This document shows positions 1-51,915 of a stretch of 51,915 bases of DNA, piece by piece (position 1 is the first letter of the stretch; the number at the start of each line of letters is the position of its first letter). The notes under the pieces were generated by a model that had not been told where the DNA came from, did not search any database, and worked only from the letters and a program-made list of their open reading frames with translations. Source of the DNA: an uncultured Anaerolineae bacterium. GTDB taxonomy: Bacteria; Chloroflexota; Anaerolineae; Promineifilales; Promineifilaceae. The stretch lies in assembly GCA_965368765.1 (NCBI GenBank), contig CBDUOF010000001.1:1-51915 (forward strand), in the 5' to 3' direction. A program made the translations under genes and the position numbers.

Positions 1-40
1 ACCTCCGGGGCGTTGGCAACCTCGGAGGTTTTGTTACTGT

Positions 41-355
41 TTACTTGCCCCCAGAAGTGCGATTTAGCAAAAACCAGCTCAGCATCATCAGAACGAATCC
101 TCCGAAAAAGCCAACGCCAACGCCTAACCCGGTAATGAGCATCCGCACGACTTCGCCCGAAGTAAGCAACGAAAAGCCGGTTGCTAGCAGCCCGACGCCG
201 CCCAATCCACCTGATACAAGCAACATACAGCCTGGGAGCCGTTCGGCCTCCTGTGTTTCGCCACGCTGCCGCACAACGAGATATTCAACAACGGCCCCGA
301 TAATGGCGCTTGCGAGCCCAATGGCTACGCCGATAAAAAATGATTCCAGATTCAT
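41..355 (-). CDS. Small hypothetical membrane protein (about 3 predicted TM segments, Gly-rich)
   Basis: 104-aa ORF with hydrophobic stretches (FFIGVAIGLASAIIGAVV, GCMLLVSGGLGGVGLLATGF, GLGVGVGFFGGFVLMMLSWFLL). I recognise no family. Confidence 0.45.
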   Translation of the reverse strand: MNLESFFIGVAIGLASAIIGAVVEYLVVRQRGETQEAERLPGCMLLVSGGLGGVGLLATGFSLLTSGEVVRMLITGLGVGVGFFGGFVLMMLSWFLLNRTSGGK

Positions 356-473
356 TATAATGTTCTGCCTCCAACGGTTGTTTTGGCTACGATGCGTTTG
401 CCGTAGAGTAATAGTAAGCGGTGTATTGTGTGCTTGTCATCTGTGCTGTGTCATCTTATGCGTGGGTCAAACG

Positions 474-1499
474 TCACGCTGTTTGCAGGGGCCACAAGCG
501 GCGTTTTTGCAGAGCCTGCCGTAACAATGGCGCGATTTGTCGCTGGATATGCTCATTGGCGTAGCCAACCCAACTCACCTCGCTGTGACAGTCTAGCGGG
601 CAATTTAAGGGCTGACCAGCCACATCTGTGAGAATAACGCCGAGTTCCCGGGCAATTAGTTCGGTGCAAATGTCATAAGGGTGACAGCAGATGCCAAGCG
701 ATAAATTTTGTTGGGCAAGGATGGCTTCCATGAACGGCCGTATATCGGCGACAAATCGATCCCGTCCGGCCATAAGTTCATAGAGTTGCCCTCCCGTACA
801 AATATATTGGTCTTCGAAGCAGTGCGCCTTGCCGGGCTTCGTTGGCCCTAATGCGCCAAGAATAATCTCTTCATCAATTGCGGCTAGCTCGGCACGTGCC
901 CCAGGGAAGAAGCGGGCAATCATGGCATAGCCATGGGCGATCGTTTTGGCACGAGACGGCCGTACCTCTAGCCGTGTTTCACTGCCGCTGAGCCGATTAA
1001 AGCGGCTGGCCTCGGCTCCCTGGCCCCGCACCGCCCACAGCGCATCGGACAAATGCTGCTTCACCAGCGGAATTTCTGTTTGCACGGCCAGTTCAACATC
1101 TTGCAGGCTGGTTTGGGGTCCGCGGTTGGGGGCAACGGCCGTTAATATCCAGCCACTCCGTTTTTGGTACATCAACCCTCGCGTGCCATCGATCGGATCA
1201 ACGATAATACGCCAGACGGCCGTTTCTTCTGGCGTCCCTTGTGGCAAGACAATCTGACCATTTGGTAATCCTTCGGCAATCAGCACGATAGGAACATGCG
1301 CGGCCACTTCACGCGTGAAAAAATCGATTAGTGCCGCTTCGCTTACCCTATCAACCGCGTAAATGGTGTCTCCGTCAGCCTCGGCAACAATGGCTGACAA
1401 TGATTCCAGGGAAGCTTGTTCACAGGCTGTTATGACGGCCGTTCGGATGCTGGCGTGGAGCTGACGAATTTGGTTTAGCAGGGGGTGGGTCAAAGACAT
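474..1499 (-). CDS. Inositol monophosphatase / FBPase-fold (FIG superfamily) phosphatase
   Basis: 341 aa. Contains the metal-binding motif [13 protein letters not shown] (DPIDGT) typical of the IMPase family. Size is appropriate. Confidence 0.75.
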
Positions 1500-1511
1500 T
1501 GGAAACAGCGC

Positions 1512-3449
1512 TTAAGCGGAACTGTCTGGCATACGAGGAAGCTCAAAATAGAAAATACTGCCACGGCCGTTATTGCTTTCGGCCCATAGATGACCGCCAT
1601 GCAGATCGGCAACCCATTGCGCCAGCGCCAGGCCCTGCCCGCTGCTGGTTTCGTCACCCGCTTGCCCCTGATAAAACTTCTTGAAGATATGCGGCAAGTC
1701 CCTTTTGGCAATGCCTGCGCCCGAATCTTCTATTTGGATCAACACATGCTCAGGGTCGGCTGCCAGGGTCACTTTTACCTTTTTCTTTTTGGGGGAATAC
1801 TTAATGGCGTTTTCCACAAGATTGCCTACAGCGCGATGCAGCTTCACCGGGTCTCCCATAATTTCATGATGCCCAGGTTCAGCCGTCAGCTCAAGGGCAA
1901 CTTGTCTGGTTTTTGCCTGAGGCTGAAATTCTTGTACAACGTCAGTGACAATCTCTAAAATATCGCACGGTTGCGGCGCTGTTTCCGGCTGCAGCTTACG
2001 TGATTCAGCTTCATCAAACAGTAGGGCATTGCTCACGGCAATGGCAATGGCAGCTGCAATGGCGCGTGCTCGCTCCAAATCCGCTTCACCAAAATCGCCA
2101 TCTTTCTTGTTGATCAGTTGCATCGCCCCAATGACCTTGCCGCGAAAGATAAGGGGCACACAGAGCAAAGTACGGGTGTGAAAGCCGGTTTTCTCATCGG
2201 CCTTATGATAGTGGTGTTCATGACTGGCCACATCATTGGTGTAAATTGGCTGGCCGGAGCTCACCACCTGCCCAACAATGCCCTGCCCTACTGCCAACTC
2301 TATTTTCCCAATCTCCTCAACGGCCGTCCCCACATTGGCCAGCACATAGAGCGTGTCTGTTGCCTCATTCAAAAGCCATAGCGATGAAGCTTCGATTCGC
2401 CAACTGTCGTGCACTTGCTTGATAGTAAGATGAATCACCTCATCCAAATCAAGTGAGGCAGTTATGGTTTGAGTAATGTGCACAAGCGTATTTAGCTCTT
2501 CCAGCCGCGCAGCCAGAGCCTGATCGGCCGCCTGAAAGACTCTGGCGTTTTCCAGGGCAATTGCCGCGTAGTCGGCCAAAAATGAGAGCAAAAATTCATC
2601 TTGTTTGCTGAAGGCACGGTGCGCGGTGCGGTTACTGACACCTAATACGCCCAGATTGATGCCGCGCAGTTGAAGCGGTACATAGAGTATGGCATGAGCA
2701 AAGTAGCCAGTTTTTACTTTCATCCCTTGCCCCGACATAGACGATTGACGCAACGGCCGTCCTGATTGCATCACGTCACCAGCGGGAGAGTCGGCCAGCG
2801 GCAGGATCAGAGCCGGTTTGTTTAGCTGGGAAGGCGTTTGGCGGTTATACGGCCGTAAATGGTCCCCGGCATCATCGGGCAGCCAAATAGTGCTTTCTTC
2901 CGCGTTTGTCAGATAAGTTGCCGCTTCCAGCACCCGCTGCAACACGTCATCTACGCCCATGAGCGTCGTAATCGCCTTGCCGATGTTAGAAAGCGTTCGC
3001 ATCTCATTATTTTGGCGGTTCATTTCTACTTTCAGGCGGCGAATATGCTCTGCTTGCTCAGCTTTGTCATGTAACAAACGCGTTTCTGCCAGGGCCCGAT
3101 CAATCGTCCCAATTATTTCATCCACCGTAAACGGCTTGATGATGTAATCTTTGGCGCCCAAACGAAAAGCCTCTATGGCACTCAATTCCGAGCCGTAGCC
3201 CGTCATTAAAACAATGGGTGTTCTTAATGATTCTCGCGCCATCTGCTGCAATACATCCAGCCCAGTCATTTGGGGCAGATTAAAATCTAACATCACCAGG
3301 TCTGGTTCTTTTTCACGAATCATATCCAGCCCAGATTGGCCATCGTAGGTATGAATGGTGCGATAGCCAAACGTAGGCAGCACCGTTTCGGTGAGATGTT
3401 TTACAATCTCTCGACTATCGTCAATAATGAGAATGAGTTCACCGCTCAT
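1512..3449 (-). CDS. Response-regulator receiver - GAF - GAF - HATPase_c signalling protein (no recognisable DHp/H-box)
   Basis: Start placed at MSGELILIIDDS (ATG at 3449), inside the longer ORF. REC motifs: IIDDS, DLVMLDFNLPQMTG, KPF. Two GAF-like blocks follow. C-terminal ATPase has N-box NLVENAIKYSP and G-boxes EDSGAGI and GQGLAL. I see no HExxxP H-box. Confidence 0.8.
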   Translation of the reverse strand: MSGELILIIDDSREIVKHLTETVLPTFGYRTIHTYDGQSGLDMIREKEPDLVMLDFNLPQMTGLDVLQQMARESLRTPIVLMTGYGSELSAIEAFRLGAKDYIIKPFTVDEIIGTIDRALAETRLLHDKAEQAEHIRRLKVEMNRQNNEMRTLSNIGKAITTLMGVDDVLQRVLEAATYLTNAEESTIWLPDDAGDHLRPYNRQTPSQLNKPALILPLADSPAGDVMQSGRPLRQSSMSGQGMKVKTGYFAHAILYVPLQLRGINLGVLGVSNRTAHRAFSKQDEFLLSFLADYAAIALENARVFQAADQALAARLEELNTLVHITQTITASLDLDEVIHLTIKQVHDSWRIEASSLWLLNEATDTLYVLANVGTAVEEIGKIELAVGQGIVGQVVSSGQPIYTNDVASHEHHYHKADEKTGFHTRTLLCVPLIFRGKVIGAMQLINKKDGDFGEADLERARAIAAAIAIAVSNALLFDEAESRKLQPETAPQPCDILEIVTDVVQEFQPQAKTRQVALELTAEPGHHEIMGDPVKLHRAVGNLVENAIKYSPKKKKVKVTLAADPEHVLIQIEDSGAGIAKRDLPHIFKKFYQGQAGDETSSGQGLALAQWVADLHGGHLWAESNNGRGSIFYFELPRMPDSSA

Positions 3450-3963
3450 AATAATTTCTTCTTGAATGTGTAGATACGGCCGTCGCTCCCTTTCCCCGCT
3501 GGATACCAGACCAATCAATCATATGTTGGCAGCACTGCAATGCTCAAAATCGTATGGCAATATTCTTACGCATGTAATTAAGTGGCACAGTCCACCTGCT
3601 AATATATCTGGTCATTATAGCATACCCCGCTTACCTGTCGCCAAGTCAGGCAAACAAAAGAATATGCCTTCACAGGCACCCAAATATTGAGCGAAAGTTC
3701 GCTTGATTACTTGTTTCGCCGCAAGTTGCCTCTATACGAACTTTAAATGGCAAAATCGGTGAATTACGAAAGGTTTATACGATTGAAAAATGGAGAAATA
3801 ACTTTACGTAAAGCCGGGAACGTGCTATAGTTAGCCAACTATTGGTTATGTTAATGTAAAACAGGGTGATTTTTGGGTGTTTTACCTGAAATTAGCCCGC
3901 TCATTTGCACCAAGGCGCATAAGGTGCAAATTGAATCTATCGTCAGTTTTGTGGAGGTATGCG

Positions 3964-4953
3964 ATGGTTTCCAAACGGCGTTTACTCAATTTATTAACAG
4001 TATTGATATTTATTAGCCTTTTTGTTGTGGCCTGTGAACGGCCGCTTGGCGGGGGAGATACCACCACAGACCAAACCGGCCAAACTGAAGATCCTAATAG
4101 TGGTGGCGGCACAGATGGCGGTGGCGTGACTCCTGTTGATAATCCACCCGAAACAACCGACGAAACCACCGATTCTGGTGAGACGGGCGGCGAAGAAGCC
4201 GTCGATCAAACGGACAGCACAACCGATGGCGGCGAAGACGCTTCTACTGACACTGCTGATTCTGGTGAGGAAGCCCAGGATGACAGCGCTGAAGCCGGTG
4301 GCGGCGCAGGTGACGCAACGGGTGATGCTGAACAAACTTCTGATGAGGATACGGGCAGTGAAGAAGCCGCCGCTGACACAGCGAGCGACGAGGCTGCCGA
4401 CACGACCACAACCAGTGAAGATGCTGCCGCTAGCACAACCGTACCAGCGACACACACGGTAGCAGCAGGCGAAAATCTGTACCGCATTGGTCTAAAATAT
4501 GGGATTTCCTGGGTAGCGATTGCCAGCGAAAATGGGCTGGCCAATCCGAACCTGCTGACGGTAGGCCAGGTGCTCAAGTTACCGGGGGCATCTACGCCGA
4601 CGCCAGATCCAGAGCCAACCCCATCGCCGCAAACTGAGACAACCTATGTGGTTAAGGCTGGCGATAACTTGTTCCGCATTGGTGTTCAATTCGGTATTAG
4701 TTGGATACAAATTGCGGAAGCCAACGGTTTGGTGAACCCCAACCTGATTAAAGTGGGTGATGAGCTAAAGATCCCGGTCAACACCCCAGGCCCCGCGCCA
4801 CAATTTTCTCACGTCGTAAAACAGGGCGAAACGCTCTTCCTCATCTCATTACAATATGGCGTCGCTTGGCCAGCCATTGCTGAAACAAACAATCTGACCT
4901 CGCCGTATGTGATTTATGTGGGGCAAACGCTGGAGATTCCTGGTAACCAATAA
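3964..4953 (+). CDS. Secreted or membrane-anchored LysM-domain protein (3 LysM repeats) with a long acidic low-complexity linker
   Basis: Start chosen at ATG 3964, with GGAGG at 3953-3957. N-terminal signal/anchor is LLNLLTVLIFISLFVVAC. There is a D/E/T/S/G-rich linker. Three LysM units: HTVAAGENLYRIGLKYGISWVAIASENGL, YVVKAGDNLFRIGVQFGISWIQIAEANGL, HVVKQGETLFLISLQYGVAWPAIAETNNL. Confidence 0.85.
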   Translation: MVSKRRLLNLLTVLIFISLFVVACERPLGGGDTTTDQTGQTEDPNSGGGTDGGGVTPVDNPPETTDETTDSGETGGEEAVDQTDSTTDGGEDASTDTADSGEEAQDDSAEAGGGAGDATGDAEQTSDEDTGSEEAAADTASDEAADTTTTSEDAAASTTVPATHTVAAGENLYRIGLKYGISWVAIASENGLANPNLLTVGQVLKLPGASTPTPDPEPTPSPQTETTYVVKAGDNLFRIGVQFGISWIQIAEANGLVNPNLIKVGDELKIPVNTPGPAPQFSHVVKQGETLFLISLQYGVAWPAIAETNNLTSPYVIYVGQTLEIPGNQ

Positions 4954-5033
4954 GGCTAAATCTGCTTGATAGCTAGGTAGAGAATCATTCATCTACCACC
5001 TATGCTTTTAATCAACCTTTGTTGAAATGAAAA

Positions 5034-5062
5034 AGCGCACCCGAAACAGGTGCGCTTTTTTT
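5034..5062. terminator. Bidirectional rho-independent terminator between the convergent LysM and ABC genes
   Basis: Stem AGCGCACC (5034-5041) pairs with GGTGCGCT (5049-5056), with loop CGAAACA. An A-run lies upstream and a T-run at 5057-5062. Confidence 0.65.
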
Positions 5063-5086
5063 GTGCCAATGCTGCCTGACTATTGG

Positions 5087-7015
5087 CTAGTTTTGACTGA
5101 AGTGCTCCGTACCTTCTGGCACTTCCTGGGCGGCCCATTGCATGGTATAGAGGTTGTAATACCGTCCTTTTTTGGCCAGTAGTTCCTCGTGGGTGCCCTG
5201 CTCAACAATACGGCCGTTATCCAAAACCACAATTTGGTCCGCTCCTACAATTGTGCTGAGCCGATGGGCAATCACAAAACTGGTGCGCCCTTCCATCAGT
5301 GTGTCCAGCGCTTGTTGGATTACCTTTTCTGTGGTGGTGTCTACGCTGCTGGTTGCCTCATCTAAAATGAGGATTCGCGGGTTGGCCAGCAAGGCGCGGG
5401 CAAAAGAGATGATCTGCCGCTGCCCCACGCTTAAATTGACCCCGTTCTCTCCAACTTCGGTCTTGTAACCATCGGGCATCTTGCGAATAAAGGCATCGGC
5501 CCCAACGGCCGTTGCAGCTTCAACCACTTCTTTATGACTGGCATCCAAACGGCCGTAACGAATATTGTCCTCAATGGTGCCAGTGAACAAAAAGGTATCT
5601 TGCAGCACAATCCCCAACTGTGCCCGTAAGCTGGCCTGCGTGACCTGGCTAACCTCATGTCCGTCAATGGTCAACGAGCCACCCGTGATGTCAAAAAAGC
5701 GAGAGATGAGCCGAATGATAGTGCTCTTGCCTGCGCCCGTTTCGCCTACCAGCGCAATACGTTGCCCTGGCTGAGCGCTGAGCGTAATCCCTTGCAGCAC
5801 GGGGACCCCGTCCTGGTAACTAAACATCACATCTTCAAAAGCGACATGCCCCTGAACGGGTGGCAAATCAACCGCGCCGGGCGCATCCAACAGATCAGGG
5901 GAGGTGTCTAGCAAATTGAATACCCGTTCGCTCGCGGCCATCGTCGCCTGGAAAGTATTGTAGCGCTGTGCCAGTTCCCGAATCGGGTCAAAAAATCGGT
6001 CAATGTACAGCACAAAAGCCACCAGCGTACCGGTTGTCAATGCATCTCCAAGTACCAGCCAGCCCCCCACGCCAATGACCAACGCCGTTGCCAGAGACCC
6101 CATGAAATCAACTCCAGGGAAGAAAATAGCCGTCAGACGACTGGCATCAACATTGGCATTGAAAAAGGAGTAGTTCAGATCATCAAAATATTGGGCATTT
6201 TTCGCTTCACGGATGAAGCTTTTGGTGACGCGAATGCCGGAAATGGATTCATTGAGGTAACCATTGATAAGCGAAAGCCGCTGTCGCGTGGCTCTGTAGG
6301 CCCCACGCACCCGAACCCGCCAATAGTTGGTTAAGATATACATGAGCGGCAATACGGCAAAGGTCACCAGGGCCAACCGCCAATTAAGGAGCAGCATGGC
6401 GATGATGATGCCCGTCAGGGTGAAGAAAGAGCGAAACAGCCCGGTGATCGACCAGGTGATGAAATCTTGCAGCACGCCCACATCGCTAATCAGGCGGCTC
6501 ATAAGGCGCCCCACGCTGTAGTTATTGTGGAAGTTAAGCGACAACGTGTGGAGATGGCGAAATAAATCGCTGCGGTAATCCACGACCACTTTGGTGCCAA
6601 CATACGCCATAATGGCAATGCGAAACCGATTCGTGATCCATTCACTTACAGCAGCCACTATAAAAAGAATTGTCCACAGTCGCAATGTGTCCAGGGAACC
6701 TTCCCGGATGCCATTATCAATGGCCTTTCCGATAATAGTGGGCTGGGAGACGGCCAACAGGGAACTGGCAATCATGAGGGCAACGGCCACCGTGAGCCTC
6801 GATAGATACGGGCGCATGTAACCCAGCAACCGACGCACCAAACGGCCGTCGTACGCTTTGCCCATCGCTTCATCATCTTCCTTGAGCAATGCTTGAATTC
6901 GTTCTTCGCGCTCTAGCCGTTCCTGCTCTTCGATGCCAATTCTCGGATCGAACTGTTTTTGTCGGGAACGGCCGTTCATCTTTCCATTTTGCGCTTGGTT
7001 TTGATTATCAGACAT
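5087..7015 (-). CDS. ABC transporter, fused permease/ATP-binding subunit (type I exporter, MdlB/MsbA-like)
   Basis: 642 aa with six N-terminal TM helices. Walker A GETGAGKST, signature LSVGQRQ, Walker B ILILDEATS, H-loop IAHRL. Confidence 0.9.
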   Translation of the reverse strand: MSDNQNQAQNGKMNGRSRQKQFDPRIGIEEQERLEREERIQALLKEDDEAMGKAYDGRLVRRLLGYMRPYLSRLTVAVALMIASSLLAVSQPTIIGKAIDNGIREGSLDTLRLWTILFIVAAVSEWITNRFRIAIMAYVGTKVVVDYRSDLFRHLHTLSLNFHNNYSVGRLMSRLISDVGVLQDFITWSITGLFRSFFTLTGIIIAMLLLNWRLALVTFAVLPLMYILTNYWRVRVRGAYRATRQRLSLINGYLNESISGIRVTKSFIREAKNAQYFDDLNYSFFNANVDASRLTAIFFPGVDFMGSLATALVIGVGGWLVLGDALTTGTLVAFVLYIDRFFDPIRELAQRYNTFQATMAASERVFNLLDTSPDLLDAPGAVDLPPVQGHVAFEDVMFSYQDGVPVLQGITLSAQPGQRIALVGETGAGKSTIIRLISRFFDITGGSLTIDGHEVSQVTQASLRAQLGIVLQDTFLFTGTIEDNIRYGRLDASHKEVVEAATAVGADAFIRKMPDGYKTEVGENGVNLSVGQRQIISFARALLANPRILILDEATSSVDTTTEKVIQQALDTLMEGRTSFVIAHRLSTIVGADQIVVLDNGRIVEQGTHEELLAKKGRYYNLYTMQWAAQEVPEGTEHFSQN

Positions 7016-8790
7016 TATGCCTTCCCTCCCATTTCTGCTTCCAGGGCCACAAACGCCTCCTGGTCTTTCAGCTGCAAATCATAAATCTGCCGGTACAGAC
7101 CGCCCTGAGTCAACAATGTTTCATGGGTTCCGCGCTGGACAATACGGCCGTGATCCAGCACCAATATTTCATCCGCACTCTTTAACGTCAGTAGCCGTTG
7201 GGCAATCACAAAAGTTGTGCGCCCTTCCATGAGAACAGCCAATGCTTCTTGAATAAGATGCTCTGTTTCAGTGTCTACGCTGCTTGTAGAATCGTCCAAT
7301 ATTAGGATGCGTGGGTCGGTGAGCAAGGCACGCGCAATGGCAATGCGCTGTTTTTGTCCACCGCTCAGCGTGACGCCCCGTTCGCCCACGCGGGTATCGT
7401 ATCCCTCTGGCATCCTGGTAATGAAGTCATGAGCACGGGCCGCTGTGGCGGCTGCGATAATCTCTTCCTCGCTGGCATCGGGACGGCCGTAGGCAATGTT
7501 TTCCCCCACGGTTTGACTAAACAGGACTGGATCCTGTAGCACAATGCCAACCTGCCGTCGCAGCGATTGCACCTGTACGGAACGAACATCAAATCCATCA
7601 ACCAAAACCTGACCCGCTGTCGCGTCATAAAAACGGGGAATCAAATTGGTCAACGTCGATTTACCCGAGCCGGTTGGCCCAATCAAGGCAATGGTTTGTC
7701 CTGGTTCCGCATGAAATGAGATATCAGCCAGAATTTTAAGATCTTCACGGTAGGCAAAATCGACACCTTGATAGGTCACCGAACCAGTCAGCCTATCCAG
7801 CCAGATGGCGTCTTCGCGCTCCTCAATTTCGCTGGGTGTGTCAATAATGTCGAAGACACGCTGAGCGCTGGCCCCTGCCGTGGCGGCCAAATTCACCAGG
7901 AATCCCAGGCGCTGCACGGGCGCGCCCAGCATTAACACATAGGAAATGAGGGCAAAGAGAGTGCCAACCGTAATTTCCCCATCTAATGCAATGGGGCCGC
8001 CAAACCAAAGCAGTAAAAAGATGGCGGATGCAACCAAAAACGTAAACAAAGGCCAGTTGTTGGCCCAGGTGCGAATAAGGCCGTAGCGATGGTCGAACCA
8101 GGTATTATTTTCATTATCGAATTTATCCAGTTCATAGGGCTCACGGGCAAATGCTTTTACTACATTAATCCCTGTCATGCTTTCTTGCATCGTTGATGAG
8201 AGCACGCCCATCTGCTCTTGAATGAGCTTGAACATGGGGCGCACAGTGTTGCCAAAGCGAATGGTGGCATAAATTAACAGGGGGATGGGAATAAGACCCA
8301 GCAGAGAAAGCTGTACTGATTCCAAAAACATCGCAATAATGACGCCTACCAAAAGCAAGGTTGTCGAGAGCAGCCCCATCAGCCCAACGCCGACAAAACG
8401 CTCTGTTTCGGTAATGTCGCTAGTGGCCCGGCTCATCAAGTCGCCTGTCAGGGTACGATCATGAAAGCTAAAGGGCAGCGCCTGAACGCTATTGTAGAAG
8501 TGGTTGCGCAAATCATAAGAAACGCGATGGGTGAGCCATTCACCAAAATAGAGTTGGCCAAAACCAGCAACGCCTCGCACCACGGCAATGACCAATATGA
8601 CGCCACCAGCAATAAAAAGCGCCCGTGGTTCACCCTCAGTCAACCCGTTATCGATAGCATCTTTGATGATCTGAGGCACGAATAGATTGAGCAGAGTGGC
8701 AAAAAACATGGACAGGTAGGCGATGGCCACCTGTTTCCAATAGGGTCTAAGATACCCAAGCAATCGTTGGTAGACTGCATTTTCCTTCAT
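7015..8790 (-). CDS. ABC transporter, fused permease/ATP-binding subunit (partner of 5087-7015)
   Basis: Start set at MKENAVYQRLL (ATG 8790), with GGAGG 9 nt upstream. Walker A GPTGSGKST, signature LSGGQKQR, Walker B ILILDDSTS. Its stop overlaps the downstream gene's ATG by 1 nt (TAATG), implying translational coupling and a heterodimeric exporter. Confidence 0.9.
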   Translation of the reverse strand: MKENAVYQRLLGYLRPYWKQVAIAYLSMFFATLLNLFVPQIIKDAIDNGLTEGEPRALFIAGGVILVIAVVRGVAGFGQLYFGEWLTHRVSYDLRNHFYNSVQALPFSFHDRTLTGDLMSRATSDITETERFVGVGLMGLLSTTLLLVGVIIAMFLESVQLSLLGLIPIPLLIYATIRFGNTVRPMFKLIQEQMGVLSSTMQESMTGINVVKAFAREPYELDKFDNENNTWFDHRYGLIRTWANNWPLFTFLVASAIFLLLWFGGPIALDGEITVGTLFALISYVLMLGAPVQRLGFLVNLAATAGASAQRVFDIIDTPSEIEEREDAIWLDRLTGSVTYQGVDFAYREDLKILADISFHAEPGQTIALIGPTGSGKSTLTNLIPRFYDATAGQVLVDGFDVRSVQVQSLRRQVGIVLQDPVLFSQTVGENIAYGRPDASEEEIIAAATAARAHDFITRMPEGYDTRVGERGVTLSGGQKQRIAIARALLTDPRILILDDSTSSVDTETEHLIQEALAVLMEGRTTFVIAQRLLTLKSADEILVLDHGRIVQRGTHETLLTQGGLYRQIYDLQLKDQEAFVALEAEMGGKA

Positions 8791-9077
8791 AAACTTAATC
8801 CTCCAAAGTCTATTAAGTGAGGCAACGGCCGTTCTCCAAGCCATCGACTAAACCGTGGTAGAGGGCCATCCTCGGTTCATTAGACAATCGTCTAACTGAA
8901 CATCCAAGTTTATATAAACCCGACGCAGATGTCCACTTCTGCGTTTGATTGCCCCTTAATTGCCACTGTCACAACGGCCGTTTCTACCAGGCTAGCCACA
9001 TTACCACTCTTTTTAGCAGCAATTGCACAATAAAACCAAAATATTTGGTGGTATTTTTAATAATTTGCGGAAATAAT

Positions 9078-9117
9078 CAAAATTATTGTTGACAGACACA
9101 AAATTATTGTGTATATT
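9078..9117 (+). promoter_or_regulatory. Candidate sigma70-type promoter with a 12-bp direct repeat, upstream of the DUF2089 gene
   Basis: TTGACA (9089-9094), 17-nt spacer, TATATT (9112-9117). CAAAATTATTGT occurs twice (9078-9089 and 9099-9110), abutting the -35 and filling the spacer. Confidence 0.4.
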
Positions 9118-9202
9118 GCTCACATCGTTTATATTTCAAGCAAGCAATGGCCGTTTATAAAAGCACAACGTAAAAAATAGCCAACCCGTAAGGAATTCAT
9201 TC

Positions 9203-9601
9203 ATGCGTAAATTGTTAGAAAGTTGTCCCGCTTGTGCCGGAGAGTTGGTCGTCACCCAACAATCCTGCCGCAGTTGCGGTACGATGATTGTCGGGGAATT
9301 TACCCCGAATATTTTTTCTCGCTTATCCCCGGAAAACCTGCACTTTTTAGAGCAATTCGTAAAAAACAAAGGCAATGTCAAAGAAATGGAGCGAGAAATT
9401 GGCATGTCTTACTGGACAATTCGCAATCGCCTGAATGAAATTGTGGAAGCACTTGGTTTTGAAAACAAAGAGGTTCCACCCTCTGAAGCGCAAGAAGTGC
9501 TGGCACAAAATCGCCTGGAAATTTTAGCGCGTGTGGACAACGGCGAGATTGACGTCACCGAAGGCATCAAGCTTCTGAATCAGCTAAAGCCTACAACATA
9601 A
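9203..9601 (+). CDS. DUF2089-type protein (N-terminal zinc ribbon plus HTH)
   Basis: 132 aa. N-terminus is CPACAGELVVTQQSCRSCGTMIVGEF (CxxC..CxxC). It is followed by FLEQFVKNKGNVKEMEREIGMSYWTIRNRL, an HTH-like segment characteristic of DUF2089. Confidence 0.7.
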   Translation: MRKLLESCPACAGELVVTQQSCRSCGTMIVGEFTPNIFSRLSPENLHFLEQFVKNKGNVKEMEREIGMSYWTIRNRLNEIVEALGFENKEVPPSEAQEVLAQNRLEILARVDNGEIDVTEGIKLLNQLKPTT

Positions 9602-9732
9602 CCGTATTCACTCCAACTCTTTAAATTGATCAACCGCTTTTCAGAAACGGCCGTCTCGCCGAGGTTGCTTGCTGCCCGATAAACAGTCGCTGACAATTGA
9701 CAAATTGACCAGCAATGATCAAGGAGAATCTT

Positions 9733-10332
9733 ATGAAGGAAGAACGTGCTCAAATATTAGACATGCTGCAAAAAGGCAAGATTACAGTTGATGAGGCAGA
9801 TCAGCTGTTGGAAGCATTGGCGGGAACGGCCGTTTCCGCAAGTCAACCCACCCCCGCTAAAAACATCACGCCGCCTGTGCCGCCAAAATCCGGCCCCAAA
9901 TTAACGTCTGACCAGATCTTGAAACTCAACCGGGAAGGGGTAGACCCAGACTTTATTCGGGCGGTGCGCCAACTGAACAACAGCACCTTGACAGGAGATC
10001 ACATCGTTCGCATGGCGGTCGAGGGCGTGGATCCGGCGTTTATTACGGCCGTTTCCCAACTAGAAAATCTCCCTCTCACTGGAGATCACATTGCACAAAT
10101 GGGCATCGAAGGCGTCGATCCCGACTTTCTGCGAGCCGTGAACGGCTTAACGTTGCAGGGTCTTTCTGGTGACCACATTATGCACATGGGCCTTGAAGGC
10201 GTTGATGATTCGTTTATTCACAAAATAAAAGAGTCAGACTTTATCCATGAACTAACGGGTGACGCCTTCGTACAAATGGCCCTTGAAGGCATCAATGATG
10301 AGTTACTGCAGGAAGCGATTCAGCTATTGTAA
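9733..10332 (+). CDS. SHOCT-like N-terminal domain protein with about five 29-aa repeats (LTGDHIxxMxxEGVDPxFIxAV)
   Basis: Start at ATG 9733, with AAGGAG at 9721-9726. N-terminus is ERAQILDMLQKGKITVDEADQLLEAL. A Pro-rich linker follows, then tandem 29-aa repeats. Confidence 0.7.
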   Translation: MKEERAQILDMLQKGKITVDEADQLLEALAGTAVSASQPTPAKNITPPVPPKSGPKLTSDQILKLNREGVDPDFIRAVRQLNNSTLTGDHIVRMAVEGVDPAFITAVSQLENLPLTGDHIAQMGIEGVDPDFLRAVNGLTLQGLSGDHIMHMGLEGVDDSFIHKIKESDFIHELTGDAFVQMALEGINDELLQEAIQLL

Positions 10333-10410
10333 ACCGTTGGTTACAAGAAAGTGGTGGCTGGCGCAAGCAGCTAGCCGCCATTGCCAGAACCAGCGAAGAA
10401 GGAGCACAAA

Positions 10411-11601
10411 ATGAATGACGAGCGTAAAATGATATTGACGATGTTGGCCGAAGGCAAAGTATCGGCCGAAGAAGCCAATTTACTGCTAGAGGCGTTGACA
10501 ACCAGTGAGGCAAAACCGATTCCGCCAACGCCACCTGCCCCTCCCAAGATGGTGGCGCCGCCCGAATTTGCCAATCAATTCCGCTGGGGAAACCAGGGAC
10601 CGCCCCGCCACGGCAACCAGCACGTCACGCCCGAGTATGTCGAAGCGATGGCGCGAGTTGGCCTAAAGAATCTTATGCCAGATGAACTCTGGCAGCTGCA
10701 AATCCACCACGTGCGCCCTGGCTATATTCAGCAACTGCAGGCCGCTGGCTTAACCGATCTCTCTGTTGATGATATTGTGCAAATGGCAATTCATCACGTG
10801 CGTCCTGAGTTGATTCAGGAAGTACGCAGCCTGGGGCTGTCTCATCTCACGGTGGACGATGTGGTGCAGCTTGGCATCCACAACGTACGCCCTGAATATT
10901 TGCGTCAGGTGCAGGCTTTGGGGCTGACCGATCTCAGTGTAGATGATATTGTGCAGCTAAGTATTCACCGCGTGCGCCCAGAAATGATTCAGGCAATCCG
11001 TGAACTGGGACTGGATGATTTATCAGTAGATGATGTGGTTCAACTTGGCATTCACAACGTACGGCCGAATTTGGTTCGAGAAGTGCGGGCCATGGGGCTG
11101 AACGATCTGACCATTGACCAAATTGTGCAGCTAGGTATTCACAACATCCGGCCAGAGCTCATTCAGCAGCTGCAAGCCTTTGGCTATGACTCCCTTTCTT
11201 TGGACAGCATTGTCAGCCTGGGTATACATAACGTGACGGCCGATTATATTCGAACGATGCGGGGATTTGGCCTGACCGATCTGGATACGGATCAGCTCGT
11301 TGCCATGCGTATTCATGGCGTTGACCCGCATTTTGTAGAGCGAATGGGTCAGCTCGGATTACCGGATTTAACAGCCGATTCCCTCATCTCGATGCGGATA
11401 CACGACGTACGCCCCCAATTTGCCCAAAAAATGCAGGCGGTCCTTGGTAAACAACTCAGTGCCGACGATCTCGTTACGATGAAGATCCACGGCGTGTCTA
11501 CAAAGCTTGCCCAGCGGATGAAAGAGAAGCTCGGCGACATGCTTAGCGCCGACGATTTGGTCGAAATGGCTATTCGCGGCATGACGGAAGCGTATGGTTA
11601 A
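10411..11601 (+). CDS. SHOCT-like N-terminal domain protein with about eleven 29-aa repeats (LSVDDIVQLGIHNVRPExIxxVxxLGLxD)
   Basis: Start at ATG 10411, with GAAGGAG upstream. N-terminus is ERKMILTMLAEGKVSAEEANLLLEAL. A Pro-rich linker follows, then a long tandem array. It is a paralogue of the preceding gene. Confidence 0.7.
   Translation: MNDERKMILTMLAEGKVSAEEANLLLEALTTSEAKPIPPTPPAPPKMVAPPEFANQFRWGNQGPPRHGNQHVTPEYVEAMARVGLKNLMPDELWQLQIHHVRPGYIQQLQAAGLTDLSVDDIVQMAIHHVRPELIQEVRSLGLSHLTVDDVVQLGIHNVRPEYLRQVQALGLTDLSVDDIVQLSIHRVRPEMIQAIRELGLDDLSVDDVVQLGIHNVRPNLVREVRAMGLNDLTIDQIVQLGIHNIRPELIQQLQAFGYDSLSLDSIVSLGIHNVTADYIRTMRGFGLTDLDTDQLVAMRIHGVDPHFVERMGQLGLPDLTADSLISMRIHDVRPQFAQKMQAVLGKQLSADDLVTMKIHGVSTKLAQRMKEKLGDMLSADDLVEMAIRGMTEAYG
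10621..11598 (+). repeat. Tandem 87-bp (29-codon) coding repeats, about 11 units
   Basis: Protein units such as LSVDDIVQMAIHHVRPELIQEVRSLGLSH, LTVDDVVQLGIHNVRPEYLRQVQALGLTD and LSVDDIVQLSIHRVRPEMIQAIRELGLDD. DNA-level similarity is also visible (gatgatattgtgcag...cacaacgtacgccc). Confidence 0.8.
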
Positions 11602-11643
11602 ATTCATTGTTACGTCTATCTTTACTTGCTTTTATGGCCCGTT

Positions 11644-14055
11644 TCAACTGAGTAGAACGGCTTGAATCTGCTCATTTTTGGACAGTTTAAGCAGGGGAAA
11701 GCTTTTGCTACTTTCATCAAGGGGAAGGCTACTGGGTAGCGTAAGCAAACGGTGCGAAGTGAGTAAATAGCAGAAGGCGTTGTCTGGATTTGGTATGGCA
11801 GCAATGAGAGCGCTGCGGCGAGCAATGAGGGACTTGCCTTTGGCGTTGTCCTTGAGCGGTTGCGGAACCCAATCGGCCAAAAAGTGACGGCCGTATCCAT
11901 CCAGCGTAAGCAGCAAAATGGAATCGTCGGGTTGACAAAGAACAGCCGTTTCCACGCGATCCCCTTTAGCCACATTCATAAGCTGCGTGCCGGAGCCGCG
12001 CAGCTTATTCACCTCTGTGCGCAAACCCTTGCCGCCGCGCGTGAGCAAAAGCAATGTGGCAGCTTCATTCACGCCGTCTGGCGCACCATCGGCAAAAACA
12101 GGCACGCCAGGCAGCGGATTGTCGAACATCAGCGGGACGGGCGCTTCGATGCTTTCAATCATCACGCGGGTGGGATACGGCCGTGCCAGACCTGCCGACG
12201 TGACCAACAGCAACTTCTCCTGTGCCTTCACCTTATGCCATCGTGCCACGGTGCAAAGCACTTCCCGTTCACCCAGCTGGTATATCTGGCTTAACGTTAC
12301 CTTGGCCACCTGCTGCTCGGCAAGCTGACGCGGTGTCAGCAGCAAAAAGCGGTATTTGGAAGTAGTAATCAACAGCGGCTCATCCCAATCGGCCGTAATG
12401 GCCCGTTGACTAGCGCCGGACAAACCCAACTTATGCAGCGAAAGTGAGCCAGCAGATTCTTCACGCTCACTATCCCCGTAGCCGCTATCGTAGAACGCCG
12501 TTGGCAGAGGAACGGCCGTCGCCAATTGCCCTGTAGACAAAACCACCAGGGCCCGCTCAGATTGGGTCGATTCCGCCTCAATAACCCCCTCCTGCACCTG
12601 AATGCGTCGCCGCAGCATGTTTAGATTCACCGGGCTTACTCTGGGGCGATTGCTCTCGGCCGGCACTGCCGGGGCAAAGTCGGCAGGCGTGTAGGCACGG
12701 GCAGTTTCCTTACCCGTTTCCAGACCGTGGGCAATGATCCCCAGCCCGGCAGTAACGCTGCCAAACGTGTCAACACGGCGTACTTTTTCTGGCCCGAACT
12801 TGCGCTGCAACATCTCATCAAATGCCTGAACCTGAGAGGAACCACCGGTGCGAATAACGGCATCAATCTGCGCCGGCTTCAACCCGGACGCCAGCATCGT
12901 TTCATCAATATGGGCATCAATTTCCTGAATTTCAGCGCGAATAATCGTCTCAAACTCACTACGGGTTACAAACTCCTGCACCTTAAATCCTGGCCCTTCC
13001 AGCGTAATCGCGGCACCGCGCTTGTCGGACAGGGTACGCTTGGCCTGCTCCACAATGTCGAACATTTGCAGACCATAATTGCTGGAGACGAGGCTTTCCA
13101 GTGCCTCAATTTGATAGCGGCGCTGGGCAGTTTGGGCAATCTCGCGCAGCATCTTTTTGTTTTCGACCGTTTGCAGCTCTAAAATGGTTTGCCAGCTAGA
13201 GAATGAATCGAAGATCCAGCTTGGAATGGTGAGCGCTTTGTGGCGCGGTCCAAAATAGCTTCCCTCGCCAAAATGGCGCGGCAGCTTGGCACGGACCAGC
13301 TTCTGGTCAAACACGTCCCCAGCCACGGGGATACCGCCAGTCGCCAGCACGCGTTCCTGGCTAGTGTCGGCCAGGCGCATCACCGTCAGGTCCAGCGTGC
13401 CACCACCAAAGTCGAAGACAAGAACGTTTTGCGGCGTGTCGATGCTGGTTTCGTAGCTGTAGGCAGCGGCGATCGGTTCGGGCTGCATGTAAACAATTTC
13501 GTAGCCTGCCTGGAAGGCGGCTTGCAGCAGCCGCGCCTGGGCTAACCGATCTTTTTCCGGGTCGGTGGAAAAGCGAACGGGACGCCCGAGCACCACCTGA
13601 CGGACGCTTTGGCCCAACTGCTGCTCGGCACGCGTCTTTGTAATGTTCAGGTAAAGGGCAATCAAATTTTCTAGCGAATAGTAGTGCTGGCCGATGACAG
13701 TGCCCGGATAATCGGAGTCTCGCAAGCTGGTTTTGATGGAGAGCAGCAGTCGCCCTGGCGAAAAAACATCGACGTAGACGTAGACGTCGGTGACGTAATG
13801 CATATCTGCCCCGCGTATCTCGATCTCGCCAATCCAAACCTTTCGGGTTTTGACAGGACGGCCGACGTTTTGCTCGAAGTAGCGGTTGAGGGCGTCGCGG
13901 CCAATGTAAATTTGTTGTTCGTTGGTGATGTAGAGGGCGGTGCGGGCGACGCGGGGGTTGTTGTTGGCGGGATCGAGGGGTAAGGTGGTTACGGAACGGC
14001 CGTTATACACCGCCATCCCTGAATTTGTGGTCCCAAAATCCATCCCCACAATCAT
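11644..14055 (-). CDS. Hsp70-family (actin-fold) ATPase with a non-canonical C-terminal repeat domain of about 320 aa
   Basis: 803 aa. N-terminus has MIVGMDFGTTNSGMAV and VLVFDFGGGTLDLTV, the phosphate-1 and phosphate-2 motifs of the Hsp70 NBD. The C-terminus lacks a DnaK substrate-binding-domain pattern and instead shows 5-6 LLLxT..G-type repeats. Confidence 0.8.
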   Translation of the reverse strand: MIVGMDFGTTNSGMAVYNGRSVTTLPLDPANNNPRVARTALYITNEQQIYIGRDALNRYFEQNVGRPVKTRKVWIGEIEIRGADMHYVTDVYVYVDVFSPGRLLLSIKTSLRDSDYPGTVIGQHYYSLENLIALYLNITKTRAEQQLGQSVRQVVLGRPVRFSTDPEKDRLAQARLLQAAFQAGYEIVYMQPEPIAAAYSYETSIDTPQNVLVFDFGGGTLDLTVMRLADTSQERVLATGGIPVAGDVFDQKLVRAKLPRHFGEGSYFGPRHKALTIPSWIFDSFSSWQTILELQTVENKKMLREIAQTAQRRYQIEALESLVSSNYGLQMFDIVEQAKRTLSDKRGAAITLEGPGFKVQEFVTRSEFETIIRAEIQEIDAHIDETMLASGLKPAQIDAVIRTGGSSQVQAFDEMLQRKFGPEKVRRVDTFGSVTAGLGIIAHGLETGKETARAYTPADFAPAVPAESNRPRVSPVNLNMLRRRIQVQEGVIEAESTQSERALVVLSTGQLATAVPLPTAFYDSGYGDSEREESAGSLSLHKLGLSGASQRAITADWDEPLLITTSKYRFLLLTPRQLAEQQVAKVTLSQIYQLGEREVLCTVARWHKVKAQEKLLLVTSAGLARPYPTRVMIESIEAPVPLMFDNPLPGVPVFADGAPDGVNEAATLLLLTRGGKGLRTEVNKLRGSGTQLMNVAKGDRVETAVLCQPDDSILLLTLDGYGRHFLADWVPQPLKDNAKGKSLIARRSALIAAIPNPDNAFCYLLTSHRLLTLPSSLPLDESSKSFPLLKLSKNEQIQAVLLS

Positions 14056-14289
14056 GGTTCACCTCCTGAGCCTACTTACCACAGGGCGCATCAAAAAGAT
14101 CGAGTAGAAACTTTGCTTTTCCGGTGCGCGCCAGGCATATTGTTCTTTTTTTCAAAATACCGTGAGTTAGCTGAGTGAATTTACCAGTCTAAACGTCAGC
14201 TGCAATTTCGTCAACTTTCCGGCGAATCTTGAAACTGCTGTTTTAGTTGCTGTTGTTCACAAAGGTGAATTGCCGTATAAACCACCGAT

Positions 14290-14844
14290 ATGGTAGAAGA
14301 TTGGGAAAAACTCAACAGTGAAGAGCTGGCGAATTATCGTATTTTTAAGATGCGGCGCGACGTGCGCCGATCACCACGCACGGGAGCTGAACATAGCTTT
14401 TTCGTGCTGGAATCGCCAAATTGGGTAAATGTGATCCCACTAACCCCCGAGGGCAAGGTGGTGATGATCCACCAGTTTCGCCACGGTACCGCACGCGTCA
14501 CGCTGGAGATTCCAGGCGGTATGATCGATGCCGATGACGGGGATCCGGCCAACTCGGTGCGGCGCGAGCTGCTGGAGGAGACGGGCTATGCAGCCACAGA
14601 CGTGATCCACATTGGCACGGTAGACCCAAACCCGGCATTTTTGGACAACCATTGCTACACCTATTTGGCACGTGGGGCGCGCTGGCAACAGCCGCCAGAA
14701 TTAGACGGTGCAGAAGATATTGCCGTGGAGGAAGTGCCTTTGGCCGATGTGCCGGGGTTGATTGCAAACGGCCGTATCAGCCACGCACTTGTTGTAGCGG
14801 CGTTTTATCATTATGAACAGTACAGGAAAGAAAACGAAACGTAA
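14290..14844 (+). CDS. NUDIX hydrolase (ADP-ribose pyrophosphatase-like)
   Basis: 184 aa. The Nudix box is GGMIDADDGDPANSVRRELLEETGY (GX5EX7REUXEEXGU pattern). Confidence 0.85.
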   Translation: MVEDWEKLNSEELANYRIFKMRRDVRRSPRTGAEHSFFVLESPNWVNVIPLTPEGKVVMIHQFRHGTARVTLEIPGGMIDADDGDPANSVRRELLEETGYAATDVIHIGTVDPNPAFLDNHCYTYLARGARWQQPPELDGAEDIAVEEVPLADVPGLIANGRISHALVVAAFYHYEQYRKENET

Positions 14845-14891
14845 AAAGTGAACCGTGAGACAACTCTTTTTACTCAAAAAAGCGGGAAGTT

Positions 14892-17681
14892 ATGGCAAAG
14901 TCAAGTAAAAGTAGAAAACTATTGAGCGAAGATATTCATCTGCTGGGCGATATTTTGGGTCAGGTCATTCGCCGCCAGGCCGGCGTGGAGATTTTCGAGC
15001 TGGAAGAGGGCATTCGGGCCTTGGCGAAGGCACGGCGCATGGATGCCAGTCCGGAAATTGATGCGCGGTTAGCACAAATTGTAAGCGGGCTTAGCGTAGA
15101 AAAAGCGGAGCTGCTGTCGCGTGCATTTGCCAACTATTTTGAGCTGGTAAATCTGGCCGAAGAGCAAAATCGGGTCCGGGTGCTGCGCGACCGGGAACGC
15201 AAGGCTCATCCACAGCCACTGAAGGAGTCGATTGCGGCGGCTATCGCCCAAATGCAGCAGTTGGGGGTGGATGCCTACGAAATGGAGAAGCTGCTCAACA
15301 AATTGCGCGTAGAGCTTGTGTTTACGGCACACCCTACCCAGGCCAAGCGCCGGACGGTGCTGTCCAAGCTGCGCCGTATCTCCACGGCGTTAACCGAGCT
15401 GCACGGCCGAAATTTGCTACCCACGGAACGGGCCAATTTCATGACCAACATTTTGGGAGAGGTGACGTCCCTTTGGCTGACAAACCGGACGCGAACGGCC
15501 GTTATTACGGTGACCGATGAAGTAAAAACCGGCCTTTACTATGTTGACACCACCATTTGGGACACCATTCCAGAAGTGTATGCCAATATGACGAAAGCGG
15601 TGGCAGACTATTACCCCGGCCTTACATCGCCCAATCGCTTTCTCACCTTCGGCTCCTGGATTGGCGGCGACCGGGACGGCAACCCCAACGTGACGGCTGA
15701 CGTCACGGCCGAGACGCTGCGGCTGCATCGCGGGTTGGCGGTGGTGGAACATCGCACCATGGCCACCCGATTAAACCGCTCCCTAACCATTTCTGACCTC
15801 CTGACACCCATCCAAACGGAATTCTTAGAGGCGTTAACGGCCGTTCAAGACAAATCAGAACACCTGGCCTTTTTAAAGAAACGGTATCCCAATGAACCAT
15901 ACCGACTGTGGGCGGCCGCGCTGGCTGAAGATTTGGCCGCAGCGGAAGCGGGCGACATGGTGGCCCGGCTAAAAGGACAGGCAAATCCGCCGCTAAGTTT
16001 GAAAAGCATGCGTGATCTGTTGGAACCGCTGGATTTGATGGACAAAACATTGCGCGAGAGTAAGCTGGATGATCTGGCGGCTGACCAGCTGGCACACATG
16101 CGGCGGCAGGCCCAGGTATTTGGGCTACACGTCGCCCGGCTGGACATTCGGCAGTACAGCGATTTTAATACGGCCGTTCTCCACGAAATTCTACAGAAGC
16201 TTGGCCTGCATAATGACTTTGACCAACGTGAGCCCAGCGAGCGGGCCAAAATCTTGTCCACGCTACTGGCTGGCCCCAATCCAGATCTGAGCCAGCTCTC
16301 AGAACTGTCACCAGATGCAGAGGAAACGTTGGCCCTGTTCCAGATTTTGTACCGTGCCTTCGATTTTTACGGCTCAGAACTGATTGGCCCCTATATTGTG
16401 AGCATGACCCACGGCCCCGAGGATATTTTGGCCCCTCTGCTGCTGGCCAAATGGCACGGCCTATGCCTGGATCCCAAGCGGGAGGATGAAGGCATGACGT
16501 TTGTGCCGCTGTTTGAAACCCGCGAAGATTTGCGCAACGCACCAGACGTGATGGCTGAGCTGTTTGACCATCCAGCCTATGCTCCCCATTTGGCACGGGT
16601 CAATCGGGAACAGACCATTATGATTGGCTATTCAGACAGCAATAAAGATGCGGGCTACATGGCGGCCAATTGGGAGCTGTACCAGGCGCAAGAGGTGTTG
16701 GCTAAAGCCTGCGTCGATCATGACGTGGAAATTATGCTATTTCACGGGCGGGGCGGCACGATTGCTCGTGGTGGCGGGCCAGCCAATCGGGCAATTTTGG
16801 CCCAGCCGCCCGGTTCGGTGAACGGCCGTATTCGTATTACCGAACAGGGGGAAGTGATTGACGAACGGTACGGTCACCCTGCCGTGGCGCGGCGTCACCT
16901 GGAGCAGGTGGTGCACGCCACGCTCATGGCCAGCGTCGATCCGCGCCATGGCGGCACGACGCGGCCACAGGATGATTGGCGGGCGGCGATGGATGAATTA
17001 GCGGCCGTTTCCTATAAAACGTACCGGCATTTGATCTACGAAACGCCAGAATTGCTTGAATATTGGGGCATGGCCACGCCCATCGCCGAAATTAGCCAAA
17101 TGCGTATCGGCAGTCGGCCATCGCGTCGCACGGCCAAAGCCACCTTCGCCAGCTTGCGTGCGATTCCCTGGGGCTTCAGCTGGATGCAAAGCCGCCACGT
17201 TTTACCTGGTTGGTATGGCGTCGGCGAAGCGTTGGAAGCGTACGGCAGTCAATCGCCAGCCCATGTGCGCCGCTTGCAAGAGATGTACCGCCAATGGCCC
17301 TTCTTCCAGGTCGTGATTGACAACGCACAGGTGTCACTGGCCAAGGCCGATATGGGCATAGCCAAACTGTATGCCGATTTGGTTGAAGACAAAGCGGTAC
17401 GAACCAAGATATTTGGCGAAATTGAAAGTTCGTTTGCTCGAACAGTCGCTTGGATTTTGCGCGTGACGGGTCAACGCGAACTGCTGGACAACGATCCAGT
17501 GCTGCAGCGTTCCGTGCGGCAGCGCAATCCGTACGTTGATCCGCTAAACTTTGTTCAGGTTGCCCTACTGCGCAAGCTGCGCTTTTTGCCAGAGAAGGAC
17601 AGCCCCAAGGCGCAGGAACTGCTCAATGCTATCTTTTTGACGATTAATGGCATTGCTTCTGGATTAAAGAATACGGGGTAA
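14892..17681 (+). CDS. ppc: Phosphoenolpyruvate carboxylase
   Basis: 929 aa. Hallmark motifs are VFTAHPTQAKRR, GYSDSNKDAG and FHGRGGTIARGGGP, with the C-terminal NGIASGLKNTG. Confidence 0.95.
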   Translation: MAKSSKSRKLLSEDIHLLGDILGQVIRRQAGVEIFELEEGIRALAKARRMDASPEIDARLAQIVSGLSVEKAELLSRAFANYFELVNLAEEQNRVRVLRDRERKAHPQPLKESIAAAIAQMQQLGVDAYEMEKLLNKLRVELVFTAHPTQAKRRTVLSKLRRISTALTELHGRNLLPTERANFMTNILGEVTSLWLTNRTRTAVITVTDEVKTGLYYVDTTIWDTIPEVYANMTKAVADYYPGLTSPNRFLTFGSWIGGDRDGNPNVTADVTAETLRLHRGLAVVEHRTMATRLNRSLTISDLLTPIQTEFLEALTAVQDKSEHLAFLKKRYPNEPYRLWAAALAEDLAAAEAGDMVARLKGQANPPLSLKSMRDLLEPLDLMDKTLRESKLDDLAADQLAHMRRQAQVFGLHVARLDIRQYSDFNTAVLHEILQKLGLHNDFDQREPSERAKILSTLLAGPNPDLSQLSELSPDAEETLALFQILYRAFDFYGSELIGPYIVSMTHGPEDILAPLLLAKWHGLCLDPKREDEGMTFVPLFETREDLRNAPDVMAELFDHPAYAPHLARVNREQTIMIGYSDSNKDAGYMAANWELYQAQEVLAKACVDHDVEIMLFHGRGGTIARGGGPANRAILAQPPGSVNGRIRITEQGEVIDERYGHPAVARRHLEQVVHATLMASVDPRHGGTTRPQDDWRAAMDELAAVSYKTYRHLIYETPELLEYWGMATPIAEISQMRIGSRPSRRTAKATFASLRAIPWGFSWMQSRHVLPGWYGVGEALEAYGSQSPAHVRRLQEMYRQWPFFQVVIDNAQVSLAKADMGIAKLYADLVEDKAVRTKIFGEIESSFARTVAWILRVTGQRELLDNDPVLQRSVRQRNPYVDPLNFVQVALLRKLRFLPEKDSPKAQELLNAIFLTINGIASGLKNTG

Positions 17682-17740
17682 ACCGCTGTCACTGATTTTC
17701 TTTTAAATTGTGCCCTGAATGCTGCTTGATGATGGATTGT

Positions 17741-20700
17741 TTATATTGTCATCAACCGACTATTTTCGCGGATTCGGTGGCTAAGTGTTTGGATAATGCC
17801 GTGGCTTATTTCGGGCCTATCGGCCATTACTTCACGCAGCGTTCCTTTTTCCAGTTGTAACAGCACCGTTGGCATGAGTGTAACCACGTCGGCGGACCGT
17901 GGTTCTGGATCAAAAATGGCTAACTCCCCCACAACTTCACCTGCTTTCAATTCGGTAACAGGCTTGCCGTTCTTTTGTACCCGCACGGCTCCCTCAACAA
18001 TGATAAACATTTCGCCAGCCAATGCGCCCTCATTGATAAACTGTTTGTGAGCGGGGAGTTCAATTATTTTCATGATTTGGGCGACAGAAGCAAGCACGGA
18101 TTCAGGAACCTGGCTAAAAATATTGGTTCCTTTTAAAAATGAAACTTTTTCAATTGTAAGCATGCTTTGTTCTCCTGAAGATTGATTTAAGGCCCATTGG
18201 GCGGTTTCTAGCGCAGACGGCCGTTTACCAACACCATTTCCGTTGGTTTCCTGCACAAACCGGGTAATTGATGCCGTCCATCGCGCAATGTCGCTGGTCG
18301 CCGCACCATAGATGGCACAGGCTTGCGTCCAATCATCAAACTGTTCTCCCATTCCGATAATCATATTGTTGAGCCAATCCTCGGCTGAGGCTTCAGGCAC
18401 AGAAACGTGCTTGCGCAATGCCGCCAGCCGTTCGCCGATTGTTAGCTCATTATCAATCAACGGCAGCAGCAGTTGCTTATGCGGTGTCGTGAAGATGAGA
18501 TCCACTGTTTCAATAACCTGTGCTTTTTCGTCGCCGCTGCCTAAATCTAAATAGTCACTCACTTGGCGCAAAACATGAGGATCATAAAGGAAAGAGAACA
18601 GAAGCAGAAGGCGTTGTTTGATCTGCTGGATTTCGGTGAGAAGCGCCGCATATAACCAAGAATATGCGCTTGCCGGGTCCACGGTGGCGGCGATGGTTAG
18701 CATGATGGCGGCTTGTTCAACTTCCGCCAAAACGGCCGTTTCAACCTGCAAAACTGCTTCCGGATCGTTGGCCTGGTAGCCGCACCGCTGCAGCGCGGTC
18801 AGCAAGACAAAACGCAGTTCACGGTTAGGATGTAGCAAATGGGGCAACAGGGTTGCCTTTGCTGCGCCATTGGCTAATGTGCCACTAAACCGAACCAGGC
18901 TAAGGCGCGTGGCGAAGTTCAGCCTGTTGTCGGTCAGAGAAGATTCAACATATGGTAAAACGGCCGTCCCATATGCCGCCAACGTACTGACGGCCGTTGA
19001 ACGGGTTTCTACCGACTCTAGTTGCGTAATTACCGCAGGTAACAAGGAAGGGTGGCACGCATTCCCCGCAGCTTGTAAAGCAAAGTTACGTACGTCAGGT
19101 GAGTCACTGAGCAATAATCTCTGCAGCGGCTGATAAAAGTTATGGTTATCCAGCGTAGCCAACGTTTCGGCCAATAGTAATTGATCAGCCTCTTTACTGC
19201 TTTCTGTTAGCGTTAATAGATATTGGCCAGCTTTTACATAACCGGCAATGCTTCCATGGCGAAGCAACCCAACCAAAGCCGCACGCCGCAGCGCGTGCTC
19301 CTCGGATTCAAGCAATCTTACGCCGTTTTCCAGGGCAATTTCTGTGCCAGTCGCAAGCAACGTCTGCAGCATTGCTGCACGCACTGGAAGACTGTTTGAC
19401 GCATTTAAATAGATATCTAAGGGAATCTGGGCCGCCAACGTTGGCTGTGTTTGCAGGCGACCGATCGCTTCCAGTCGCACGGCGTCATTCTCATGCTCAA
19501 CAAGATTTAGCAGCAGGGAACCGTAGTTGGGATACTCAGCCTGTTCCAACACATTGAGCGCTAACCGTACTTGAGCCAGGCTGTTGCTTTGCGCCAGATT
19601 GGTCATGATCTTCATTGTTTCTGGATCATCAAGCGTTAGATCGACTTCATTTAGAGTGCGCTGACTCAACTTCTCGAGTAACGTCGTTGTATAAAGCCGT
19701 TTGGTGCGCCAGCCATAATATGTCCAGGCAACGCAAACCAAAGCGGTGTAAGTAAACAGAAAGGCATCACTACTCAGGTTAAAGGCACGAAATAAAAGCA
19801 ATGAACCGCCAACAACGCCAAATCCCATTGGCTGGCTAACCGCTTCAACCACGGTGATTAACGCCGAGCGGCGCGCTTCTGGCAGCGCCTGATACATCGT
19901 CTTCATGGATGGTTCAGTCAGGCTGACAGAAAGGACAAAATCAGTAACGCGTGCCAAAACGGCCAACACAAAAACGAGGCTAACAAGGGGAAAGCCAGTG
20001 AGCTGTGTCAAAAACAAAGCCAGGATGACCAGGCCAGCTATGATGGGATTACTCATAATGCCAAAACTTAAGCCAAACCGTTTGAGCAAGCGACCAGCGG
20101 CTAACAGCAAAAAGAGCAAGGTCAAAAACGTACCAGCGGCCATAAAGTTGCCAAAGAATGACGCCAGCGATTCGGCCGTTTGAAAACGACGGGCTGCCTG
20201 TATCGTAAAAATGATGATGATCAGCTCTGTGCCATATCCGGAGAAAAAGCGATAGATAAAGATGTGGCGCGCATATGGTTGAGCCAGGACATCCCGCAAC
20301 GTTGCCTCAGACCTTTTGTCATTTGGCTGGCCAAATTCGCGGGGATAGTTATTCAACGTGAGCCAGGTAATTAGATATTGCAGAATACTAAGCCCCAGGC
20401 AAATCAACAGCAGATTGGAAACATTTCCAATAATATTGGTTAATACGGTAACGCTCAAGCCGCCAAAGATAACCGCCCCTGTCTGGCTGGCTAATACAAG
20501 CGGATATGAACGCTTCATTTGGCGAATATCAAACAGACGCGTAGCTTGTAACGTAATAATAATGACCTGGAAAATCAGAAGGGTATTGAAAAGGACCAGA
20601 AGCGCAAAAGAAATCCAGCGCACCGTTCCTGAGCTGGCTGCCAGCCAGCTCACCAAGTAAATTATACAAATAGTTGGGGTGACGGTGAGAAGAAGGCGTC

Positions 20701-20932
20701 GCTCAGTTACTTTTTGAGCATATCGGTTATAGAGTAAAGAGACAGAGGGGACAAAAAAGGCTGTAACTACATACGCTAGCGGCAGCGAATCTGTGCCAAA
20801 ATCAAGTAGAAATCGCGTGTTGGAAACTGCAAACAATAGCGCCAGCGTAAATCCAGCCAAAAAGCTTTGGCTGGCAAGCAATTGTAAAGCAGACCATTTG
20901 GCGACGAACGTACCTGTTTTTAGCTGAATCAT
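17741..20932 (-). CDS. Large multidomain membrane protein: about 12-TM transporter-like N-terminus, HEAT/ARM-like repeats, C-terminal cyclic-nucleotide-binding domain
   Basis: 1063 aa. The first roughly 430 aa are polytopic. The central region has Leu-rich helical repeats. The C-terminal CAP_ED-like segment is FINEGALAGEMFIIVEGAVRV...GEVVGELAIFDPEPRSADVV. Confidence 0.75.
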   Translation of the reverse strand: MIQLKTGTFVAKWSALQLLASQSFLAGFTLALLFAVSNTRFLLDFGTDSLPLAYVVTAFFVPSVSLLYNRYAQKVTERRLLLTVTPTICIIYLVSWLAASSGTVRWISFALLVLFNTLLIFQVIIITLQATRLFDIRQMKRSYPLVLASQTGAVIFGGLSVTVLTNIIGNVSNLLLICLGLSILQYLITWLTLNNYPREFGQPNDKRSEATLRDVLAQPYARHIFIYRFFSGYGTELIIIIFTIQAARRFQTAESLASFFGNFMAAGTFLTLLFLLLAAGRLLKRFGLSFGIMSNPIIAGLVILALFLTQLTGFPLVSLVFVLAVLARVTDFVLSVSLTEPSMKTMYQALPEARRSALITVVEAVSQPMGFGVVGGSLLLFRAFNLSSDAFLFTYTALVCVAWTYYGWRTKRLYTTTLLEKLSQRTLNEVDLTLDDPETMKIMTNLAQSNSLAQVRLALNVLEQAEYPNYGSLLLNLVEHENDAVRLEAIGRLQTQPTLAAQIPLDIYLNASNSLPVRAAMLQTLLATGTEIALENGVRLLESEEHALRRAALVGLLRHGSIAGYVKAGQYLLTLTESSKEADQLLLAETLATLDNHNFYQPLQRLLLSDSPDVRNFALQAAGNACHPSLLPAVITQLESVETRSTAVSTLAAYGTAVLPYVESSLTDNRLNFATRLSLVRFSGTLANGAAKATLLPHLLHPNRELRFVLLTALQRCGYQANDPEAVLQVETAVLAEVEQAAIMLTIAATVDPASAYSWLYAALLTEIQQIKQRLLLLFSFLYDPHVLRQVSDYLDLGSGDEKAQVIETVDLIFTTPHKQLLLPLIDNELTIGERLAALRKHVSVPEASAEDWLNNMIIGMGEQFDDWTQACAIYGAATSDIARWTASITRFVQETNGNGVGKRPSALETAQWALNQSSGEQSMLTIEKVSFLKGTNIFSQVPESVLASVAQIMKIIELPAHKQFINEGALAGEMFIIVEGAVRVQKNGKPVTELKAGEVVGELAIFDPEPRSADVVTLMPTVLLQLEKGTLREVMADRPEISHGIIQTLSHRIRENSRLMTI

Positions 20933-21014
20933 GCTGATTGCACACTTGCTAGGATTTTTTCTTCAGAAGTGAGTGATTTATTGCATTTATCAGTTTACCC
21001 TCTATCATTTTGTT

Positions 21015-22871
21015 ATGCGAGAAATAAACGAAACCCACCCCGAATTTGCACCGCTTGAAACATTATTGGACAAAGCCTTACAGCACAATGAGCTGGTGAG
21101 CCAGCTTGCGCCAGACATCTACCAGCAGCTGCGGCAAGCGATGGAATTTGTCTGGGTAAAGGGTGGGGAAGTGGTCATACGAACGGGTGAGCCGAGCGAT
21201 ACGCTTGCCATCGTGGTTCTGGGACGCGTGCGGGTTGTTCGGCACGAGGCAGCAGGGGTCAAGCGCACGCTTTTAGAATTAGGACACGGGCAAACAATAG
21301 GCGAGATGGGGATGATTACAGAGGAACCTCGCGCCGCCGATGTCATTGCGACTCGAGACACCCTGCTAGCCACTCTGTCCCGTGAGGCATATAACCAGCT
21401 AGTGCAAACTTACCCGTTGGAGATGAATCAGCAGTTTGTAAAACCGGTCATTGGCCGCTTGCAAGCACAGCTACAGGGCACTACGCGGATTAATGCTTCG
21501 GTTTTGACAATGGTGCTGCTGCCCGTAGACGGTAACGTGCCATTGCCAACAGTGGTTGAAAAATTACACCAGAGCTTGCAAAAAGTAGGCCCAACATTGA
21601 TTTTGGACAGCGCTTTTGTTGGGTCCCAATTCGGTCAAATGGATGATGCAGATAGGGAAGTGGCGCAGAAGCTTACCCAATGGCTGGGAGAACAAGAAGC
21701 AGATCACCAAATTGTGGTCTATGTGGATGATAGACAGAATGCGGCATGGACACGGCGCTGTCTGCGGCAGGCAGACAAGATTGTCATCGTAGCGGATACG
21801 GCCGTTTCTACCACACCTCTTACGTCCCAGATTGATGCCCTGCAGCTGCCAGAAGCAGCCGATCTTGATCGTTATCTGTTGTTGATTCAACCAAATGAGA
21901 TCGAACGGCCGCAGGGAACCAGCCAATGGTTGGCTGCCTTCACGGTGCGCCATCATTACCACGTGCGTTTGGGTCAGACCGCAGATATTGACCGCGCCGC
22001 CCGATTGCTAGCCGAACGCGGCGTGGGCATTGTTCTGGGCGGAGCCAGTGCGCGCGGCTTTGTCCATATTGGCGTTCTGCGCGCCTTATACGACGCAGGC
22101 GTCACAATTGATGTGATTGGTGGGGCCAGTTCTGGGGCCGTATCGACTGTAGGCATGGCAGCACCATGGCCGGATGATGAGCTCATCCGTCGAGCCGGCG
22201 CGGGGCCAAAATTGCAGTATACCCTCCCATTTTCCGCGTTTACAACCGGGTTTGGCAACGCAAAATGGATGGAGAATTTCTTTGGCGATCTGCAATTAGA
22301 AGATTGTTGGTTGCCCCATTTCTTCCCGCTCTATAATTTGGCAAAAAACGAGCTTGTCGTTTATGAACGGGGAGAGGCGGCACAACTCCTGCGCGGGGCG
22401 ACAGCCTTGCCAGTTATCTTCCCCCCCTTAATTGAAGATACAAACGTCTTGGTTGACTCAGGGGTCGTTAACTTTTTACCAGTAGACATCATGCGTGAAC
22501 GGCCAGATGTTGCTACGGTTATTGCGGTGAACATTGTTACCTTTGAGAAGGATCAGGGTAAGAAACGTTATGATTATGATGGCCGGATATCTGGGTGGCA
22601 GGTACTTTGGAATCGGCTGAATCCCTTTGCCAAGAAGCTACGCTACATCAAAGTGTTAGACATGCTGTGGCAAACGATGCTGACTGGTGCGGTGCGCTTA
22701 CATCGTGAGACGCGAGACGTGCCCGATTACCGTATAAACATGGTTCTATCCGACTTTGGTGCCTTTGATTTTACCCGAATGAAAGAGTTGGTCGCTTACG
22801 GTTATGAGCAAACGGCCGTTCAGATTAAAGATTTAGAGCTTGACAAGAAGTTCTCGGCACACCTGGATTAA
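21015..22871 (+). CDS. Cyclic-nucleotide-binding domain / patatin-like phospholipase fusion (NTE-like)
   Basis: Start at ATG 21015 (MREINETH). cNMP-binding segment: GGEVVIRTGEPSDTLAIVVLGRV...IGEMGMITEEPRAADVIA. Patatin motifs: GGASARGFVHIGVLRAL (oxyanion), GASSG (GxSxG nucleophile), VDSGV (catalytic Asp). Confidence 0.85.
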   Translation: MREINETHPEFAPLETLLDKALQHNELVSQLAPDIYQQLRQAMEFVWVKGGEVVIRTGEPSDTLAIVVLGRVRVVRHEAAGVKRTLLELGHGQTIGEMGMITEEPRAADVIATRDTLLATLSREAYNQLVQTYPLEMNQQFVKPVIGRLQAQLQGTTRINASVLTMVLLPVDGNVPLPTVVEKLHQSLQKVGPTLILDSAFVGSQFGQMDDADREVAQKLTQWLGEQEADHQIVVYVDDRQNAAWTRRCLRQADKIVIVADTAVSTTPLTSQIDALQLPEAADLDRYLLLIQPNEIERPQGTSQWLAAFTVRHHYHVRLGQTADIDRAARLLAERGVGIVLGGASARGFVHIGVLRALYDAGVTIDVIGGASSGAVSTVGMAAPWPDDELIRRAGAGPKLQYTLPFSAFTTGFGNAKWMENFFGDLQLEDCWLPHFFPLYNLAKNELVVYERGEAAQLLRGATALPVIFPPLIEDTNVLVDSGVVNFLPVDIMRERPDVATVIAVNIVTFEKDQGKKRYDYDGRISGWQVLWNRLNPFAKKLRYIKVLDMLWQTMLTGAVRLHRETRDVPDYRINMVLSDFGAFDFTRMKELVAYGYEQTAVQIKDLELDKKFSAHLD

Positions 22872-23776
22872 CCAATCCCGACCAAAACCAGGCCCAAAGA
22901 GACGATGCCAATGCCAATTAATTTGGGTAAATAGCGCGGCTCTTGCTGAATGGTTAAACCCAGCACGGCACCGATGGGAATGCTTAGCTGACGAAATGCG
23001 GCGACGTAGCTCACGTTACTTACATAAGCCATCGAAGTAAGCACCAACCCATATGTTGCCATAATCACCACCCCCGTAACCAAACTGGAAAAGAGCAGAG
23101 ACCGATTTCTGCTGATTTGCCTGAGCTGGTGGCGCTCTGGTTTAAAAAACAGTGTACCCAAACCGAGCATGAAGGCAGTACTGCCGGTTTGCATGGCAAT
23201 GAAGAGCAGGGTGACTTGGCTGTTGTTCAGCGGCAGGGCGGCGCGGAGCTGCCGCAGCGCCTGATCGTCAATCAAGGTATAGCTGGTGGTGCCGACGGAC
23301 GCTACCATCGCCATAAGAATGACAACATTGCGGTAATTGCTTAACCGCAAATTCTGGAAGTGGGGCAGCGGTAAAATAATACAGCCAGCGGTGACGAGGG
23401 CCATGCCCACCAGCCCGAGAGGGCCAATTTGCCCACTATTGCCCCACAGCAAGCTGATGACAGCCACCAGCAAAACTGGCAAAGCACGCGCCAGCGGGTA
23501 GGCCAAAGAGATGTCGCCGTGCCGATACGCCCCGGCCAAACCAAAGAAGTAAATCATTTGGGCCACGCCTGTGGCCAGCACGAGACGCCAAACGGCCGTT
23601 GGTACGAAACTGAGCAGGTGACGATGAATGAAAAGAATGGGTGAAATGGAGAGGGCGGCGAAAACGGCCGTAACAAAAAAGAAGGCCAACGATGGATTTC
23701 GCCGTTTACTGATAAAGTTCCAGCCAGCGTGCATAAAAGCAGATGTGATGATTAAAATAGCGGCAATGGGACTCAT
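22868..23776 (-). CDS. EamA/DMT-family membrane transporter
   Basis: Start placed at MSPIAAILIITSAFMHAGWNF (ATG 23776); the longer ORF would overlap thiD. About 10 TM segments, consistent with the duplicated EamA architecture. Confidence 0.7.
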   Translation of the reverse strand: MSPIAAILIITSAFMHAGWNFISKRRNPSLAFFFVTAVFAALSISPILFIHRHLLSFVPTAVWRLVLATGVAQMIYFFGLAGAYRHGDISLAYPLARALPVLLVAVISLLWGNSGQIGPLGLVGMALVTAGCIILPLPHFQNLRLSNYRNVVILMAMVASVGTTSYTLIDDQALRQLRAALPLNNSQVTLLFIAMQTGSTAFMLGLGTLFFKPERHQLRQISRNRSLLFSSLVTGVVIMATYGLVLTSMAYVSNVSYVAAFRQLSIPIGAVLGLTIQQEPRYLPKLIGIGIVSLGLVLVGIG

Positions 23777-23903
23777 ATGGGCGTGGATTATAGCGGGAGA
23801 TGGTCGGAAAGGAACGGCCGTCTCCAGCCCAAAACATTCGTCTGATGAAGAACCCACAAAGCGGTTCGACCTGACCGCATACATTTGAGGAATAAGGTAC
23901 CTG

Positions 23904-24701
23904 ATGAACCAACCAGCCAAACTTTTAACCATTGGCGGCTCAGACAGCGGCGGCGCGGCGGGCATCCAGGCTGATTTAAAAACATGGACCGTGCTGGGAA
24001 GCTACGGCATGAGTGTGATTACGGCCGTTACTGCTCAAAACAGCCAAACTGTGCAGGATGTGGCCTGGATGACGCCCCACTTTGTGCAGGCGCAGCTGGA
24101 GACCGTTCTGGCTGATTATGGGGCAGCGGGGATAAAGACGGGGTTTTTAGGACGGGCGGAGCTTATTATTTCGGTTTCTGCACTGCTGCAAAAATATAGC
24201 GTTCACCCCCTCGTGATCGATCCGGTGCTGGTAAACCATCGTGGCCAAAGTATGTTTCCCGACGAAGTGCGTCAGCTTTATCTGGCTTACCTTTTGCCAA
24301 TTGCTGATTTGGTGACGCCGAATTTGGTAGAAACGGCCGTTTTGCTACAAACTTCCTCCATTGATTCCTTCAGCAAGCTGCGCCGCGCCGCCACGCGTCT
24401 ACATGAACTTGGGGCCAAAAATGTGCTCATCAAAGGGTTCCGCGACGGTGCTGACTTGGTTGACGTGCTGTTTGACGGACAGCGCTTTACCGATTTTCGC
24501 CAGCCCCTTATCGAAACAGAAAATACGCACGGGTCTGGTGATGTGCTTTCGGCAGCGATTTGTGCCTTTTTGGCACAGAGAATGGTGATAGAAACGGCCG
24601 TTGCCCAGGCCCGGCAGTTTACCCATCGCGCCATTGAGCGGGCGGCAAATTGGCAGATGGGCAGGGGGCATGGGCCGTTGGCACTTTTTAGTGAACAGTA
24701 A
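23904..24701 (+). CDS. thiD: Hydroxymethylpyrimidine / phosphomethylpyrimidine kinase
   Basis: 265 aa. N-terminus is LLTIGGSDSGGAAGIQADLKT. The C-terminal GSGDVLSAAI anion-hole motif is typical of the ribokinase-fold ThiD. Confidence 0.9.
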   Translation: MNQPAKLLTIGGSDSGGAAGIQADLKTWTVLGSYGMSVITAVTAQNSQTVQDVAWMTPHFVQAQLETVLADYGAAGIKTGFLGRAELIISVSALLQKYSVHPLVIDPVLVNHRGQSMFPDEVRQLYLAYLLPIADLVTPNLVETAVLLQTSSIDSFSKLRRAATRLHELGAKNVLIKGFRDGADLVDVLFDGQRFTDFRQPLIETENTHGSGDVLSAAICAFLAQRMVIETAVAQARQFTHRAIERAANWQMGRGHGPLALFSEQ

Positions 24702-24739
24702 AAAGTGATAAGCGAAAAGTGGGGACATTCACGCATTTT

Positions 24740-24803
24740 ACTTTTCACGCTGTCACTTTTCACGCTCCTCTCTGTTGACGCACTTTCACAACTTTGCTAA
24801 CAT
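24740..24803 (+). promoter_or_regulatory. Candidate promoter and operator array upstream of the GbsR-like regulator
   Basis: ACTTTTCACGCT is repeated at 24740-24751 and 24755-24766 (15-bp phase). A third ACTTTCAC lies at 24782-24789. TTGACG (24775-80), 17 nt, TAACAT (24798-24803). Confidence 0.35.
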
Positions 24804-24841
24804 CAGGTACATTCAAAACGTTCTGAACGCAGGGGAAGACA

Positions 24842-25378
24842 ATGCACAAGAGTTTAACGGCCGTAAATGACAGTACCGTGGCTGGATTAGGGCGATTGGC
24901 CCGATTTTTTGGCTTTAGCGAAGTAATGGGACGGCTCTATGGCACGCTGCTCATGGAGCCAGAACCGCTCTCCTTGGATGATCTGGCCGGTACGCTGCGC
25001 ATCAGCAAAGGCTCCGTCAGCATGAATATGCGCGCCCTGGAGCGCTGGGGCATGGCAACGGAAGTGTGGATGCGCGGCGAGCGAAAGAAATATTACCAGG
25101 CGGAGTCTGACCTTTGGCAGGTCATCCGCAACGTGCTGGACAGCCGCGAGCGGCGCGAAGTACAGCTTGCGCTGCAGGTGCTTAGCGAAAGTGTAGAAAA
25201 GCTGCAGTCGGCCAACGAAAAGTTGACGCCAGAAGAACAGGAGCTGGCCAAATATTATTTGGAACGCATCGATGACCTGCAGGCGTTTTTCCAGTTTGCC
25301 CAGATGGCGCTAGAAACAGTGCTGGGCAGTCAGGAAACCCTCGATTTTGAAGCCGTCACCAAGATAGAAATCGGCTAA
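24842..25378 (+). CDS. GbsR/MarR-type winged-helix transcriptional regulator
   Basis: 178 aa. The segment FGFSEVMGRLYGTLLMEPEPLSLDDLAGTLRISKGSVSMNMRALERWGM matches the GbsR/OpcR-family N-terminal wHTH pattern. Confidence 0.7.
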   Translation: MHKSLTAVNDSTVAGLGRLARFFGFSEVMGRLYGTLLMEPEPLSLDDLAGTLRISKGSVSMNMRALERWGMATEVWMRGERKKYYQAESDLWQVIRNVLDSRERREVQLALQVLSESVEKLQSANEKLTPEEQELAKYYLERIDDLQAFFQFAQMALETVLGSQETLDFEAVTKIEIG

Positions 25379-25441
25379 AAATTACCGATTGCCGATTGGA
25401 CGGCTTGTAAAATCGTCAAACTAAGATCGTAAATCAACAAT

Positions 25442-25969
25442 ATGAAAGTAGCAGTTGGTTCCACAAATCCCGTCAAAGTAACGGCCGTTCGCCAAACCAT
25501 CACTCGCCTCTGGCCAGAAGCTGAAATTGTGCCTGTGGCTGTTCCCAGCGGCGTCAGCGAGATGCCCATGACCGACGAAGAAACACGCATCGGGGCACAC
25601 AATCGGGCGCTCGCCGCTCGTGACGCGCTGGACGCCGATTTTGGCGTGGGTCTGGAAGGGGGCGTGCAGCCGGAGCCATTTGGCCTGACGCTGCATGGTT
25701 GGGTGGTGGTGGTGGACAGAAACGGCCGTACCGGTATCGGTGGGGGCGGACGGTTACCACTGCCAGCGCACATCGCCCAAAAAGTGCTGGCAGGCACAGA
25801 GCTGGGCGACGTAATGGATGAGTTATTGGGCGACCACAACACCAAACAAAAAGGGGGCGCGGTCGGCGCACTAACCAATGGCCTGGTGCTGCGCGGTGAA
25901 ACCTTTGCTCTGGCAGTGGCCTACGCCTTTGCGCCCTTTGTCTCACCAGATTTATACCATGAGCCCTGA
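25442..25969 (+). CDS. yjjX: Inosine/xanthosine triphosphatase (YjjX / DUF84 family NTPase)
   Basis: 175 aa. MKVAVGSTNPVKVTAV...VPSGVSEMPMTDEETRIGAHNRALAA...GLEGG matches the YjjX pattern. Confidence 0.8.
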   Translation: MKVAVGSTNPVKVTAVRQTITRLWPEAEIVPVAVPSGVSEMPMTDEETRIGAHNRALAARDALDADFGVGLEGGVQPEPFGLTLHGWVVVVDRNGRTGIGGGGRLPLPAHIAQKVLAGTELGDVMDELLGDHNTKQKGGAVGALTNGLVLRGETFALAVAYAFAPFVSPDLYHEP

Positions 25970-26191
25970 ATGGGAAATTTATACGAAGAACCAAAGGGCT
26001 TTTTTCTCTTCCTCTCTTCGTTTCTTCGTAATGAGATGCAGGGCTTTTCACTAAGCAAATGAATGGGACGCAGATAATATACAAATCAGCGTTTATCTGC
26101 GTTATTGTCGCAGAGCGACCGCTTCGCGTACAGCGTCCTATTTTCTGCAAAAGTTAGTCGATTGAAAAAACGTGAATAAGATGACTATCTG

Positions 26192-26220
26192 TTTACGCCA
26201 GTTTGATAACGGTTTACAAT
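26192..26220 (+). promoter_or_regulatory. Candidate promoter giving a leaderless nurA-like transcript
   Basis: TTTACG (26192-26197), 17 nt, TACAAT (26215-26220). The ATG at 26228 is 7 nt after the -10 hexamer and no Shine-Dalgarno sequence precedes it. Confidence 0.35.
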
Positions 26221-26227
26221 AACACCC

Positions 26228-27442
26228 ATGACCCTGGAATTTGAAAAGCTAACCGCCGATTTGGAAAAGATGGCTCAAACCACCGCGCGTCGTTTAAGCC
26301 AACGGCGAGAGCGCGTGGCCGAGGCGCTGGACACGCTGCACACCTTCCGCACCAACTGGACGGCCGTTTCCCAAGCCCTCACAACTGCCAAAGATAAGTC
26401 AGACCCAAAGTTTTATCGTTCAGCACGGCCGTTTTCCGAAGCCGAACCACTGGACAGCCACTTCCCCGCACCCACACCGCCGCCACAAGCCACGATCATT
26501 GCCGCCGATGGTTCCCAGATCATGCCCGACCGCCACGCCGCCCATCTTTACTACCTCATCAACGTGGGTGGCATAATCTACCATCACGGCAGCGGCCAAA
26601 CTCCAGAACCGTTTTCCCAGCCAGACATTTTTTACCCGGAAAGCGACGAAGCCATCACCGATTTTAACAGCACCCCCGGTGCGGTGAGCATTGAGCGGGA
26701 TCGGCAAGAGATTGAGACCTTGGCGCGTAAAGCAGTTGCCAATCGGCACAATGCCCTGCCTTTGCTAGCAATCTTAGATCAGCGGCTGCTATATTGGCCT
26801 ATTGGCTCGGCTGGCGTAGCAGACAACGCAGTAGTTACTGAATGGGGCGACCACATGACGGCAATGCGCCACGCGGGGGCCTTGCTTTGCGGCTACATCG
26901 ATCGCCCCGGCACCAGCTCCGTGATGACGCTGCTGCGCTCCATTTTTGGCCTGACAGACGCGCACTTTAATTGGAAGGAGCTGGGCCAGCGCAAAGCCAC
27001 GCAGGGGCTGACCGATGCTGATTTGTTCAGCCAGTTTCTGGCCCCGGGCGAGCGCAGCGCCGTATTTGCCAACATTTCTGATTCCAACGACGTATTCATG
27101 GCGCAAGATGCGGCCAATGAAGTTTGTTTTTTCTACCTCAATCCGGGGCTGTCGGGCAAGAACATTGCCCGGGTGGATATTCCGCGATGGGTGGCGGAGG
27201 ATGCGGGAAGTGTAACGGCCGTTCACAGCCTCCTCATCGATCAATGCCGCATCATGGGGGACTATCCCTACGTCATCGCCCGGGCTGACGAGATGGCCGT
27301 CGTCGGGCGACAAGACGCCAGCGAACTCAACTTCATGATCGACGTCATCATGGAGCGGCACGGCATCAGCGAGGGGATTACGTCCAAGCAGGGCAGCAAA
27401 GATTTAGCCCGAGGCGGCCGTACCCGCCACGAAGGGTTTTGA
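26228..27442 (+). CDS. nurA: NurA-domain nuclease-like protein
   Basis: 404 aa. IIAADGSQI (the catalytic-Asp DGS motif that opens NurA domains), ERDRQEIE, ILDQRLL, CGYIDRPGTSS and YPYVIARADEMAVV follow the order of conserved NurA blocks. It lies in an operon with a HerA-type ATPase. Confidence 0.7.
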   Translation: MTLEFEKLTADLEKMAQTTARRLSQRRERVAEALDTLHTFRTNWTAVSQALTTAKDKSDPKFYRSARPFSEAEPLDSHFPAPTPPPQATIIAADGSQIMPDRHAAHLYYLINVGGIIYHHGSGQTPEPFSQPDIFYPESDEAITDFNSTPGAVSIERDRQEIETLARKAVANRHNALPLLAILDQRLLYWPIGSAGVADNAVVTEWGDHMTAMRHAGALLCGYIDRPGTSSVMTLLRSIFGLTDAHFNWKELGQRKATQGLTDADLFSQFLAPGERSAVFANISDSNDVFMAQDAANEVCFFYLNPGLSGKNIARVDIPRWVAEDAGSVTAVHSLLIDQCRIMGDYPYVIARADEMAVVGRQDASELNFMIDVIMERHGISEGITSKQGSKDLARGGRTRHEGF

Positions 27443-27443
27443 G

Positions 27444-27818
27444 ATGAAAGAATTCGCCAACCTATTGTATCTTCCAATGTGGATTTTTTATCTTGTCGTA
27501 GGCTTCAAAGCATTTCAGCTTGGACGAATGTATGTACGAGGGGAAAAATCATATAAATCATGGCTCAAAGCTGAAGAGTATTTGAACAAAAATGTTGGAT
27601 GGCACTTTTTCTTGGGAGGGGTCTTGATGCTTTTGGTAAGTATCTCAGGCATTATTGCCACATTTTTCGACGTCTTTGCAAAAAAAGAAACATTTTTAGA
27701 AGCTCTGGCCTGTTTAGGCTTGCCTATTTTGTTAATCCTTGGCATTAGTTTCTATATGCTACGGGAACGAATTCTTCAGCTGGAGCCAAAGCCGTCAGAA
27801 AAAGAGGGGGGATTATGA
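27444..27818 (+). CDS. Small hypothetical membrane protein (3 TM), AT-rich gene
   Basis: 124 aa. Its ATG is 1 nt after the nurA stop and its own stop overlaps the next ATG (ATGA). Hydrophobic segments: LLYLPMWIFYLVVGF, FFLGGVLMLLVSISGIIATFF, ALACLGLPILLILGISFYML. I recognise no family. Confidence 0.6.
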   Translation: MKEFANLLYLPMWIFYLVVGFKAFQLGRMYVRGEKSYKSWLKAEEYLNKNVGWHFFLGGVLMLLVSISGIIATFFDVFAKKETFLEALACLGLPILLILGISFYMLRERILQLEPKPSEKEGGL

Positions 27819-28450
27819 ACAAGAATCAGGAAATCGGCCGTATTTTGCGGGCCAGCACGACGGGGTTTGCCGTGGGCTGCCGCGTGGGGCAGCTCAGCGT
27901 GCCTGCCTTTGGTGGGCTGGTGCAGGCTCAGCCAGTGGATGACCGTGAGTGCATCTACGGCCTCATCTACAACATGAGCATCGACGACGATCCGCTGGTG
28001 CGGCGGCTGGTGCTGGCCGAAAATCCCGCGCCGTCGGTAATTGAGGATCAGCGCAACAACCGGCTGTTGCCCATTGAGATGAGCGTGTTGGCGGTTGGCT
28101 ATCAGCTCAACGGCAACGTCAAACACGGCCTGCCGCCACGCCCGCCGCTCAACCTCGATCCCGTTGAGCTGGTCACCAACTCCGACGACATTCGCAGCTT
28201 TACCGACAATTTGGGCTACCTGCGCCTGGTTTTGCGCGCCGTGGGCAGTCCGGTTCCGGTCGATCAGCTGCTGGTGGCCCATATCGCCAGCGCCTATGCT
28301 CTGCGGGGCAACGACCAAGCCTGGGCAGTCGAAGTCGTCAACGAGCTGATTGAACTTTTGCGCAGTAACTATGATGTGCTAATTCCTACACTCGAAGCAT
28401 TGAGTGACGCGCTGCCAACTTTGCAAATTCGTAATTTGGCAATGGAGTAA
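27815..28450 (+). CDS. Hypothetical protein with an N-terminus resembling the HerA HAS-barrel (no ATPase domain)
   Basis: 211 aa with good GC-rich coding character and SD GAGGGGGG. The N-terminus EIGRILRASTTGFAVGCRV..PAFGGLVQAQ...IYGLIYNMSIDDDP parallels PIGYIVGGGLKEGFRIRLTV...GSFVVCENGRFHYYGLITDLQLGSTDP of the HerA gene downstream. The domain assignment is inferred by eye. Confidence 0.55.
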   Translation: MNKNQEIGRILRASTTGFAVGCRVGQLSVPAFGGLVQAQPVDDRECIYGLIYNMSIDDDPLVRRLVLAENPAPSVIEDQRNNRLLPIEMSVLAVGYQLNGNVKHGLPPRPPLNLDPVELVTNSDDIRSFTDNLGYLRLVLRAVGSPVPVDQLLVAHIASAYALRGNDQAWAVEVVNELIELLRSNYDVLIPTLEALSDALPTLQIRNLAME

Positions 28451-28458
28451 TGTAAAAG

Positions 28459-28713
28459 ATGCCCCATTTAATTCAAATTGGTAACTCACAGGGAATTCGT
28501 ATCCCCAATGCACTCATCCAGCAAGCTGGTCTAGAAAAGACGGAGCTTGAATTTGTTCTGGTAGAAGGAGGTCTATTGATAAAACCGATTCGGTCTCGGG
28601 TGCGCCAGGGTTGGGAAAAACAAATTCGGGAAGCGATAGAAGCTCATGGTAGTGACATAACAGACAGTGAGTGGCTTGAAGCATCGTTAGTTAATGAGGA
28701 ATTTAATGGTTGA
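28459..28713 (+). CDS. AbrB/MazE (SpoVT-AbrB fold) antitoxin-like DNA-binding protein, with no cognate toxin
   Basis: 84 aa. The N-terminus MPHLIQIGNSQGIRIPNALIQQAGL..ELEFVLVEGGLLIKP is the classic swapped-hairpin SpoVT/AbrB motif (GNSQGIRIP). The gene is AT-rich and its 3' end overlaps the HerA start. Confidence 0.75.
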   Translation: MPHLIQIGNSQGIRIPNALIQQAGLEKTELEFVLVEGGLLIKPIRSRVRQGWEKQIREAIEAHGSDITDSEWLEASLVNEEFNG

Positions 28714-30430
28714 CATAAATTCAAATGAACCAATCGGCTACATCGTGGGCGGCGGCCTGAAGGAAGGCTTTCGCATTCGGTTGACGGTACCGGCGGACCG
28801 GGTGCAGGAAGGGAGCTTTGTGGTGTGTGAAAACGGCCGTTTCCACTACTACGGCCTCATCACCGACCTGCAGCTAGGCAGCACCGATCCCCGCTTTGCC
28901 GACGAAAAAAGTGACCGACTCCAACCTGCCATCCAGCAAGCCCTGCTGGGCAAAACCCTGTACACCACCCTGATGATGTACCCCACCCTGCTCATGGACA
29001 CCGGGCCACAGTTTGGCTCACCAGACCGTGCCGCCTGGGAAGATCGCATTGCCGACGGCAAAGAAAATCCAGGGCCAAAGCCGGTCAAAACGGTGCCGGC
29101 CCACCACGCTGAGGTGCGCCAGGCTAATGAAGCCGATGTGGCCCAGATTTTTGGCGAAGAAGGCGACGGTATGTTTGTCGTAGGGCACACCATCGAGCAG
29201 GGCTACCCGGTGCGGCTCGATTTGAAGAAGTTTGTCAAGCGCAGCAGCGGTATTTTTGGTGCCACGGGCACGGGCAAAAGCTTCCTGACGCGCATGGTGC
29301 TGGCTGGGCTGATGCGTGAAGATGCGGCGGCGGCGCTGGTTTTTGACATGCACAATGAATACGCTTTTGACGACACCGATACCGACCGCATGGTGACTGT
29401 GCGCGGCTTGCGCGGCCTGTTTGGCGGCAGCAAGGTGCAGGTGGCGGCCTTGGGCAAGGGGGCGCAAGTGCGGGGCAAATCACCCGACTTCACTCTGGAA
29501 ATTAGCCTGAAAGATTTCCAAACCAGCGACATCGAGCTGTTGTCTGAATCGCTGAACCTGACGGACACAGCCAGCGTGACGCTGAACGCGCTCGTCCGTG
29601 CTTTTGGCGACAATTGGTTTGCCGAATTTATGAAGCTGGAGCCGGGCGCCGTAGAAACGGACCCGGAAAGTGGCAAGACGTTCCCGGCGGACAATTCGGT
29701 GGCGGCCTGGTCGCGACAAAACAACGTGCATGAGAAGGCGGCAGAAGCGCTGCATCGCAAGTTGGCCGTTATTTTTGATAAACCGTACGTGACGGAACGG
29801 CCGTCTCACGATTTTGTCTCGGAAATTGTAGATAAGTTGGAAAACGGCCGTCACGTCATTCTCAGTTTTGGCGAGTACGACAACGATTTGGATTATTTGC
29901 TCGTCTCCAATATTCTGACGCGACGGATTCGCCAGCATTGGGTGAAGAAAACGGAGCAGCACAAGACGCACGGTAAGCCTGCCCCACGTCCGCTGCTGAT
30001 CGCCATTGAGGAGGCACATAAGCTGCTCAATCCTCATTTGTCTGGGCAGACGGCGTTTGGCATTATTGCCCGTGAGCTGCGCAAATATTTTGTCACGCTG
30101 CTGGTGGTGGATCAACGGCCGTCTGGCATCGACGACGAGGTCATGAGCCAGCTAGGCACGCGCATTACCGGCTGGCTGGGGGATGAAGACGACATCCGCG
30201 CCGTACTCACCGGCCTGGCTGGGCGCGACCAGCTGCGCGGCATGTTGGCCCGTCTGCAAGAAAAAGAAGAGGTGCTGCTGCTGGGCTGGGGCGTTAAGAT
30301 GCCTATCCCCGTGCGCTCGCGCCGCTATGACGAAACGTTTTATGAAGATATGAAGGGGCGTCATTCCTCAGCGCAATCCAGCTTGGCCGAGTTGGAAGAT
30401 GATGAGTTTAATGATCTCTTTTTTGGGTAA
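28706..30430 (+). CDS. herA: HerA / DUF87-family hexameric ATPase (FtsK-HerA superfamily)
   Basis: Start at ATG 28706, with GAGGAA 4 nt upstream; an alternative ATG lies at 28694. N-terminal HAS-barrel-like segment. Walker A GIFGATGTGKSFL, Walker B LLIAIEEAHKLL, and the family-typical LLVVDQRPSGIDDEVMSQLGTRITGWL. Confidence 0.85.
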   Translation: MVDINSNEPIGYIVGGGLKEGFRIRLTVPADRVQEGSFVVCENGRFHYYGLITDLQLGSTDPRFADEKSDRLQPAIQQALLGKTLYTTLMMYPTLLMDTGPQFGSPDRAAWEDRIADGKENPGPKPVKTVPAHHAEVRQANEADVAQIFGEEGDGMFVVGHTIEQGYPVRLDLKKFVKRSSGIFGATGTGKSFLTRMVLAGLMREDAAAALVFDMHNEYAFDDTDTDRMVTVRGLRGLFGGSKVQVAALGKGAQVRGKSPDFTLEISLKDFQTSDIELLSESLNLTDTASVTLNALVRAFGDNWFAEFMKLEPGAVETDPESGKTFPADNSVAAWSRQNNVHEKAAEALHRKLAVIFDKPYVTERPSHDFVSEIVDKLENGRHVILSFGEYDNDLDYLLVSNILTRRIRQHWVKKTEQHKTHGKPAPRPLLIAIEEAHKLLNPHLSGQTAFGIIARELRKYFVTLLVVDQRPSGIDDEVMSQLGTRITGWLGDEDDIRAVLTGLAGRDQLRGMLARLQEKEEVLLLGWGVKMPIPVRSRRYDETFYEDMKGRHSSAQSSLAELEDDEFNDLFFG

Positions 30431-30644
30431 CTGATAATTGGTAGGCGTTATGCAAGCTGAGCTTGTCGAAGCCAATTTCGACAGACTCACTCTCCAACAA
30501 CAACGTGATAATGCGCAACTCCTAATTTGATAACTACGTCATTGAGCAACTGGAATGGGCAAATTATTCAGTGGCTCAATGACATGCCTCTGTTACGCAA
30601 TAACCTGCACCTCAACCCTGTTCGATCTAGGTATAATTCCCGAC

Positions 30645-31439
30645 ATGAATCCGTGTTTTCCCGACGATACGTACCATACGCCACCCAATACGCCGCGCCG
30701 CTGGCTTGATCGATTGGCATTGGGCAGCCGACTCTACTTGCATACCCGCTTTATTTGGGAAATTATCAAGGCACGATGGCTGGTTGGGCGGCATCGCTAT
30801 GATAGGGCAGCCTGGGGCGAGACATCTTATGCCATTTTTAAGATGATAGAGGGGTGCAACGGCCGTTTTCATATCAGCGGCCTGGATAAAATTCGGGATT
30901 TGGAAAGTCCGGTGGTGTTTGTAAGTAACCATATGAGCAGCCTAGAAGGCAATATTTTTGGCTGTTTGTTGCCCATCCACCAGGAAATCAGCTTTGTTAT
31001 CAAAGAATCATTAACCCGCTATCCAGTTTTCGGCCCCGTAGTCAGGGCCCGAAATCCAATTACCGTGGGGCGCAGCAACCCGCGTGCGGATTTGCAAAAG
31101 GTGCTGCAGGAGGGCGTAAGTATGCTGCAAAACGGCCGTTCCGTTCTTCTTTTCCCACAGCACACCCGAACCGCCACGTTTATGCCTGCCGAGTTCAATT
31201 CATTGGGAATCAAGCTTGCCAAACGCGCCAGCGTGGCGGTCGTTCCCATTGCTGTAAAGACTGATTTTATGCAAAACGGCCGTTACCTGCGCGATTTTGG
31301 CCCTCTGGATCGCCGTCAGCCCATTCATATTGCTTTCGGTGAGCCATTCCCCATTCAAAACAGTAAAGTAGCCCACCATCGGGTAGTCGACTTTATTCAA
31401 GGCAATTTGCATATCTGGCAGAACACCTCGGCCAGTTAA
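30645..31439 (+). CDS. Lysophospholipid / 1-acyl-sn-glycerol-3-phosphate acyltransferase family protein
   Basis: The ORF runs from 30555; I prefer ATG 30645 (MNPCFPDD), which lies 7 nt after TATAAT (30632-30637). Motif I is VSNHMSSLEG (HX4E variant of HX4D). FPQHTRT is a motif III-like segment. Confidence 0.7.
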   Translation: MNPCFPDDTYHTPPNTPRRWLDRLALGSRLYLHTRFIWEIIKARWLVGRHRYDRAAWGETSYAIFKMIEGCNGRFHISGLDKIRDLESPVVFVSNHMSSLEGNIFGCLLPIHQEISFVIKESLTRYPVFGPVVRARNPITVGRSNPRADLQKVLQEGVSMLQNGRSVLLFPQHTRTATFMPAEFNSLGIKLAKRASVAVVPIAVKTDFMQNGRYLRDFGPLDRRQPIHIAFGEPFPIQNSKVAHHRVVDFIQGNLHIWQNTSAS

Positions 31440-31556
31440 TCTTTAGCAATTTGGACAATTTCCCTACTCCTGAGGGACTAAAGTCAGATTGTCATCCCAG
31501 ATAGAACCGTTCAAAATTGGCATATCCGTCATATTTCAACCGAATGCCAGGAAGAG

Positions 31557-33935
31557 ATGAAACTTCAAATACAACGCATATTAGATTGGCATCAGCTTTT
31601 GAGAACGCGCCTGTCTCATAGGATGGAGGTCCTATTGGTTGGCCTTCTCCTGGCAAGCATACATGCCCTCGTCTTCTTACTGTTACAGCTCAAAACAGGC
31701 TATACAATTACCGGCTTCATTTTTATTCCGATCCTGATTGTCGCCTGGTTCTTCGGGCTGCGACTCGGCATATACGCTTCAATTCTGGGCTATCTTTACA
31801 ATATTTTGCTTATCACGGCCCTTGAACAAGCAATTACGCCAGATCTCTATTTACAGGGATTAATGGGCCACGTTTTCACCCTAGTGGCAGCCATATTTGT
31901 TGGCAAATTTAAAGAGTTAAGCCAAGAGCTGAAACGTGAAATGGCTGAACGCAACCAGATTGAACAAACCATTCAGGTGAGCGAAAGAAAATTTCGCCTC
32001 TTATCTGAAAATCTCAATGATTTAATCTGCCTGCATGAACTTGATAGTACGCTAATATATCTTTCCTCATCGGTGGAAGAAATCTTAGGGTATTCAGCCA
32101 AGGAGCTACTGGGTAAAAAACCTTTCCAGCTTTTTCACCCAGATGATGTTGAACTTTTCCGCTCTCATCAATATATGCAGTCGGTTCAATTAGAAAGGGA
32201 TTTTACGGTTGAGGGACGTATGCAGCATAAAGACGGTCACTTCCTTTGGGTTGAGTCCCGGATACGGCCGTTTGTCTATGAAAATGATGACCATGTTTAT
32301 TGGCAGTCAATAACCCGCGACATTTCTGAATTGAAAGCCCGCACAACCTCGCTTAAGCAAGCCAAAGAAGAGGCCGAAGAAGCTAATCGCGTCAAGGGTG
32401 AATTTTTGGCCAATATGAGTCACGAGATTCGCACGCCCATGAATGCCATTATCGGGCTGACGGGCCTGTTACTGGACACCCCGCTAAATTTAGAGCAGCA
32501 AGACTTTCTCCAAACCATCCGCACTAGCAGTGATGGCTTGCTCGACATTATCAACAATATTCTTGACTTTTCCAAAATAGAAGCTGGTAAGCTGGAATTA
32601 GAAACGGTTCCGTTCAATTTACACGAATGTGTTGAAGATGCTTTGGACCTCAATGCGGCCACAGCGTATGAAAAAGGGCTCGAGTTAGCTTTCCTAATTA
32701 GCGATGATGTACCAGACGCTTTGATCGGGGACGTGACTCGATTGAGGCAGATTCTGGTTAATTTGGTTAGCAATGCGGTTAAATTCACAGATGCGGGTGA
32801 GGTATTTCTTTCTGTTACGCAGCACAGTGCACAAAATGATGTCCGAGAGCTGCGTTTTTCAGTGGTAGATACGGGCATTGGTATTTCTCCTGAACGAATG
32901 GATCGACTGTTCCGTTCATTTAGCCAGGTAGATTCTTCAACAACGCGTCAATACGGCGGCACAGGGCTCGGGCTGGTAATCAGCAAACGGTTGGCCGAGG
33001 CGATGGGCGGACGCATGTGGGTAGAAAGCGAACCCAACAAAGGCTCTACTTTTAGCTTTACAATTATGGCCAATGCGCTGGTTCCAGGTGAGTCATTCGC
33101 GCCGGAAACGGCCGTTTCCCCCCGCACCCTAAACAATAAACGAATCCTGGTCGTCGATGACAACGACGTCAATCGGCTCATCATGAAACATTATTTGTAT
33201 CGTTGGCAGGCTGAATCGCATATTGTGAGCTCTGGCGAAGAAGCCCTGAACTTGCTGGCACAGGGCCAATCCTTTGATCTGGGCATTTTGGACATGCAAA
33301 TGCCTACCATGGACGGTGTCATGCTAGCCCAGGCCATACAAGCGTTACCAGGGAAACGGCCGTTTCCCCTCATTTTACTCAGTTCCTTAGGTCAGATTGC
33401 AGCGAATGAATCACAGGGATTGTTTGTTGCCCAAATTACCAAGCCAGTCAAACCAAACAGTTTGCACAGGGCAATAGAGCAAGCTTTAGGTATAAGAAAT
33501 GAAGTGGCATCAGCGAAAATGGCCGAGTTGGTGCCAGCTAAAACTCCCCATCATAACTTAAGCATTTTGCTGGCCGAAGACAATATCATTAATCAAAAAG
33601 TGGCTCTGAGCATGTTAGAGCGAATTGGCTATAACGTCGGCGTCGCAGCCAACGGCCACGAGGTATTGGCCGCATTGCGACAGCAGTCCTACGACATTAT
33701 CCTAATGGATGTGCAAATGCCAGAGATGGATGGTCTGGTGGCTACGCAACTTATTCGCCAAAACAGGGCGCTAACGAAGCAGCCCTACATTATTGCCCTC
33801 ACCGCCAACGCACTTAAAGGGGATCGGGAACGATTTTTATCCGCTGGCATGGATGATTATCTAAGCAAGCCGGTACGTTTGGAAGAGTTAGCCAACGCCA
33901 TTGACAGATGCCCTCTTGCATCTCTGTCTTCTTAA
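31557..33935 (+). CDS. Hybrid sensor histidine kinase (TM - PAS - HisKA - HATPase_c - REC - REC)
   Basis: 792 aa. H-box SHEIRTPMNAIIG, N-box LVNLVSNAVKFT, G-boxes DTGIGI and GGTGLGL. Two receiver domains (ILVVDDNDVNR...DLGILDMQMPTMDG and ILLAEDNIINQ...DIILMDVQMPEMDG...KP). Confidence 0.9.
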   Translation: MKLQIQRILDWHQLLRTRLSHRMEVLLVGLLLASIHALVFLLLQLKTGYTITGFIFIPILIVAWFFGLRLGIYASILGYLYNILLITALEQAITPDLYLQGLMGHVFTLVAAIFVGKFKELSQELKREMAERNQIEQTIQVSERKFRLLSENLNDLICLHELDSTLIYLSSSVEEILGYSAKELLGKKPFQLFHPDDVELFRSHQYMQSVQLERDFTVEGRMQHKDGHFLWVESRIRPFVYENDDHVYWQSITRDISELKARTTSLKQAKEEAEEANRVKGEFLANMSHEIRTPMNAIIGLTGLLLDTPLNLEQQDFLQTIRTSSDGLLDIINNILDFSKIEAGKLELETVPFNLHECVEDALDLNAATAYEKGLELAFLISDDVPDALIGDVTRLRQILVNLVSNAVKFTDAGEVFLSVTQHSAQNDVRELRFSVVDTGIGISPERMDRLFRSFSQVDSSTTRQYGGTGLGLVISKRLAEAMGGRMWVESEPNKGSTFSFTIMANALVPGESFAPETAVSPRTLNNKRILVVDDNDVNRLIMKHYLYRWQAESHIVSSGEEALNLLAQGQSFDLGILDMQMPTMDGVMLAQAIQALPGKRPFPLILLSSLGQIAANESQGLFVAQITKPVKPNSLHRAIEQALGIRNEVASAKMAELVPAKTPHHNLSILLAEDNIINQKVALSMLERIGYNVGVAANGHEVLAALRQQSYDIILMDVQMPEMDGLVATQLIRQNRALTKQPYIIALTANALKGDRERFLSAGMDDYLSKPVRLEELANAIDRCPLASLSS

Positions 33936-33963
33936 ATTGTTGCCAATTGTTGTCACACGTCCC

Positions 33964-35472
33964 CTATGTCTGATTCTGAATCTCCATCAAGGCTAATTTG
34001 CGATCGCGTTGTTTTTGCTGTTCCCACAAAATGGTTGGCGCCACCGCGCGTTCTCGGCATTGTTCGGCCGTTAGTGGACAGCGCTCACAGGTTTCATTGA
34101 TGATTACCTGGGGAATAGCCGGATCCTGGGCAAACCGAATCGTATTCTTCAAATCCGGATCTACCCGAAAACCAACAATGACACTACTCGTTACCCCTGG
34201 CGACAAGCTTAGCTCTCGTGAAAAGCCCAGGCACAAAAATTTATCCTGCGACTCTACAAATTCGGACATTTGCACCCCAACATGAGGCTGGTCTGAGGAC
34301 GTTGGCACCTGCGCCGCGCTTTCCATGTCGCGCAGCAGTCGTACCGATAGCCAGCGCCGACAGTAATGCTCCAACAACCCTATCCCGCTTGGCACAATAA
34401 GCTGGTTCATGTTCAGCTGTTTAATCAGCTGGTAGCTGCCGCTGTTTTCCTGATGATGAAAACGCAAAAAGTGGAGCTTTACGCCAAAAAATTGAGGGAT
34501 TAACTCACTAAAGCGATAAAACAACATCTCCGGCGTAACGTGATATTTATCCAGCATTGCCAGCATAAGGTGTCCAGACCAGCTGGTTTGTTCAAATAAA
34601 TGCTGCAAATCAGCCAAAATATGGTGGCGCGGCATGAGCAAAGCACCCCCAAAATAGGCTGCCTTAAAATCGTTTAGAATTTGCAGAAACGAGTTGATTT
34701 GATCCGGTGTTGAGGCAAAAGAACGCTCTTTAAGCTTGAGGTATTGATAGCCAACCTCTCGAGCCAATATAAACTTAATTTGCCGTGTGCTCAGCGCATT
34801 GTTAATCAGTAAACGGGGTGTTTTTCCTTCGAAAAATACCGAACGATATTTGGACAGCGCTGGTTGCTGATCAATTGTTTCAAGATCAATTTCGTAACCA
34901 TATTCATTATGTAAGATGGCTTCCAGCACGTCCTGGCTGGCTGGGAGATCGCTGTTCAGACCGTATTTCTGCCCGAATTTTTCATTAAATGCCTGCGCAG
35001 CATCTTCCAAGTCCTGGAAATAATTCTCATGAATTTCCTGGTAAGAGCGTAGCGCCGCGCGCAAAAAATCTTCTTCGTGCAGGCCATAGCGACGGCCGAT
35101 TTCCAGCACTGCATGCAGCAAAGCACTTGCCTTCTCTGGCTCCCGCGTGAGGAGCGTCACCAGATCACTTAACTCAAGGCCAAATTCTTCAAAAGGAAAG
35201 CGCTGAAAGGCAATTGACTTCAACGTCGTGCTGAGATAGGTCAATGATGGCGAGAGTGCGATGGACACCAATTCGTCATACGGCTTATTGAGCACTTCTA
35301 CCATGCGCATAATTTTATCAACGCGGGGGTACTTACGACCTTTTTCAATCTCAGTAACGTAGGAGGGGGACAGTTCACATTGATGGGCAAATTCTGAAAG
35401 GGTCAACCCCGTTTCCAGGCGCGCTTGACGTACTTTCATGCCAAAAATGATGTTGATAAGGTTATTGGTCAT
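33964..35472 (-). CDS. XRE-HTH / ImmA-IrrE-like / C-terminal Cys-cluster regulator of the RamB-PrpR-ScfR family
   Basis: 502 aa. N-terminal HTH: VRQARLETGLTLSEFAHQCELSPSYVTEIEKGRKYP. C-terminal segment: INETCERCPLTAEQCRERA. It is divergent from aceB-aceA, the classical genomic context of this family. Confidence 0.75.
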   Translation of the reverse strand: MTNNLINIIFGMKVRQARLETGLTLSEFAHQCELSPSYVTEIEKGRKYPRVDKIMRMVEVLNKPYDELVSIALSPSLTYLSTTLKSIAFQRFPFEEFGLELSDLVTLLTREPEKASALLHAVLEIGRRYGLHEEDFLRAALRSYQEIHENYFQDLEDAAQAFNEKFGQKYGLNSDLPASQDVLEAILHNEYGYEIDLETIDQQPALSKYRSVFFEGKTPRLLINNALSTRQIKFILAREVGYQYLKLKERSFASTPDQINSFLQILNDFKAAYFGGALLMPRHHILADLQHLFEQTSWSGHLMLAMLDKYHVTPEMLFYRFSELIPQFFGVKLHFLRFHHQENSGSYQLIKQLNMNQLIVPSGIGLLEHYCRRWLSVRLLRDMESAAQVPTSSDQPHVGVQMSEFVESQDKFLCLGFSRELSLSPGVTSSVIVGFRVDPDLKNTIRFAQDPAIPQVIINETCERCPLTAEQCRERAVAPTILWEQQKQRDRKLALMEIQNQT

Positions 35473-35565
35473 AGTTTACTCACTGTGTCGTTTGGTTCCC
35501 TTGTTCTAATGAAGGGGTCAACATAGGCGGCGTGTTGCTTGTCGGTATTTAATGATACAACTTTT

Positions 35566-35661
35566 AGCGAAAATTCGCTATTAAGCGAAATATCGCCAAT
35601 TAGGCCTTGACACACTGCTGCTTTTGATTATACTTTTCTTCACAAACAGCGAATTTTCGCT
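35566..35661 (+). promoter_or_regulatory. aceBA promoter with flanking AGCGAA-N2-TTCGCT operators
   Basis: TTGACA (35607-35612), 16 nt, TATACT (35629-35634). Inverted repeats AGCGAAAATTCGCT (35566-35579) and AGCGAATTTTCGCT (35648-35661). Extra AGCGAA half-sites lie at 35584, 35683 and 35694. Confidence 0.5.
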
Positions 35662-35715
35662 AAGAGAAGTCATTTTACAACCAGCGAATGATAAGCGAAG
35701 CAAGGAGCCTCATAA

Positions 35716-37299
35716 ATGAGTCGCGATTTTCAGCTTACTGGCACACTTTACCCCGAATTTGAATCTATCCTGACACCAGAAGCGTTGACCTTTGTTGCTG
35801 CTTTAGAAAAACGGTTTGGTTCACGGCGTCATGAGTTGTTGCAGCAGCGGGTGGCTCGACAGGCACGATTGGACGCCGGTGAAATGCCAAACTTCTTACC
35901 GGAAACGGCCGAAATTCGCAGCCGTGATTGGCAAGTGGCCCCCATCCCCGCGGATCTGATGGATCGCCGTGTCGAAATTACCGGACCCGTTGACCGCAAG
36001 ATGGTTATCAACGCGCTGAACTCCGGGGCCAATATGTACATGGCCGATTTTGAAGATTCTCACTCCCCCACCTGGCAAGATACCATTCGTGGCCAAATCA
36101 ACCTGAGCGATGCCATTGACGGCACGATTACATACACCAACCCCAACGGAAAATTTTACGAACTAAACGCCTCCATTGCCACCCTGTTGGTGCGGCCACG
36201 CGGCTGGCATTTAGACGAGAAACATATGCAGATAAACGGCCGTTCCGTGTCCGCCTCTCTATTTGATTTTGGCCTCTTCTTTTTTCACAATGCCAAAAAG
36301 CTACTGTCTAAAGGCAGTGGGCCCTACTTTTATCTACCTAAACTGGAAAGTCATTTAGAAGCTCGGCTATGGAACGATGTCTTTATCCTGGCGCAAGAAA
36401 TGCTGGGCGTGCCGCAAGGAACAATTCGCGCCACGGTGCTCATTGAAAATATCTTGGCTGCTTTTGAGATGGACGAAATTTTGTATGAACTGCGCGACCA
36501 TTCATCAGGACTTAACTGTGGCCGTTGGGATTACATCTTCAGCGCCATTCGCAAATTCCGTAATCACCCTACCTTTGTATTGCCAGACCGCGCCGAAGTG
36601 ACCATGACCAGCCACATGATGCGGTCTTACTCACTGCTGCTCATCCAAACCTGCCACCGACGCGGCATTCACGCCATGGGCGGTATGGCAGCACAAATTC
36701 CCATTAAGAATGATCCGGCAGCCAATGAAGCAGCGCTGGCAAAAGTGCGTGCCGACAAAGAGCGCGAGGCGCAAGATGGGCATGATGGCACCTGGGTGGC
36801 GCACCCTGCACTCGTGGCCATAGCCAAAGAAGAGTTTGATAAGGTCATGCCTGGCGCCAACCAGATTGAACGATTGCGACAAGATGTTCATATTACGGCC
36901 GATGATTTACTGGTTGTACCAGAAGGCAACATTACTGAAGCGGGGCTGCGTACCAACATCGACGTAGGCATTCAATATATGGCGTCCTGGCTGGATGGCA
37001 GTGGCTGTGTGCCCATTTATAACCTGATGGAAGATGCCGCGACGGCCGAAATTTCCCGCGCACAGGTGTGGCAATGGCTGCATACACCTGGCACTAAACT
37101 GGCCGACGGCCGTCTTGTTACCCCGGAGCTGGTGCAGATGCTGATGCCCACAGTGATGCAGCAAATTAAAGGCATTGTGGGAGCAGAGCGATTTGAGCAA
37201 GGCAAATATCGGGATGCCAGCAAACTGTTTGAGCAAATTATTACGGGCAAAACATTTACAGAATTTTTAACATTGCCTGCTTACGAATATCTAAACTGA
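35716..37299 (+). CDS. aceB: Malate synthase A
   Basis: 527 aa with SD AAGGAG. The size and blocks such as [36 protein letters not shown] and [11 protein letters not shown] are characteristic of AceB. It is adjacent to isocitrate lyase. Confidence 0.92.
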
Positions 37300-37401
37300 G
37301 ATTGGAGATTAGAGCGTGGAGATTTAGCAACTCGTTTTTAATCTCCAGGTGCCACTTCATCAATCTCTCCTTTTTATTTCCCCACAACAGGAGGAGCAAC
37401 T

Positions 37402-38706
37402 ATGTTGAAACAGTATGATGTATCGCAGATGGAAAGCAGTTGGAAGTTTGACAAGCGCTGGCAAGGCATTGAACGGCCGTATACCAGCCACGACGTATGC
37501 CGCTTACGGGGAACCATTCAGGTTGAACATACGCTGGCACGGATGGGTGCTGAACGGCTGTGGCGTTTGATGCATAAAGAAGATTATGTCAATGCACTTG
37601 GGGCACTAACGGGCAACCAGGCTGTACAAATGGTGCAGGCCGGGCTGAAAGCCATTTACCTAAGTGGCTGGCAAGTTGCTGCCGACGCCAATAATTCCAG
37701 CCAAACCTATCCTGACCAAAGTCTTTACCCTTCAGACAGCGCGCCCAAGCTGGCCAAACGAATCAACAACGCTCTGATGCGTGCGGATCAGATTTACCAC
37801 ATGAACAATCAAAATGGCGTTTACTGGTTTGCCCCAATCATCGCCGATGCTGAGTCTGGCTTTGGTGGCGCCCTCAACGCCTTCGAACTTATGAAAATGA
37901 TGATTGAAGCGGGTGTTGCAGGGGTTCATTTTGAAGATCAGCTCTCCTCCGCCAAAAAGTGCGGCCACATGGGCGGCAAGGTGCTTGTGCCCACCAGCGA
38001 ATTTATCCAGAAGCTCATCTCGGCACGCCTGGCGGCCGATGTAATGGGCGTGCCGACTGTCCTAATCGCTCGCACCGATGCTGATTCTGCCCAACTCATT
38101 ACCAGTGATATCGACCCCCGCGATCAGCCATTCCTGACGGGCGAGCGTACTTCTGAAGGGTTCTATAACGTCAACGGTGGCATCGAAAGTGCAATTGCCC
38201 GCGGGCTGGCCTACGCGCCCTATGCTGACGTAATTTGGTGCGAAACTTCCACACCAACCTTGGAAGAGGCAGAAAAGTTTGCCAACGCCATCCATGAAAA
38301 ATTCCCGGGTAAGATGTTGGCCTACAACTGCTCACCCTCTTTTAACTGGCGGCGTCACCTGGACGATGCCACTATCGCCACGTTCCAACAAGAGCTGGGG
38401 CGTATGGGCTACAAGTTCCAATTTGTAACGCTGGCCGGTTTCCATGCCCTGAACACCAGCATGTTTGAGCTGGCACTGGCCTATAAAGAAGAAGGCATGG
38501 CCGGTTACTCACGCTTGCAAGAGAAAGAATTCGATCTGGAAGCTTCGCATGGCTACCGGGCAATTAAGCACCAAAGCTTTGTAGGTGCTGGCTATTTTGA
38601 TGAAGTTCAGCTAACGGTTTCGGGAGGACAGGCTTCTACGGCCGCTTTGAAAGGCTCCACCGAAGAAGCGCAGTTTGAAGACGTGCCTGTTCCAGCGCAC
38701 GCTTAG
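37402..38706 (+). CDS. aceA: Isocitrate lyase
   Basis: 434 aa with SD AGGAGG. Contains the ICL signature KKCGHMGGK (in [16 protein letters not shown]). Confidence 0.95.
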
Positions 38707-38738
38707 AATAACTCATTTGTTGTTCACTCCTTGGTAAG

Positions 38739-38778
38739 AGAAACGGCCGTTTTGTGGGAAACGGCCGTTTCTTTTTTT
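38739..38778 (+). terminator. Rho-independent terminator of aceBA, built from two copies of the iterated palindrome
   Basis: AGAAACGGCCGTTT (38739-38752) pairs perfectly (14 bp) with AAACGGCCGTTTCT (38759-38772). The loop is TGTGGG and a T6 run follows at 38773-38778. Confidence 0.8.
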
Positions 38779-38986
38779 GTGCTTGATCCCCTAAACGACA
38801 CAATATGAATTCGGCGTGAATAAGACGTAAGTCTGACGGTAACTTTGCCGACTTAGGATAGCGATACGTTTGCCCTGAGTGGTTTTGCCAACTTGCTGAT
38901 TAAGCTGACGCAGGAAAGCAAAGAATTTTGAGCAGCGAAACGAAGTGGGAGCAATTTAGCAGTACGTTCTAACACCTAACAACCCT

Positions 38987-39739
38987 ATGCAGCCATTAGA
39001 ACACGAACAAATTATTGAGCATAACGAGATGGCTGAGACGCCAACAAATCTGGAAATACACCTTTTTGGCGCTCCATCTTTCCTCATTAACGGACAGCCA
39101 TTATCTGAATCAACGTCACACAAAGTTGAGGCGCTGTTTGCCTATCTGGTTTGTCACCCATACCCCCATCTGCGCGAAGTTTTGGCATCGCTGCTTTTTA
39201 ATGCGCGCTCCCGGAGCCAGGCCAACAACAATTTGCGCGTGCTGCTGTCTCGCCTGCGCCGCGTCTGTGAAGATGCAATTTTGATTACGCGGCAGACGGT
39301 TCGACTAAACCCCGCTTATGAGGTGTGGTTGGATACGGCCGTCTTCCAGCAAACCTTGCCAGAGCAGCCTGAACAAGCCCTTAAATTATACCGAGGTGAT
39401 TTTCTGGAAACCATTCAGGTACAAGAAGCCAAAGGGTTTGTAGAATGGCTGGCGCTTCATCGTGAACAGCACCGCTTAATGGCGCTGGAGACACTTTTGC
39501 AGCTTGTCGATCAATATGAAACCAGTAACCATGCCCAGCGGGCAATTCCCCTTGTTCAAAAAATCTTAACGATTGAGCCACACCATGAAGGCTGGCATCG
39601 TCACCTTATGCAGCTTTATTTAGATACCAATCAGCCGCAAAAAGCCGCAGCCCAATACGACGTGTGCCAGCAGATTTTGCAAGATGTCTTCGGTCAGGAG
39701 CCATCCTCCACCACACAAGCGCTACGCAAATCAATGTAA
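38987..39739 (+). CDS. SARP/AfsR-like protein with a bacterial transcriptional activator domain (BTAD)
   Basis: 250 aa. The pattern LEIHLFGAPSFLINGQPL...KVEALFAYLV....ALKLYRGDFLE....W...........LM.LY...Q...A...Y is typical of SARP-type wHTH plus BTAD. The start codon is uncertain (alternative Met 15). Confidence 0.6.
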   Translation: MQPLEHEQIIEHNEMAETPTNLEIHLFGAPSFLINGQPLSESTSHKVEALFAYLVCHPYPHLREVLASLLFNARSRSQANNNLRVLLSRLRRVCEDAILITRQTVRLNPAYEVWLDTAVFQQTLPEQPEQALKLYRGDFLETIQVQEAKGFVEWLALHREQHRLMALETLLQLVDQYETSNHAQRAIPLVQKILTIEPHHEGWHRHLMQLYLDTNQPQKAAAQYDVCQQILQDVFGQEPSSTTQALRKSM

Positions 39740-39912
39740 CTACCCACACGCTTTACAAACAATTTACAAAGCCATTGCAACTTTCGGTAACGCTTCCGGT
39801 ATTCATACATAAACCGCATGAAGCTTTTGGAAAGCCTGAAGGCACTTGCGGTTACCGTAAACAGTAGGGGACGGCGGCCATAGGCTGCCGCCATCATGAA
39901 GGAGGCATTCTC

Positions 39913-40431
39913 ATGGTCGATGTATATATTGTTGTTTATTCGTTGTTAGGGATCCTAATTTGCTTGCCGGCACTGCTGGTAGTGCTCAATTTGCTCATGC
40001 CCCAAATTACAGGTCGTATTGAGACCCGCCTGGAACAAACGCCAGGCAAAAGTTTTTTCTTGGGCGTACCGGTAACGGCCGCTTTTCTGCTTTGGATTGC
40101 CATTGCATCTAATGTACCGCTGGGAGTGGTGCAAGGAACGGCCTTTCTAGCGGGATTCCTTGGCATGGGGCTGGGAACGTTGGGAGCGGCGGGCATGGCC
40201 CGCTTGCTGGCCAAGCGGGTCAAAGTGCTGGCCAAGCCTAATTCAGAGATGATGAACTGGTTACGTGGCGCGGTGATCTATGAGCTGGCCTGCCTATTTC
40301 CCATCGTGGGCTGGTTTTTGTTTGCCCCCATCGTGGGTATTACCGTGATGGGTGCGGCCGTTTTTGGCTTGCTCGGTTGGCTGCCCCGACCCGCGCTTAG
40401 TGAGCAAATTTCGGTTGCCAGTAATCAGTAA
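39913..40431 (+). CDS. Hypothetical membrane protein (about 4 TM)
   Basis: 172 aa with SD GAAGGAGG. Hydrophobic segments are present. I recognise no family. Confidence 0.55.
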   Translation: MVDVYIVVYSLLGILICLPALLVVLNLLMPQITGRIETRLEQTPGKSFFLGVPVTAAFLLWIAIASNVPLGVVQGTAFLAGFLGMGLGTLGAAGMARLLAKRVKVLAKPNSEMMNWLRGAVIYELACLFPIVGWFLFAPIVGITVMGAAVFGLLGWLPRPALSEQISVASNQ

Positions 40432-40496
40432 TCATTGATAAGTGGGAAGCCAGTTTGCGCCCTTTCACTTATCACTGCTTCAGAAAGGAACAGATC

Positions 40497-42059
40497 ATGT
40501 CTCTCTCCAGACGAGAGTTCTTAAAACTAGGTAGCTTAACCGCCGTTGCTGCGGGAACCGCCGGGTGCAGCGTAATTGGACGCGAGATTTCCCAGCACGA
40601 TTTGCCAGAGGCGTTGGCCGTACCAACGGCCGTGTCCGGCAATATCCCGCTCACCCAGCCAGCCACCGATCTGCCACGACAGCCGATTGATCCAGTGCGC
40701 CGTTTGCTCAATCGGGCAGGGTACGGTCCGGCTCCCGGTGAAATCGAGCGCGTGACGCGCCTGGGGCTGGCCGCTTACCTGGAAGAACAGCTCAACCACG
40801 CTGACCTTGCCGACACGGCCAATGACCTGCTGGCGCGTCATTTAACCCTTTACCAAATGGACCTGAGTCAGCTCATTGAAGAAGAGCCAAAAGATGCCGT
40901 CGTCGAACTGCTTGGCTCCACGTTTATGCGGGCAATCTATTCCAAGCGGCAGCTTTATGAAGCAATGGTGGAGTTTTGGTCTGATCATTTCAACATTTAT
41001 CTGCGCAAAGAGCAAGTAATGCCGCTGGCCAAAATTGTGGATGATCGGGATGTGATACGGCCGTTTGCCCGGGGCAAGTTCCGCGATTTACTCGGCGCAT
41101 CGGCCAAAAGCCCCGCCATGCTGCTTTACCTGGACAACATTCAAAACGAAAAGAGCCACCCCAACGAAAACTACGCCCGCGAACTTTTGGAACTGCACAC
41201 CCTGGGCGTGAACGCAGGGTACAGTCAGCGCGACGTGCAGGAAGTGGCTCGTCTGCTCACCGGCTGGACAGTTGCCAAGCGCGGCCGGCAGCGGGGCATG
41301 TTTGTCTTCAATGCCGATGAGCATGACTTCGGCGAGAAGCAGGCACTCGGTCACACGTTTCCCGCTGGCCGAGGCAAAGAGGAAGTTGAAGAACTGCTTG
41401 ACCTGTTAGCCAGTCATCCCGCCACAGCCACCTTTATTGCCACCAAGCTGGTACGCCGCTTTGTCACTGATGATCCTGCTGCCGATGGGCCAACAGCTGA
41501 ATTAGTCACTCAGGTGGTCGAGGCATATCGGCAAAGTGACGGCGATATTAAAGCAATGCTGCGCGTCATTTTCTTAAGCGACCTATTTGCTGCCGCACCG
41601 CCCAAACTAAAACGGCCGCATACCTATATGGTCTCTGTTTTGCGGACGCTGCACACCGATTTTGGCTTGCGGCGAGGCCGCGCCATTGCCGATTGGATGG
41701 AGATGATGGGCCAACCTCTGTTTCATTGGCCACCGCCCAATGGCTACCCCGACGTGAGCGAAGCATGGGCGGCGAATCTGCTGCCTCGCTGGAACTTTGC
41801 CCTGGCCCTGCTGCACAACGAGATTCCTGGAGCGACCGTGCCGTTGGCCGACATCTTGGCAGCGGGCAAAGCAGACACGGCCGTTTCTGCCGTACAGCTC
41901 TTCGCCGGATTGGTTTACGGCCGTTCCTTACGCGATGATGAAATCAATCTATTCACTCGCTACATTGGCAGCGGCACGCCACAAAATGGTGAAGGCCAAG
42001 CCCGCCTGCGGGACTGCGTCGCGCTCATGTTGGCCAGTCCTGAATTCCAGTGGACCTAA
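40497..42059 (+). CDS. DUF1800-family protein with a Tat-type signal / lipobox
   Basis: Start at ATG 40497 (MSLSRREFLKLGSLTAVAAGTAGC). DUF1800 signature block: ARELLELHTLGVNAGYSQRDVQEVARLLTGWTV. Confidence 0.85.
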   Translation: MSLSRREFLKLGSLTAVAAGTAGCSVIGREISQHDLPEALAVPTAVSGNIPLTQPATDLPRQPIDPVRRLLNRAGYGPAPGEIERVTRLGLAAYLEEQLNHADLADTANDLLARHLTLYQMDLSQLIEEEPKDAVVELLGSTFMRAIYSKRQLYEAMVEFWSDHFNIYLRKEQVMPLAKIVDDRDVIRPFARGKFRDLLGASAKSPAMLLYLDNIQNEKSHPNENYARELLELHTLGVNAGYSQRDVQEVARLLTGWTVAKRGRQRGMFVFNADEHDFGEKQALGHTFPAGRGKEEVEELLDLLASHPATATFIATKLVRRFVTDDPAADGPTAELVTQVVEAYRQSDGDIKAMLRVIFLSDLFAAAPPKLKRPHTYMVSVLRTLHTDFGLRRGRAIADWMEMMGQPLFHWPPPNGYPDVSEAWAANLLPRWNFALALLHNEIPGATVPLADILAAGKADTAVSAVQLFAGLVYGRSLRDDEINLFTRYIGSGTPQNGEGQARLRDCVALMLASPEFQWT

Positions 42060-42079
42060 GATTTAGATGAGAAGGTAAA

Positions 42080-44611
42080 ATGCGAGCTCCCTTGATGATG
42101 GATACGGCCATTCGGCAAGCGAATAAGACCATTTATACTAGACGGAACGCCAGTTTGCAGCATAGCAAAAAATGGGCTAGAAATAACAATTGCTCCACTA
42201 AAGCTACTCTGGTTTTCATCATTGCGCCCACTCTATCGCGAGTAGCCAGGCGTGTGACACGCCCGCTTCCAGCAACGCAGCCACTTAAACGCATACCTGA
42301 AAACGAGGTCCAATTGAAACATTTGGTGCGAGATTTACGTAGCCAACCTAGCCGATTACTATTGCCTGCGGCAACGATTCTGGTCTTCGTTTTAGTGGGA
42401 TGGAGCTATCGGTCGGTTACGCCACTGCTGGAAACTCCGGATGAGCCAGCCCATTTTGCGGTCGCCAACTACATCGCTCAAAACAATCGCTTATCGCCCC
42501 GCCCAGAGCAAACCCGGCAAGGCCCTGCGCCCACCGCCTCGGCAGACGTGCCATTTTACTATGCGCCGCCGCTGTACTATCTGCTTGCCTCATCACTCAT
42601 TAGCGAAGCAAACAGTGCTCAATTTGCCCAGGCTGTCATTCCCAACCCAAATTTTGCCCGGGGCGTTGGTCTAAATTTAGACTTAAGTGCTGAAAACAAG
42701 AATATGTACGTCCATACGGCCGAACAAAGATCTCCACATCAAGCGCAGTGGGCCACCTCTATGGCGCGCGTACGCCTCTTTTCACTCTTCTTGGGCATGG
42801 TGACGGTAGCGGGCTGTTATGTGCTGGCGCAGCAGGTTTGGCCCAAAAAGTGGGGCTGGCGGATAACGGCCGTTTGCCTTGTCCTCTTCAACCCCACCTT
42901 TCTCTATCTAAGCAATGGCGTCAGCAACGATGCCTTGCTCATTGCCCTTAGCACCTGGTGCTTTGCGCTAATGGGCAGCCTGCTGCACCAAGACGCCCCA
43001 ATCGGCTGGCGCGAATGGACCCTGGCCTTACTGCTCGGCAGTGCCATCCTGACTAAACAAACGGGCTTCATTTTGCTGCCTCCGGCCCTGCTGCTCATGG
43101 TTTACAAGGCGCGGCAGAGAGAATGGTCTCATAAACGTTTCCTGGCTGTTATAGGAACGGGATTGGTGGTGATAACGGCCGTTGGCGGCTGGTGGTATGT
43201 GGTCAATGGCATCCGATACGGTGATCCCCTGGCATTAGAAAGCCACAATGCCTTGCCAGCCGTGGCAAACGTTAGCCAGCGTCTACTCTTTGTGGCGCAA
43301 CAAGGTTGGGGCGCCTTCAAGAGCTATTGGGCCGCCTTTGGTTGGGCCACCATTTTTGTGGCGCCAATCTGGATTGTCTTTTTCATTGCGCTTACTGGTT
43401 TTGGATTCACAGGCTGGCTGTTCCCCAACAACAGGCCATCGACCAAACTAACAAATCTATTGTGGCTGACCCTGCTGATAAACAGCGGCCTGATGCTGTT
43501 TTGGCTGTGGCGCACGGCAGCACCATACGGCCGTCTACTCTTCCCGGTTATCGCCCCAATTGCCTGTTTGCTGGTGCTGGGCTGGCAGCGTTGGTTAGCA
43601 CGCTTGCACCTGCCAGCAATTGTGGGGCAGCTTGCGGTTGTACTGCCGCTGGCTACGCTGGCGCTCATTGCCCCAACGCGCTATGTGCAGCCCGCCTTTG
43701 CCCCGGTGGCTGTTCCACCAACGCAGGTGCCTGACTTTTTACCGTTAGACGCCACCTTTGGCGATGCTTTCCATCTCCTGGGCTATACCATTGACCCTAT
43801 GGGCATCCAGACCGGGAGCGACGTGACGCTGACGCTTGTCTGGCAATTGGTAAGACCCAGTGCTGCGCAAAACATGATTCAGACTTTTGTACAGGTTGCT
43901 CCCGTTGATCCAGAAGCACAAGTGGCTGTCAACGCGCAACTGCTGGGCACGCCTCGTTATCCCGCCACGTTTTGGCAGCCGGATGAGATTATTGTGCAGC
44001 AGTATCAGTTGGAGATAAGCAGCACTACCCCTGCCCCGTCCCTTTACTGGTTTGACCTGGTTTTGTTTGACGAGACTACCGAGGCACGACTCCCCGTATC
44101 CTGGCAAGGCCAACCGTTGGCTGGCGATCTGCTGCGCATTGGCCCAGAGCCAATTCTGGCCCGCGAAACTCCTGTCATAGAGAAAACGGCCGTTTCCACC
44201 GCCACGCCATACATCTTCGATCAGCAAATTCAGCTCAATGGCTACGCCATCACGCCCAACGACAGTGGCCTGGAGGTCACGCTTTTTTGGGAAGCCCTGG
44301 CCCAGCCATCGGCCGATTGGATCGTGTTTGTCCATTTGATAAACGAGGCAGGCGAGCTGGTAGTTCAGGGGGATGGCCCTCCGCGCCAGGGCAACTTCCC
44401 TACCCGGTGGTGGACGGCAGGAACCACCATTCCAGACAGCCATCTGCTGGCTGGCAACCTGGACTGCGCTGACCTAAAGCAACACACGCTGCTTGTTGGC
44501 TTTTATAATCCAACAACCGCTGAGCGATTACCTGTCAGCGATGCCACAGGTCAATCCATCCCCAATGCAGCTGTTGCAATTCAGCCAGCTTGCGCAGAGG
44601 GAGGTTCGTAG
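42080..44611 (+). CDS. GT-C fold (family 39 / ArnT-like) membrane glycosyltransferase with a C-terminal extracytoplasmic repeat domain
   Basis: Polytopic membrane core with the first-loop motif ETPDEPAHF (DExxH). The C-terminal roughly 300 aa has duplicated modules (FHLLGYTIDP...VTLTLVWQ and IQLNGYAITP...VTLFWEAL). The real start is probably near 42.3 kb, because the first 80 codons of the ORF look non-coding. Confidence 0.7.
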   Translation: MRAPLMMDTAIRQANKTIYTRRNASLQHSKKWARNNNCSTKATLVFIIAPTLSRVARRVTRPLPATQPLKRIPENEVQLKHLVRDLRSQPSRLLLPAATILVFVLVGWSYRSVTPLLETPDEPAHFAVANYIAQNNRLSPRPEQTRQGPAPTASADVPFYYAPPLYYLLASSLISEANSAQFAQAVIPNPNFARGVGLNLDLSAENKNMYVHTAEQRSPHQAQWATSMARVRLFSLFLGMVTVAGCYVLAQQVWPKKWGWRITAVCLVLFNPTFLYLSNGVSNDALLIALSTWCFALMGSLLHQDAPIGWREWTLALLLGSAILTKQTGFILLPPALLLMVYKARQREWSHKRFLAVIGTGLVVITAVGGWWYVVNGIRYGDPLALESHNALPAVANVSQRLLFVAQQGWGAFKSYWAAFGWATIFVAPIWIVFFIALTGFGFTGWLFPNNRPSTKLTNLLWLTLLINSGLMLFWLWRTAAPYGRLLFPVIAPIACLLVLGWQRWLARLHLPAIVGQLAVVLPLATLALIAPTRYVQPAFAPVAVPPTQVPDFLPLDATFGDAFHLLGYTIDPMGIQTGSDVTLTLVWQLVRPSAAQNMIQTFVQVAPVDPEAQVAVNAQLLGTPRYPATFWQPDEIIVQQYQLEISSTTPAPSLYWFDLVLFDETTEARLPVSWQGQPLAGDLLRIGPEPILARETPVIEKTAVSTATPYIFDQQIQLNGYAITPNDSGLEVTLFWEALAQPSADWIVFVHLINEAGELVVQGDGPPRQGNFPTRWWTAGTTIPDSHLLAGNLDCADLKQHTLLVGFYNPTTAERLPVSDATGQSIPNAAVAIQPACAEGGS

Positions 44612-44613
44612 AT

Positions 44614-44629
44614 CAATTTTGCAAAATTG
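44614..44629. promoter_or_regulatory. Perfect 16-bp palindrome CAATTTTGCAAAATTG (candidate transcription-factor site)
   Basis: Self-complementary over all 16 nt. It lies 2 nt after the GT-C gene stop and 150 nt upstream of the DUF1501 start. Confidence 0.35.
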
Positions 44630-44779
44630 ACTAACACTTTCAGAAAAGAAATAGATGAGTCCAATTCGATTTAATCTTCGAAATCTGCGAATTATTTCCC
44701 AAGGATGTGTTCATAGATAAGATTCGACCGTTCACCAAATTCCAAAGTTATTAACGGTCAAGCCCTAAGGAGCGATAAG

Positions 44780-46087
44780 ATGAGCAAACAACCAATGACC
44801 CACTGCCAGGAATATGAAACCGTCAGCCGCCGCACCTTTTTAAGCCGTGGTGCACAGTCAGCGGCGGCGCTTATGTTTGGCAACAAGATTGTGGCGCTGC
44901 CCACCTGGATGCCGCGCATTAGCCTGGCAGACCCGCATGTGGGGCCGGCCGGGGACACGTTGGTTTGTGTCTTTCTACGAGGCGGAGCCGATGGTCTTAA
45001 CATGGTTGTGCCTCACGGCGATGAAGAATATTACGCCCATCGTCCCATCATTGGCATTCCGCGGCCAGACGATAATGGCGCCAGCGACGGCCGTACCGTA
45101 GACCTGGATGGCTTTTTTGGCCTGCACCCCGCCCTGGCACCGCTGCACGCCATTTACGCGGCTGGAGACATGACCTTTATTCATGCCACTGGCTCTCCAG
45201 ACGAGTCTCGTTCTCACTTTGAAGCAATGGATTTGATGGAGCGAGGCGCTACAGAAAATGGTGATTACACCGGCTGGCTGGCACGGCATCTGGCAACGTT
45301 GGACAGTGGCAACAGTTCCTCGCTGCGGGCAGTGGGCATCGGCGACATGCTGCCCGCTTCCCTCACCGGGGCGGTATCCTCCACCGCGCTGCAATCCATT
45401 GCCGACTACCATCTGGCAGGACGGCCTGACCGGGTCGGACAAATGAGCACGCTGCTGCAATCCCTTTACGAGCAAAATCAGGACATGCTAACGGCCGTTG
45501 CTCAGCAGACCTTTGCTTCCATTGACGTGCTGGGTCGCATTGATACGGCGGGGTATGTGCCAAACGGCCGTGCCTATCAGGAAAACGAATTTGGCCAGGC
45601 AATGCGCATGGTTGCCCAGCTCATTAAAGCCGATGTCGGCGTCGAAGTGGCCTGCGTCGATTTAGGTGGCTGGGACACCCACGTGGGACAAGGTGGCACG
45701 ATCGGCACCATGGCCAGCCAGTTGGCTGAACTCGCCGAAGGGCTGGCAGCCTTTTATGAAGATTTGCAGGCGCGAATGGGCAACGTCACCGTGGTTGTCA
45801 TGTCGGAATTTGGGCGGCGGCTGCAAGAGAATGGCGGCCTGGGAACAGACCATGGCCACGGCAGCATGATGATGGTGTTGGGTGGCGGCATCGATGGCGG
45901 GCAAGTCTTTGCGAACTGGCCCGGCCTGCACGATGAGCAGCTCGTCGGTCCTGGCGACCTGGCAGTTACCACCGATTATCGGGACGTGCTGGGGGAAATT
46001 ATTCAAAAACGGCTCAATAACCCGCTTTTGCCCGACATTTTTCCAGGTTATCGGGTGAATCCGCTTGGGTTAGCTGTGCCTCGGTAG
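44780..46087 (+). CDS. DUF1501-family (sulfatase-fold) protein with a Tat signal
   Basis: 435 aa. Twin-arginine-like SRRTFLSRGAQSAAAL. The C-terminal GLGTDHGHGS block is typical of DUF1501. Confidence 0.85.
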   Translation: MSKQPMTHCQEYETVSRRTFLSRGAQSAAALMFGNKIVALPTWMPRISLADPHVGPAGDTLVCVFLRGGADGLNMVVPHGDEEYYAHRPIIGIPRPDDNGASDGRTVDLDGFFGLHPALAPLHAIYAAGDMTFIHATGSPDESRSHFEAMDLMERGATENGDYTGWLARHLATLDSGNSSSLRAVGIGDMLPASLTGAVSSTALQSIADYHLAGRPDRVGQMSTLLQSLYEQNQDMLTAVAQQTFASIDVLGRIDTAGYVPNGRAYQENEFGQAMRMVAQLIKADVGVEVACVDLGGWDTHVGQGGTIGTMASQLAELAEGLAAFYEDLQARMGNVTVVVMSEFGRRLQENGGLGTDHGHGSMMMVLGGGIDGGQVFANWPGLHDEQLVGPGDLAVTTDYRDVLGEIIQKRLNNPLLPDIFPGYRVNPLGLAVPR

Positions 46088-46131
46088 CGTGCCAACAAGC
46101 ACGCATATGCAGCAGGCGCCTTTGTAGTAAG

Positions 46132-46734
46132 TTATGGCAAAACGTCAACAATAGAGATGTTGAGGTCTGCAAAGTTAGCAAAAGTGAGGTCGTCGAAGAC
46201 AAGGTTGTGGTGGGCTTTGAGCTGCGCCATCAGCCCCAGATAGTTGCCCAGGATGCGATCTTGCCAGTTGAGGTTCAGGTGGGAAACGGCCGTCTTAATT
46301 CCTGCTTCGTCCCCTTCCAACTCAACAAAGTTTCCGTAGGGCAGTTCATCCAGCACAATTTCTACATCCTGCCACTGGAACGTTTCACGGTATTTTTCAT
46401 ACACCTGCATGGGGGCAAAACCGAGGCGCTTAAAAATCTCCGCCAACATCGCAAAATCGCTGACCTGGACTTCTAGCTCTTCACGCACTTTGGCTTCACT
46501 TTGGGGAAGGTCATGGGGGGTGCTTTTGTAGGTAAGGGTAACGGCCGTATCCTGCCTGAGTCGCAATAGGCAAAGGTTACGATATAAGCGCTCGTCGGCC
46601 GTATCAAAGCGCACATTTCGCTCATAAATCCGTGGCTTTTTTAAGACCGCACCCGCCGCCAGCAGTTGCTCCCGAAACGCCGCCAGCGCTGGTATATAAA
46701 ACTTGACTTCTACCTCTAGATTTTTGTTGCCCAT
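46132..46734 (-). CDS. CYTH-domain protein (class IV adenylate cyclase / triphosphate tunnel metalloenzyme)
   Basis: 200 aa. The N-terminal LEVEVKFYI (ExExK) motif and alternating acidic/basic beta-strands match the CYTH fold. Confidence 0.7.
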   Translation of the reverse strand: MGNKNLEVEVKFYIPALAAFREQLLAAGAVLKKPRIYERNVRFDTADERLYRNLCLLRLRQDTAVTLTYKSTPHDLPQSEAKVREELEVQVSDFAMLAEIFKRLGFAPMQVYEKYRETFQWQDVEIVLDELPYGNFVELEGDEAGIKTAVSHLNLNWQDRILGNYLGLMAQLKAHHNLVFDDLTFANFADLNISIVDVLP

Positions 46735-47594
46735 AAATATGCCAATGCCGATCTTCTTTTACCTTTGCCTGCTTCCACTTGGGAGCGCATATGTGCATCA
46801 AGCTTCTTTTTTTCTGAGTTACTTAACACATCGTTCATTACTTCTGCCACCGAAGGCACCCTGGGATTGGCTGCTCCTTGCTTGATACTGTCCCAGGTGA
46901 CAAAATCAGGAAAGGGTCTGAGTTCCAGTACCAATTCCAGATTAATTTCGCTGAAGCCCGCTGCCTCTGCCCAGAAAAACAAATCCCGCTCGTCGAAATT
47001 CAGCATGGTATCTGTTTTTGATGGCTGCAAGGCTTCGAACACTGCCTTGATTTTGTCCGTGATCGCCATGATAGGCGTCACGTCGCAGCCGCTAAAAATG
47101 TGGCGAGGTGATGGATAGCCAAAGCTGTTGATGGGCTCAAAGAGGGAGATACGGCCGTTCCTCCGCAATACCCGATAGAATTCCTGGAACGCTCGCGCCT
47201 TGTCAGGTACATAAATGAGCACCGATCGCGTTGTCACGACATCGACAGAAGCGTCACCAAGTCCAGCTAAATCGTCGGCAGAAGCCAGTACAAAGTCACA
47301 CCGTTCCGCCACATTCATTTGCTCTGCCAGCCCGGCCGCATGATCAAGAAGTTCTTGTGAAATGTCCGAAAAGAGAACGCGCCCAGTTTCACTCCGTGCC
47401 AATGCACCAAAGGCCACAAGACCGTCACCACAGCCCACATCCAGCAATGTTTCATCTTCTTGCAGGTTTGCCCTGTCAAGGATCTTGTCACGCGCGGGAT
47501 AAAGGAATTCTTCCAGTGCCCGCTGCATCAATGCCTCATCACCGCCAAAGCGCCGTGCCAACAACCAGTCCTTCCATATATCCTGACTTTTCAC
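46716..47594 (-). CDS. Class I SAM-dependent methyltransferase
   Basis: 292 aa. Motif I is LLDVGCGDGLVAF, followed by an acidic post-I residue (LFSDIS). It overlaps the CYTH gene by 19 nt. Confidence 0.8.
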   Translation of the reverse strand: MKSQDIWKDWLLARRFGGDEALMQRALEEFLYPARDKILDRANLQEDETLLDVGCGDGLVAFGALARSETGRVLFSDISQELLDHAAGLAEQMNVAERCDFVLASADDLAGLGDASVDVVTTRSVLIYVPDKARAFQEFYRVLRRNGRISLFEPINSFGYPSPRHIFSGCDVTPIMAITDKIKAVFEALQPSKTDTMLNFDERDLFFWAEAAGFSEINLELVLELRPFPDFVTWDSIKQGAANPRVPSVAEVMNDVLSNSEKKKLDAHMRSQVEAGKGKRRSALAYLWATKI

Positions 47595-47604
47595 TTTTTA
47601 CGCT

Positions 47605-48141
47605 TTACTGCTCCCCAAAAATCGTCTCTTCTTCAAAATTAGAATCAACGATAACGACCAGCACCTGATCTTTTTCTACACTGGCACCTTGCGCTACATT
47701 GACGCGTGCCACCAGACCATCTTTTGGCGCCCGCAGTTCATTTTCCATCTTCATCGACTCCAAAATGATGACCTGATCCCCTTTCTTCACCGGCTGACCT
47801 TCTGTCACTGTTACGGCGACAATGAGCCCCGGCATGGGCGATTTAATTTGCGCTTCGCCGGCCACATCGCCCACAACGCCTCGCGCTTTGGCCAGCCGAT
47901 AGGCCCGTTCGTCTTGTACCTTTACTGTGTACAGCTCACCTTTGGTTAACACTTCCCAAACGTCTTCGCGCGCTTCTACCACCGCTTCCAGCGAGCGGTT
48001 ATTTAGCAGCAATGATAGCGCGTCGGCTTCCGGTAAATGCTGAAAGTCAATCTCGAAGCGCTCCCCATTTACCAAAATCTGGTTGTTTTGCTCAACCTCG
48101 ATGATGAATTCTTCGTCATTGATCGTTGTTATATATTTCAT
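47605..48141 (-). CDS. Biotin carboxyl carrier protein-like subunit (biotinyl/lipoyl domain)
   Basis: 178 aa. The C-terminal biotinylation motif is ILESMKMENEL (MKM). Confidence 0.8.
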   Translation of the reverse strand: MKYITTINDEEFIIEVEQNNQILVNGERFEIDFQHLPEADALSLLLNNRSLEAVVEAREDVWEVLTKGELYTVKVQDERAYRLAKARGVVGDVAGEAQIKSPMPGLIVAVTVTEGQPVKKGDQVIILESMKMENELRAPKDGLVARVNVAQGASVEKDQVLVVIVDSNFEEETIFGEQ

Positions 48142-48208
48142 GGGCTGTCCAGTTGCTCAATTGCTCACTTACAAGTTGTACGCGGGCAATCGGATACTTG
48201 CATCATAC

Positions 48209-49726
48209 TTACTTTCTCAATCTTTCCCAGCGACTATACCATTTCCAGTTGCTCACATCCCGGTCACCGGGGGCTACAATTTGGCTTGCCTGCTGCCCTT
48301 GCTGGTGCGCCATCAGGGTCGCTATGATGGCGGCTTCCATTGTCAGCGGAGCTTCCCGATCGCTCATTTTGAATCGCTCCTCCACAAAATGCGTATCGAA
48401 CTGGCCCGTCATAAAGCGGTGGCTGTCCATCATATGTTGGTGGAAAGGAATGTTGGTCTTCACCCCCATGATGCGGTATTCCTCCAGGGCACGGCGCATC
48501 CGCAGAATCGCTTCGCCGCGCGTCTCACCGTAACAGATGAGCTTGCTAATCATGGAGTCGTAGTAGGGGGTGATTTCATAGCCGGGAAAAACGCCCGTGT
48601 CTACCCGTACGCCTGGCCCGGTAGGCACGCGGCTCACGGTAATAGTGCCGGTAGAGGGCAGGTAGTTATTGTACGGATCTTCAGCATTGATACGACACTC
48701 GATAGCCCAGCCCTTCATTTTGATGTCTTCTTGCTTAAAACGCAGTCGCCGTCCACGCGCAATGCGCAGCTGCTCCTGCACGATATCTACCCCGGTTACC
48801 AGTTCGGTGATGGGATGTTCAACCTGGACACGGGTATTCATCTCTAAAAAGTAGAAGTTTTTCTCCCGATCCAGCAGAAATTCAATGGTACCTGCGCTAG
48901 CATAGTCAACGGCTTTGGCAGCGGCGACAGCCACCGCGCCCATTTTCTGACGCAGCGCTTCATCAACGACAAAGCTGGGGCTTTCTTCGATGACTTTTTG
49001 GTGACGACGCTGCAGAGAACATTCCCGCTCACCCAAATGGATGACGTTGCCGTGCATATCGGCCAGAAGCTGAATTTCGATATGACGGCCGTTTTCAATC
49101 AGGCGCTCCAAATAAACTGTGTCATTGCCGAATGCGGCGGCAGCCTCACGGCGCGCGGCTGCCAGAGCACCCGGCAAATCGACCGACTTGTAAACAGGGC
49201 GCATCCCTTTGCCGCCACCGCCTGCCGTCGCCTTTACCAACAGGGGAAACCCAATCTTTTTGGCCGCTTCAATGAGCGCTTCATCGGTATCGGCTGAGGC
49301 GCCAGGCACGACGGGAACACCAGCAGCAACGGCCGTTTCCCGCGCCGTCTGCTTATCCCCCATAATCCGAATGGCTTCCGGCGGTGGCCCGACAAACACC
49401 AGGCCATTGTCAACGCACATCTGGGCAAACTCCGCCCGCTCCGACAAAAAGCCATAGCCAGGATGAATTGCCTCTGCCCCAGACCGCTTGGCAATCTCCA
49501 GAATCTTGTCCATGCGCAGGTAGCTGTCCTTGGCCGGCGACGGACCTAGATAATACGCCTCGGTCGCGTAGCGCACATGCAGGGCGTGGCGATCGGCATC
49601 TGAATACACTGCCACAGTGCTTATGCCCAACTCATGACAGGCACGCAAAACCCGCATGGCAATCTCGCCGCGATTGGCGATGAGTAATTTATTGAATCGT
49701 TTAGGTAATAAACTGTCTGTAGCCAT
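48209..49726 (-). CDS. accC: Biotin carboxylase subunit of an acyl-CoA carboxylase
   Basis: 505 aa. KLLIANRGEIAMRVLRAC, ATP-grasp segment GFPLLVKATAGGGGKGMR, EMNTRVQVEHPITE. Confidence 0.92.
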   Translation of the reverse strand: MATDSLLPKRFNKLLIANRGEIAMRVLRACHELGISTVAVYSDADRHALHVRYATEAYYLGPSPAKDSYLRMDKILEIAKRSGAEAIHPGYGFLSERAEFAQMCVDNGLVFVGPPPEAIRIMGDKQTARETAVAAGVPVVPGASADTDEALIEAAKKIGFPLLVKATAGGGGKGMRPVYKSVDLPGALAAARREAAAAFGNDTVYLERLIENGRHIEIQLLADMHGNVIHLGERECSLQRRHQKVIEESPSFVVDEALRQKMGAVAVAAAKAVDYASAGTIEFLLDREKNFYFLEMNTRVQVEHPITELVTGVDIVQEQLRIARGRRLRFKQEDIKMKGWAIECRINAEDPYNNYLPSTGTITVSRVPTGPGVRVDTGVFPGYEITPYYDSMISKLICYGETRGEAILRMRRALEEYRIMGVKTNIPFHQHMMDSHRFMTGQFDTHFVEERFKMSDREAPLTMEAAIIATLMAHQQGQQASQIVAPGDRDVSNWKWYSRWERLRK

Positions 49727-49786
49727 TGTTTGATTTACGATCTTAGATTGACAATGAGTGAATTCAGATCAAAGCCAATCGTCAAT

Positions 49787-51331
49787 TTATAGGGGAATAT
49801 TCCCGTGCTTCTTGGGTGGATTATGATCCCGCTTGTTTTGCAGCATGTTGAGGGCATTGATGAGGCGCGGACGGGTTTCGCTGGGTTCAATCACGTCATC
49901 GACGTAGCCACGCCGGGCGGCTTCATACGGATTGGCAAACTGTTCTCGATAATCGGCCACCAGCTCCGCTTTGCGAGCAGCGGGATCTTCTGCATTTTGC
50001 AGGTCGCGCCGGAATATGATATTGACAGCACCGTCTGGCCCCATCACGGCAATTTCGGCCGTAGGCCAGGCCAGGTTCAGATCAGCACGAATATGCTTGC
50101 TGTTCATGACGCAGTACGCGCCGCCGTACGCTTTGCGGGTGACAACGGTGATTTTCGGCACGGTGGCTTCGCAAAAGGCGTAAAGCAGCTTGGCACCATG
50201 CCGAATAATTCCGCCATGCTCCTGGTTGATGCCCGGCAGGAAGCCAGGAACGTCCTCAAACACAATCAGCGGAATATTGAAGCTGTCACAGAAGCGCACA
50301 AACCGGCCAGCCTTTTCGCTGGCGGCAATGTCCAACACACCCGCCAGCACCATGGGCTGGTTAGCCACAATCCCAACAGAAAAGCCACCTAGCCGCGCAA
50401 AACCGACAACAATATTTTGGGCATAATGCTCCTGAATTTCATAAAAGATCCCGTTGTCCATAATGAGGTGAATCACATCTTTGATGTCGTACGGTTTGTT
50501 AGGATTGTTGGGGACAATGCTGTTGAGTGCATTTTCCGTGCGCAGGCTGTCGTCTTTACTGGGCACAAAGGGAGGATCTTCCATGTTGTTGGACGGCAGG
50601 TAACTCATCAGCTCCCGGATGAGGTAGAGCGCGTCGGCTTCGGATTCGGCGGCCATGTGAGCCACCCCGCTTTTTTCGTTGTGGGTCATGGCGCCACCCA
50701 GCTCTTCAAAGGAAACTTCTTCGCCGGTGACGGCTTTCACCACGTCTGGCCCGGTGATGAACATGTAGCTGCTCTCTTTGACCATGTAGATGAAGTCGGT
50801 AAGGGCCGGGGAGTAGACAGCGCCGCCCGCGCAGGGCCCCATGATGGCGCTAATTTGGGGGACAACGCCAGAGGCCAATGTGTTGCGCAGGAAAATGTCG
50901 GCGTAACCGCCCAGGCTCACAACCCCTTCCTGAATGCGGGCTCCGCCAGAATCGTTTAAGCCGATGACGGGCGCACCATTGCGAATGGCCATGTCCATTA
51001 TTTTGCATATTTTATCGGCGTGAACCTGGCTAAGGCTCCCGCCAAAGACGGTGAAGTCCTGGCTAAAAACGTAAACGAGACGGCCGTCTACTGTGCCCCA
51101 CCCTGTCACAACGCTATCTCCCATATATTTTTGCTTGTCCATACCAAAATTGCGTTCACGATGAACAACAAAGGCATCAATTTCACGAAAAGAGCCTTTA
51201 TCTAGCAGAAGGTCGATCCGTTCACGGGCGGTCATCTTGCCCTTTTCTTTGTGGCGCGCCACCCGTTCCGGGCCGCCACCCTGCTGTGATTCTTGTCTGA
51301 GCTGCTGAAGTTTTTCAAATTTGTCGGTCAT
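49787..51331 (-). CDS. Acyl-CoA carboxylase carboxyltransferase (beta) subunit, propionyl-CoA carboxylase / methylmalonyl-CoA carboxyltransferase type
   Basis: Start placed at [11 protein letters not shown] (ATG 51331), which gives 514 aa. Blocks [31 protein letters not shown] and [12 protein letters not shown] are typical of the PccB/AccD5 family. Confidence 0.9.
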
Positions 51332-51431
51332 GGGCCAATTCCAAAATACTGGTTCCAATTCCAGATCTATTTCTGGAACTGGTTCATGGTTGCCTTTCAC
51401 TTTAAAGAGCAAGTTATTGCTTGAAGCAACC

Positions 51432-51872
51432 TTAATGAAAATAGGTTTGTGCGGCGCGTCGGAGCGACCACCGATTGAAGAAGACTGTGCCAATGAGCAT
51501 GAGGCTGGTGATCAGCCACAAGGTCCAGTTGCGCGGTGGCTGAGCAAATAGCAGCCATACGGCCGATTCATACAAAAGGTAACAGCTAATTGCAACGGGA
51601 ATAGAGTTGATGACAAACGGCCGTTTCTGCCCCAGCTTCCAGGCTAACCCATAAAACAACACACCAAACAAACTTCCCGCCACCAGCCGCAGGCGTGGGT
51701 CTGGCTGAATAAGCTGCGTCTGGGGCAGATCAAGCTGCTGACCAATAGCAAAGGCCCGTCCAAGGTTCCATGTCCCAAGGAAAATAACACTCCAAAAAGT
51801 AATAGTTACGGTACGAGGTCGGGTTGGCACAGGCTGGACACTCATTGAGAAAATTATAGAGTATCGTTGCAA
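51432..51872 (-). CDS. Hypothetical membrane protein (4 TM)
   Basis: 146-aa ORF with four hydrophobic segments. I recognise no family. Confidence 0.45.
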
Positions 51873-51915
51873 AGTTGTCAGATATTTGTCTCCGGCCGGG
51901 TTTCCGATAGTCGCT

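Follow-up and report, generated by a model that had tools for sequence, protein, structure and literature searches.

Why does one 8-base palindrome, ACGGCCGT, recur so densely in an ordinary stretch of chromosome? The window (the whole stretch of 51,915 nucleotides that was analysed) belongs to a Promineifilaceae bacterium (filamentous Chloroflexota) close to Ca. Leptofilum. Exact enumeration gives 83 exact copies in these 52 kb, a density of 1.6 per kb; a sequence-only reading had arrived at the same figure by hand, and all the sites it listed are real. Each line below is a copy of ACGGCCGT, listed without strand and followed by its ORF (strand in brackets), the residues encoded and any extension; the one other entry is a terminator-like hairpin, the stem of which is built from two copies 18 nt apart.

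734..741, in ORF 474-1499(-), as x-R-P-x
956..963, in ORF 474-1499(-), as x-R-P-x
1135..1142, in ORF 474-1499(-), as T-A-V; 10-mer AACGGCCGTT
1216..1223, in ORF 474-1499(-), as T-A-V
1435..1442, in ORF 474-1499(-), as T-A-V
1563..1570, in ORF 1512-3518(-), as [NDHY]-G-R
2320..2327, in ORF 1512-3518(-), as T-A-V
2753..2760, in ORF 1512-3518(-), as x-R-P-x
2849..2856, in ORF 1512-3518(-), as x-R-P-x
3476..3483, in ORF 1512-3518(-), as x-R-P-x
5210..5217, in ORF 5087-7015(-), as [NDHY]-G-R
5505..5512, in ORF 5087-7015(-), as T-A-V; 10-mer AACGGCCGTT
5549..5556, in ORF 5087-7015(-), as [NDHY]-G-R
6842..6849, in ORF 5087-7015(-), as [NDHY]-G-R
6968..6975, in ORF 5087-7015(-), as [NDHY]-G-R; 12-mer GAACGGCCGTTC
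7144..7151, in ORF 7015-8844(-), as [NDHY]-G-R
7483..7490, in ORF 7015-8844(-), as [NDHY]-G-R
8825..8832, in ORF 7015-8844(-), as T-A-V; 10-mer AACGGCCGTT
8974..8981, between ORFs; 10-mer AACGGCCGTT
9647..9654, between ORFs
9826..9833, in ORF 9715-10332(+), as T-A-V; 10-mer AACGGCCGTT
10045..10052, in ORF 9715-10332(+), as T-A-V
11887..11894, in ORF 11644-14055(-), as [NDHY]-G-R
12177..12184, in ORF 11644-14055(-), as x-R-P-x
12512..12519, in ORF 11644-14055(-), as T-A-V
13996..14003, in ORF 11644-14055(-), as [NDHY]-G-R; 10-mer AACGGCCGTT
14768..14775, in ORF 14290-14844(+), as [NDHY]-G-R
15495..15502, in PEP carboxylase (PEPC) ORF 14892-17681(+), as T-A-V; 10-mer AACGGCCGTT; kept in 22/81 orthologues
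15837..15844, in ORF 14892-17681(+), as T-A-V; 10-mer AACGGCCGTT; in this genome only, relatives having TGGCCGATGTT
16170..16177, in ORF 14892-17681(+), as T-A-V; kept in 55/81 orthologues
16822..16829, in ORF 14892-17681(+), as [NDHY]-G-R; kept in 37/81 orthologues; GCGGCCGC in G-form lineages
18217..18224, in ORF 17741-20932(-), as x-R-P-x
18732..18739, in ORF 17741-20932(-), as T-A-V; 12-mer AAACGGCCGTTT
18960..18967, in ORF 17741-20932(-), as T-A-V
18990..18997, in ORF 17741-20932(-), as T-A-V
21798..21805, in ORF 20973-22871(+), as T-A-V
22812..22819, in ORF 20973-22871(+), as T-A-V; 10-mer AACGGCCGTT
23592..23599, in ORF 22868-23965(-), as T-A-V; 10-mer AACGGCCGTT
23664..23671, in ORF 22868-23965(-), as T-A-V
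23814..23821, in ORF 22868-23965(-), as T-A-V
24021..24028, in ORF 23904-24701(+), as T-A-V
24333..24340, in ORF 23904-24701(+), as T-A-V; 12-mer AAACGGCCGTTT
24594..24601, in ORF 23904-24701(+), as T-A-V; 10-mer AACGGCCGTT
24857..24864, in ORF 24842-25378(+), as T-A-V
25481..25488, between ORFs (ambiguous gene calls); 10-mer AACGGCCGTT
25722..25729, in ORF 25554-26150(-), as [NDHY]-G-R
26360..26367, in ORF 26228-27442(+), as T-A-V
26425..26432, in ORF 26228-27442(+), as x-R-P-x
27215..27222, in ORF 26228-27442(+), as T-A-V; 10-mer AACGGCCGTT
28833..28840, in ORF 28694-30430(+), as [NDHY]-G-R; 12-mer AAACGGCCGTTT
29797..29804, in ORF 28694-30430(+), as x-R-P-x
29844..29851, in ORF 28694-30430(+), as [NDHY]-G-R
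30115..30122, in ORF 28694-30430(+), as x-R-P-x
30859..30866, in ORF 30555-31439(+), as [NDHY]-G-R; 10-mer AACGGCCGTT
31132..31139, in ORF 30555-31439(+), as [NDHY]-G-R; 10-mer AACGGCCGTT
31276..31283, in ORF 30555-31439(+), as [NDHY]-G-R; 10-mer AACGGCCGTT
32264..32271, in ORF 31557-33935(+), as x-R-P-x
33108..33115, in ORF 31557-33935(+), as T-A-V; 12-mer AAACGGCCGTTT; 16-mer GGAAACGGCCGTTTCC
33356..33363, in ORF 31557-33935(+), as x-R-P-x; 12-mer AAACGGCCGTTT; 18-mer GGGAAACGGCCGTTTCCC
36236..36243, in ORF 35716-37299(+), as [NDHY]-G-R; 10-mer AACGGCCGTT
37106..37113, in ORF 35716-37299(+), as [NDHY]-G-R
37473..37480, in ORF 37402-38706(+), as x-R-P-x
38736..38775, + strand, terminator-like hairpin, an 18-pair stem then a T run, 3' of the isocitrate lyase ORF
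38743..38750, between ORFs; 12-mer AAACGGCCGTTT; within hairpin 38736..38775
38761..38768, between ORFs; 12-mer AAACGGCCGTTT; within hairpin 38736..38775
39335..39342, in ORF 38987-39739(+), as T-A-V
40626..40633, in ORF 40455-42059(+), as T-A-V
41057..41064, in ORF 40455-42059(+), as x-R-P-x
41877..41884, in ORF 40455-42059(+), as T-A-V
41917..41924, in ORF 40455-42059(+), as [NDHY]-G-R
42866..42873, in ORF 42080-44611(+), as T-A-V; 10-mer AACGGCCGTT
43175..43182, in ORF 42080-44611(+), as T-A-V; 10-mer AACGGCCGTT
43527..43534, in ORF 42080-44611(+), as [NDHY]-G-R
44186..44193, in ORF 42080-44611(+), as T-A-V; 12-mer AAACGGCCGTTT
45087..45094, in ORF 44780-46087(+), as [NDHY]-G-R
45491..45498, in ORF 44780-46087(+), as T-A-V; 10-mer AACGGCCGTT
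45564..45571, in ORF 44780-46087(+), as [NDHY]-G-R
46286..46293, in ORF 46132-46734(-), as T-A-V
46541..46548, in ORF 46132-46734(-), as T-A-V
47151..47158, in ORF 46716-47594(-), as [NDHY]-G-R
49085..49092, in ORF 48209-49726(-), as [NDHY]-G-R
49329..49336, in ORF 48209-49726(-), as T-A-V; 10-mer AACGGCCGTT
51080..51087, in ORF 49787-51493(-), as [NDHY]-G-R
51617..51624, between ORFs; 12-mer AAACGGCCGTTT

A compositional effect is rejected: dinucleotide-preserving shuffles (n=100) hold a mean of 0.67 copies (sd 0.83, maximum 4), and Markov models of orders 0, 1, 2 and 3 predict 0.92, 0.77, 1.7 and 3.5 (0.8–3.5), against the 83 observed. The excess over chance is about 100-fold, in agreement with the two orders of magnitude estimated by the sequence-only reading, which had proposed the Markov comparison. 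Orders 5–6 predict 44–77 copies because the sub-words on which they draw derive almost wholly from ACGGCCGT itself. Palindromes matched in composition, another comparison proposed there, gave 0 copies each in the window (AGCCGGCT, ACCGCGGT and ACGCGCGT), and the runner-up among all 8-mer palindromes has 6. Of 80 related genomes, about 45 have ACGGCCGT as their top-ranking 8-mer, and whole-genome counts near expectation are excluded for about 45 independent assemblies.

The copies are nearly as dense between ORFs (1.50 per kb) as inside them (1.61 per kb) and occupy all three reading frames (37/26/14). They have altered protein sequences. The tripeptide T-A-V occurs 38 times where 6.0 are expected, a 6-fold over-representation, and 36 of the 38 are encoded by ACGGCCGT, for which codon usage predicts 16%; similarly, [NDHY]-G-R occurs 29 times versus 9.4 expected, with 26 of the 29 encoded by the octamer.

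Comparison of orthologous genes, suggested earlier as a way of seeing whether sites are maintained, revealed that, out of 194 aligned sites, 166 (86%) are unchanged in relatives whose DNA is only about 75% identical, as opposed to 14% of other 8-mers in the same aligned blocks. Identity at third codon positions is 92% inside the sites versus 54% outside. What maintains the sites is a force on the DNA itself, one that is blind to reading frame, fixes synonymous positions and has altered proteins.

Sister lineages carry related forms in excess: GCGGCCGC (52 versus 1.3 expected in L054; 21 versus 0.8 in L035), CCGGCCGG (11 versus 1.2 in L062) and TCGGCCGA (10 versus 0.9 in L031). The outer base pair is A..T in this genome and G..C, C..G or T..A in these lineages; these three forms are found at the orthologous PEPC columns where other genomes have ACGGCCGT, so that the core CGGCCG does not vary. 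Copies appear at orthologous positions without indels, and therefore arise by point substitution; a MITE or other mobile-element reading is rejected.

The sequence-only reading had also excluded MITEs, and that exclusion stands; its statement that nothing is conserved beyond about 12 bp needs amending, as a weaker symmetric preference (G at -3/-4, C at +3/+4) extends to a degenerate 16-bp envelope, GGAAACGGCCGTTTCC. The extensions it described are present where it placed them, with 31 of the 83 copies extending to the 10-mer AACGGCCGTT, nine to the 12-mer AAACGGCCGTTT and one to GAACGGCCGTTC. One-mismatch relatives are frequent, as claimed, but only at the two outer positions: in the pooled 690 kb, TCGGCCGT and GCGGCCGT have O/E of 5.1 and 1.7, versus 0.27–0.88 for internal variants. 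Outer flanks of CGGCCG in the window include A..A (11), T..T (6), A..C (5) and G..T (3). Flank preferences are symmetric, with G at -3/-4 common to all clades and -1/-2 varying by clade, and no complementarity between mirrored positions was found beyond that of the consensus (ratio 0.9–1.17). Symmetric flanks of this kind, free of extra complementarity, suggest a protein-like readout. Reaching out to about 16 bp, the symmetric preference is longer than a methyltransferase site typically is, which counts against the methylation reading.

The sequence-only reading had proposed a search for cytosine methyltransferases. No C5 cytosine methyltransferase was found in the window or in about 1.4 Mb of related host DNA (80 loci). 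Phages, a prophage and a plasmid-like element linked to the host group are as octamer-rich or richer, and they repeatedly encode one N4-cytosine methyltransferase family. Homologous PF01555 enzymes with an SPPY motif lie on phage contigs L157, L168 and L189, their best solved relative being the N4-cytosine enzyme M.PvuII (the L189 enzyme is named cytosine-N4-specific by JGI). A fourth SPPY enzyme, on L190, is more distantly related, and a family member in the prophage shares a MAG with host locus L017. Among hexamer palindromes, CGGCCG ranks first or second for enrichment in all but one of the 11 contigs with the family (10 contigs; O/E 1.8–4.8, versus 0.86 in control viral loci), an association confounded by host lineage; the DNA of L285 has a family member and no CGGCCG excess. 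A link between the octamer and a methyltransferase is plausible but unproven, the one observation in its favour being that the N4-cytosine family travels with CGGCCG-rich phages and prophage.

Our best overall explanation, to which we give a probability of roughly one half, is a highly iterated palindrome (HIP) of the Promineifilaceae with a dimeric reader and a cytosine-methylated core used genome-wide. The maintaining force would come from a sequence-specific protein, a dimer that recognises two half-sites around CGGCCG independently of each other; which outer base pair is used, and the weaker preferences in the flanks, would change as this reader evolves. The core is most likely a cytosine-methylation site, by analogy with HIP1/CGATCG-DmtC and from the methyltransferase family on CGGCCG-rich elements. 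Methylated sites may serve a genome-wide DNA transaction, for example one in which the cell's DNA is tagged as self during repair, recombination or uptake; both the methylation link and the function are inferred. Phages and plasmids living in these hosts accumulate the same sites. Selection may keep the sites, as may biased mismatch correction, or both may act together. The site's C-to-T variants show no special depletion (pooled 690 kb), so that there is no clear signature of Vsr-type repair, and Vsr was not found in the window and the same 80 loci.

HIP1 is the highly iterated palindrome of cyanobacteria, itself unexplained. The sequence-only reading drew the parallel while aware of no earlier description of this octamer as a HIP, and none was found in the searchable literature; the parallel holds for every HIP behaviour that could be tested. 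ACGGCCGT is a genuine HIP of the Promineifilaceae, not a mobile element, and offers a system independent of HIP1 for studying what such repeats do. It shares with HIP1 the size of its excess, its density and its presence in all frames and in non-coding DNA; an indel-free spread, with one-off variants restricted to the first and last bases; and hyperconservation between genomes, palindromic extensions and lineage-specific alternate forms.

The octamer ACGGCCGT occurs 83 times in the 51,915-bp window, exactly the number counted in the sequence-only reading, and every position listed there is real. About one third of the copies had been said to extend to a 10-mer, and 31 of the 83 indeed read AACGGCCGTT; the 12-mer extensions are likewise present, as nine copies of AAACGGCCGTTT and one of GAACGGCCGTTC. 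The same reading had tied its claim to a count well away from Markov expectation, and models of orders 0, 1, 2 and 3 predict 0.92, 0.77, 1.7 and 3.5 copies, respectively, while 100 dinucleotide-preserving shuffles yielded a mean of 0.67 and a maximum of 4. We rejected orders 5–6 (expectation 44–77) as a null because their sub-words derive from the octamer itself. Composition-matched palindromes, of the kind proposed for comparison, occur 0–2 times, the runner-up among 8-mer palindromes six times, and HIP1 itself, the GCGATCGC palindrome of cyanobacteria, once. CGGCCG hexamers number 118, of which 83 are flanked by A..T. The resulting density of 1.6 octamers per kb compares with 1.3–2.8 per kb in relatives.

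Octamers are as frequent inside ORFs (1.61 per kb) as between them (1.50 per kb), judged on a crude ORF selection that was corrected at the ThiD gene. Seventy-seven copies fall in ORFs, split 37, 26 and 14 among the three frames, and six fall between. Their imprint on the encoded proteins is plain: the tripeptide T-A-V appears 38 times where amino-acid composition predicts 6.0, its five permutations appear 2–9 times each, and 36 of the 38 are encoded by the octamer, where codon usage predicts 16%. Similarly, [NDHY]-G-R is seen 29 times against 9.4 expected, with 26 octamer-encoded. Given this coding-independent density and the tripeptide excess, the pressure must act on DNA, and is strong enough to alter protein sequence.

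Comparison of orthologues, which the sequence-only reading had recommended, revealed that 166 of 194 aligned window sites (86%) are identical in relatives, as opposed to 14% of other 8-mers in the same blocks; the comparison set was the eleven closest relatives, with DNA identity of only ~75%. Third codon positions are 92% identical within sites and 54% outside, and in orthologous PEP carboxylase (PEPC) columns the sites align without gaps or indels. Pooled over 690 kb of octamer-rich loci, the octamer occurs 2,726 times (both strands) against 56 expected. One-mismatch relatives had been described as frequent, which holds only at the outer positions (TCGGCCGT, O/E 5.1; GCGGCCGT, 1.7); all 18 internal one-off variants are depleted (O/E 0.27–0.88). 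Transition variants are the least depleted of these, and C-to-T variants are not specially depleted. Between closer genome pairs (PEPC genes 93–96% identical) site differences are mostly single substitutions. Because no near-identical strain was found, gains and losses could be polarized for only a handful of sites (in L012, L060 and L010, three of the loci fetched around PEPC); the single-step losses are all C-to-T or G-to-A, which is not diagnostic. HIP1 shows the same outer-position pattern among its one-off variants (Elhai, PMC4390886), and its site conservation parallels that found here (Xu et al., PMC5861425). The octamer is a lineage-specific palindrome, borne by substitution and strongly maintained at the level of DNA.

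The window is an ordinary chromosomal stretch encoding, among others, PEPC, malate synthase, isocitrate lyase, biotin carboxylase, ABC exporters, histidine kinases and a NurA/HerA pair; neither a methyltransferase nor a mobile element is found in its gene content. Its PEPC is 86–90% identical to those of Candidatus Leptofilum and other Promineifilaceae metagenome-assembled genomes (MAGs; Chloroflexota, Anaerolineae), mostly from activated sludge, in which Promineifilaceae-type bacteria are abundant filaments. The PEPC product has no exact match on record, the best in the metagenome scan reaching 87% protein identity. The NurA nuclease (26228-27442) and HerA-like ATPase (28694-30430), a pair of the DNA-end-processing or defence type, are separated by 1.2 kb with two small unannotated ORFs. 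A SHOCT-like (DUF2089-C) domain opens both of the adjacent ORFs 9715-10332 and 10381-11601.

Four stretches of the window are free of the octamer (33364-36235, the longest; 3877-4953; 10381-11601; 27444-28450). The longest holds an ORF combining an XRE-type HTH with an M78 peptidase (33964-35472), which has 47% G+C and no site in 1.5 kb. Recent acquisition may explain these stretches; in cyanobacteria, such DNA has been flagged by its deficit of HIP1.

We traced the palindrome through 80 host loci around PEPC orthologues. The octamer is the commonest 8-mer in about 45 of them, reaching down to ~55–65% PEPC identity, and several of the others carry a different outer pair on the same core. The G form, GCGGCCGC, occurs 52 times against 1.3 expected in locus L054 and 21 times against 0.8 in L035. 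The C form, CCGGCCGG, reaches 11 against 1.2 (L062), 10 against 1.9 (L067) and 8 against 1.6 (L058), TCGGCCGA occurs 10 times against 0.9 in L031, and L027 mixes outer-pair forms. A high-G+C, Promineifilum-like clade has essentially no such palindromes. On the PEPC tree the A form is widespread and a G-form pair is nested inside it. The exchange can be followed at single sites: PEPC column 2083 reads AACGGCCGTAT in some lineages and GGGCGGCCGCAT in others, and column 2375 reads TCACGGCCGTCG, TCGCGGCCGTCG or TCCCGGCCGGCG by lineage. The next flank also differs by clade (AACGGCCGTT in the window's clade, CACGGCCGTG in that of L009), whereas G at -3/-4 is common to all clades, the G form included. 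A search for G-form phages by paired NotI sites gave, among the matches listed, high-G+C contigs only.

Three individual contigs deserve mention. L228, a metagenome contig with 60% G+C, is a stronger C-form example, with 23 CCGGCCGG in 22.8 kb. L079 (labelled Cellvibrionaceae) and L064 (labelled Verrucomicrobia) are probably mis-binned, because their PEPC genes nest within the Promineifilaceae tree; the former has 58 CGGCCG against 7.8 expected, with no flank preference and no A..T form, and the latter only 2 CGGCCG in 16.7 kb.

What might read such a site? The sequence-only reading was right to exclude MITEs, but its limit of about 12 bp on conserved sequence was too short: weak, symmetric preferences for A at -1/-2 and G at -3/-4, with their mirror images, extend to 16 bp and define the degenerate palindrome GGAAACGGCCGTTTCC. 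Mirrored flank positions are no more often complementary than this consensus predicts (ratio 0.9–1.17), and therefore the palindrome is not kept for hairpin formation. We accordingly rejected hairpin or cruciform formation as the selected property, notwithstanding one terminator-like pair of copies: immediately downstream of the isocitrate lyase ORF (37402-38706), a pair of AAACGGCCGTTT copies spaced 18 nt apart folds into an 18-pair stem with a run of T behind it (38736-38775), and appears to have been co-opted as a terminator-like hairpin. From its flanks, the octamer seems to consist of two half-sites read independently of each other, as would be expected of a dimeric sequence-specific protein. 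Spacing is near random, with a deficit of intervals below 30 bp (24 against 72 expected) and a mild excess at 150–500 bp.

Our preferred reading is that a dimeric protein with evolving outer-base specificity recognizes the octamer. To the further step, that recognition is linked to cytosine methylation of CGGCCG and that the methylated sites would serve repair, recombination or uptake, as considered for HIP1, we assign a probability of about 50%. The sites would be kept by selection or by biased mismatch correction, two processes that our data do not separate.

We looked for the corresponding enzymes with phmmer, using M.HaeIII, M.HhaI and E. coli Vsr as queries. Neither a C5 cytosine methyltransferase nor Vsr was matched in the window and the 80 host loci (~1.4 Mb), and no Vsr homologue was matched when host, viral and metagenome loci were taken together (3.15 Mb). 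The viral loci yielded one short C5 enzyme, on the phage-like contig L157, and two on contigs that are not octamer-rich. Dam-like adenine methyltransferase ORFs lie near PEPC in two octamer-rich relatives (L042, 2184-3044, minus strand; L034, 13017-13892, minus strand) and are probably unrelated to the octamer, whose core has no adenine.

When viral contigs were scanned for GAAACGGCCGTTTC, 113 loci were retrieved, of which 39 carry at least one octamer per kb, with a maximum of 3.7 per kb. Among these contigs L168 is a genuine phage (portal, large and small terminase) in which octamers reach 3.0 per kb and CGGCCG 6.6 per kb; L084 looks plasmid-like or ICE-like, and L157 has genes for RecT and a D5 primase. 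Homologous PF01555 methyltransferases, bearing the SPPY motif characteristic of N4-cytosine enzymes, are encoded on L157, L168 and L189; L190 has a fourth, more distant SPPY enzyme. Their best solved relative is M.PvuII; the family is small (68 proteins), and the JGI label of the L189 enzyme is cytosine-N4-specific. In GCA_014584575.1, the MAG to which the octamer-rich host locus L017 belongs, a prophage carries one member just past its terminase genes. The relevant features are as follows.

L274 (GCA_014584575.1), 3333-20816: integrase-bounded prophage with a predicted N4-cytosine methyltransferase right after the terminase genes
L157, 7119-7952: predicted SPPY N4-cytosine methyltransferase
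L157, 9850-10545: short (231-aa) C5 methyltransferase

In the short C5 enzyme motifs I, IV and VI are present and the C-terminal half is not recognizable. Over the 20.8 kb of the L274 prophage region CGGCCG occurs 186 times where 42 are expected; 49 copies belong to octamers, and most are not flanked by A..T. The density at this locus, 8.9 per kb, is the highest we saw. Across contigs reached via the methyltransferase rather than the motif, CGGCCG ranks first or second in enrichment among the 64 hexamer palindromes in seven of eight, and in 10 of 11 (O/E 1.8–4.8) once L157, L168 and L189 are added, L285 being the exception. In control viral loci the O/E is 0.86. This association of the family with CGGCCG is suggestive of a link to methylation, although it is confounded by host lineage. 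When octamers are masked, the remaining CGGCCG has an O/E of 1.3 in hosts and 3.1 in mobile elements; therefore, hosts enrich the 8-mer specifically, and mobile elements the bare hexamer too.

These data can be assembled into a tentative and rather unlikely picture in which the octamer belongs to a two-layer epigenetic self-marking system, independent of HIP1. In the first layer, the methyltransferase family of phages and mobile elements would mark CGGCCG, which is piled up to 5–9 sites per kb there; in the second, a host factor whose outer-pair specificity can evolve (A, G, C or T form) would drive or select the full octamer chromosome-wide. Were this true, HIPs would be a general strategy in more than one phylum, exploited by hosts and parasites, instead of a cyanobacterial peculiarity.

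The best placed of the competing explanations, though still unlikely, is that the octamer is a self-recognition tag for uptake or recombination, akin to a DNA uptake sequence or Chi, for which methylation is inessential: a receptor or recombination enzyme of the lineage would prefer tagged DNA, so that the tag would build up in chromosomes and be mimicked by mobile elements. Such a role has been proposed for HIP1 in recent preprints (10.64898/2026.06.24.733823; 10.1101/2024.09.10.611283). A density of ~1.6 per kb lies in the range of uptake sequences, among which hairpins like the one downstream of isocitrate lyase are frequent; spacing is slightly more even than random, with the shortest intervals scarce, and phages, prophage and the plasmid-like element carry the octamer at or above host level. 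However, known uptake sequences and Chi are non-palindromic, Chi being strand-skewed in a way impossible for a palindrome, and a strict 8-bp receptor would not explain the loosely flanked CGGCCG of mobile elements (masked O/E 3.1 versus 1.3 in hosts). The tag also overlaps with our preferred reading, because the effect on cyanobacterial transformation is methylation-dependent.

Very-short-patch repair by Vsr and Dcm in E. coli raises the frequency of the cytosine methyltransferase site and lowers that of near-misses; it has reportedly shifted CCWGG-related words there (Bhagwat and McClelland 1992). By analogy, the octamer could be a functionless by-product of Vsr-like repair coupled to a CGGCCG methyltransferase and converting near-cognates. 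The depletion of internal one-off variants would follow, as would sites that override protein sequence and a bias common to mobile elements replicating in the host. We consider this quite unlikely, since the 3.15 Mb yielded no Vsr homologue, transition variants are the least rather than the most depleted, C-to-T variants are not specially depleted, and CGGCCG is denser in mobile elements than in hosts, unlike what passive exposure would produce. Moreover, the E. coli skew is few-fold, and the ~100-fold excess and 8–16-bp specificity of the octamer stand far above known Vsr effects.

Independent half-sites, a symmetric 16-bp envelope and the scarcity of close pairs would suit an abundant nucleoid-associated or chromosome-organizing protein, a role suggested for HIP1 because its copies are periodically spaced on the kilobase scale (Xu et al. 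2018, PMC5861425); this account is improbable, as it has no candidate protein and leaves both phage richness and the methyltransferase association unexplained. A base-composition or codon-usage artefact, or a remnant of a mobile repeat (MITE, REP), for which moderate G+C content is all that can be said, is dismissed by nulls of at most 3.5 copies, matched palindromes at 0–2, equal non-coding density, use of all frames, flanks with weak preference only past 8–12 bp where repeats form blocks of at least 20 bp, a position in ORFs for 77 of 83 copies where repeats are mostly intergenic, and copies in conserved genes at orthologous positions without indels.

The sequence-only reading knew of no report of this octamer as a HIP, and our literature search, one prokaryote HIP1 survey aside, likewise found no description of the octamer, of CGGCCG enrichment in Chloroflexi or of non-cyanobacterial HIPs. 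The function of HIP1 has been open for ~30 years, and all studies so far concern a single phylum and, in essence, a single sequence. A second HIP system, independent of the first, brings natural experiments that cyanobacteria do not provide: a different core, four outer forms, lineages that have lost the palindrome, and phages and prophages that carry it. Comparison of complete genomes can show which genes co-vary with HIP presence and form, and several related genomes, such as the complete chromosome NZ_OZ244997.1 (L055) and the 5.9-Mb contig JADJXK010000002.1 (L005), are long-read assemblies whose raw reads may permit a direct test of CGGCCG methylation. In practice, the octamer's strong compositional signal can serve to bin Promineifilaceae contigs, link phages to hosts and spot horizontal genes or mis-binned contigs.

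Among known systems, the DUS of Neisseria and USS of Pasteurellaceae resemble the octamer as short words at ~1 per kb, in and between genes, that shift peptide composition, form paired terminator copies and occur in lineage-specific dialects. They are, however, asymmetric 9–12-mers with a known receptor, and we rejected this class for a perfect palindrome. Chi, a strand-oriented, skewed word, was rejected because the octamer is identical on both strands and allows no skew. Restriction offers the opposite comparison: the core is the EagI site CGGCCG and the G form is the NotI site GCGGCCGC. Host and phage genomes normally avoid restriction targets; the enrichment seen here in both speaks against active restriction of unmodified sites.

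The closest likeness is to HIP1 and the alternate HIPs of cyanobacteria (Robinson 1995; Elhai 2015, PMC4390886; Xu et al. 2018, PMC5861425). The parallel drawn in the sequence-only reading is borne out in each of the behaviours compared. Each is a G+C-rich 8-bp palindrome that heads the 8-mer ranking of its genomes, with nested 6-bp and 4-bp methyltransferase-type sites; each is found in every frame as well as in non-coding DNA, spreads by substitution and not insertion, deviates at the first and last bases, is hyperconserved (synonymous positions included, for the octamer) and is replaced by other palindromes in related lineages. The octamer's ~1,600 copies per Mb lie inside the HIP1 range of 300–2,700 per Mb (Elhai 2015, Table 2, PMC4390886). 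It is not HIP1 proper: the window has a single GCGATCGC, and its nearest relatives belong to the Promineifilaceae (Chloroflexota). HIP1 has the core CGATCG, in cyanobacteria, and the outer pair G..C; the octamer has the core CGGCCG, in Chloroflexota, and a weak symmetric preference out to 16 bp. All four outer pairs occur among its relatives and CGGCCG has an internal GC, so that Elhai's G-methyl-C rule for outer bases does not predict these forms and is not transferable, and the data already count against this one specific model. Finally, the candidate methyltransferases here are phage-borne, predicted N4-cytosine enzymes, whereas DmtC of HIP1 is a chromosomal m5C orphan. The octamer thus provides an independent and richly varied comparative system for the long-standing question of HIPs.

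Follow-up and report, generated by a model that had tools for sequence, protein, structure and literature searches.

In the archaeal end-resection systems of S. solfataricus and T. kodakarensis (operon herA-mre11-rad50-nurA), a NurA-domain nuclease occurs together with a HerA ATPase bearing Walker A/B motifs and an arginine finger, and these features recur in the locus considered here. Solved structures of HerA with NurA show the NurA dimer docked on that face of the HerA ring which the HAS barrels form. The nurA-herA operons of D. radiodurans and Thermus, implicated in DNA end resection, are bacterial and chromosomal, like the one described below. In Sir2-HerA (Nezha), DUF4297-HerA and TdpABC, an effector is assembled on the side of the HerA hexamer where the HAS barrels lie, a trait that our locus would share.

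We analysed the 51,915-nt contig CBDUOF010000001.1 (assembly GCA_965368765.1) of an uncultured Anaerolineae bacterium of the Promineifilaceae, hereafter the window. What is new is an undescribed conserved third gene in a NurA-HerA operon, whose product, named P211 here, is predicted to copy the docking domain of HerA. It is reasonably likely that the locus encodes a three-component NurA-P211-HerA machine for DNA-end processing, the two remaining genes being cargo.

Layout of the locus and its nuclease and ATPase genes

Five ORFs on the forward strand are present where the earlier note had placed them. The genes nurA (26228..27442, NurA-family nuclease, 404 aa), P211 (27815..28450, 211 aa) and herA (28706..30430, HerA-type hexameric DNA translocase ATPase, 574 aa) are the first, middle and third genes of a conserved core. 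Inserted between them are a lineage-specific gene of a small membrane protein with 2-3 hydrophobic helices (27444..27818, 124 aa) and a gene of an orphan MazE/AbrB-type antitoxin (28459..28713, 84 aa). The spacings were reproduced from the sequence: nurA ends 1 nt before the membrane-protein gene, which shares ATGA (27815-27818) with the P211 gene; 8 nt then separate P211 from the antitoxin gene, whose last 8 nt, ATGGTTGA (28706-28713), overlap herA. The start of herA may be at 28694 (578 aa) or 28706 (574 aa), and the relatives favour the latter. The distance between nurA and herA, both on the + strand, is 1.26 kb. A weak promoter-like site, TTTACG-17-TACAAT with 9/12 matches, lies just 5' of the nurA start codon (26192..26220, + strand); promoter-like sites in the region show no excess over shuffled sequence. 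A scan for terminator-like sites found none that convincingly separates the five genes.

The assignments of the outer genes hold. The first protein matches the Pfam NurA domain PF09376 well above the cut-off (E 2.8e-16, 60.2 bits, cut-off 21) over residues 89-359, which span profile positions 2-254 of 254, and its translation contains the quoted motifs IIAADGSQI, CGYIDRPGTSS and YPYVIARADEMAVV. The acidic residues D94 (in AADGSQ), E161, D184, D263 and E355 are conserved in at least 95% of 118 homologues. A sequence search of the PDB with this protein matched no PDB NurA.

The last protein, in which the motifs GATGTGKS, IAIEEAH and VVDQRPSGID are likewise present, matches the DUF87/HerA central domain PF01935 (E 2.9e-27, 96.7 bits). 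It has the central ATPase domain of the FtsK-HerA superfamily, including both Walker motifs (A and B) and the arginine finger; Walker A GATGTGKS (G185-S192), IAIEEAH (E435/E436) and DQRPS (R471) are conserved in at least 95% of 90 homologues. Its own N-terminus (residues 14-71) scores 21.1 bits against the HAS-barrel domain PF09378, below the gathering score of 25.2. The best NCBIfam match is HerA_Thermprot (1.5e-25), and among PDB entries Sulfolobus HerA (4d2i, 1e-20) matches best. The scores fall short of the NCBIfam equivalog cut-offs for HerA_Thermprot (89.6 of 800 bits), helicase_HerA (53 of 970) and HerA_antiphage (68.3 of 800), and by these comparisons the protein is a member of the HerA family, not an equivalog of any curated NCBIfam subgroup. 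Since phmmer gave no match to D. radiodurans HerA even at E<=10, it belongs to a different HerA branch, and its best sequence matches, archaeal repair HerA proteins, suggest an archaeal-like type.

Conserved gene order and inserted genes

The genomic context was surveyed in ~170 related loci, comprising a genome set and a second clade from metagenomes in which P211 is only ~50% identical. The fixed order NurA-P211-HerA is the unit conserved across these loci. In the genome set, NurA lies upstream of P211 in 66/67 loci and HerA downstream of it in 61/74; the metagenome clade gives 40/40 and 61/61, respectively. In both sets together, the NurA-P211 adjacency (106/107) is tighter than the P211-HerA adjacency (122/135). 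The median gaps between core genes are 32-122 nt. In the window nurA and herA are in one operon, and in most relatives they flank P211 directly; in many loci P211 lies immediately between them, with no inserted cargo. The triad was also found in one Armatimonadota MAG and in further Chloroflexota. Thus the conserved core consists of three genes, and the survey of gene neighbourhoods upholds the order of NurA, P211 and HerA but not the five-gene order. The 211-aa protein, which had been listed as part of an undescribed composition, is indeed a conserved and undescribed partner of the nuclease-ATPase pair.

The flanks of the operon are stable as well. Across the order it is preceded by genes of ThiD, an HTH protein and an NTPase and followed by PlsC. 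The gene of an NTPase_I-T (DUF84) family protein (25442..25969 on the + strand in the window; Pfam PF01931, E 1.3e-54) is directly upstream of nurA in most loci of the Ardenticatenales clade, and it has this position in the distant L087 too. It is a syntenic neighbour, with at most a putative place in the machine. P211 is 65-95% identical across ~80 genomes of Ardenticatenales/Promineifilaceae, and no relatives of it were found in phage, plasmid and IMG/VR collections. The operon is chromosomal and vertically inherited in this group of Chloroflexota.

In the relatives, foreign genes have landed repeatedly in both gaps between the core genes, which hold toxin-antitoxin pairs, restriction-modification genes, and PD-(D/E)XK (PDDEXK_3) and 23S-rRNA-IVP genes. 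Defence islands, too, are marked by a build-up of toxin-antitoxin and restriction-modification genes.

In the window, the two inserted genes are horizontally acquired cargo outside the machine. For the 124-aa membrane protein, Pfam, PADLOC and NCBIfam gave no family match, and 5.8 billion protein clusters contained only two relatives (92% and 68% identity). The closer one occupies the same slot in L090, and a 116-aa ORF with a weak 28% match lies in that slot in L005; the gene is absent from nearly all of the ~170 related operons. In composition (GC 0.39, GC3 0.40) it differs from nurA (0.58 and 0.67) and from the core genes generally (GC 0.57-0.59, GC3 0.67-0.72). Of the codon differences from L090, 22 are synonymous and 15 non-synonymous; the gene is therefore real and under some constraint. 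Its earlier description as a protein with three transmembrane segments holds approximately: in a 19-residue Kyte-Doolittle window two strong hydrophobic segments are seen (approximately residues 53-78 and 83-107), whereas the third, N-terminal segment remains below the threshold of 1.6.

The 84-aa protein matches the Pfam family MazE_antitoxin PF04014 (E 4.5e-9, 36.5 bits, cut-off 24.7), and no mazF was found anywhere in the window, in agreement with its description as a toxin-less antitoxin of the MazE/AbrB fold. Its gene is also unlike the core (GC 0.44, GC3 0.34). Within the window's own clade, only ~9 of ~85 loci have MazE, in variable positions and usually with MazF. It stands alone at this site in the window and in L006, and is accompanied there by a 113-aa PemK/MazF gene (Pfam 3.3e-25) in L008, L009, L016 and L028. 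No mazF remnant was observed at the mazE-herA junction. The window gene is an orphan remnant of a mazEF cassette whose mazF partner was lost by deletion. As both inserted genes are compositionally foreign, the overlap of mazE with herA is a deletion junction rather than designed coupling; removal of mazF created these 8 nt.

Following the earlier note, all five genes could be one conserved, translationally coupled nuclease-ATPase system, regulated and possibly anti-phage; in such a system the membrane protein would be the sensor or the effector, and MazE would serve as a regulator. This is very improbable. The co-oriented genes are tightly packed with no convincing internal terminator, but the related loci conserve only three of them, the membrane protein being nearly confined to the window and MazE shifting its position, mostly beside MazF. 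Both inserted genes are intact, with synonymous change exceeding non-synonymous change per site (compared with L006 and L090), which speaks for such a system; however, both are rare and foreign in composition. HerA matches the PADLOC defence-HerA models (best 8.9e-30), whereas NurA, P211, the membrane protein and MazE have no PADLOC match, and no Sir2, DUF4297 or TdpC-like partner was found. Finally, toxin-antitoxin and restriction-modification genes do cluster at the locus in relatives, but the core itself is vertically inherited, sits in housekeeping synteny and is absent from phage, plasmid and viral collections.

P211 and its place in the proposed machine

No match to P211 was found in Pfam (E<=1), NCBIfam, PADLOC or the PDB sequences. 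At 50% identity, its family falls into 521 clusters. Two AF2 models were obtained, with pLDDT of 80.2 and 92.8, the better one having pTM 0.88. In Foldseek searches of the PDB, HerA chains fill the entire top 50 for both models, and there the alignments fall on the N-terminal region of HerA, the HAS barrel. The best match is 9x1m_A (E 1.2e-5, 146 columns). The top 50 include the HerA-NurA machines of T. kodakarensis, S. solfataricus and D. radiodurans, the last being matched in its N-terminal region as well (7wrx, 7f6d). The best superpositions (rmsd 2.3-3.4 A over ~125-130 columns) are on HerA of the DUF4297 system. Normalised by the full length of the query, the TM-scores are a modest 0.33-0.44, since the alignment is limited to its N-terminal two thirds. 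At the sequence level, hhalign gave a marginal probability of 42% against N-terminal regions of HerA alone; against full-length HerA it placed P211 weakly on the N-terminus (probability 3.7%, E 0.011). Hence the HAS-barrel assignment rests on predicted structure. The proposal of a second HAS barrel in the 211-aa protein, although it finds no counterpart in Pfam, agrees with the AF2 models and Foldseek matches: P211 is predicted to combine a free-standing beta-barrel similar to the HerA N-terminus (approximately residues 5-119) with a C-terminal part made of helices (approximately residues 123-199). Neither profile searches nor residue conservation revealed an enzymatic or catalytic motif, and P211 is modelled as a conserved non-enzymatic subunit.

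NurA docks on the HAS barrel of HerA (PMC9960219). Because this face binds NurA in the solved complexes, P211 most likely binds NurA, and it probably binds HerA as well. One option is that P211 would form a ring that joins the nuclease to the motor as an adaptor layer in the stack. The other is that it may be a keeper holding NurA until hand-over to HerA. Acting together, the three components would resect or degrade DNA ends when double-strand breaks are repaired.

P211 could also be a negative regulator or decoy, a HAS-barrel surface lacking the motor that sequesters NurA in a nuclease-keeper pair instead of forming a structural layer. The tighter linkage of P211 to NurA than to HerA points in this direction, as do the similarity of P211 to the surface bound by NurA and its lack of a recognised catalytic motif. 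L085 and 13 loci from the genome set keep NurA and P211 together but have no HerA within 5 kb, and linkage to herA was lost independently in at least six branches; since the pairs persist with no nearby HerA, the latter may be dispensable for the role of NurA-P211. On the other hand, the position of P211 directly between nurA and herA in loci free of cargo fits co-assembly equally well, and L088 is a single locus with P211-HerA and no recognisable NurA. We regard the decoy role as unlikely and retain the three-component machine.

Repair context and comparison with known systems

Components of double-strand-break repair occur near some of the related operons. In L087 the gene string is NTPase_I-T, NurA, P214, HerA, Mre11, Rad50; in L151 HerA is followed by a Rad50-like gene; and in L043 the opposite strand carries a match to Mre11 ~7 kb downstream of P211. 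Such linkage is seen in only 2-3 of the ~170 loci, and neither Mre11 nor Rad50 was found in the 52-kb window. Together with the chromosomal vertical context and the absence of P211 from the phage and plasmid sets, the Mre11-Rad50 genes of L087 make resection or repair of DNA ends a better reading in our view than defence against phages. The same observations, with the order-wide housekeeping synteny and the lack of a PADLOC effector, disfavour the earlier suggestion of a defence system in which a membrane protein is the sensor or effector.

A narrower version limits defence to the core: NurA-P211-HerA would act against phages or plasmids in the manner of Sir2-HerA, DUF4297-HerA and TdpAB, with P211 as an assembly or sensor subunit. 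By rmsd, the closest matches to the P211 barrel are indeed HerA-plus-effector defence complexes (9c1m, 8zit), but the best sequence matches of the window HerA are archaeal repair proteins. The PADLOC matches of HerA and the restriction-modification and toxin-antitoxin cargo of the gaps are compatible with defence; however, no copies were found in the plasmid, phage and viral-contig collections, and in L087 it is linked to Mre11-Rad50. Moreover, P211 and HerA are 65-95% identical across the order with stable flanking housekeeping genes; defence systems typically show the opposite, being patchily distributed and carried on islands. Defence by the core is thus quite unlikely, and the repair machine remains our preferred reading.

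With the MazEF type II module, the locus shares the antitoxin of the MazE/AbrB fold, but this antitoxin has no toxin gene and lies inside another operon. The HerA-based defence systems use Sir2, DUF4297 and TdpB/C as effectors, whereas here the candidate effector is NurA; among the four non-HerA proteins of the locus Pfam detected no Sir2 or DUF4297 and PADLOC no effector. Their spread is patchy or island-bound, unlike the vertical, housekeeping-like inheritance of the core. The D. radiodurans operon consists of two genes, and P211 has no described counterpart there. The archaeal type is the nearest to the window HerA in sequence, as the matches to 4d2i and HerA_Thermprot indicate, and the relative L087 shares with it Mre11 and Rad50 in the gene string, the archaeal hallmark that the window lacks. 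To our knowledge, the archaeal operon contains no stand-alone HAS-barrel gene, and our literature searches found no such third gene in it. The window differs from the archaeal operon in gene order, and adds a candidate stand-alone HAS-barrel gene between nurA and herA.

Gene order and the conserved core

Five genes are tightly packed on the + strand: nurA (26228-27442, 404 aa), a membrane-protein gene (27444-27818, 124 aa), the gene of the 211-aa protein P211 (27815-28450), mazE (28459-28713, 84 aa) and herA (28706-30430, 574 aa, with a second possible ATG at 28694). The successive spacings are +1 nt, an ATGA overlap, +8 nt and the 8-nt ATGGTTGA overlap of mazE and herA. The ORFs are thus as described in the earlier note, and all peptide motifs quoted there were found in the translations. 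Its family assignments also held in profile searches: NurA (Pfam NurA, 60.2 bits, cut-off 21), HerA (Pfam DUF87/HerA central domain, 96.7 bits) and an AbrB/MazE-type fourth protein (Pfam MazE_antitoxin, 36.5 bits). HerA is recognised by NCBIfam and PADLOC too, and these two collections gave no match for NurA, the membrane protein, P211 or MazE. The HAS-barrel Pfam match within HerA itself is sub-threshold. Two helices of the 124-aa protein are strongly hydrophobic, and a third, at its N-terminus, is less so.

The neighbourhood was analysed in two sets of loci. The window proteins were compared by tblastn with 84 related genomic loci (the genome set), and then with 80 metagenomic loci of a second clade, in which P211 is only about 50% identical (the metagenome set). 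Those closest to the window belong to MAGs of Candidatus Leptofilum, Promineifilaceae and Ardenticatenaceae (Anaerolineae, Chloroflexota). The order NurA, P211, HerA is invariant across both sets. Among loci with enough flank, NurA is found at most 4 kb upstream of P211 in 66 of 67 cases in the genome set and 40 of 40 in the metagenome set; HerA lies at most 5 kb downstream in 61/74 and 61/61, respectively. The core genes are separated by median gaps of 32-122 nt and directly adjoin each other in many loci. The same triad was observed in one Armatimonadota MAG and in more distant Chloroflexota. The conserved unit consists of three genes, not the five proposed originally, as the membrane protein and MazE are rare across the loci.

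In a number of loci herA is absent within 5 kb downstream, the NurA-P211 pair being adjacent and intact (L001, L004, L017, L019-L021, L030, L033, L039, L040, L047, L080, L082, L085). Genomes with such a non-adjacent herA include GCA_015075765.1, GCA_016716065.1 and GCA_026003835.1. On the neighbour-joining tree of P211, adjacency of herA was lost on at least six separate branches, and NurA and P211 always stayed together. Thus NurA is the tightest partner of P211.

A different arrangement was observed in L088, a Logan contig of SRR8925804. There, at 3971-6315, the start of a HerA gene is overlapped by the gene of P0202, a divergent homologue of P211, and no NurA is recognisable. The pair, which may represent a separate P211-HerA system, is situated amid small unannotated genes without Pfam assignment; upstream a LexA-like DNA-binding protein is encoded, and downstream a bpMoxR AAA+ ATPase. 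Three database proteins joining a NurA C-terminus to a P211 N-terminus (P0205, P0236, P0251) were considered as Rosetta-stone fusions and rejected, as they contain garbled stretches and look like frameshifted or read-through gene calls.

In the window the operon is preceded by genes for PEP carboxylase, a ThiD-type kinase, an HTH protein and an NTPase_I-T protein, and followed by genes for a PlsC-type acyltransferase, a histidine kinase and malate synthase. Across the order, the succession ThiD, HTH protein, NTPase, NurA ... HerA, PlsC is kept. This is a housekeeping setting and no defence island, and the operon is inherited vertically within it.

Several neighbours deserve mention in their own right. 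The NTPase_I-T gene (DUF84, inosine/xanthosine triphosphatase family; 25442-25969, +) lies directly upstream of nurA throughout the Ardenticatenales clade, and L087, a distant locus, has it there too (3193-3792). This linkage may be functional, with nucleotide-pool sanitation beside DNA repair, or plain stable synteny. TdpAB was considered as a system for the repair of deaminated bases, a function that would fit this neighbour; the idea was dropped, as the published TdpABC is a phosphorothioate-based defence. A 178-aa acidic protein (24842-25378, +) is always encoded between the ThiD-like kinase and NTPase_I-T genes and is 55-97% identical across the clade; it has no confident Pfam match, with a faint HTH_20 on the L004 orthologue only, and may have a local regulatory role. 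A 502-aa protein (33964-35472, -) combines an XRE-type HTH with a Peptidase_M78 (ImmA/IrrE-like) domain. Its gene is next to and divergent from that of malate synthase (35716-37299, +), and it is probably a metabolic regulator unrelated to the operon. Finally, two large cyclic-nucleotide-binding proteins are encoded back to back: a 1063-aa HEAT-repeat/cNMP protein (17741-20932, -) and a 632-aa protein combining cNMP, NTE P-loop and patatin phospholipase domains (20973-22871, +).

P211, a candidate free-standing HAS barrel

P211 is annotated as a hypothetical protein in every source naming it, and no match was found in Pfam, NCBIfam, PADLOC or PDB sequences. A profile search of the PDB returned just chance matches to uracil-DNA glycosylases (E 0.13 or worse). 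At 50% identity the family falls into 521 clusters (E<=1e-3), 274 of them with E<=1e-10; the named members belong to Anaerolineae, Herpetosiphonaceae and Armatimonadota. Across the order P211 is 65-95% identical, compared to 41-93% for NurA.

The AlphaFold2 model built from a diverse alignment (pLDDT 92.8, pTM 0.88) contains a beta-barrel at approximately 5-119, with a two-helix insertion at 60-81, and a helical C-terminal part at 123-199. When either this model or a weaker previous one was compared with the PDB by Foldseek, all top 50 matches were HerA chains. HerA of T. kodakarensis, from its complex with NurA, ranks first (E 1.2e-5, 146 columns), and further matches include HerA of S. solfataricus and D. 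radiodurans and the HerA proteins of the Sir2, DUF4297 and Tdp systems. In the best superpositions, about 125-130 columns align with rmsd 2.3-3.4 A. Profile comparison with HerA points to the same N-terminal region through a common G-x-x-V...YGLI-x-D pattern, at statistically marginal significance; the analogous comparison with NurA revealed no link. The original guess of a HAS barrel in the 211-aa protein is thus supported by the modelling, and P211 is predicted to be a free-standing protein similar to the N-terminal (HAS-barrel) domain of HerA.

No catalytic motif is evident in P211. The conserved residues form mainly Arg/Asp/Pro patches: R9, R12, D58, D59, R63, D78, R80, R83, E88, LPPRP 106-110, D115, R137, H156, W170, E177 and R183.

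Foreign genes in the operon gaps

The membrane-protein gene had no tblastn matches in the loci of either set. The protein has two relatives in 5.8 billion protein clusters, with 92% and 68% identity. The former occupies the same slot in a sister genome (locus L090), where the operon reads NurA, TM129, DUF433, P211, HerA and lacks MazE. MazE was found by tblastn in about nine loci of the genome set. The composition of the two genes sets them apart: GC and GC3 are 0.39 and 0.40 in the membrane-protein gene and 0.44 and 0.34 in mazE, whereas they are 0.58 and 0.67 in nurA, 0.59 and 0.72 in the P211 gene, and 0.57 and 0.68 in herA. Both genes are foreign and accessory. The proposal of a five-gene system with a membrane sensor and a MazE regulator is therefore not supported.

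At the junction between the P211 gene and herA, the window is colinear with L006, both having mazE only. Four other loci (L008, L009, L016, L028) contain mazE, a gene for a 113-aa PemK/MazF toxin (Pfam, 3.3e-25), a spacer and then herA. No mazF was found anywhere in the window, nor any remnant at this junction. Thus the MazE of the window is an orphan antitoxin left after the loss of mazF. The 8-nt overlap of mazE and herA is a by-product of this loss, that is, a deletion scar, and not the designed translational coupling read from the overlaps before. Both cargo genes are intact, with more synonymous than non-synonymous change per site relative to their nearest relatives, and both are probably expressed.

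The gap between NurA and P211 measures at least 300 nt in 23/66 genome-set and 1/40 metagenome-set loci; for the gap between P211 and HerA the counts are 13/61 and 22/61. Nearly all ORFs in the gaps have the orientation of the operon. They encode PDDEXK_3 proteins (11 loci), DUF433 + DUF5615/PIN-like pairs (5 loci), MazE-MazF pairs (4 loci), N6/N4 DNA methyltransferases (4 loci), SacI-like restriction enzymes (3 loci; weak Pfam match, E 4.4e-4) and 23S_rRNA_IVP four-helix proteins (3 loci), besides others; an AbrB-type antitoxin ORF followed by a toxin-like ORF and an HNH-like protein were noted by inspection only. The two gaps of this housekeeping operon are recurrent landing pads for toxin-antitoxin, restriction-modification and small nuclease genes. 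Small genes of selfish or defence type recur at the same two junctions over the related loci L001-L170.

This secondary observation provides a useful case for how selfish genes exploit host operons. It also bears on genome mining: tight spacing and stop/start overlaps do not prove that genes form one system, as here two of the five seemingly coupled genes came from elsewhere and one of the overlaps arose by a deletion.

Possible function and comparison with known systems

Solved structures of archaeal and bacterial complexes have the NurA dimer docked on the HAS-barrel ring of the HerA hexamer (PMC9960219). The acidic residues of NurA and the Walker motifs of HerA are conserved in the operon considered here. 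The window HerA best matches NCBIfam HerA_Thermprot and the Sulfolobus structure 4d2i (1e-20), and it gave no match to D. radiodurans HerA even at E<=10; by sequence it is of the archaeal-like type. In L087, Mre11 (Metallophos) and Rad50 (SMC_N, zinc hook) genes directly follow herA (7442-10645), forming an archaeal-style NurA/HerA/Mre11/Rad50 cluster on a bacterial metagenome contig, and in L151 a Rad50-like gene is situated 3' of herA (9374-11176). No P211 relatives were found in the viral, phage and plasmid collections IMG/VR, INPHARED and PLSDB, which argues against a phage or mobile origin of P211. The archaeal-like HerA, the conserved motifs, the linkage in L087 and L151, vertical inheritance in housekeeping synteny and the absence of P211 from these viral, phage and plasmid collections together argue for a role in repair.

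The best-supported reading is that P211 would be a non-enzymatic subunit, whose barrel contacts NurA and probably also HerA. Possible roles are those of an adaptor ring or a nuclease keeper, and the whole NurA-P211-HerA machine would process DNA ends. A bolder and rather unlikely possibility is that P211 marks a class of three-component NurA-HerA machines that has so far gone unrecognised and occurs in Chloroflexota and some Armatimonadota. There, P211 would form its own ring, acting as the real docking platform of the NurA dimer and as a DNA-encircling clamp, and NurA-P211 would be able to use a HerA encoded elsewhere or no HerA motor. If so, the HAS barrel would be an autonomous, transferable nuclease-recruitment module, beyond a mere ATPase domain.

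To our knowledge, all characterised NurA-HerA machines, in repair or phage defence, are described as a motor ring recruiting the effector via its own HAS-barrel face. A widespread and highly conserved stand-alone HAS-barrel protein encoded between the nuclease and the motor suggests a further layer, architectural or regulatory, missing from the structural models. It offers a concrete subunit on which the loading, restraint or handover of NurA can be tested. Literature searches returned no third NurA-HerA component and no NurA-HerA system of Chloroflexota, although a brief earlier mention of solo HAS-barrel proteins is possible.

At the domain level, NurA and HerA of the window are members of their families, and the system would work like the known NurA-HerA end-resection machines. 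However, this HerA scores below the equivalog cut-offs of all curated HerA subgroups. L087 resembles the archaeal NurA/HerA/Mre11/Rad50 arrangement, its operon being extended by Mre11 and Rad50. Of the MazEF pair, the window retains the antitoxin alone, lodged between the P211 gene and herA. None of the described NurA-HerA or HerA-effector systems is known to have a conserved stand-alone HAS-barrel subunit of this kind. The NurA-HerA core is ordinary, and the new part is the undescribed, widespread third subunit P211.
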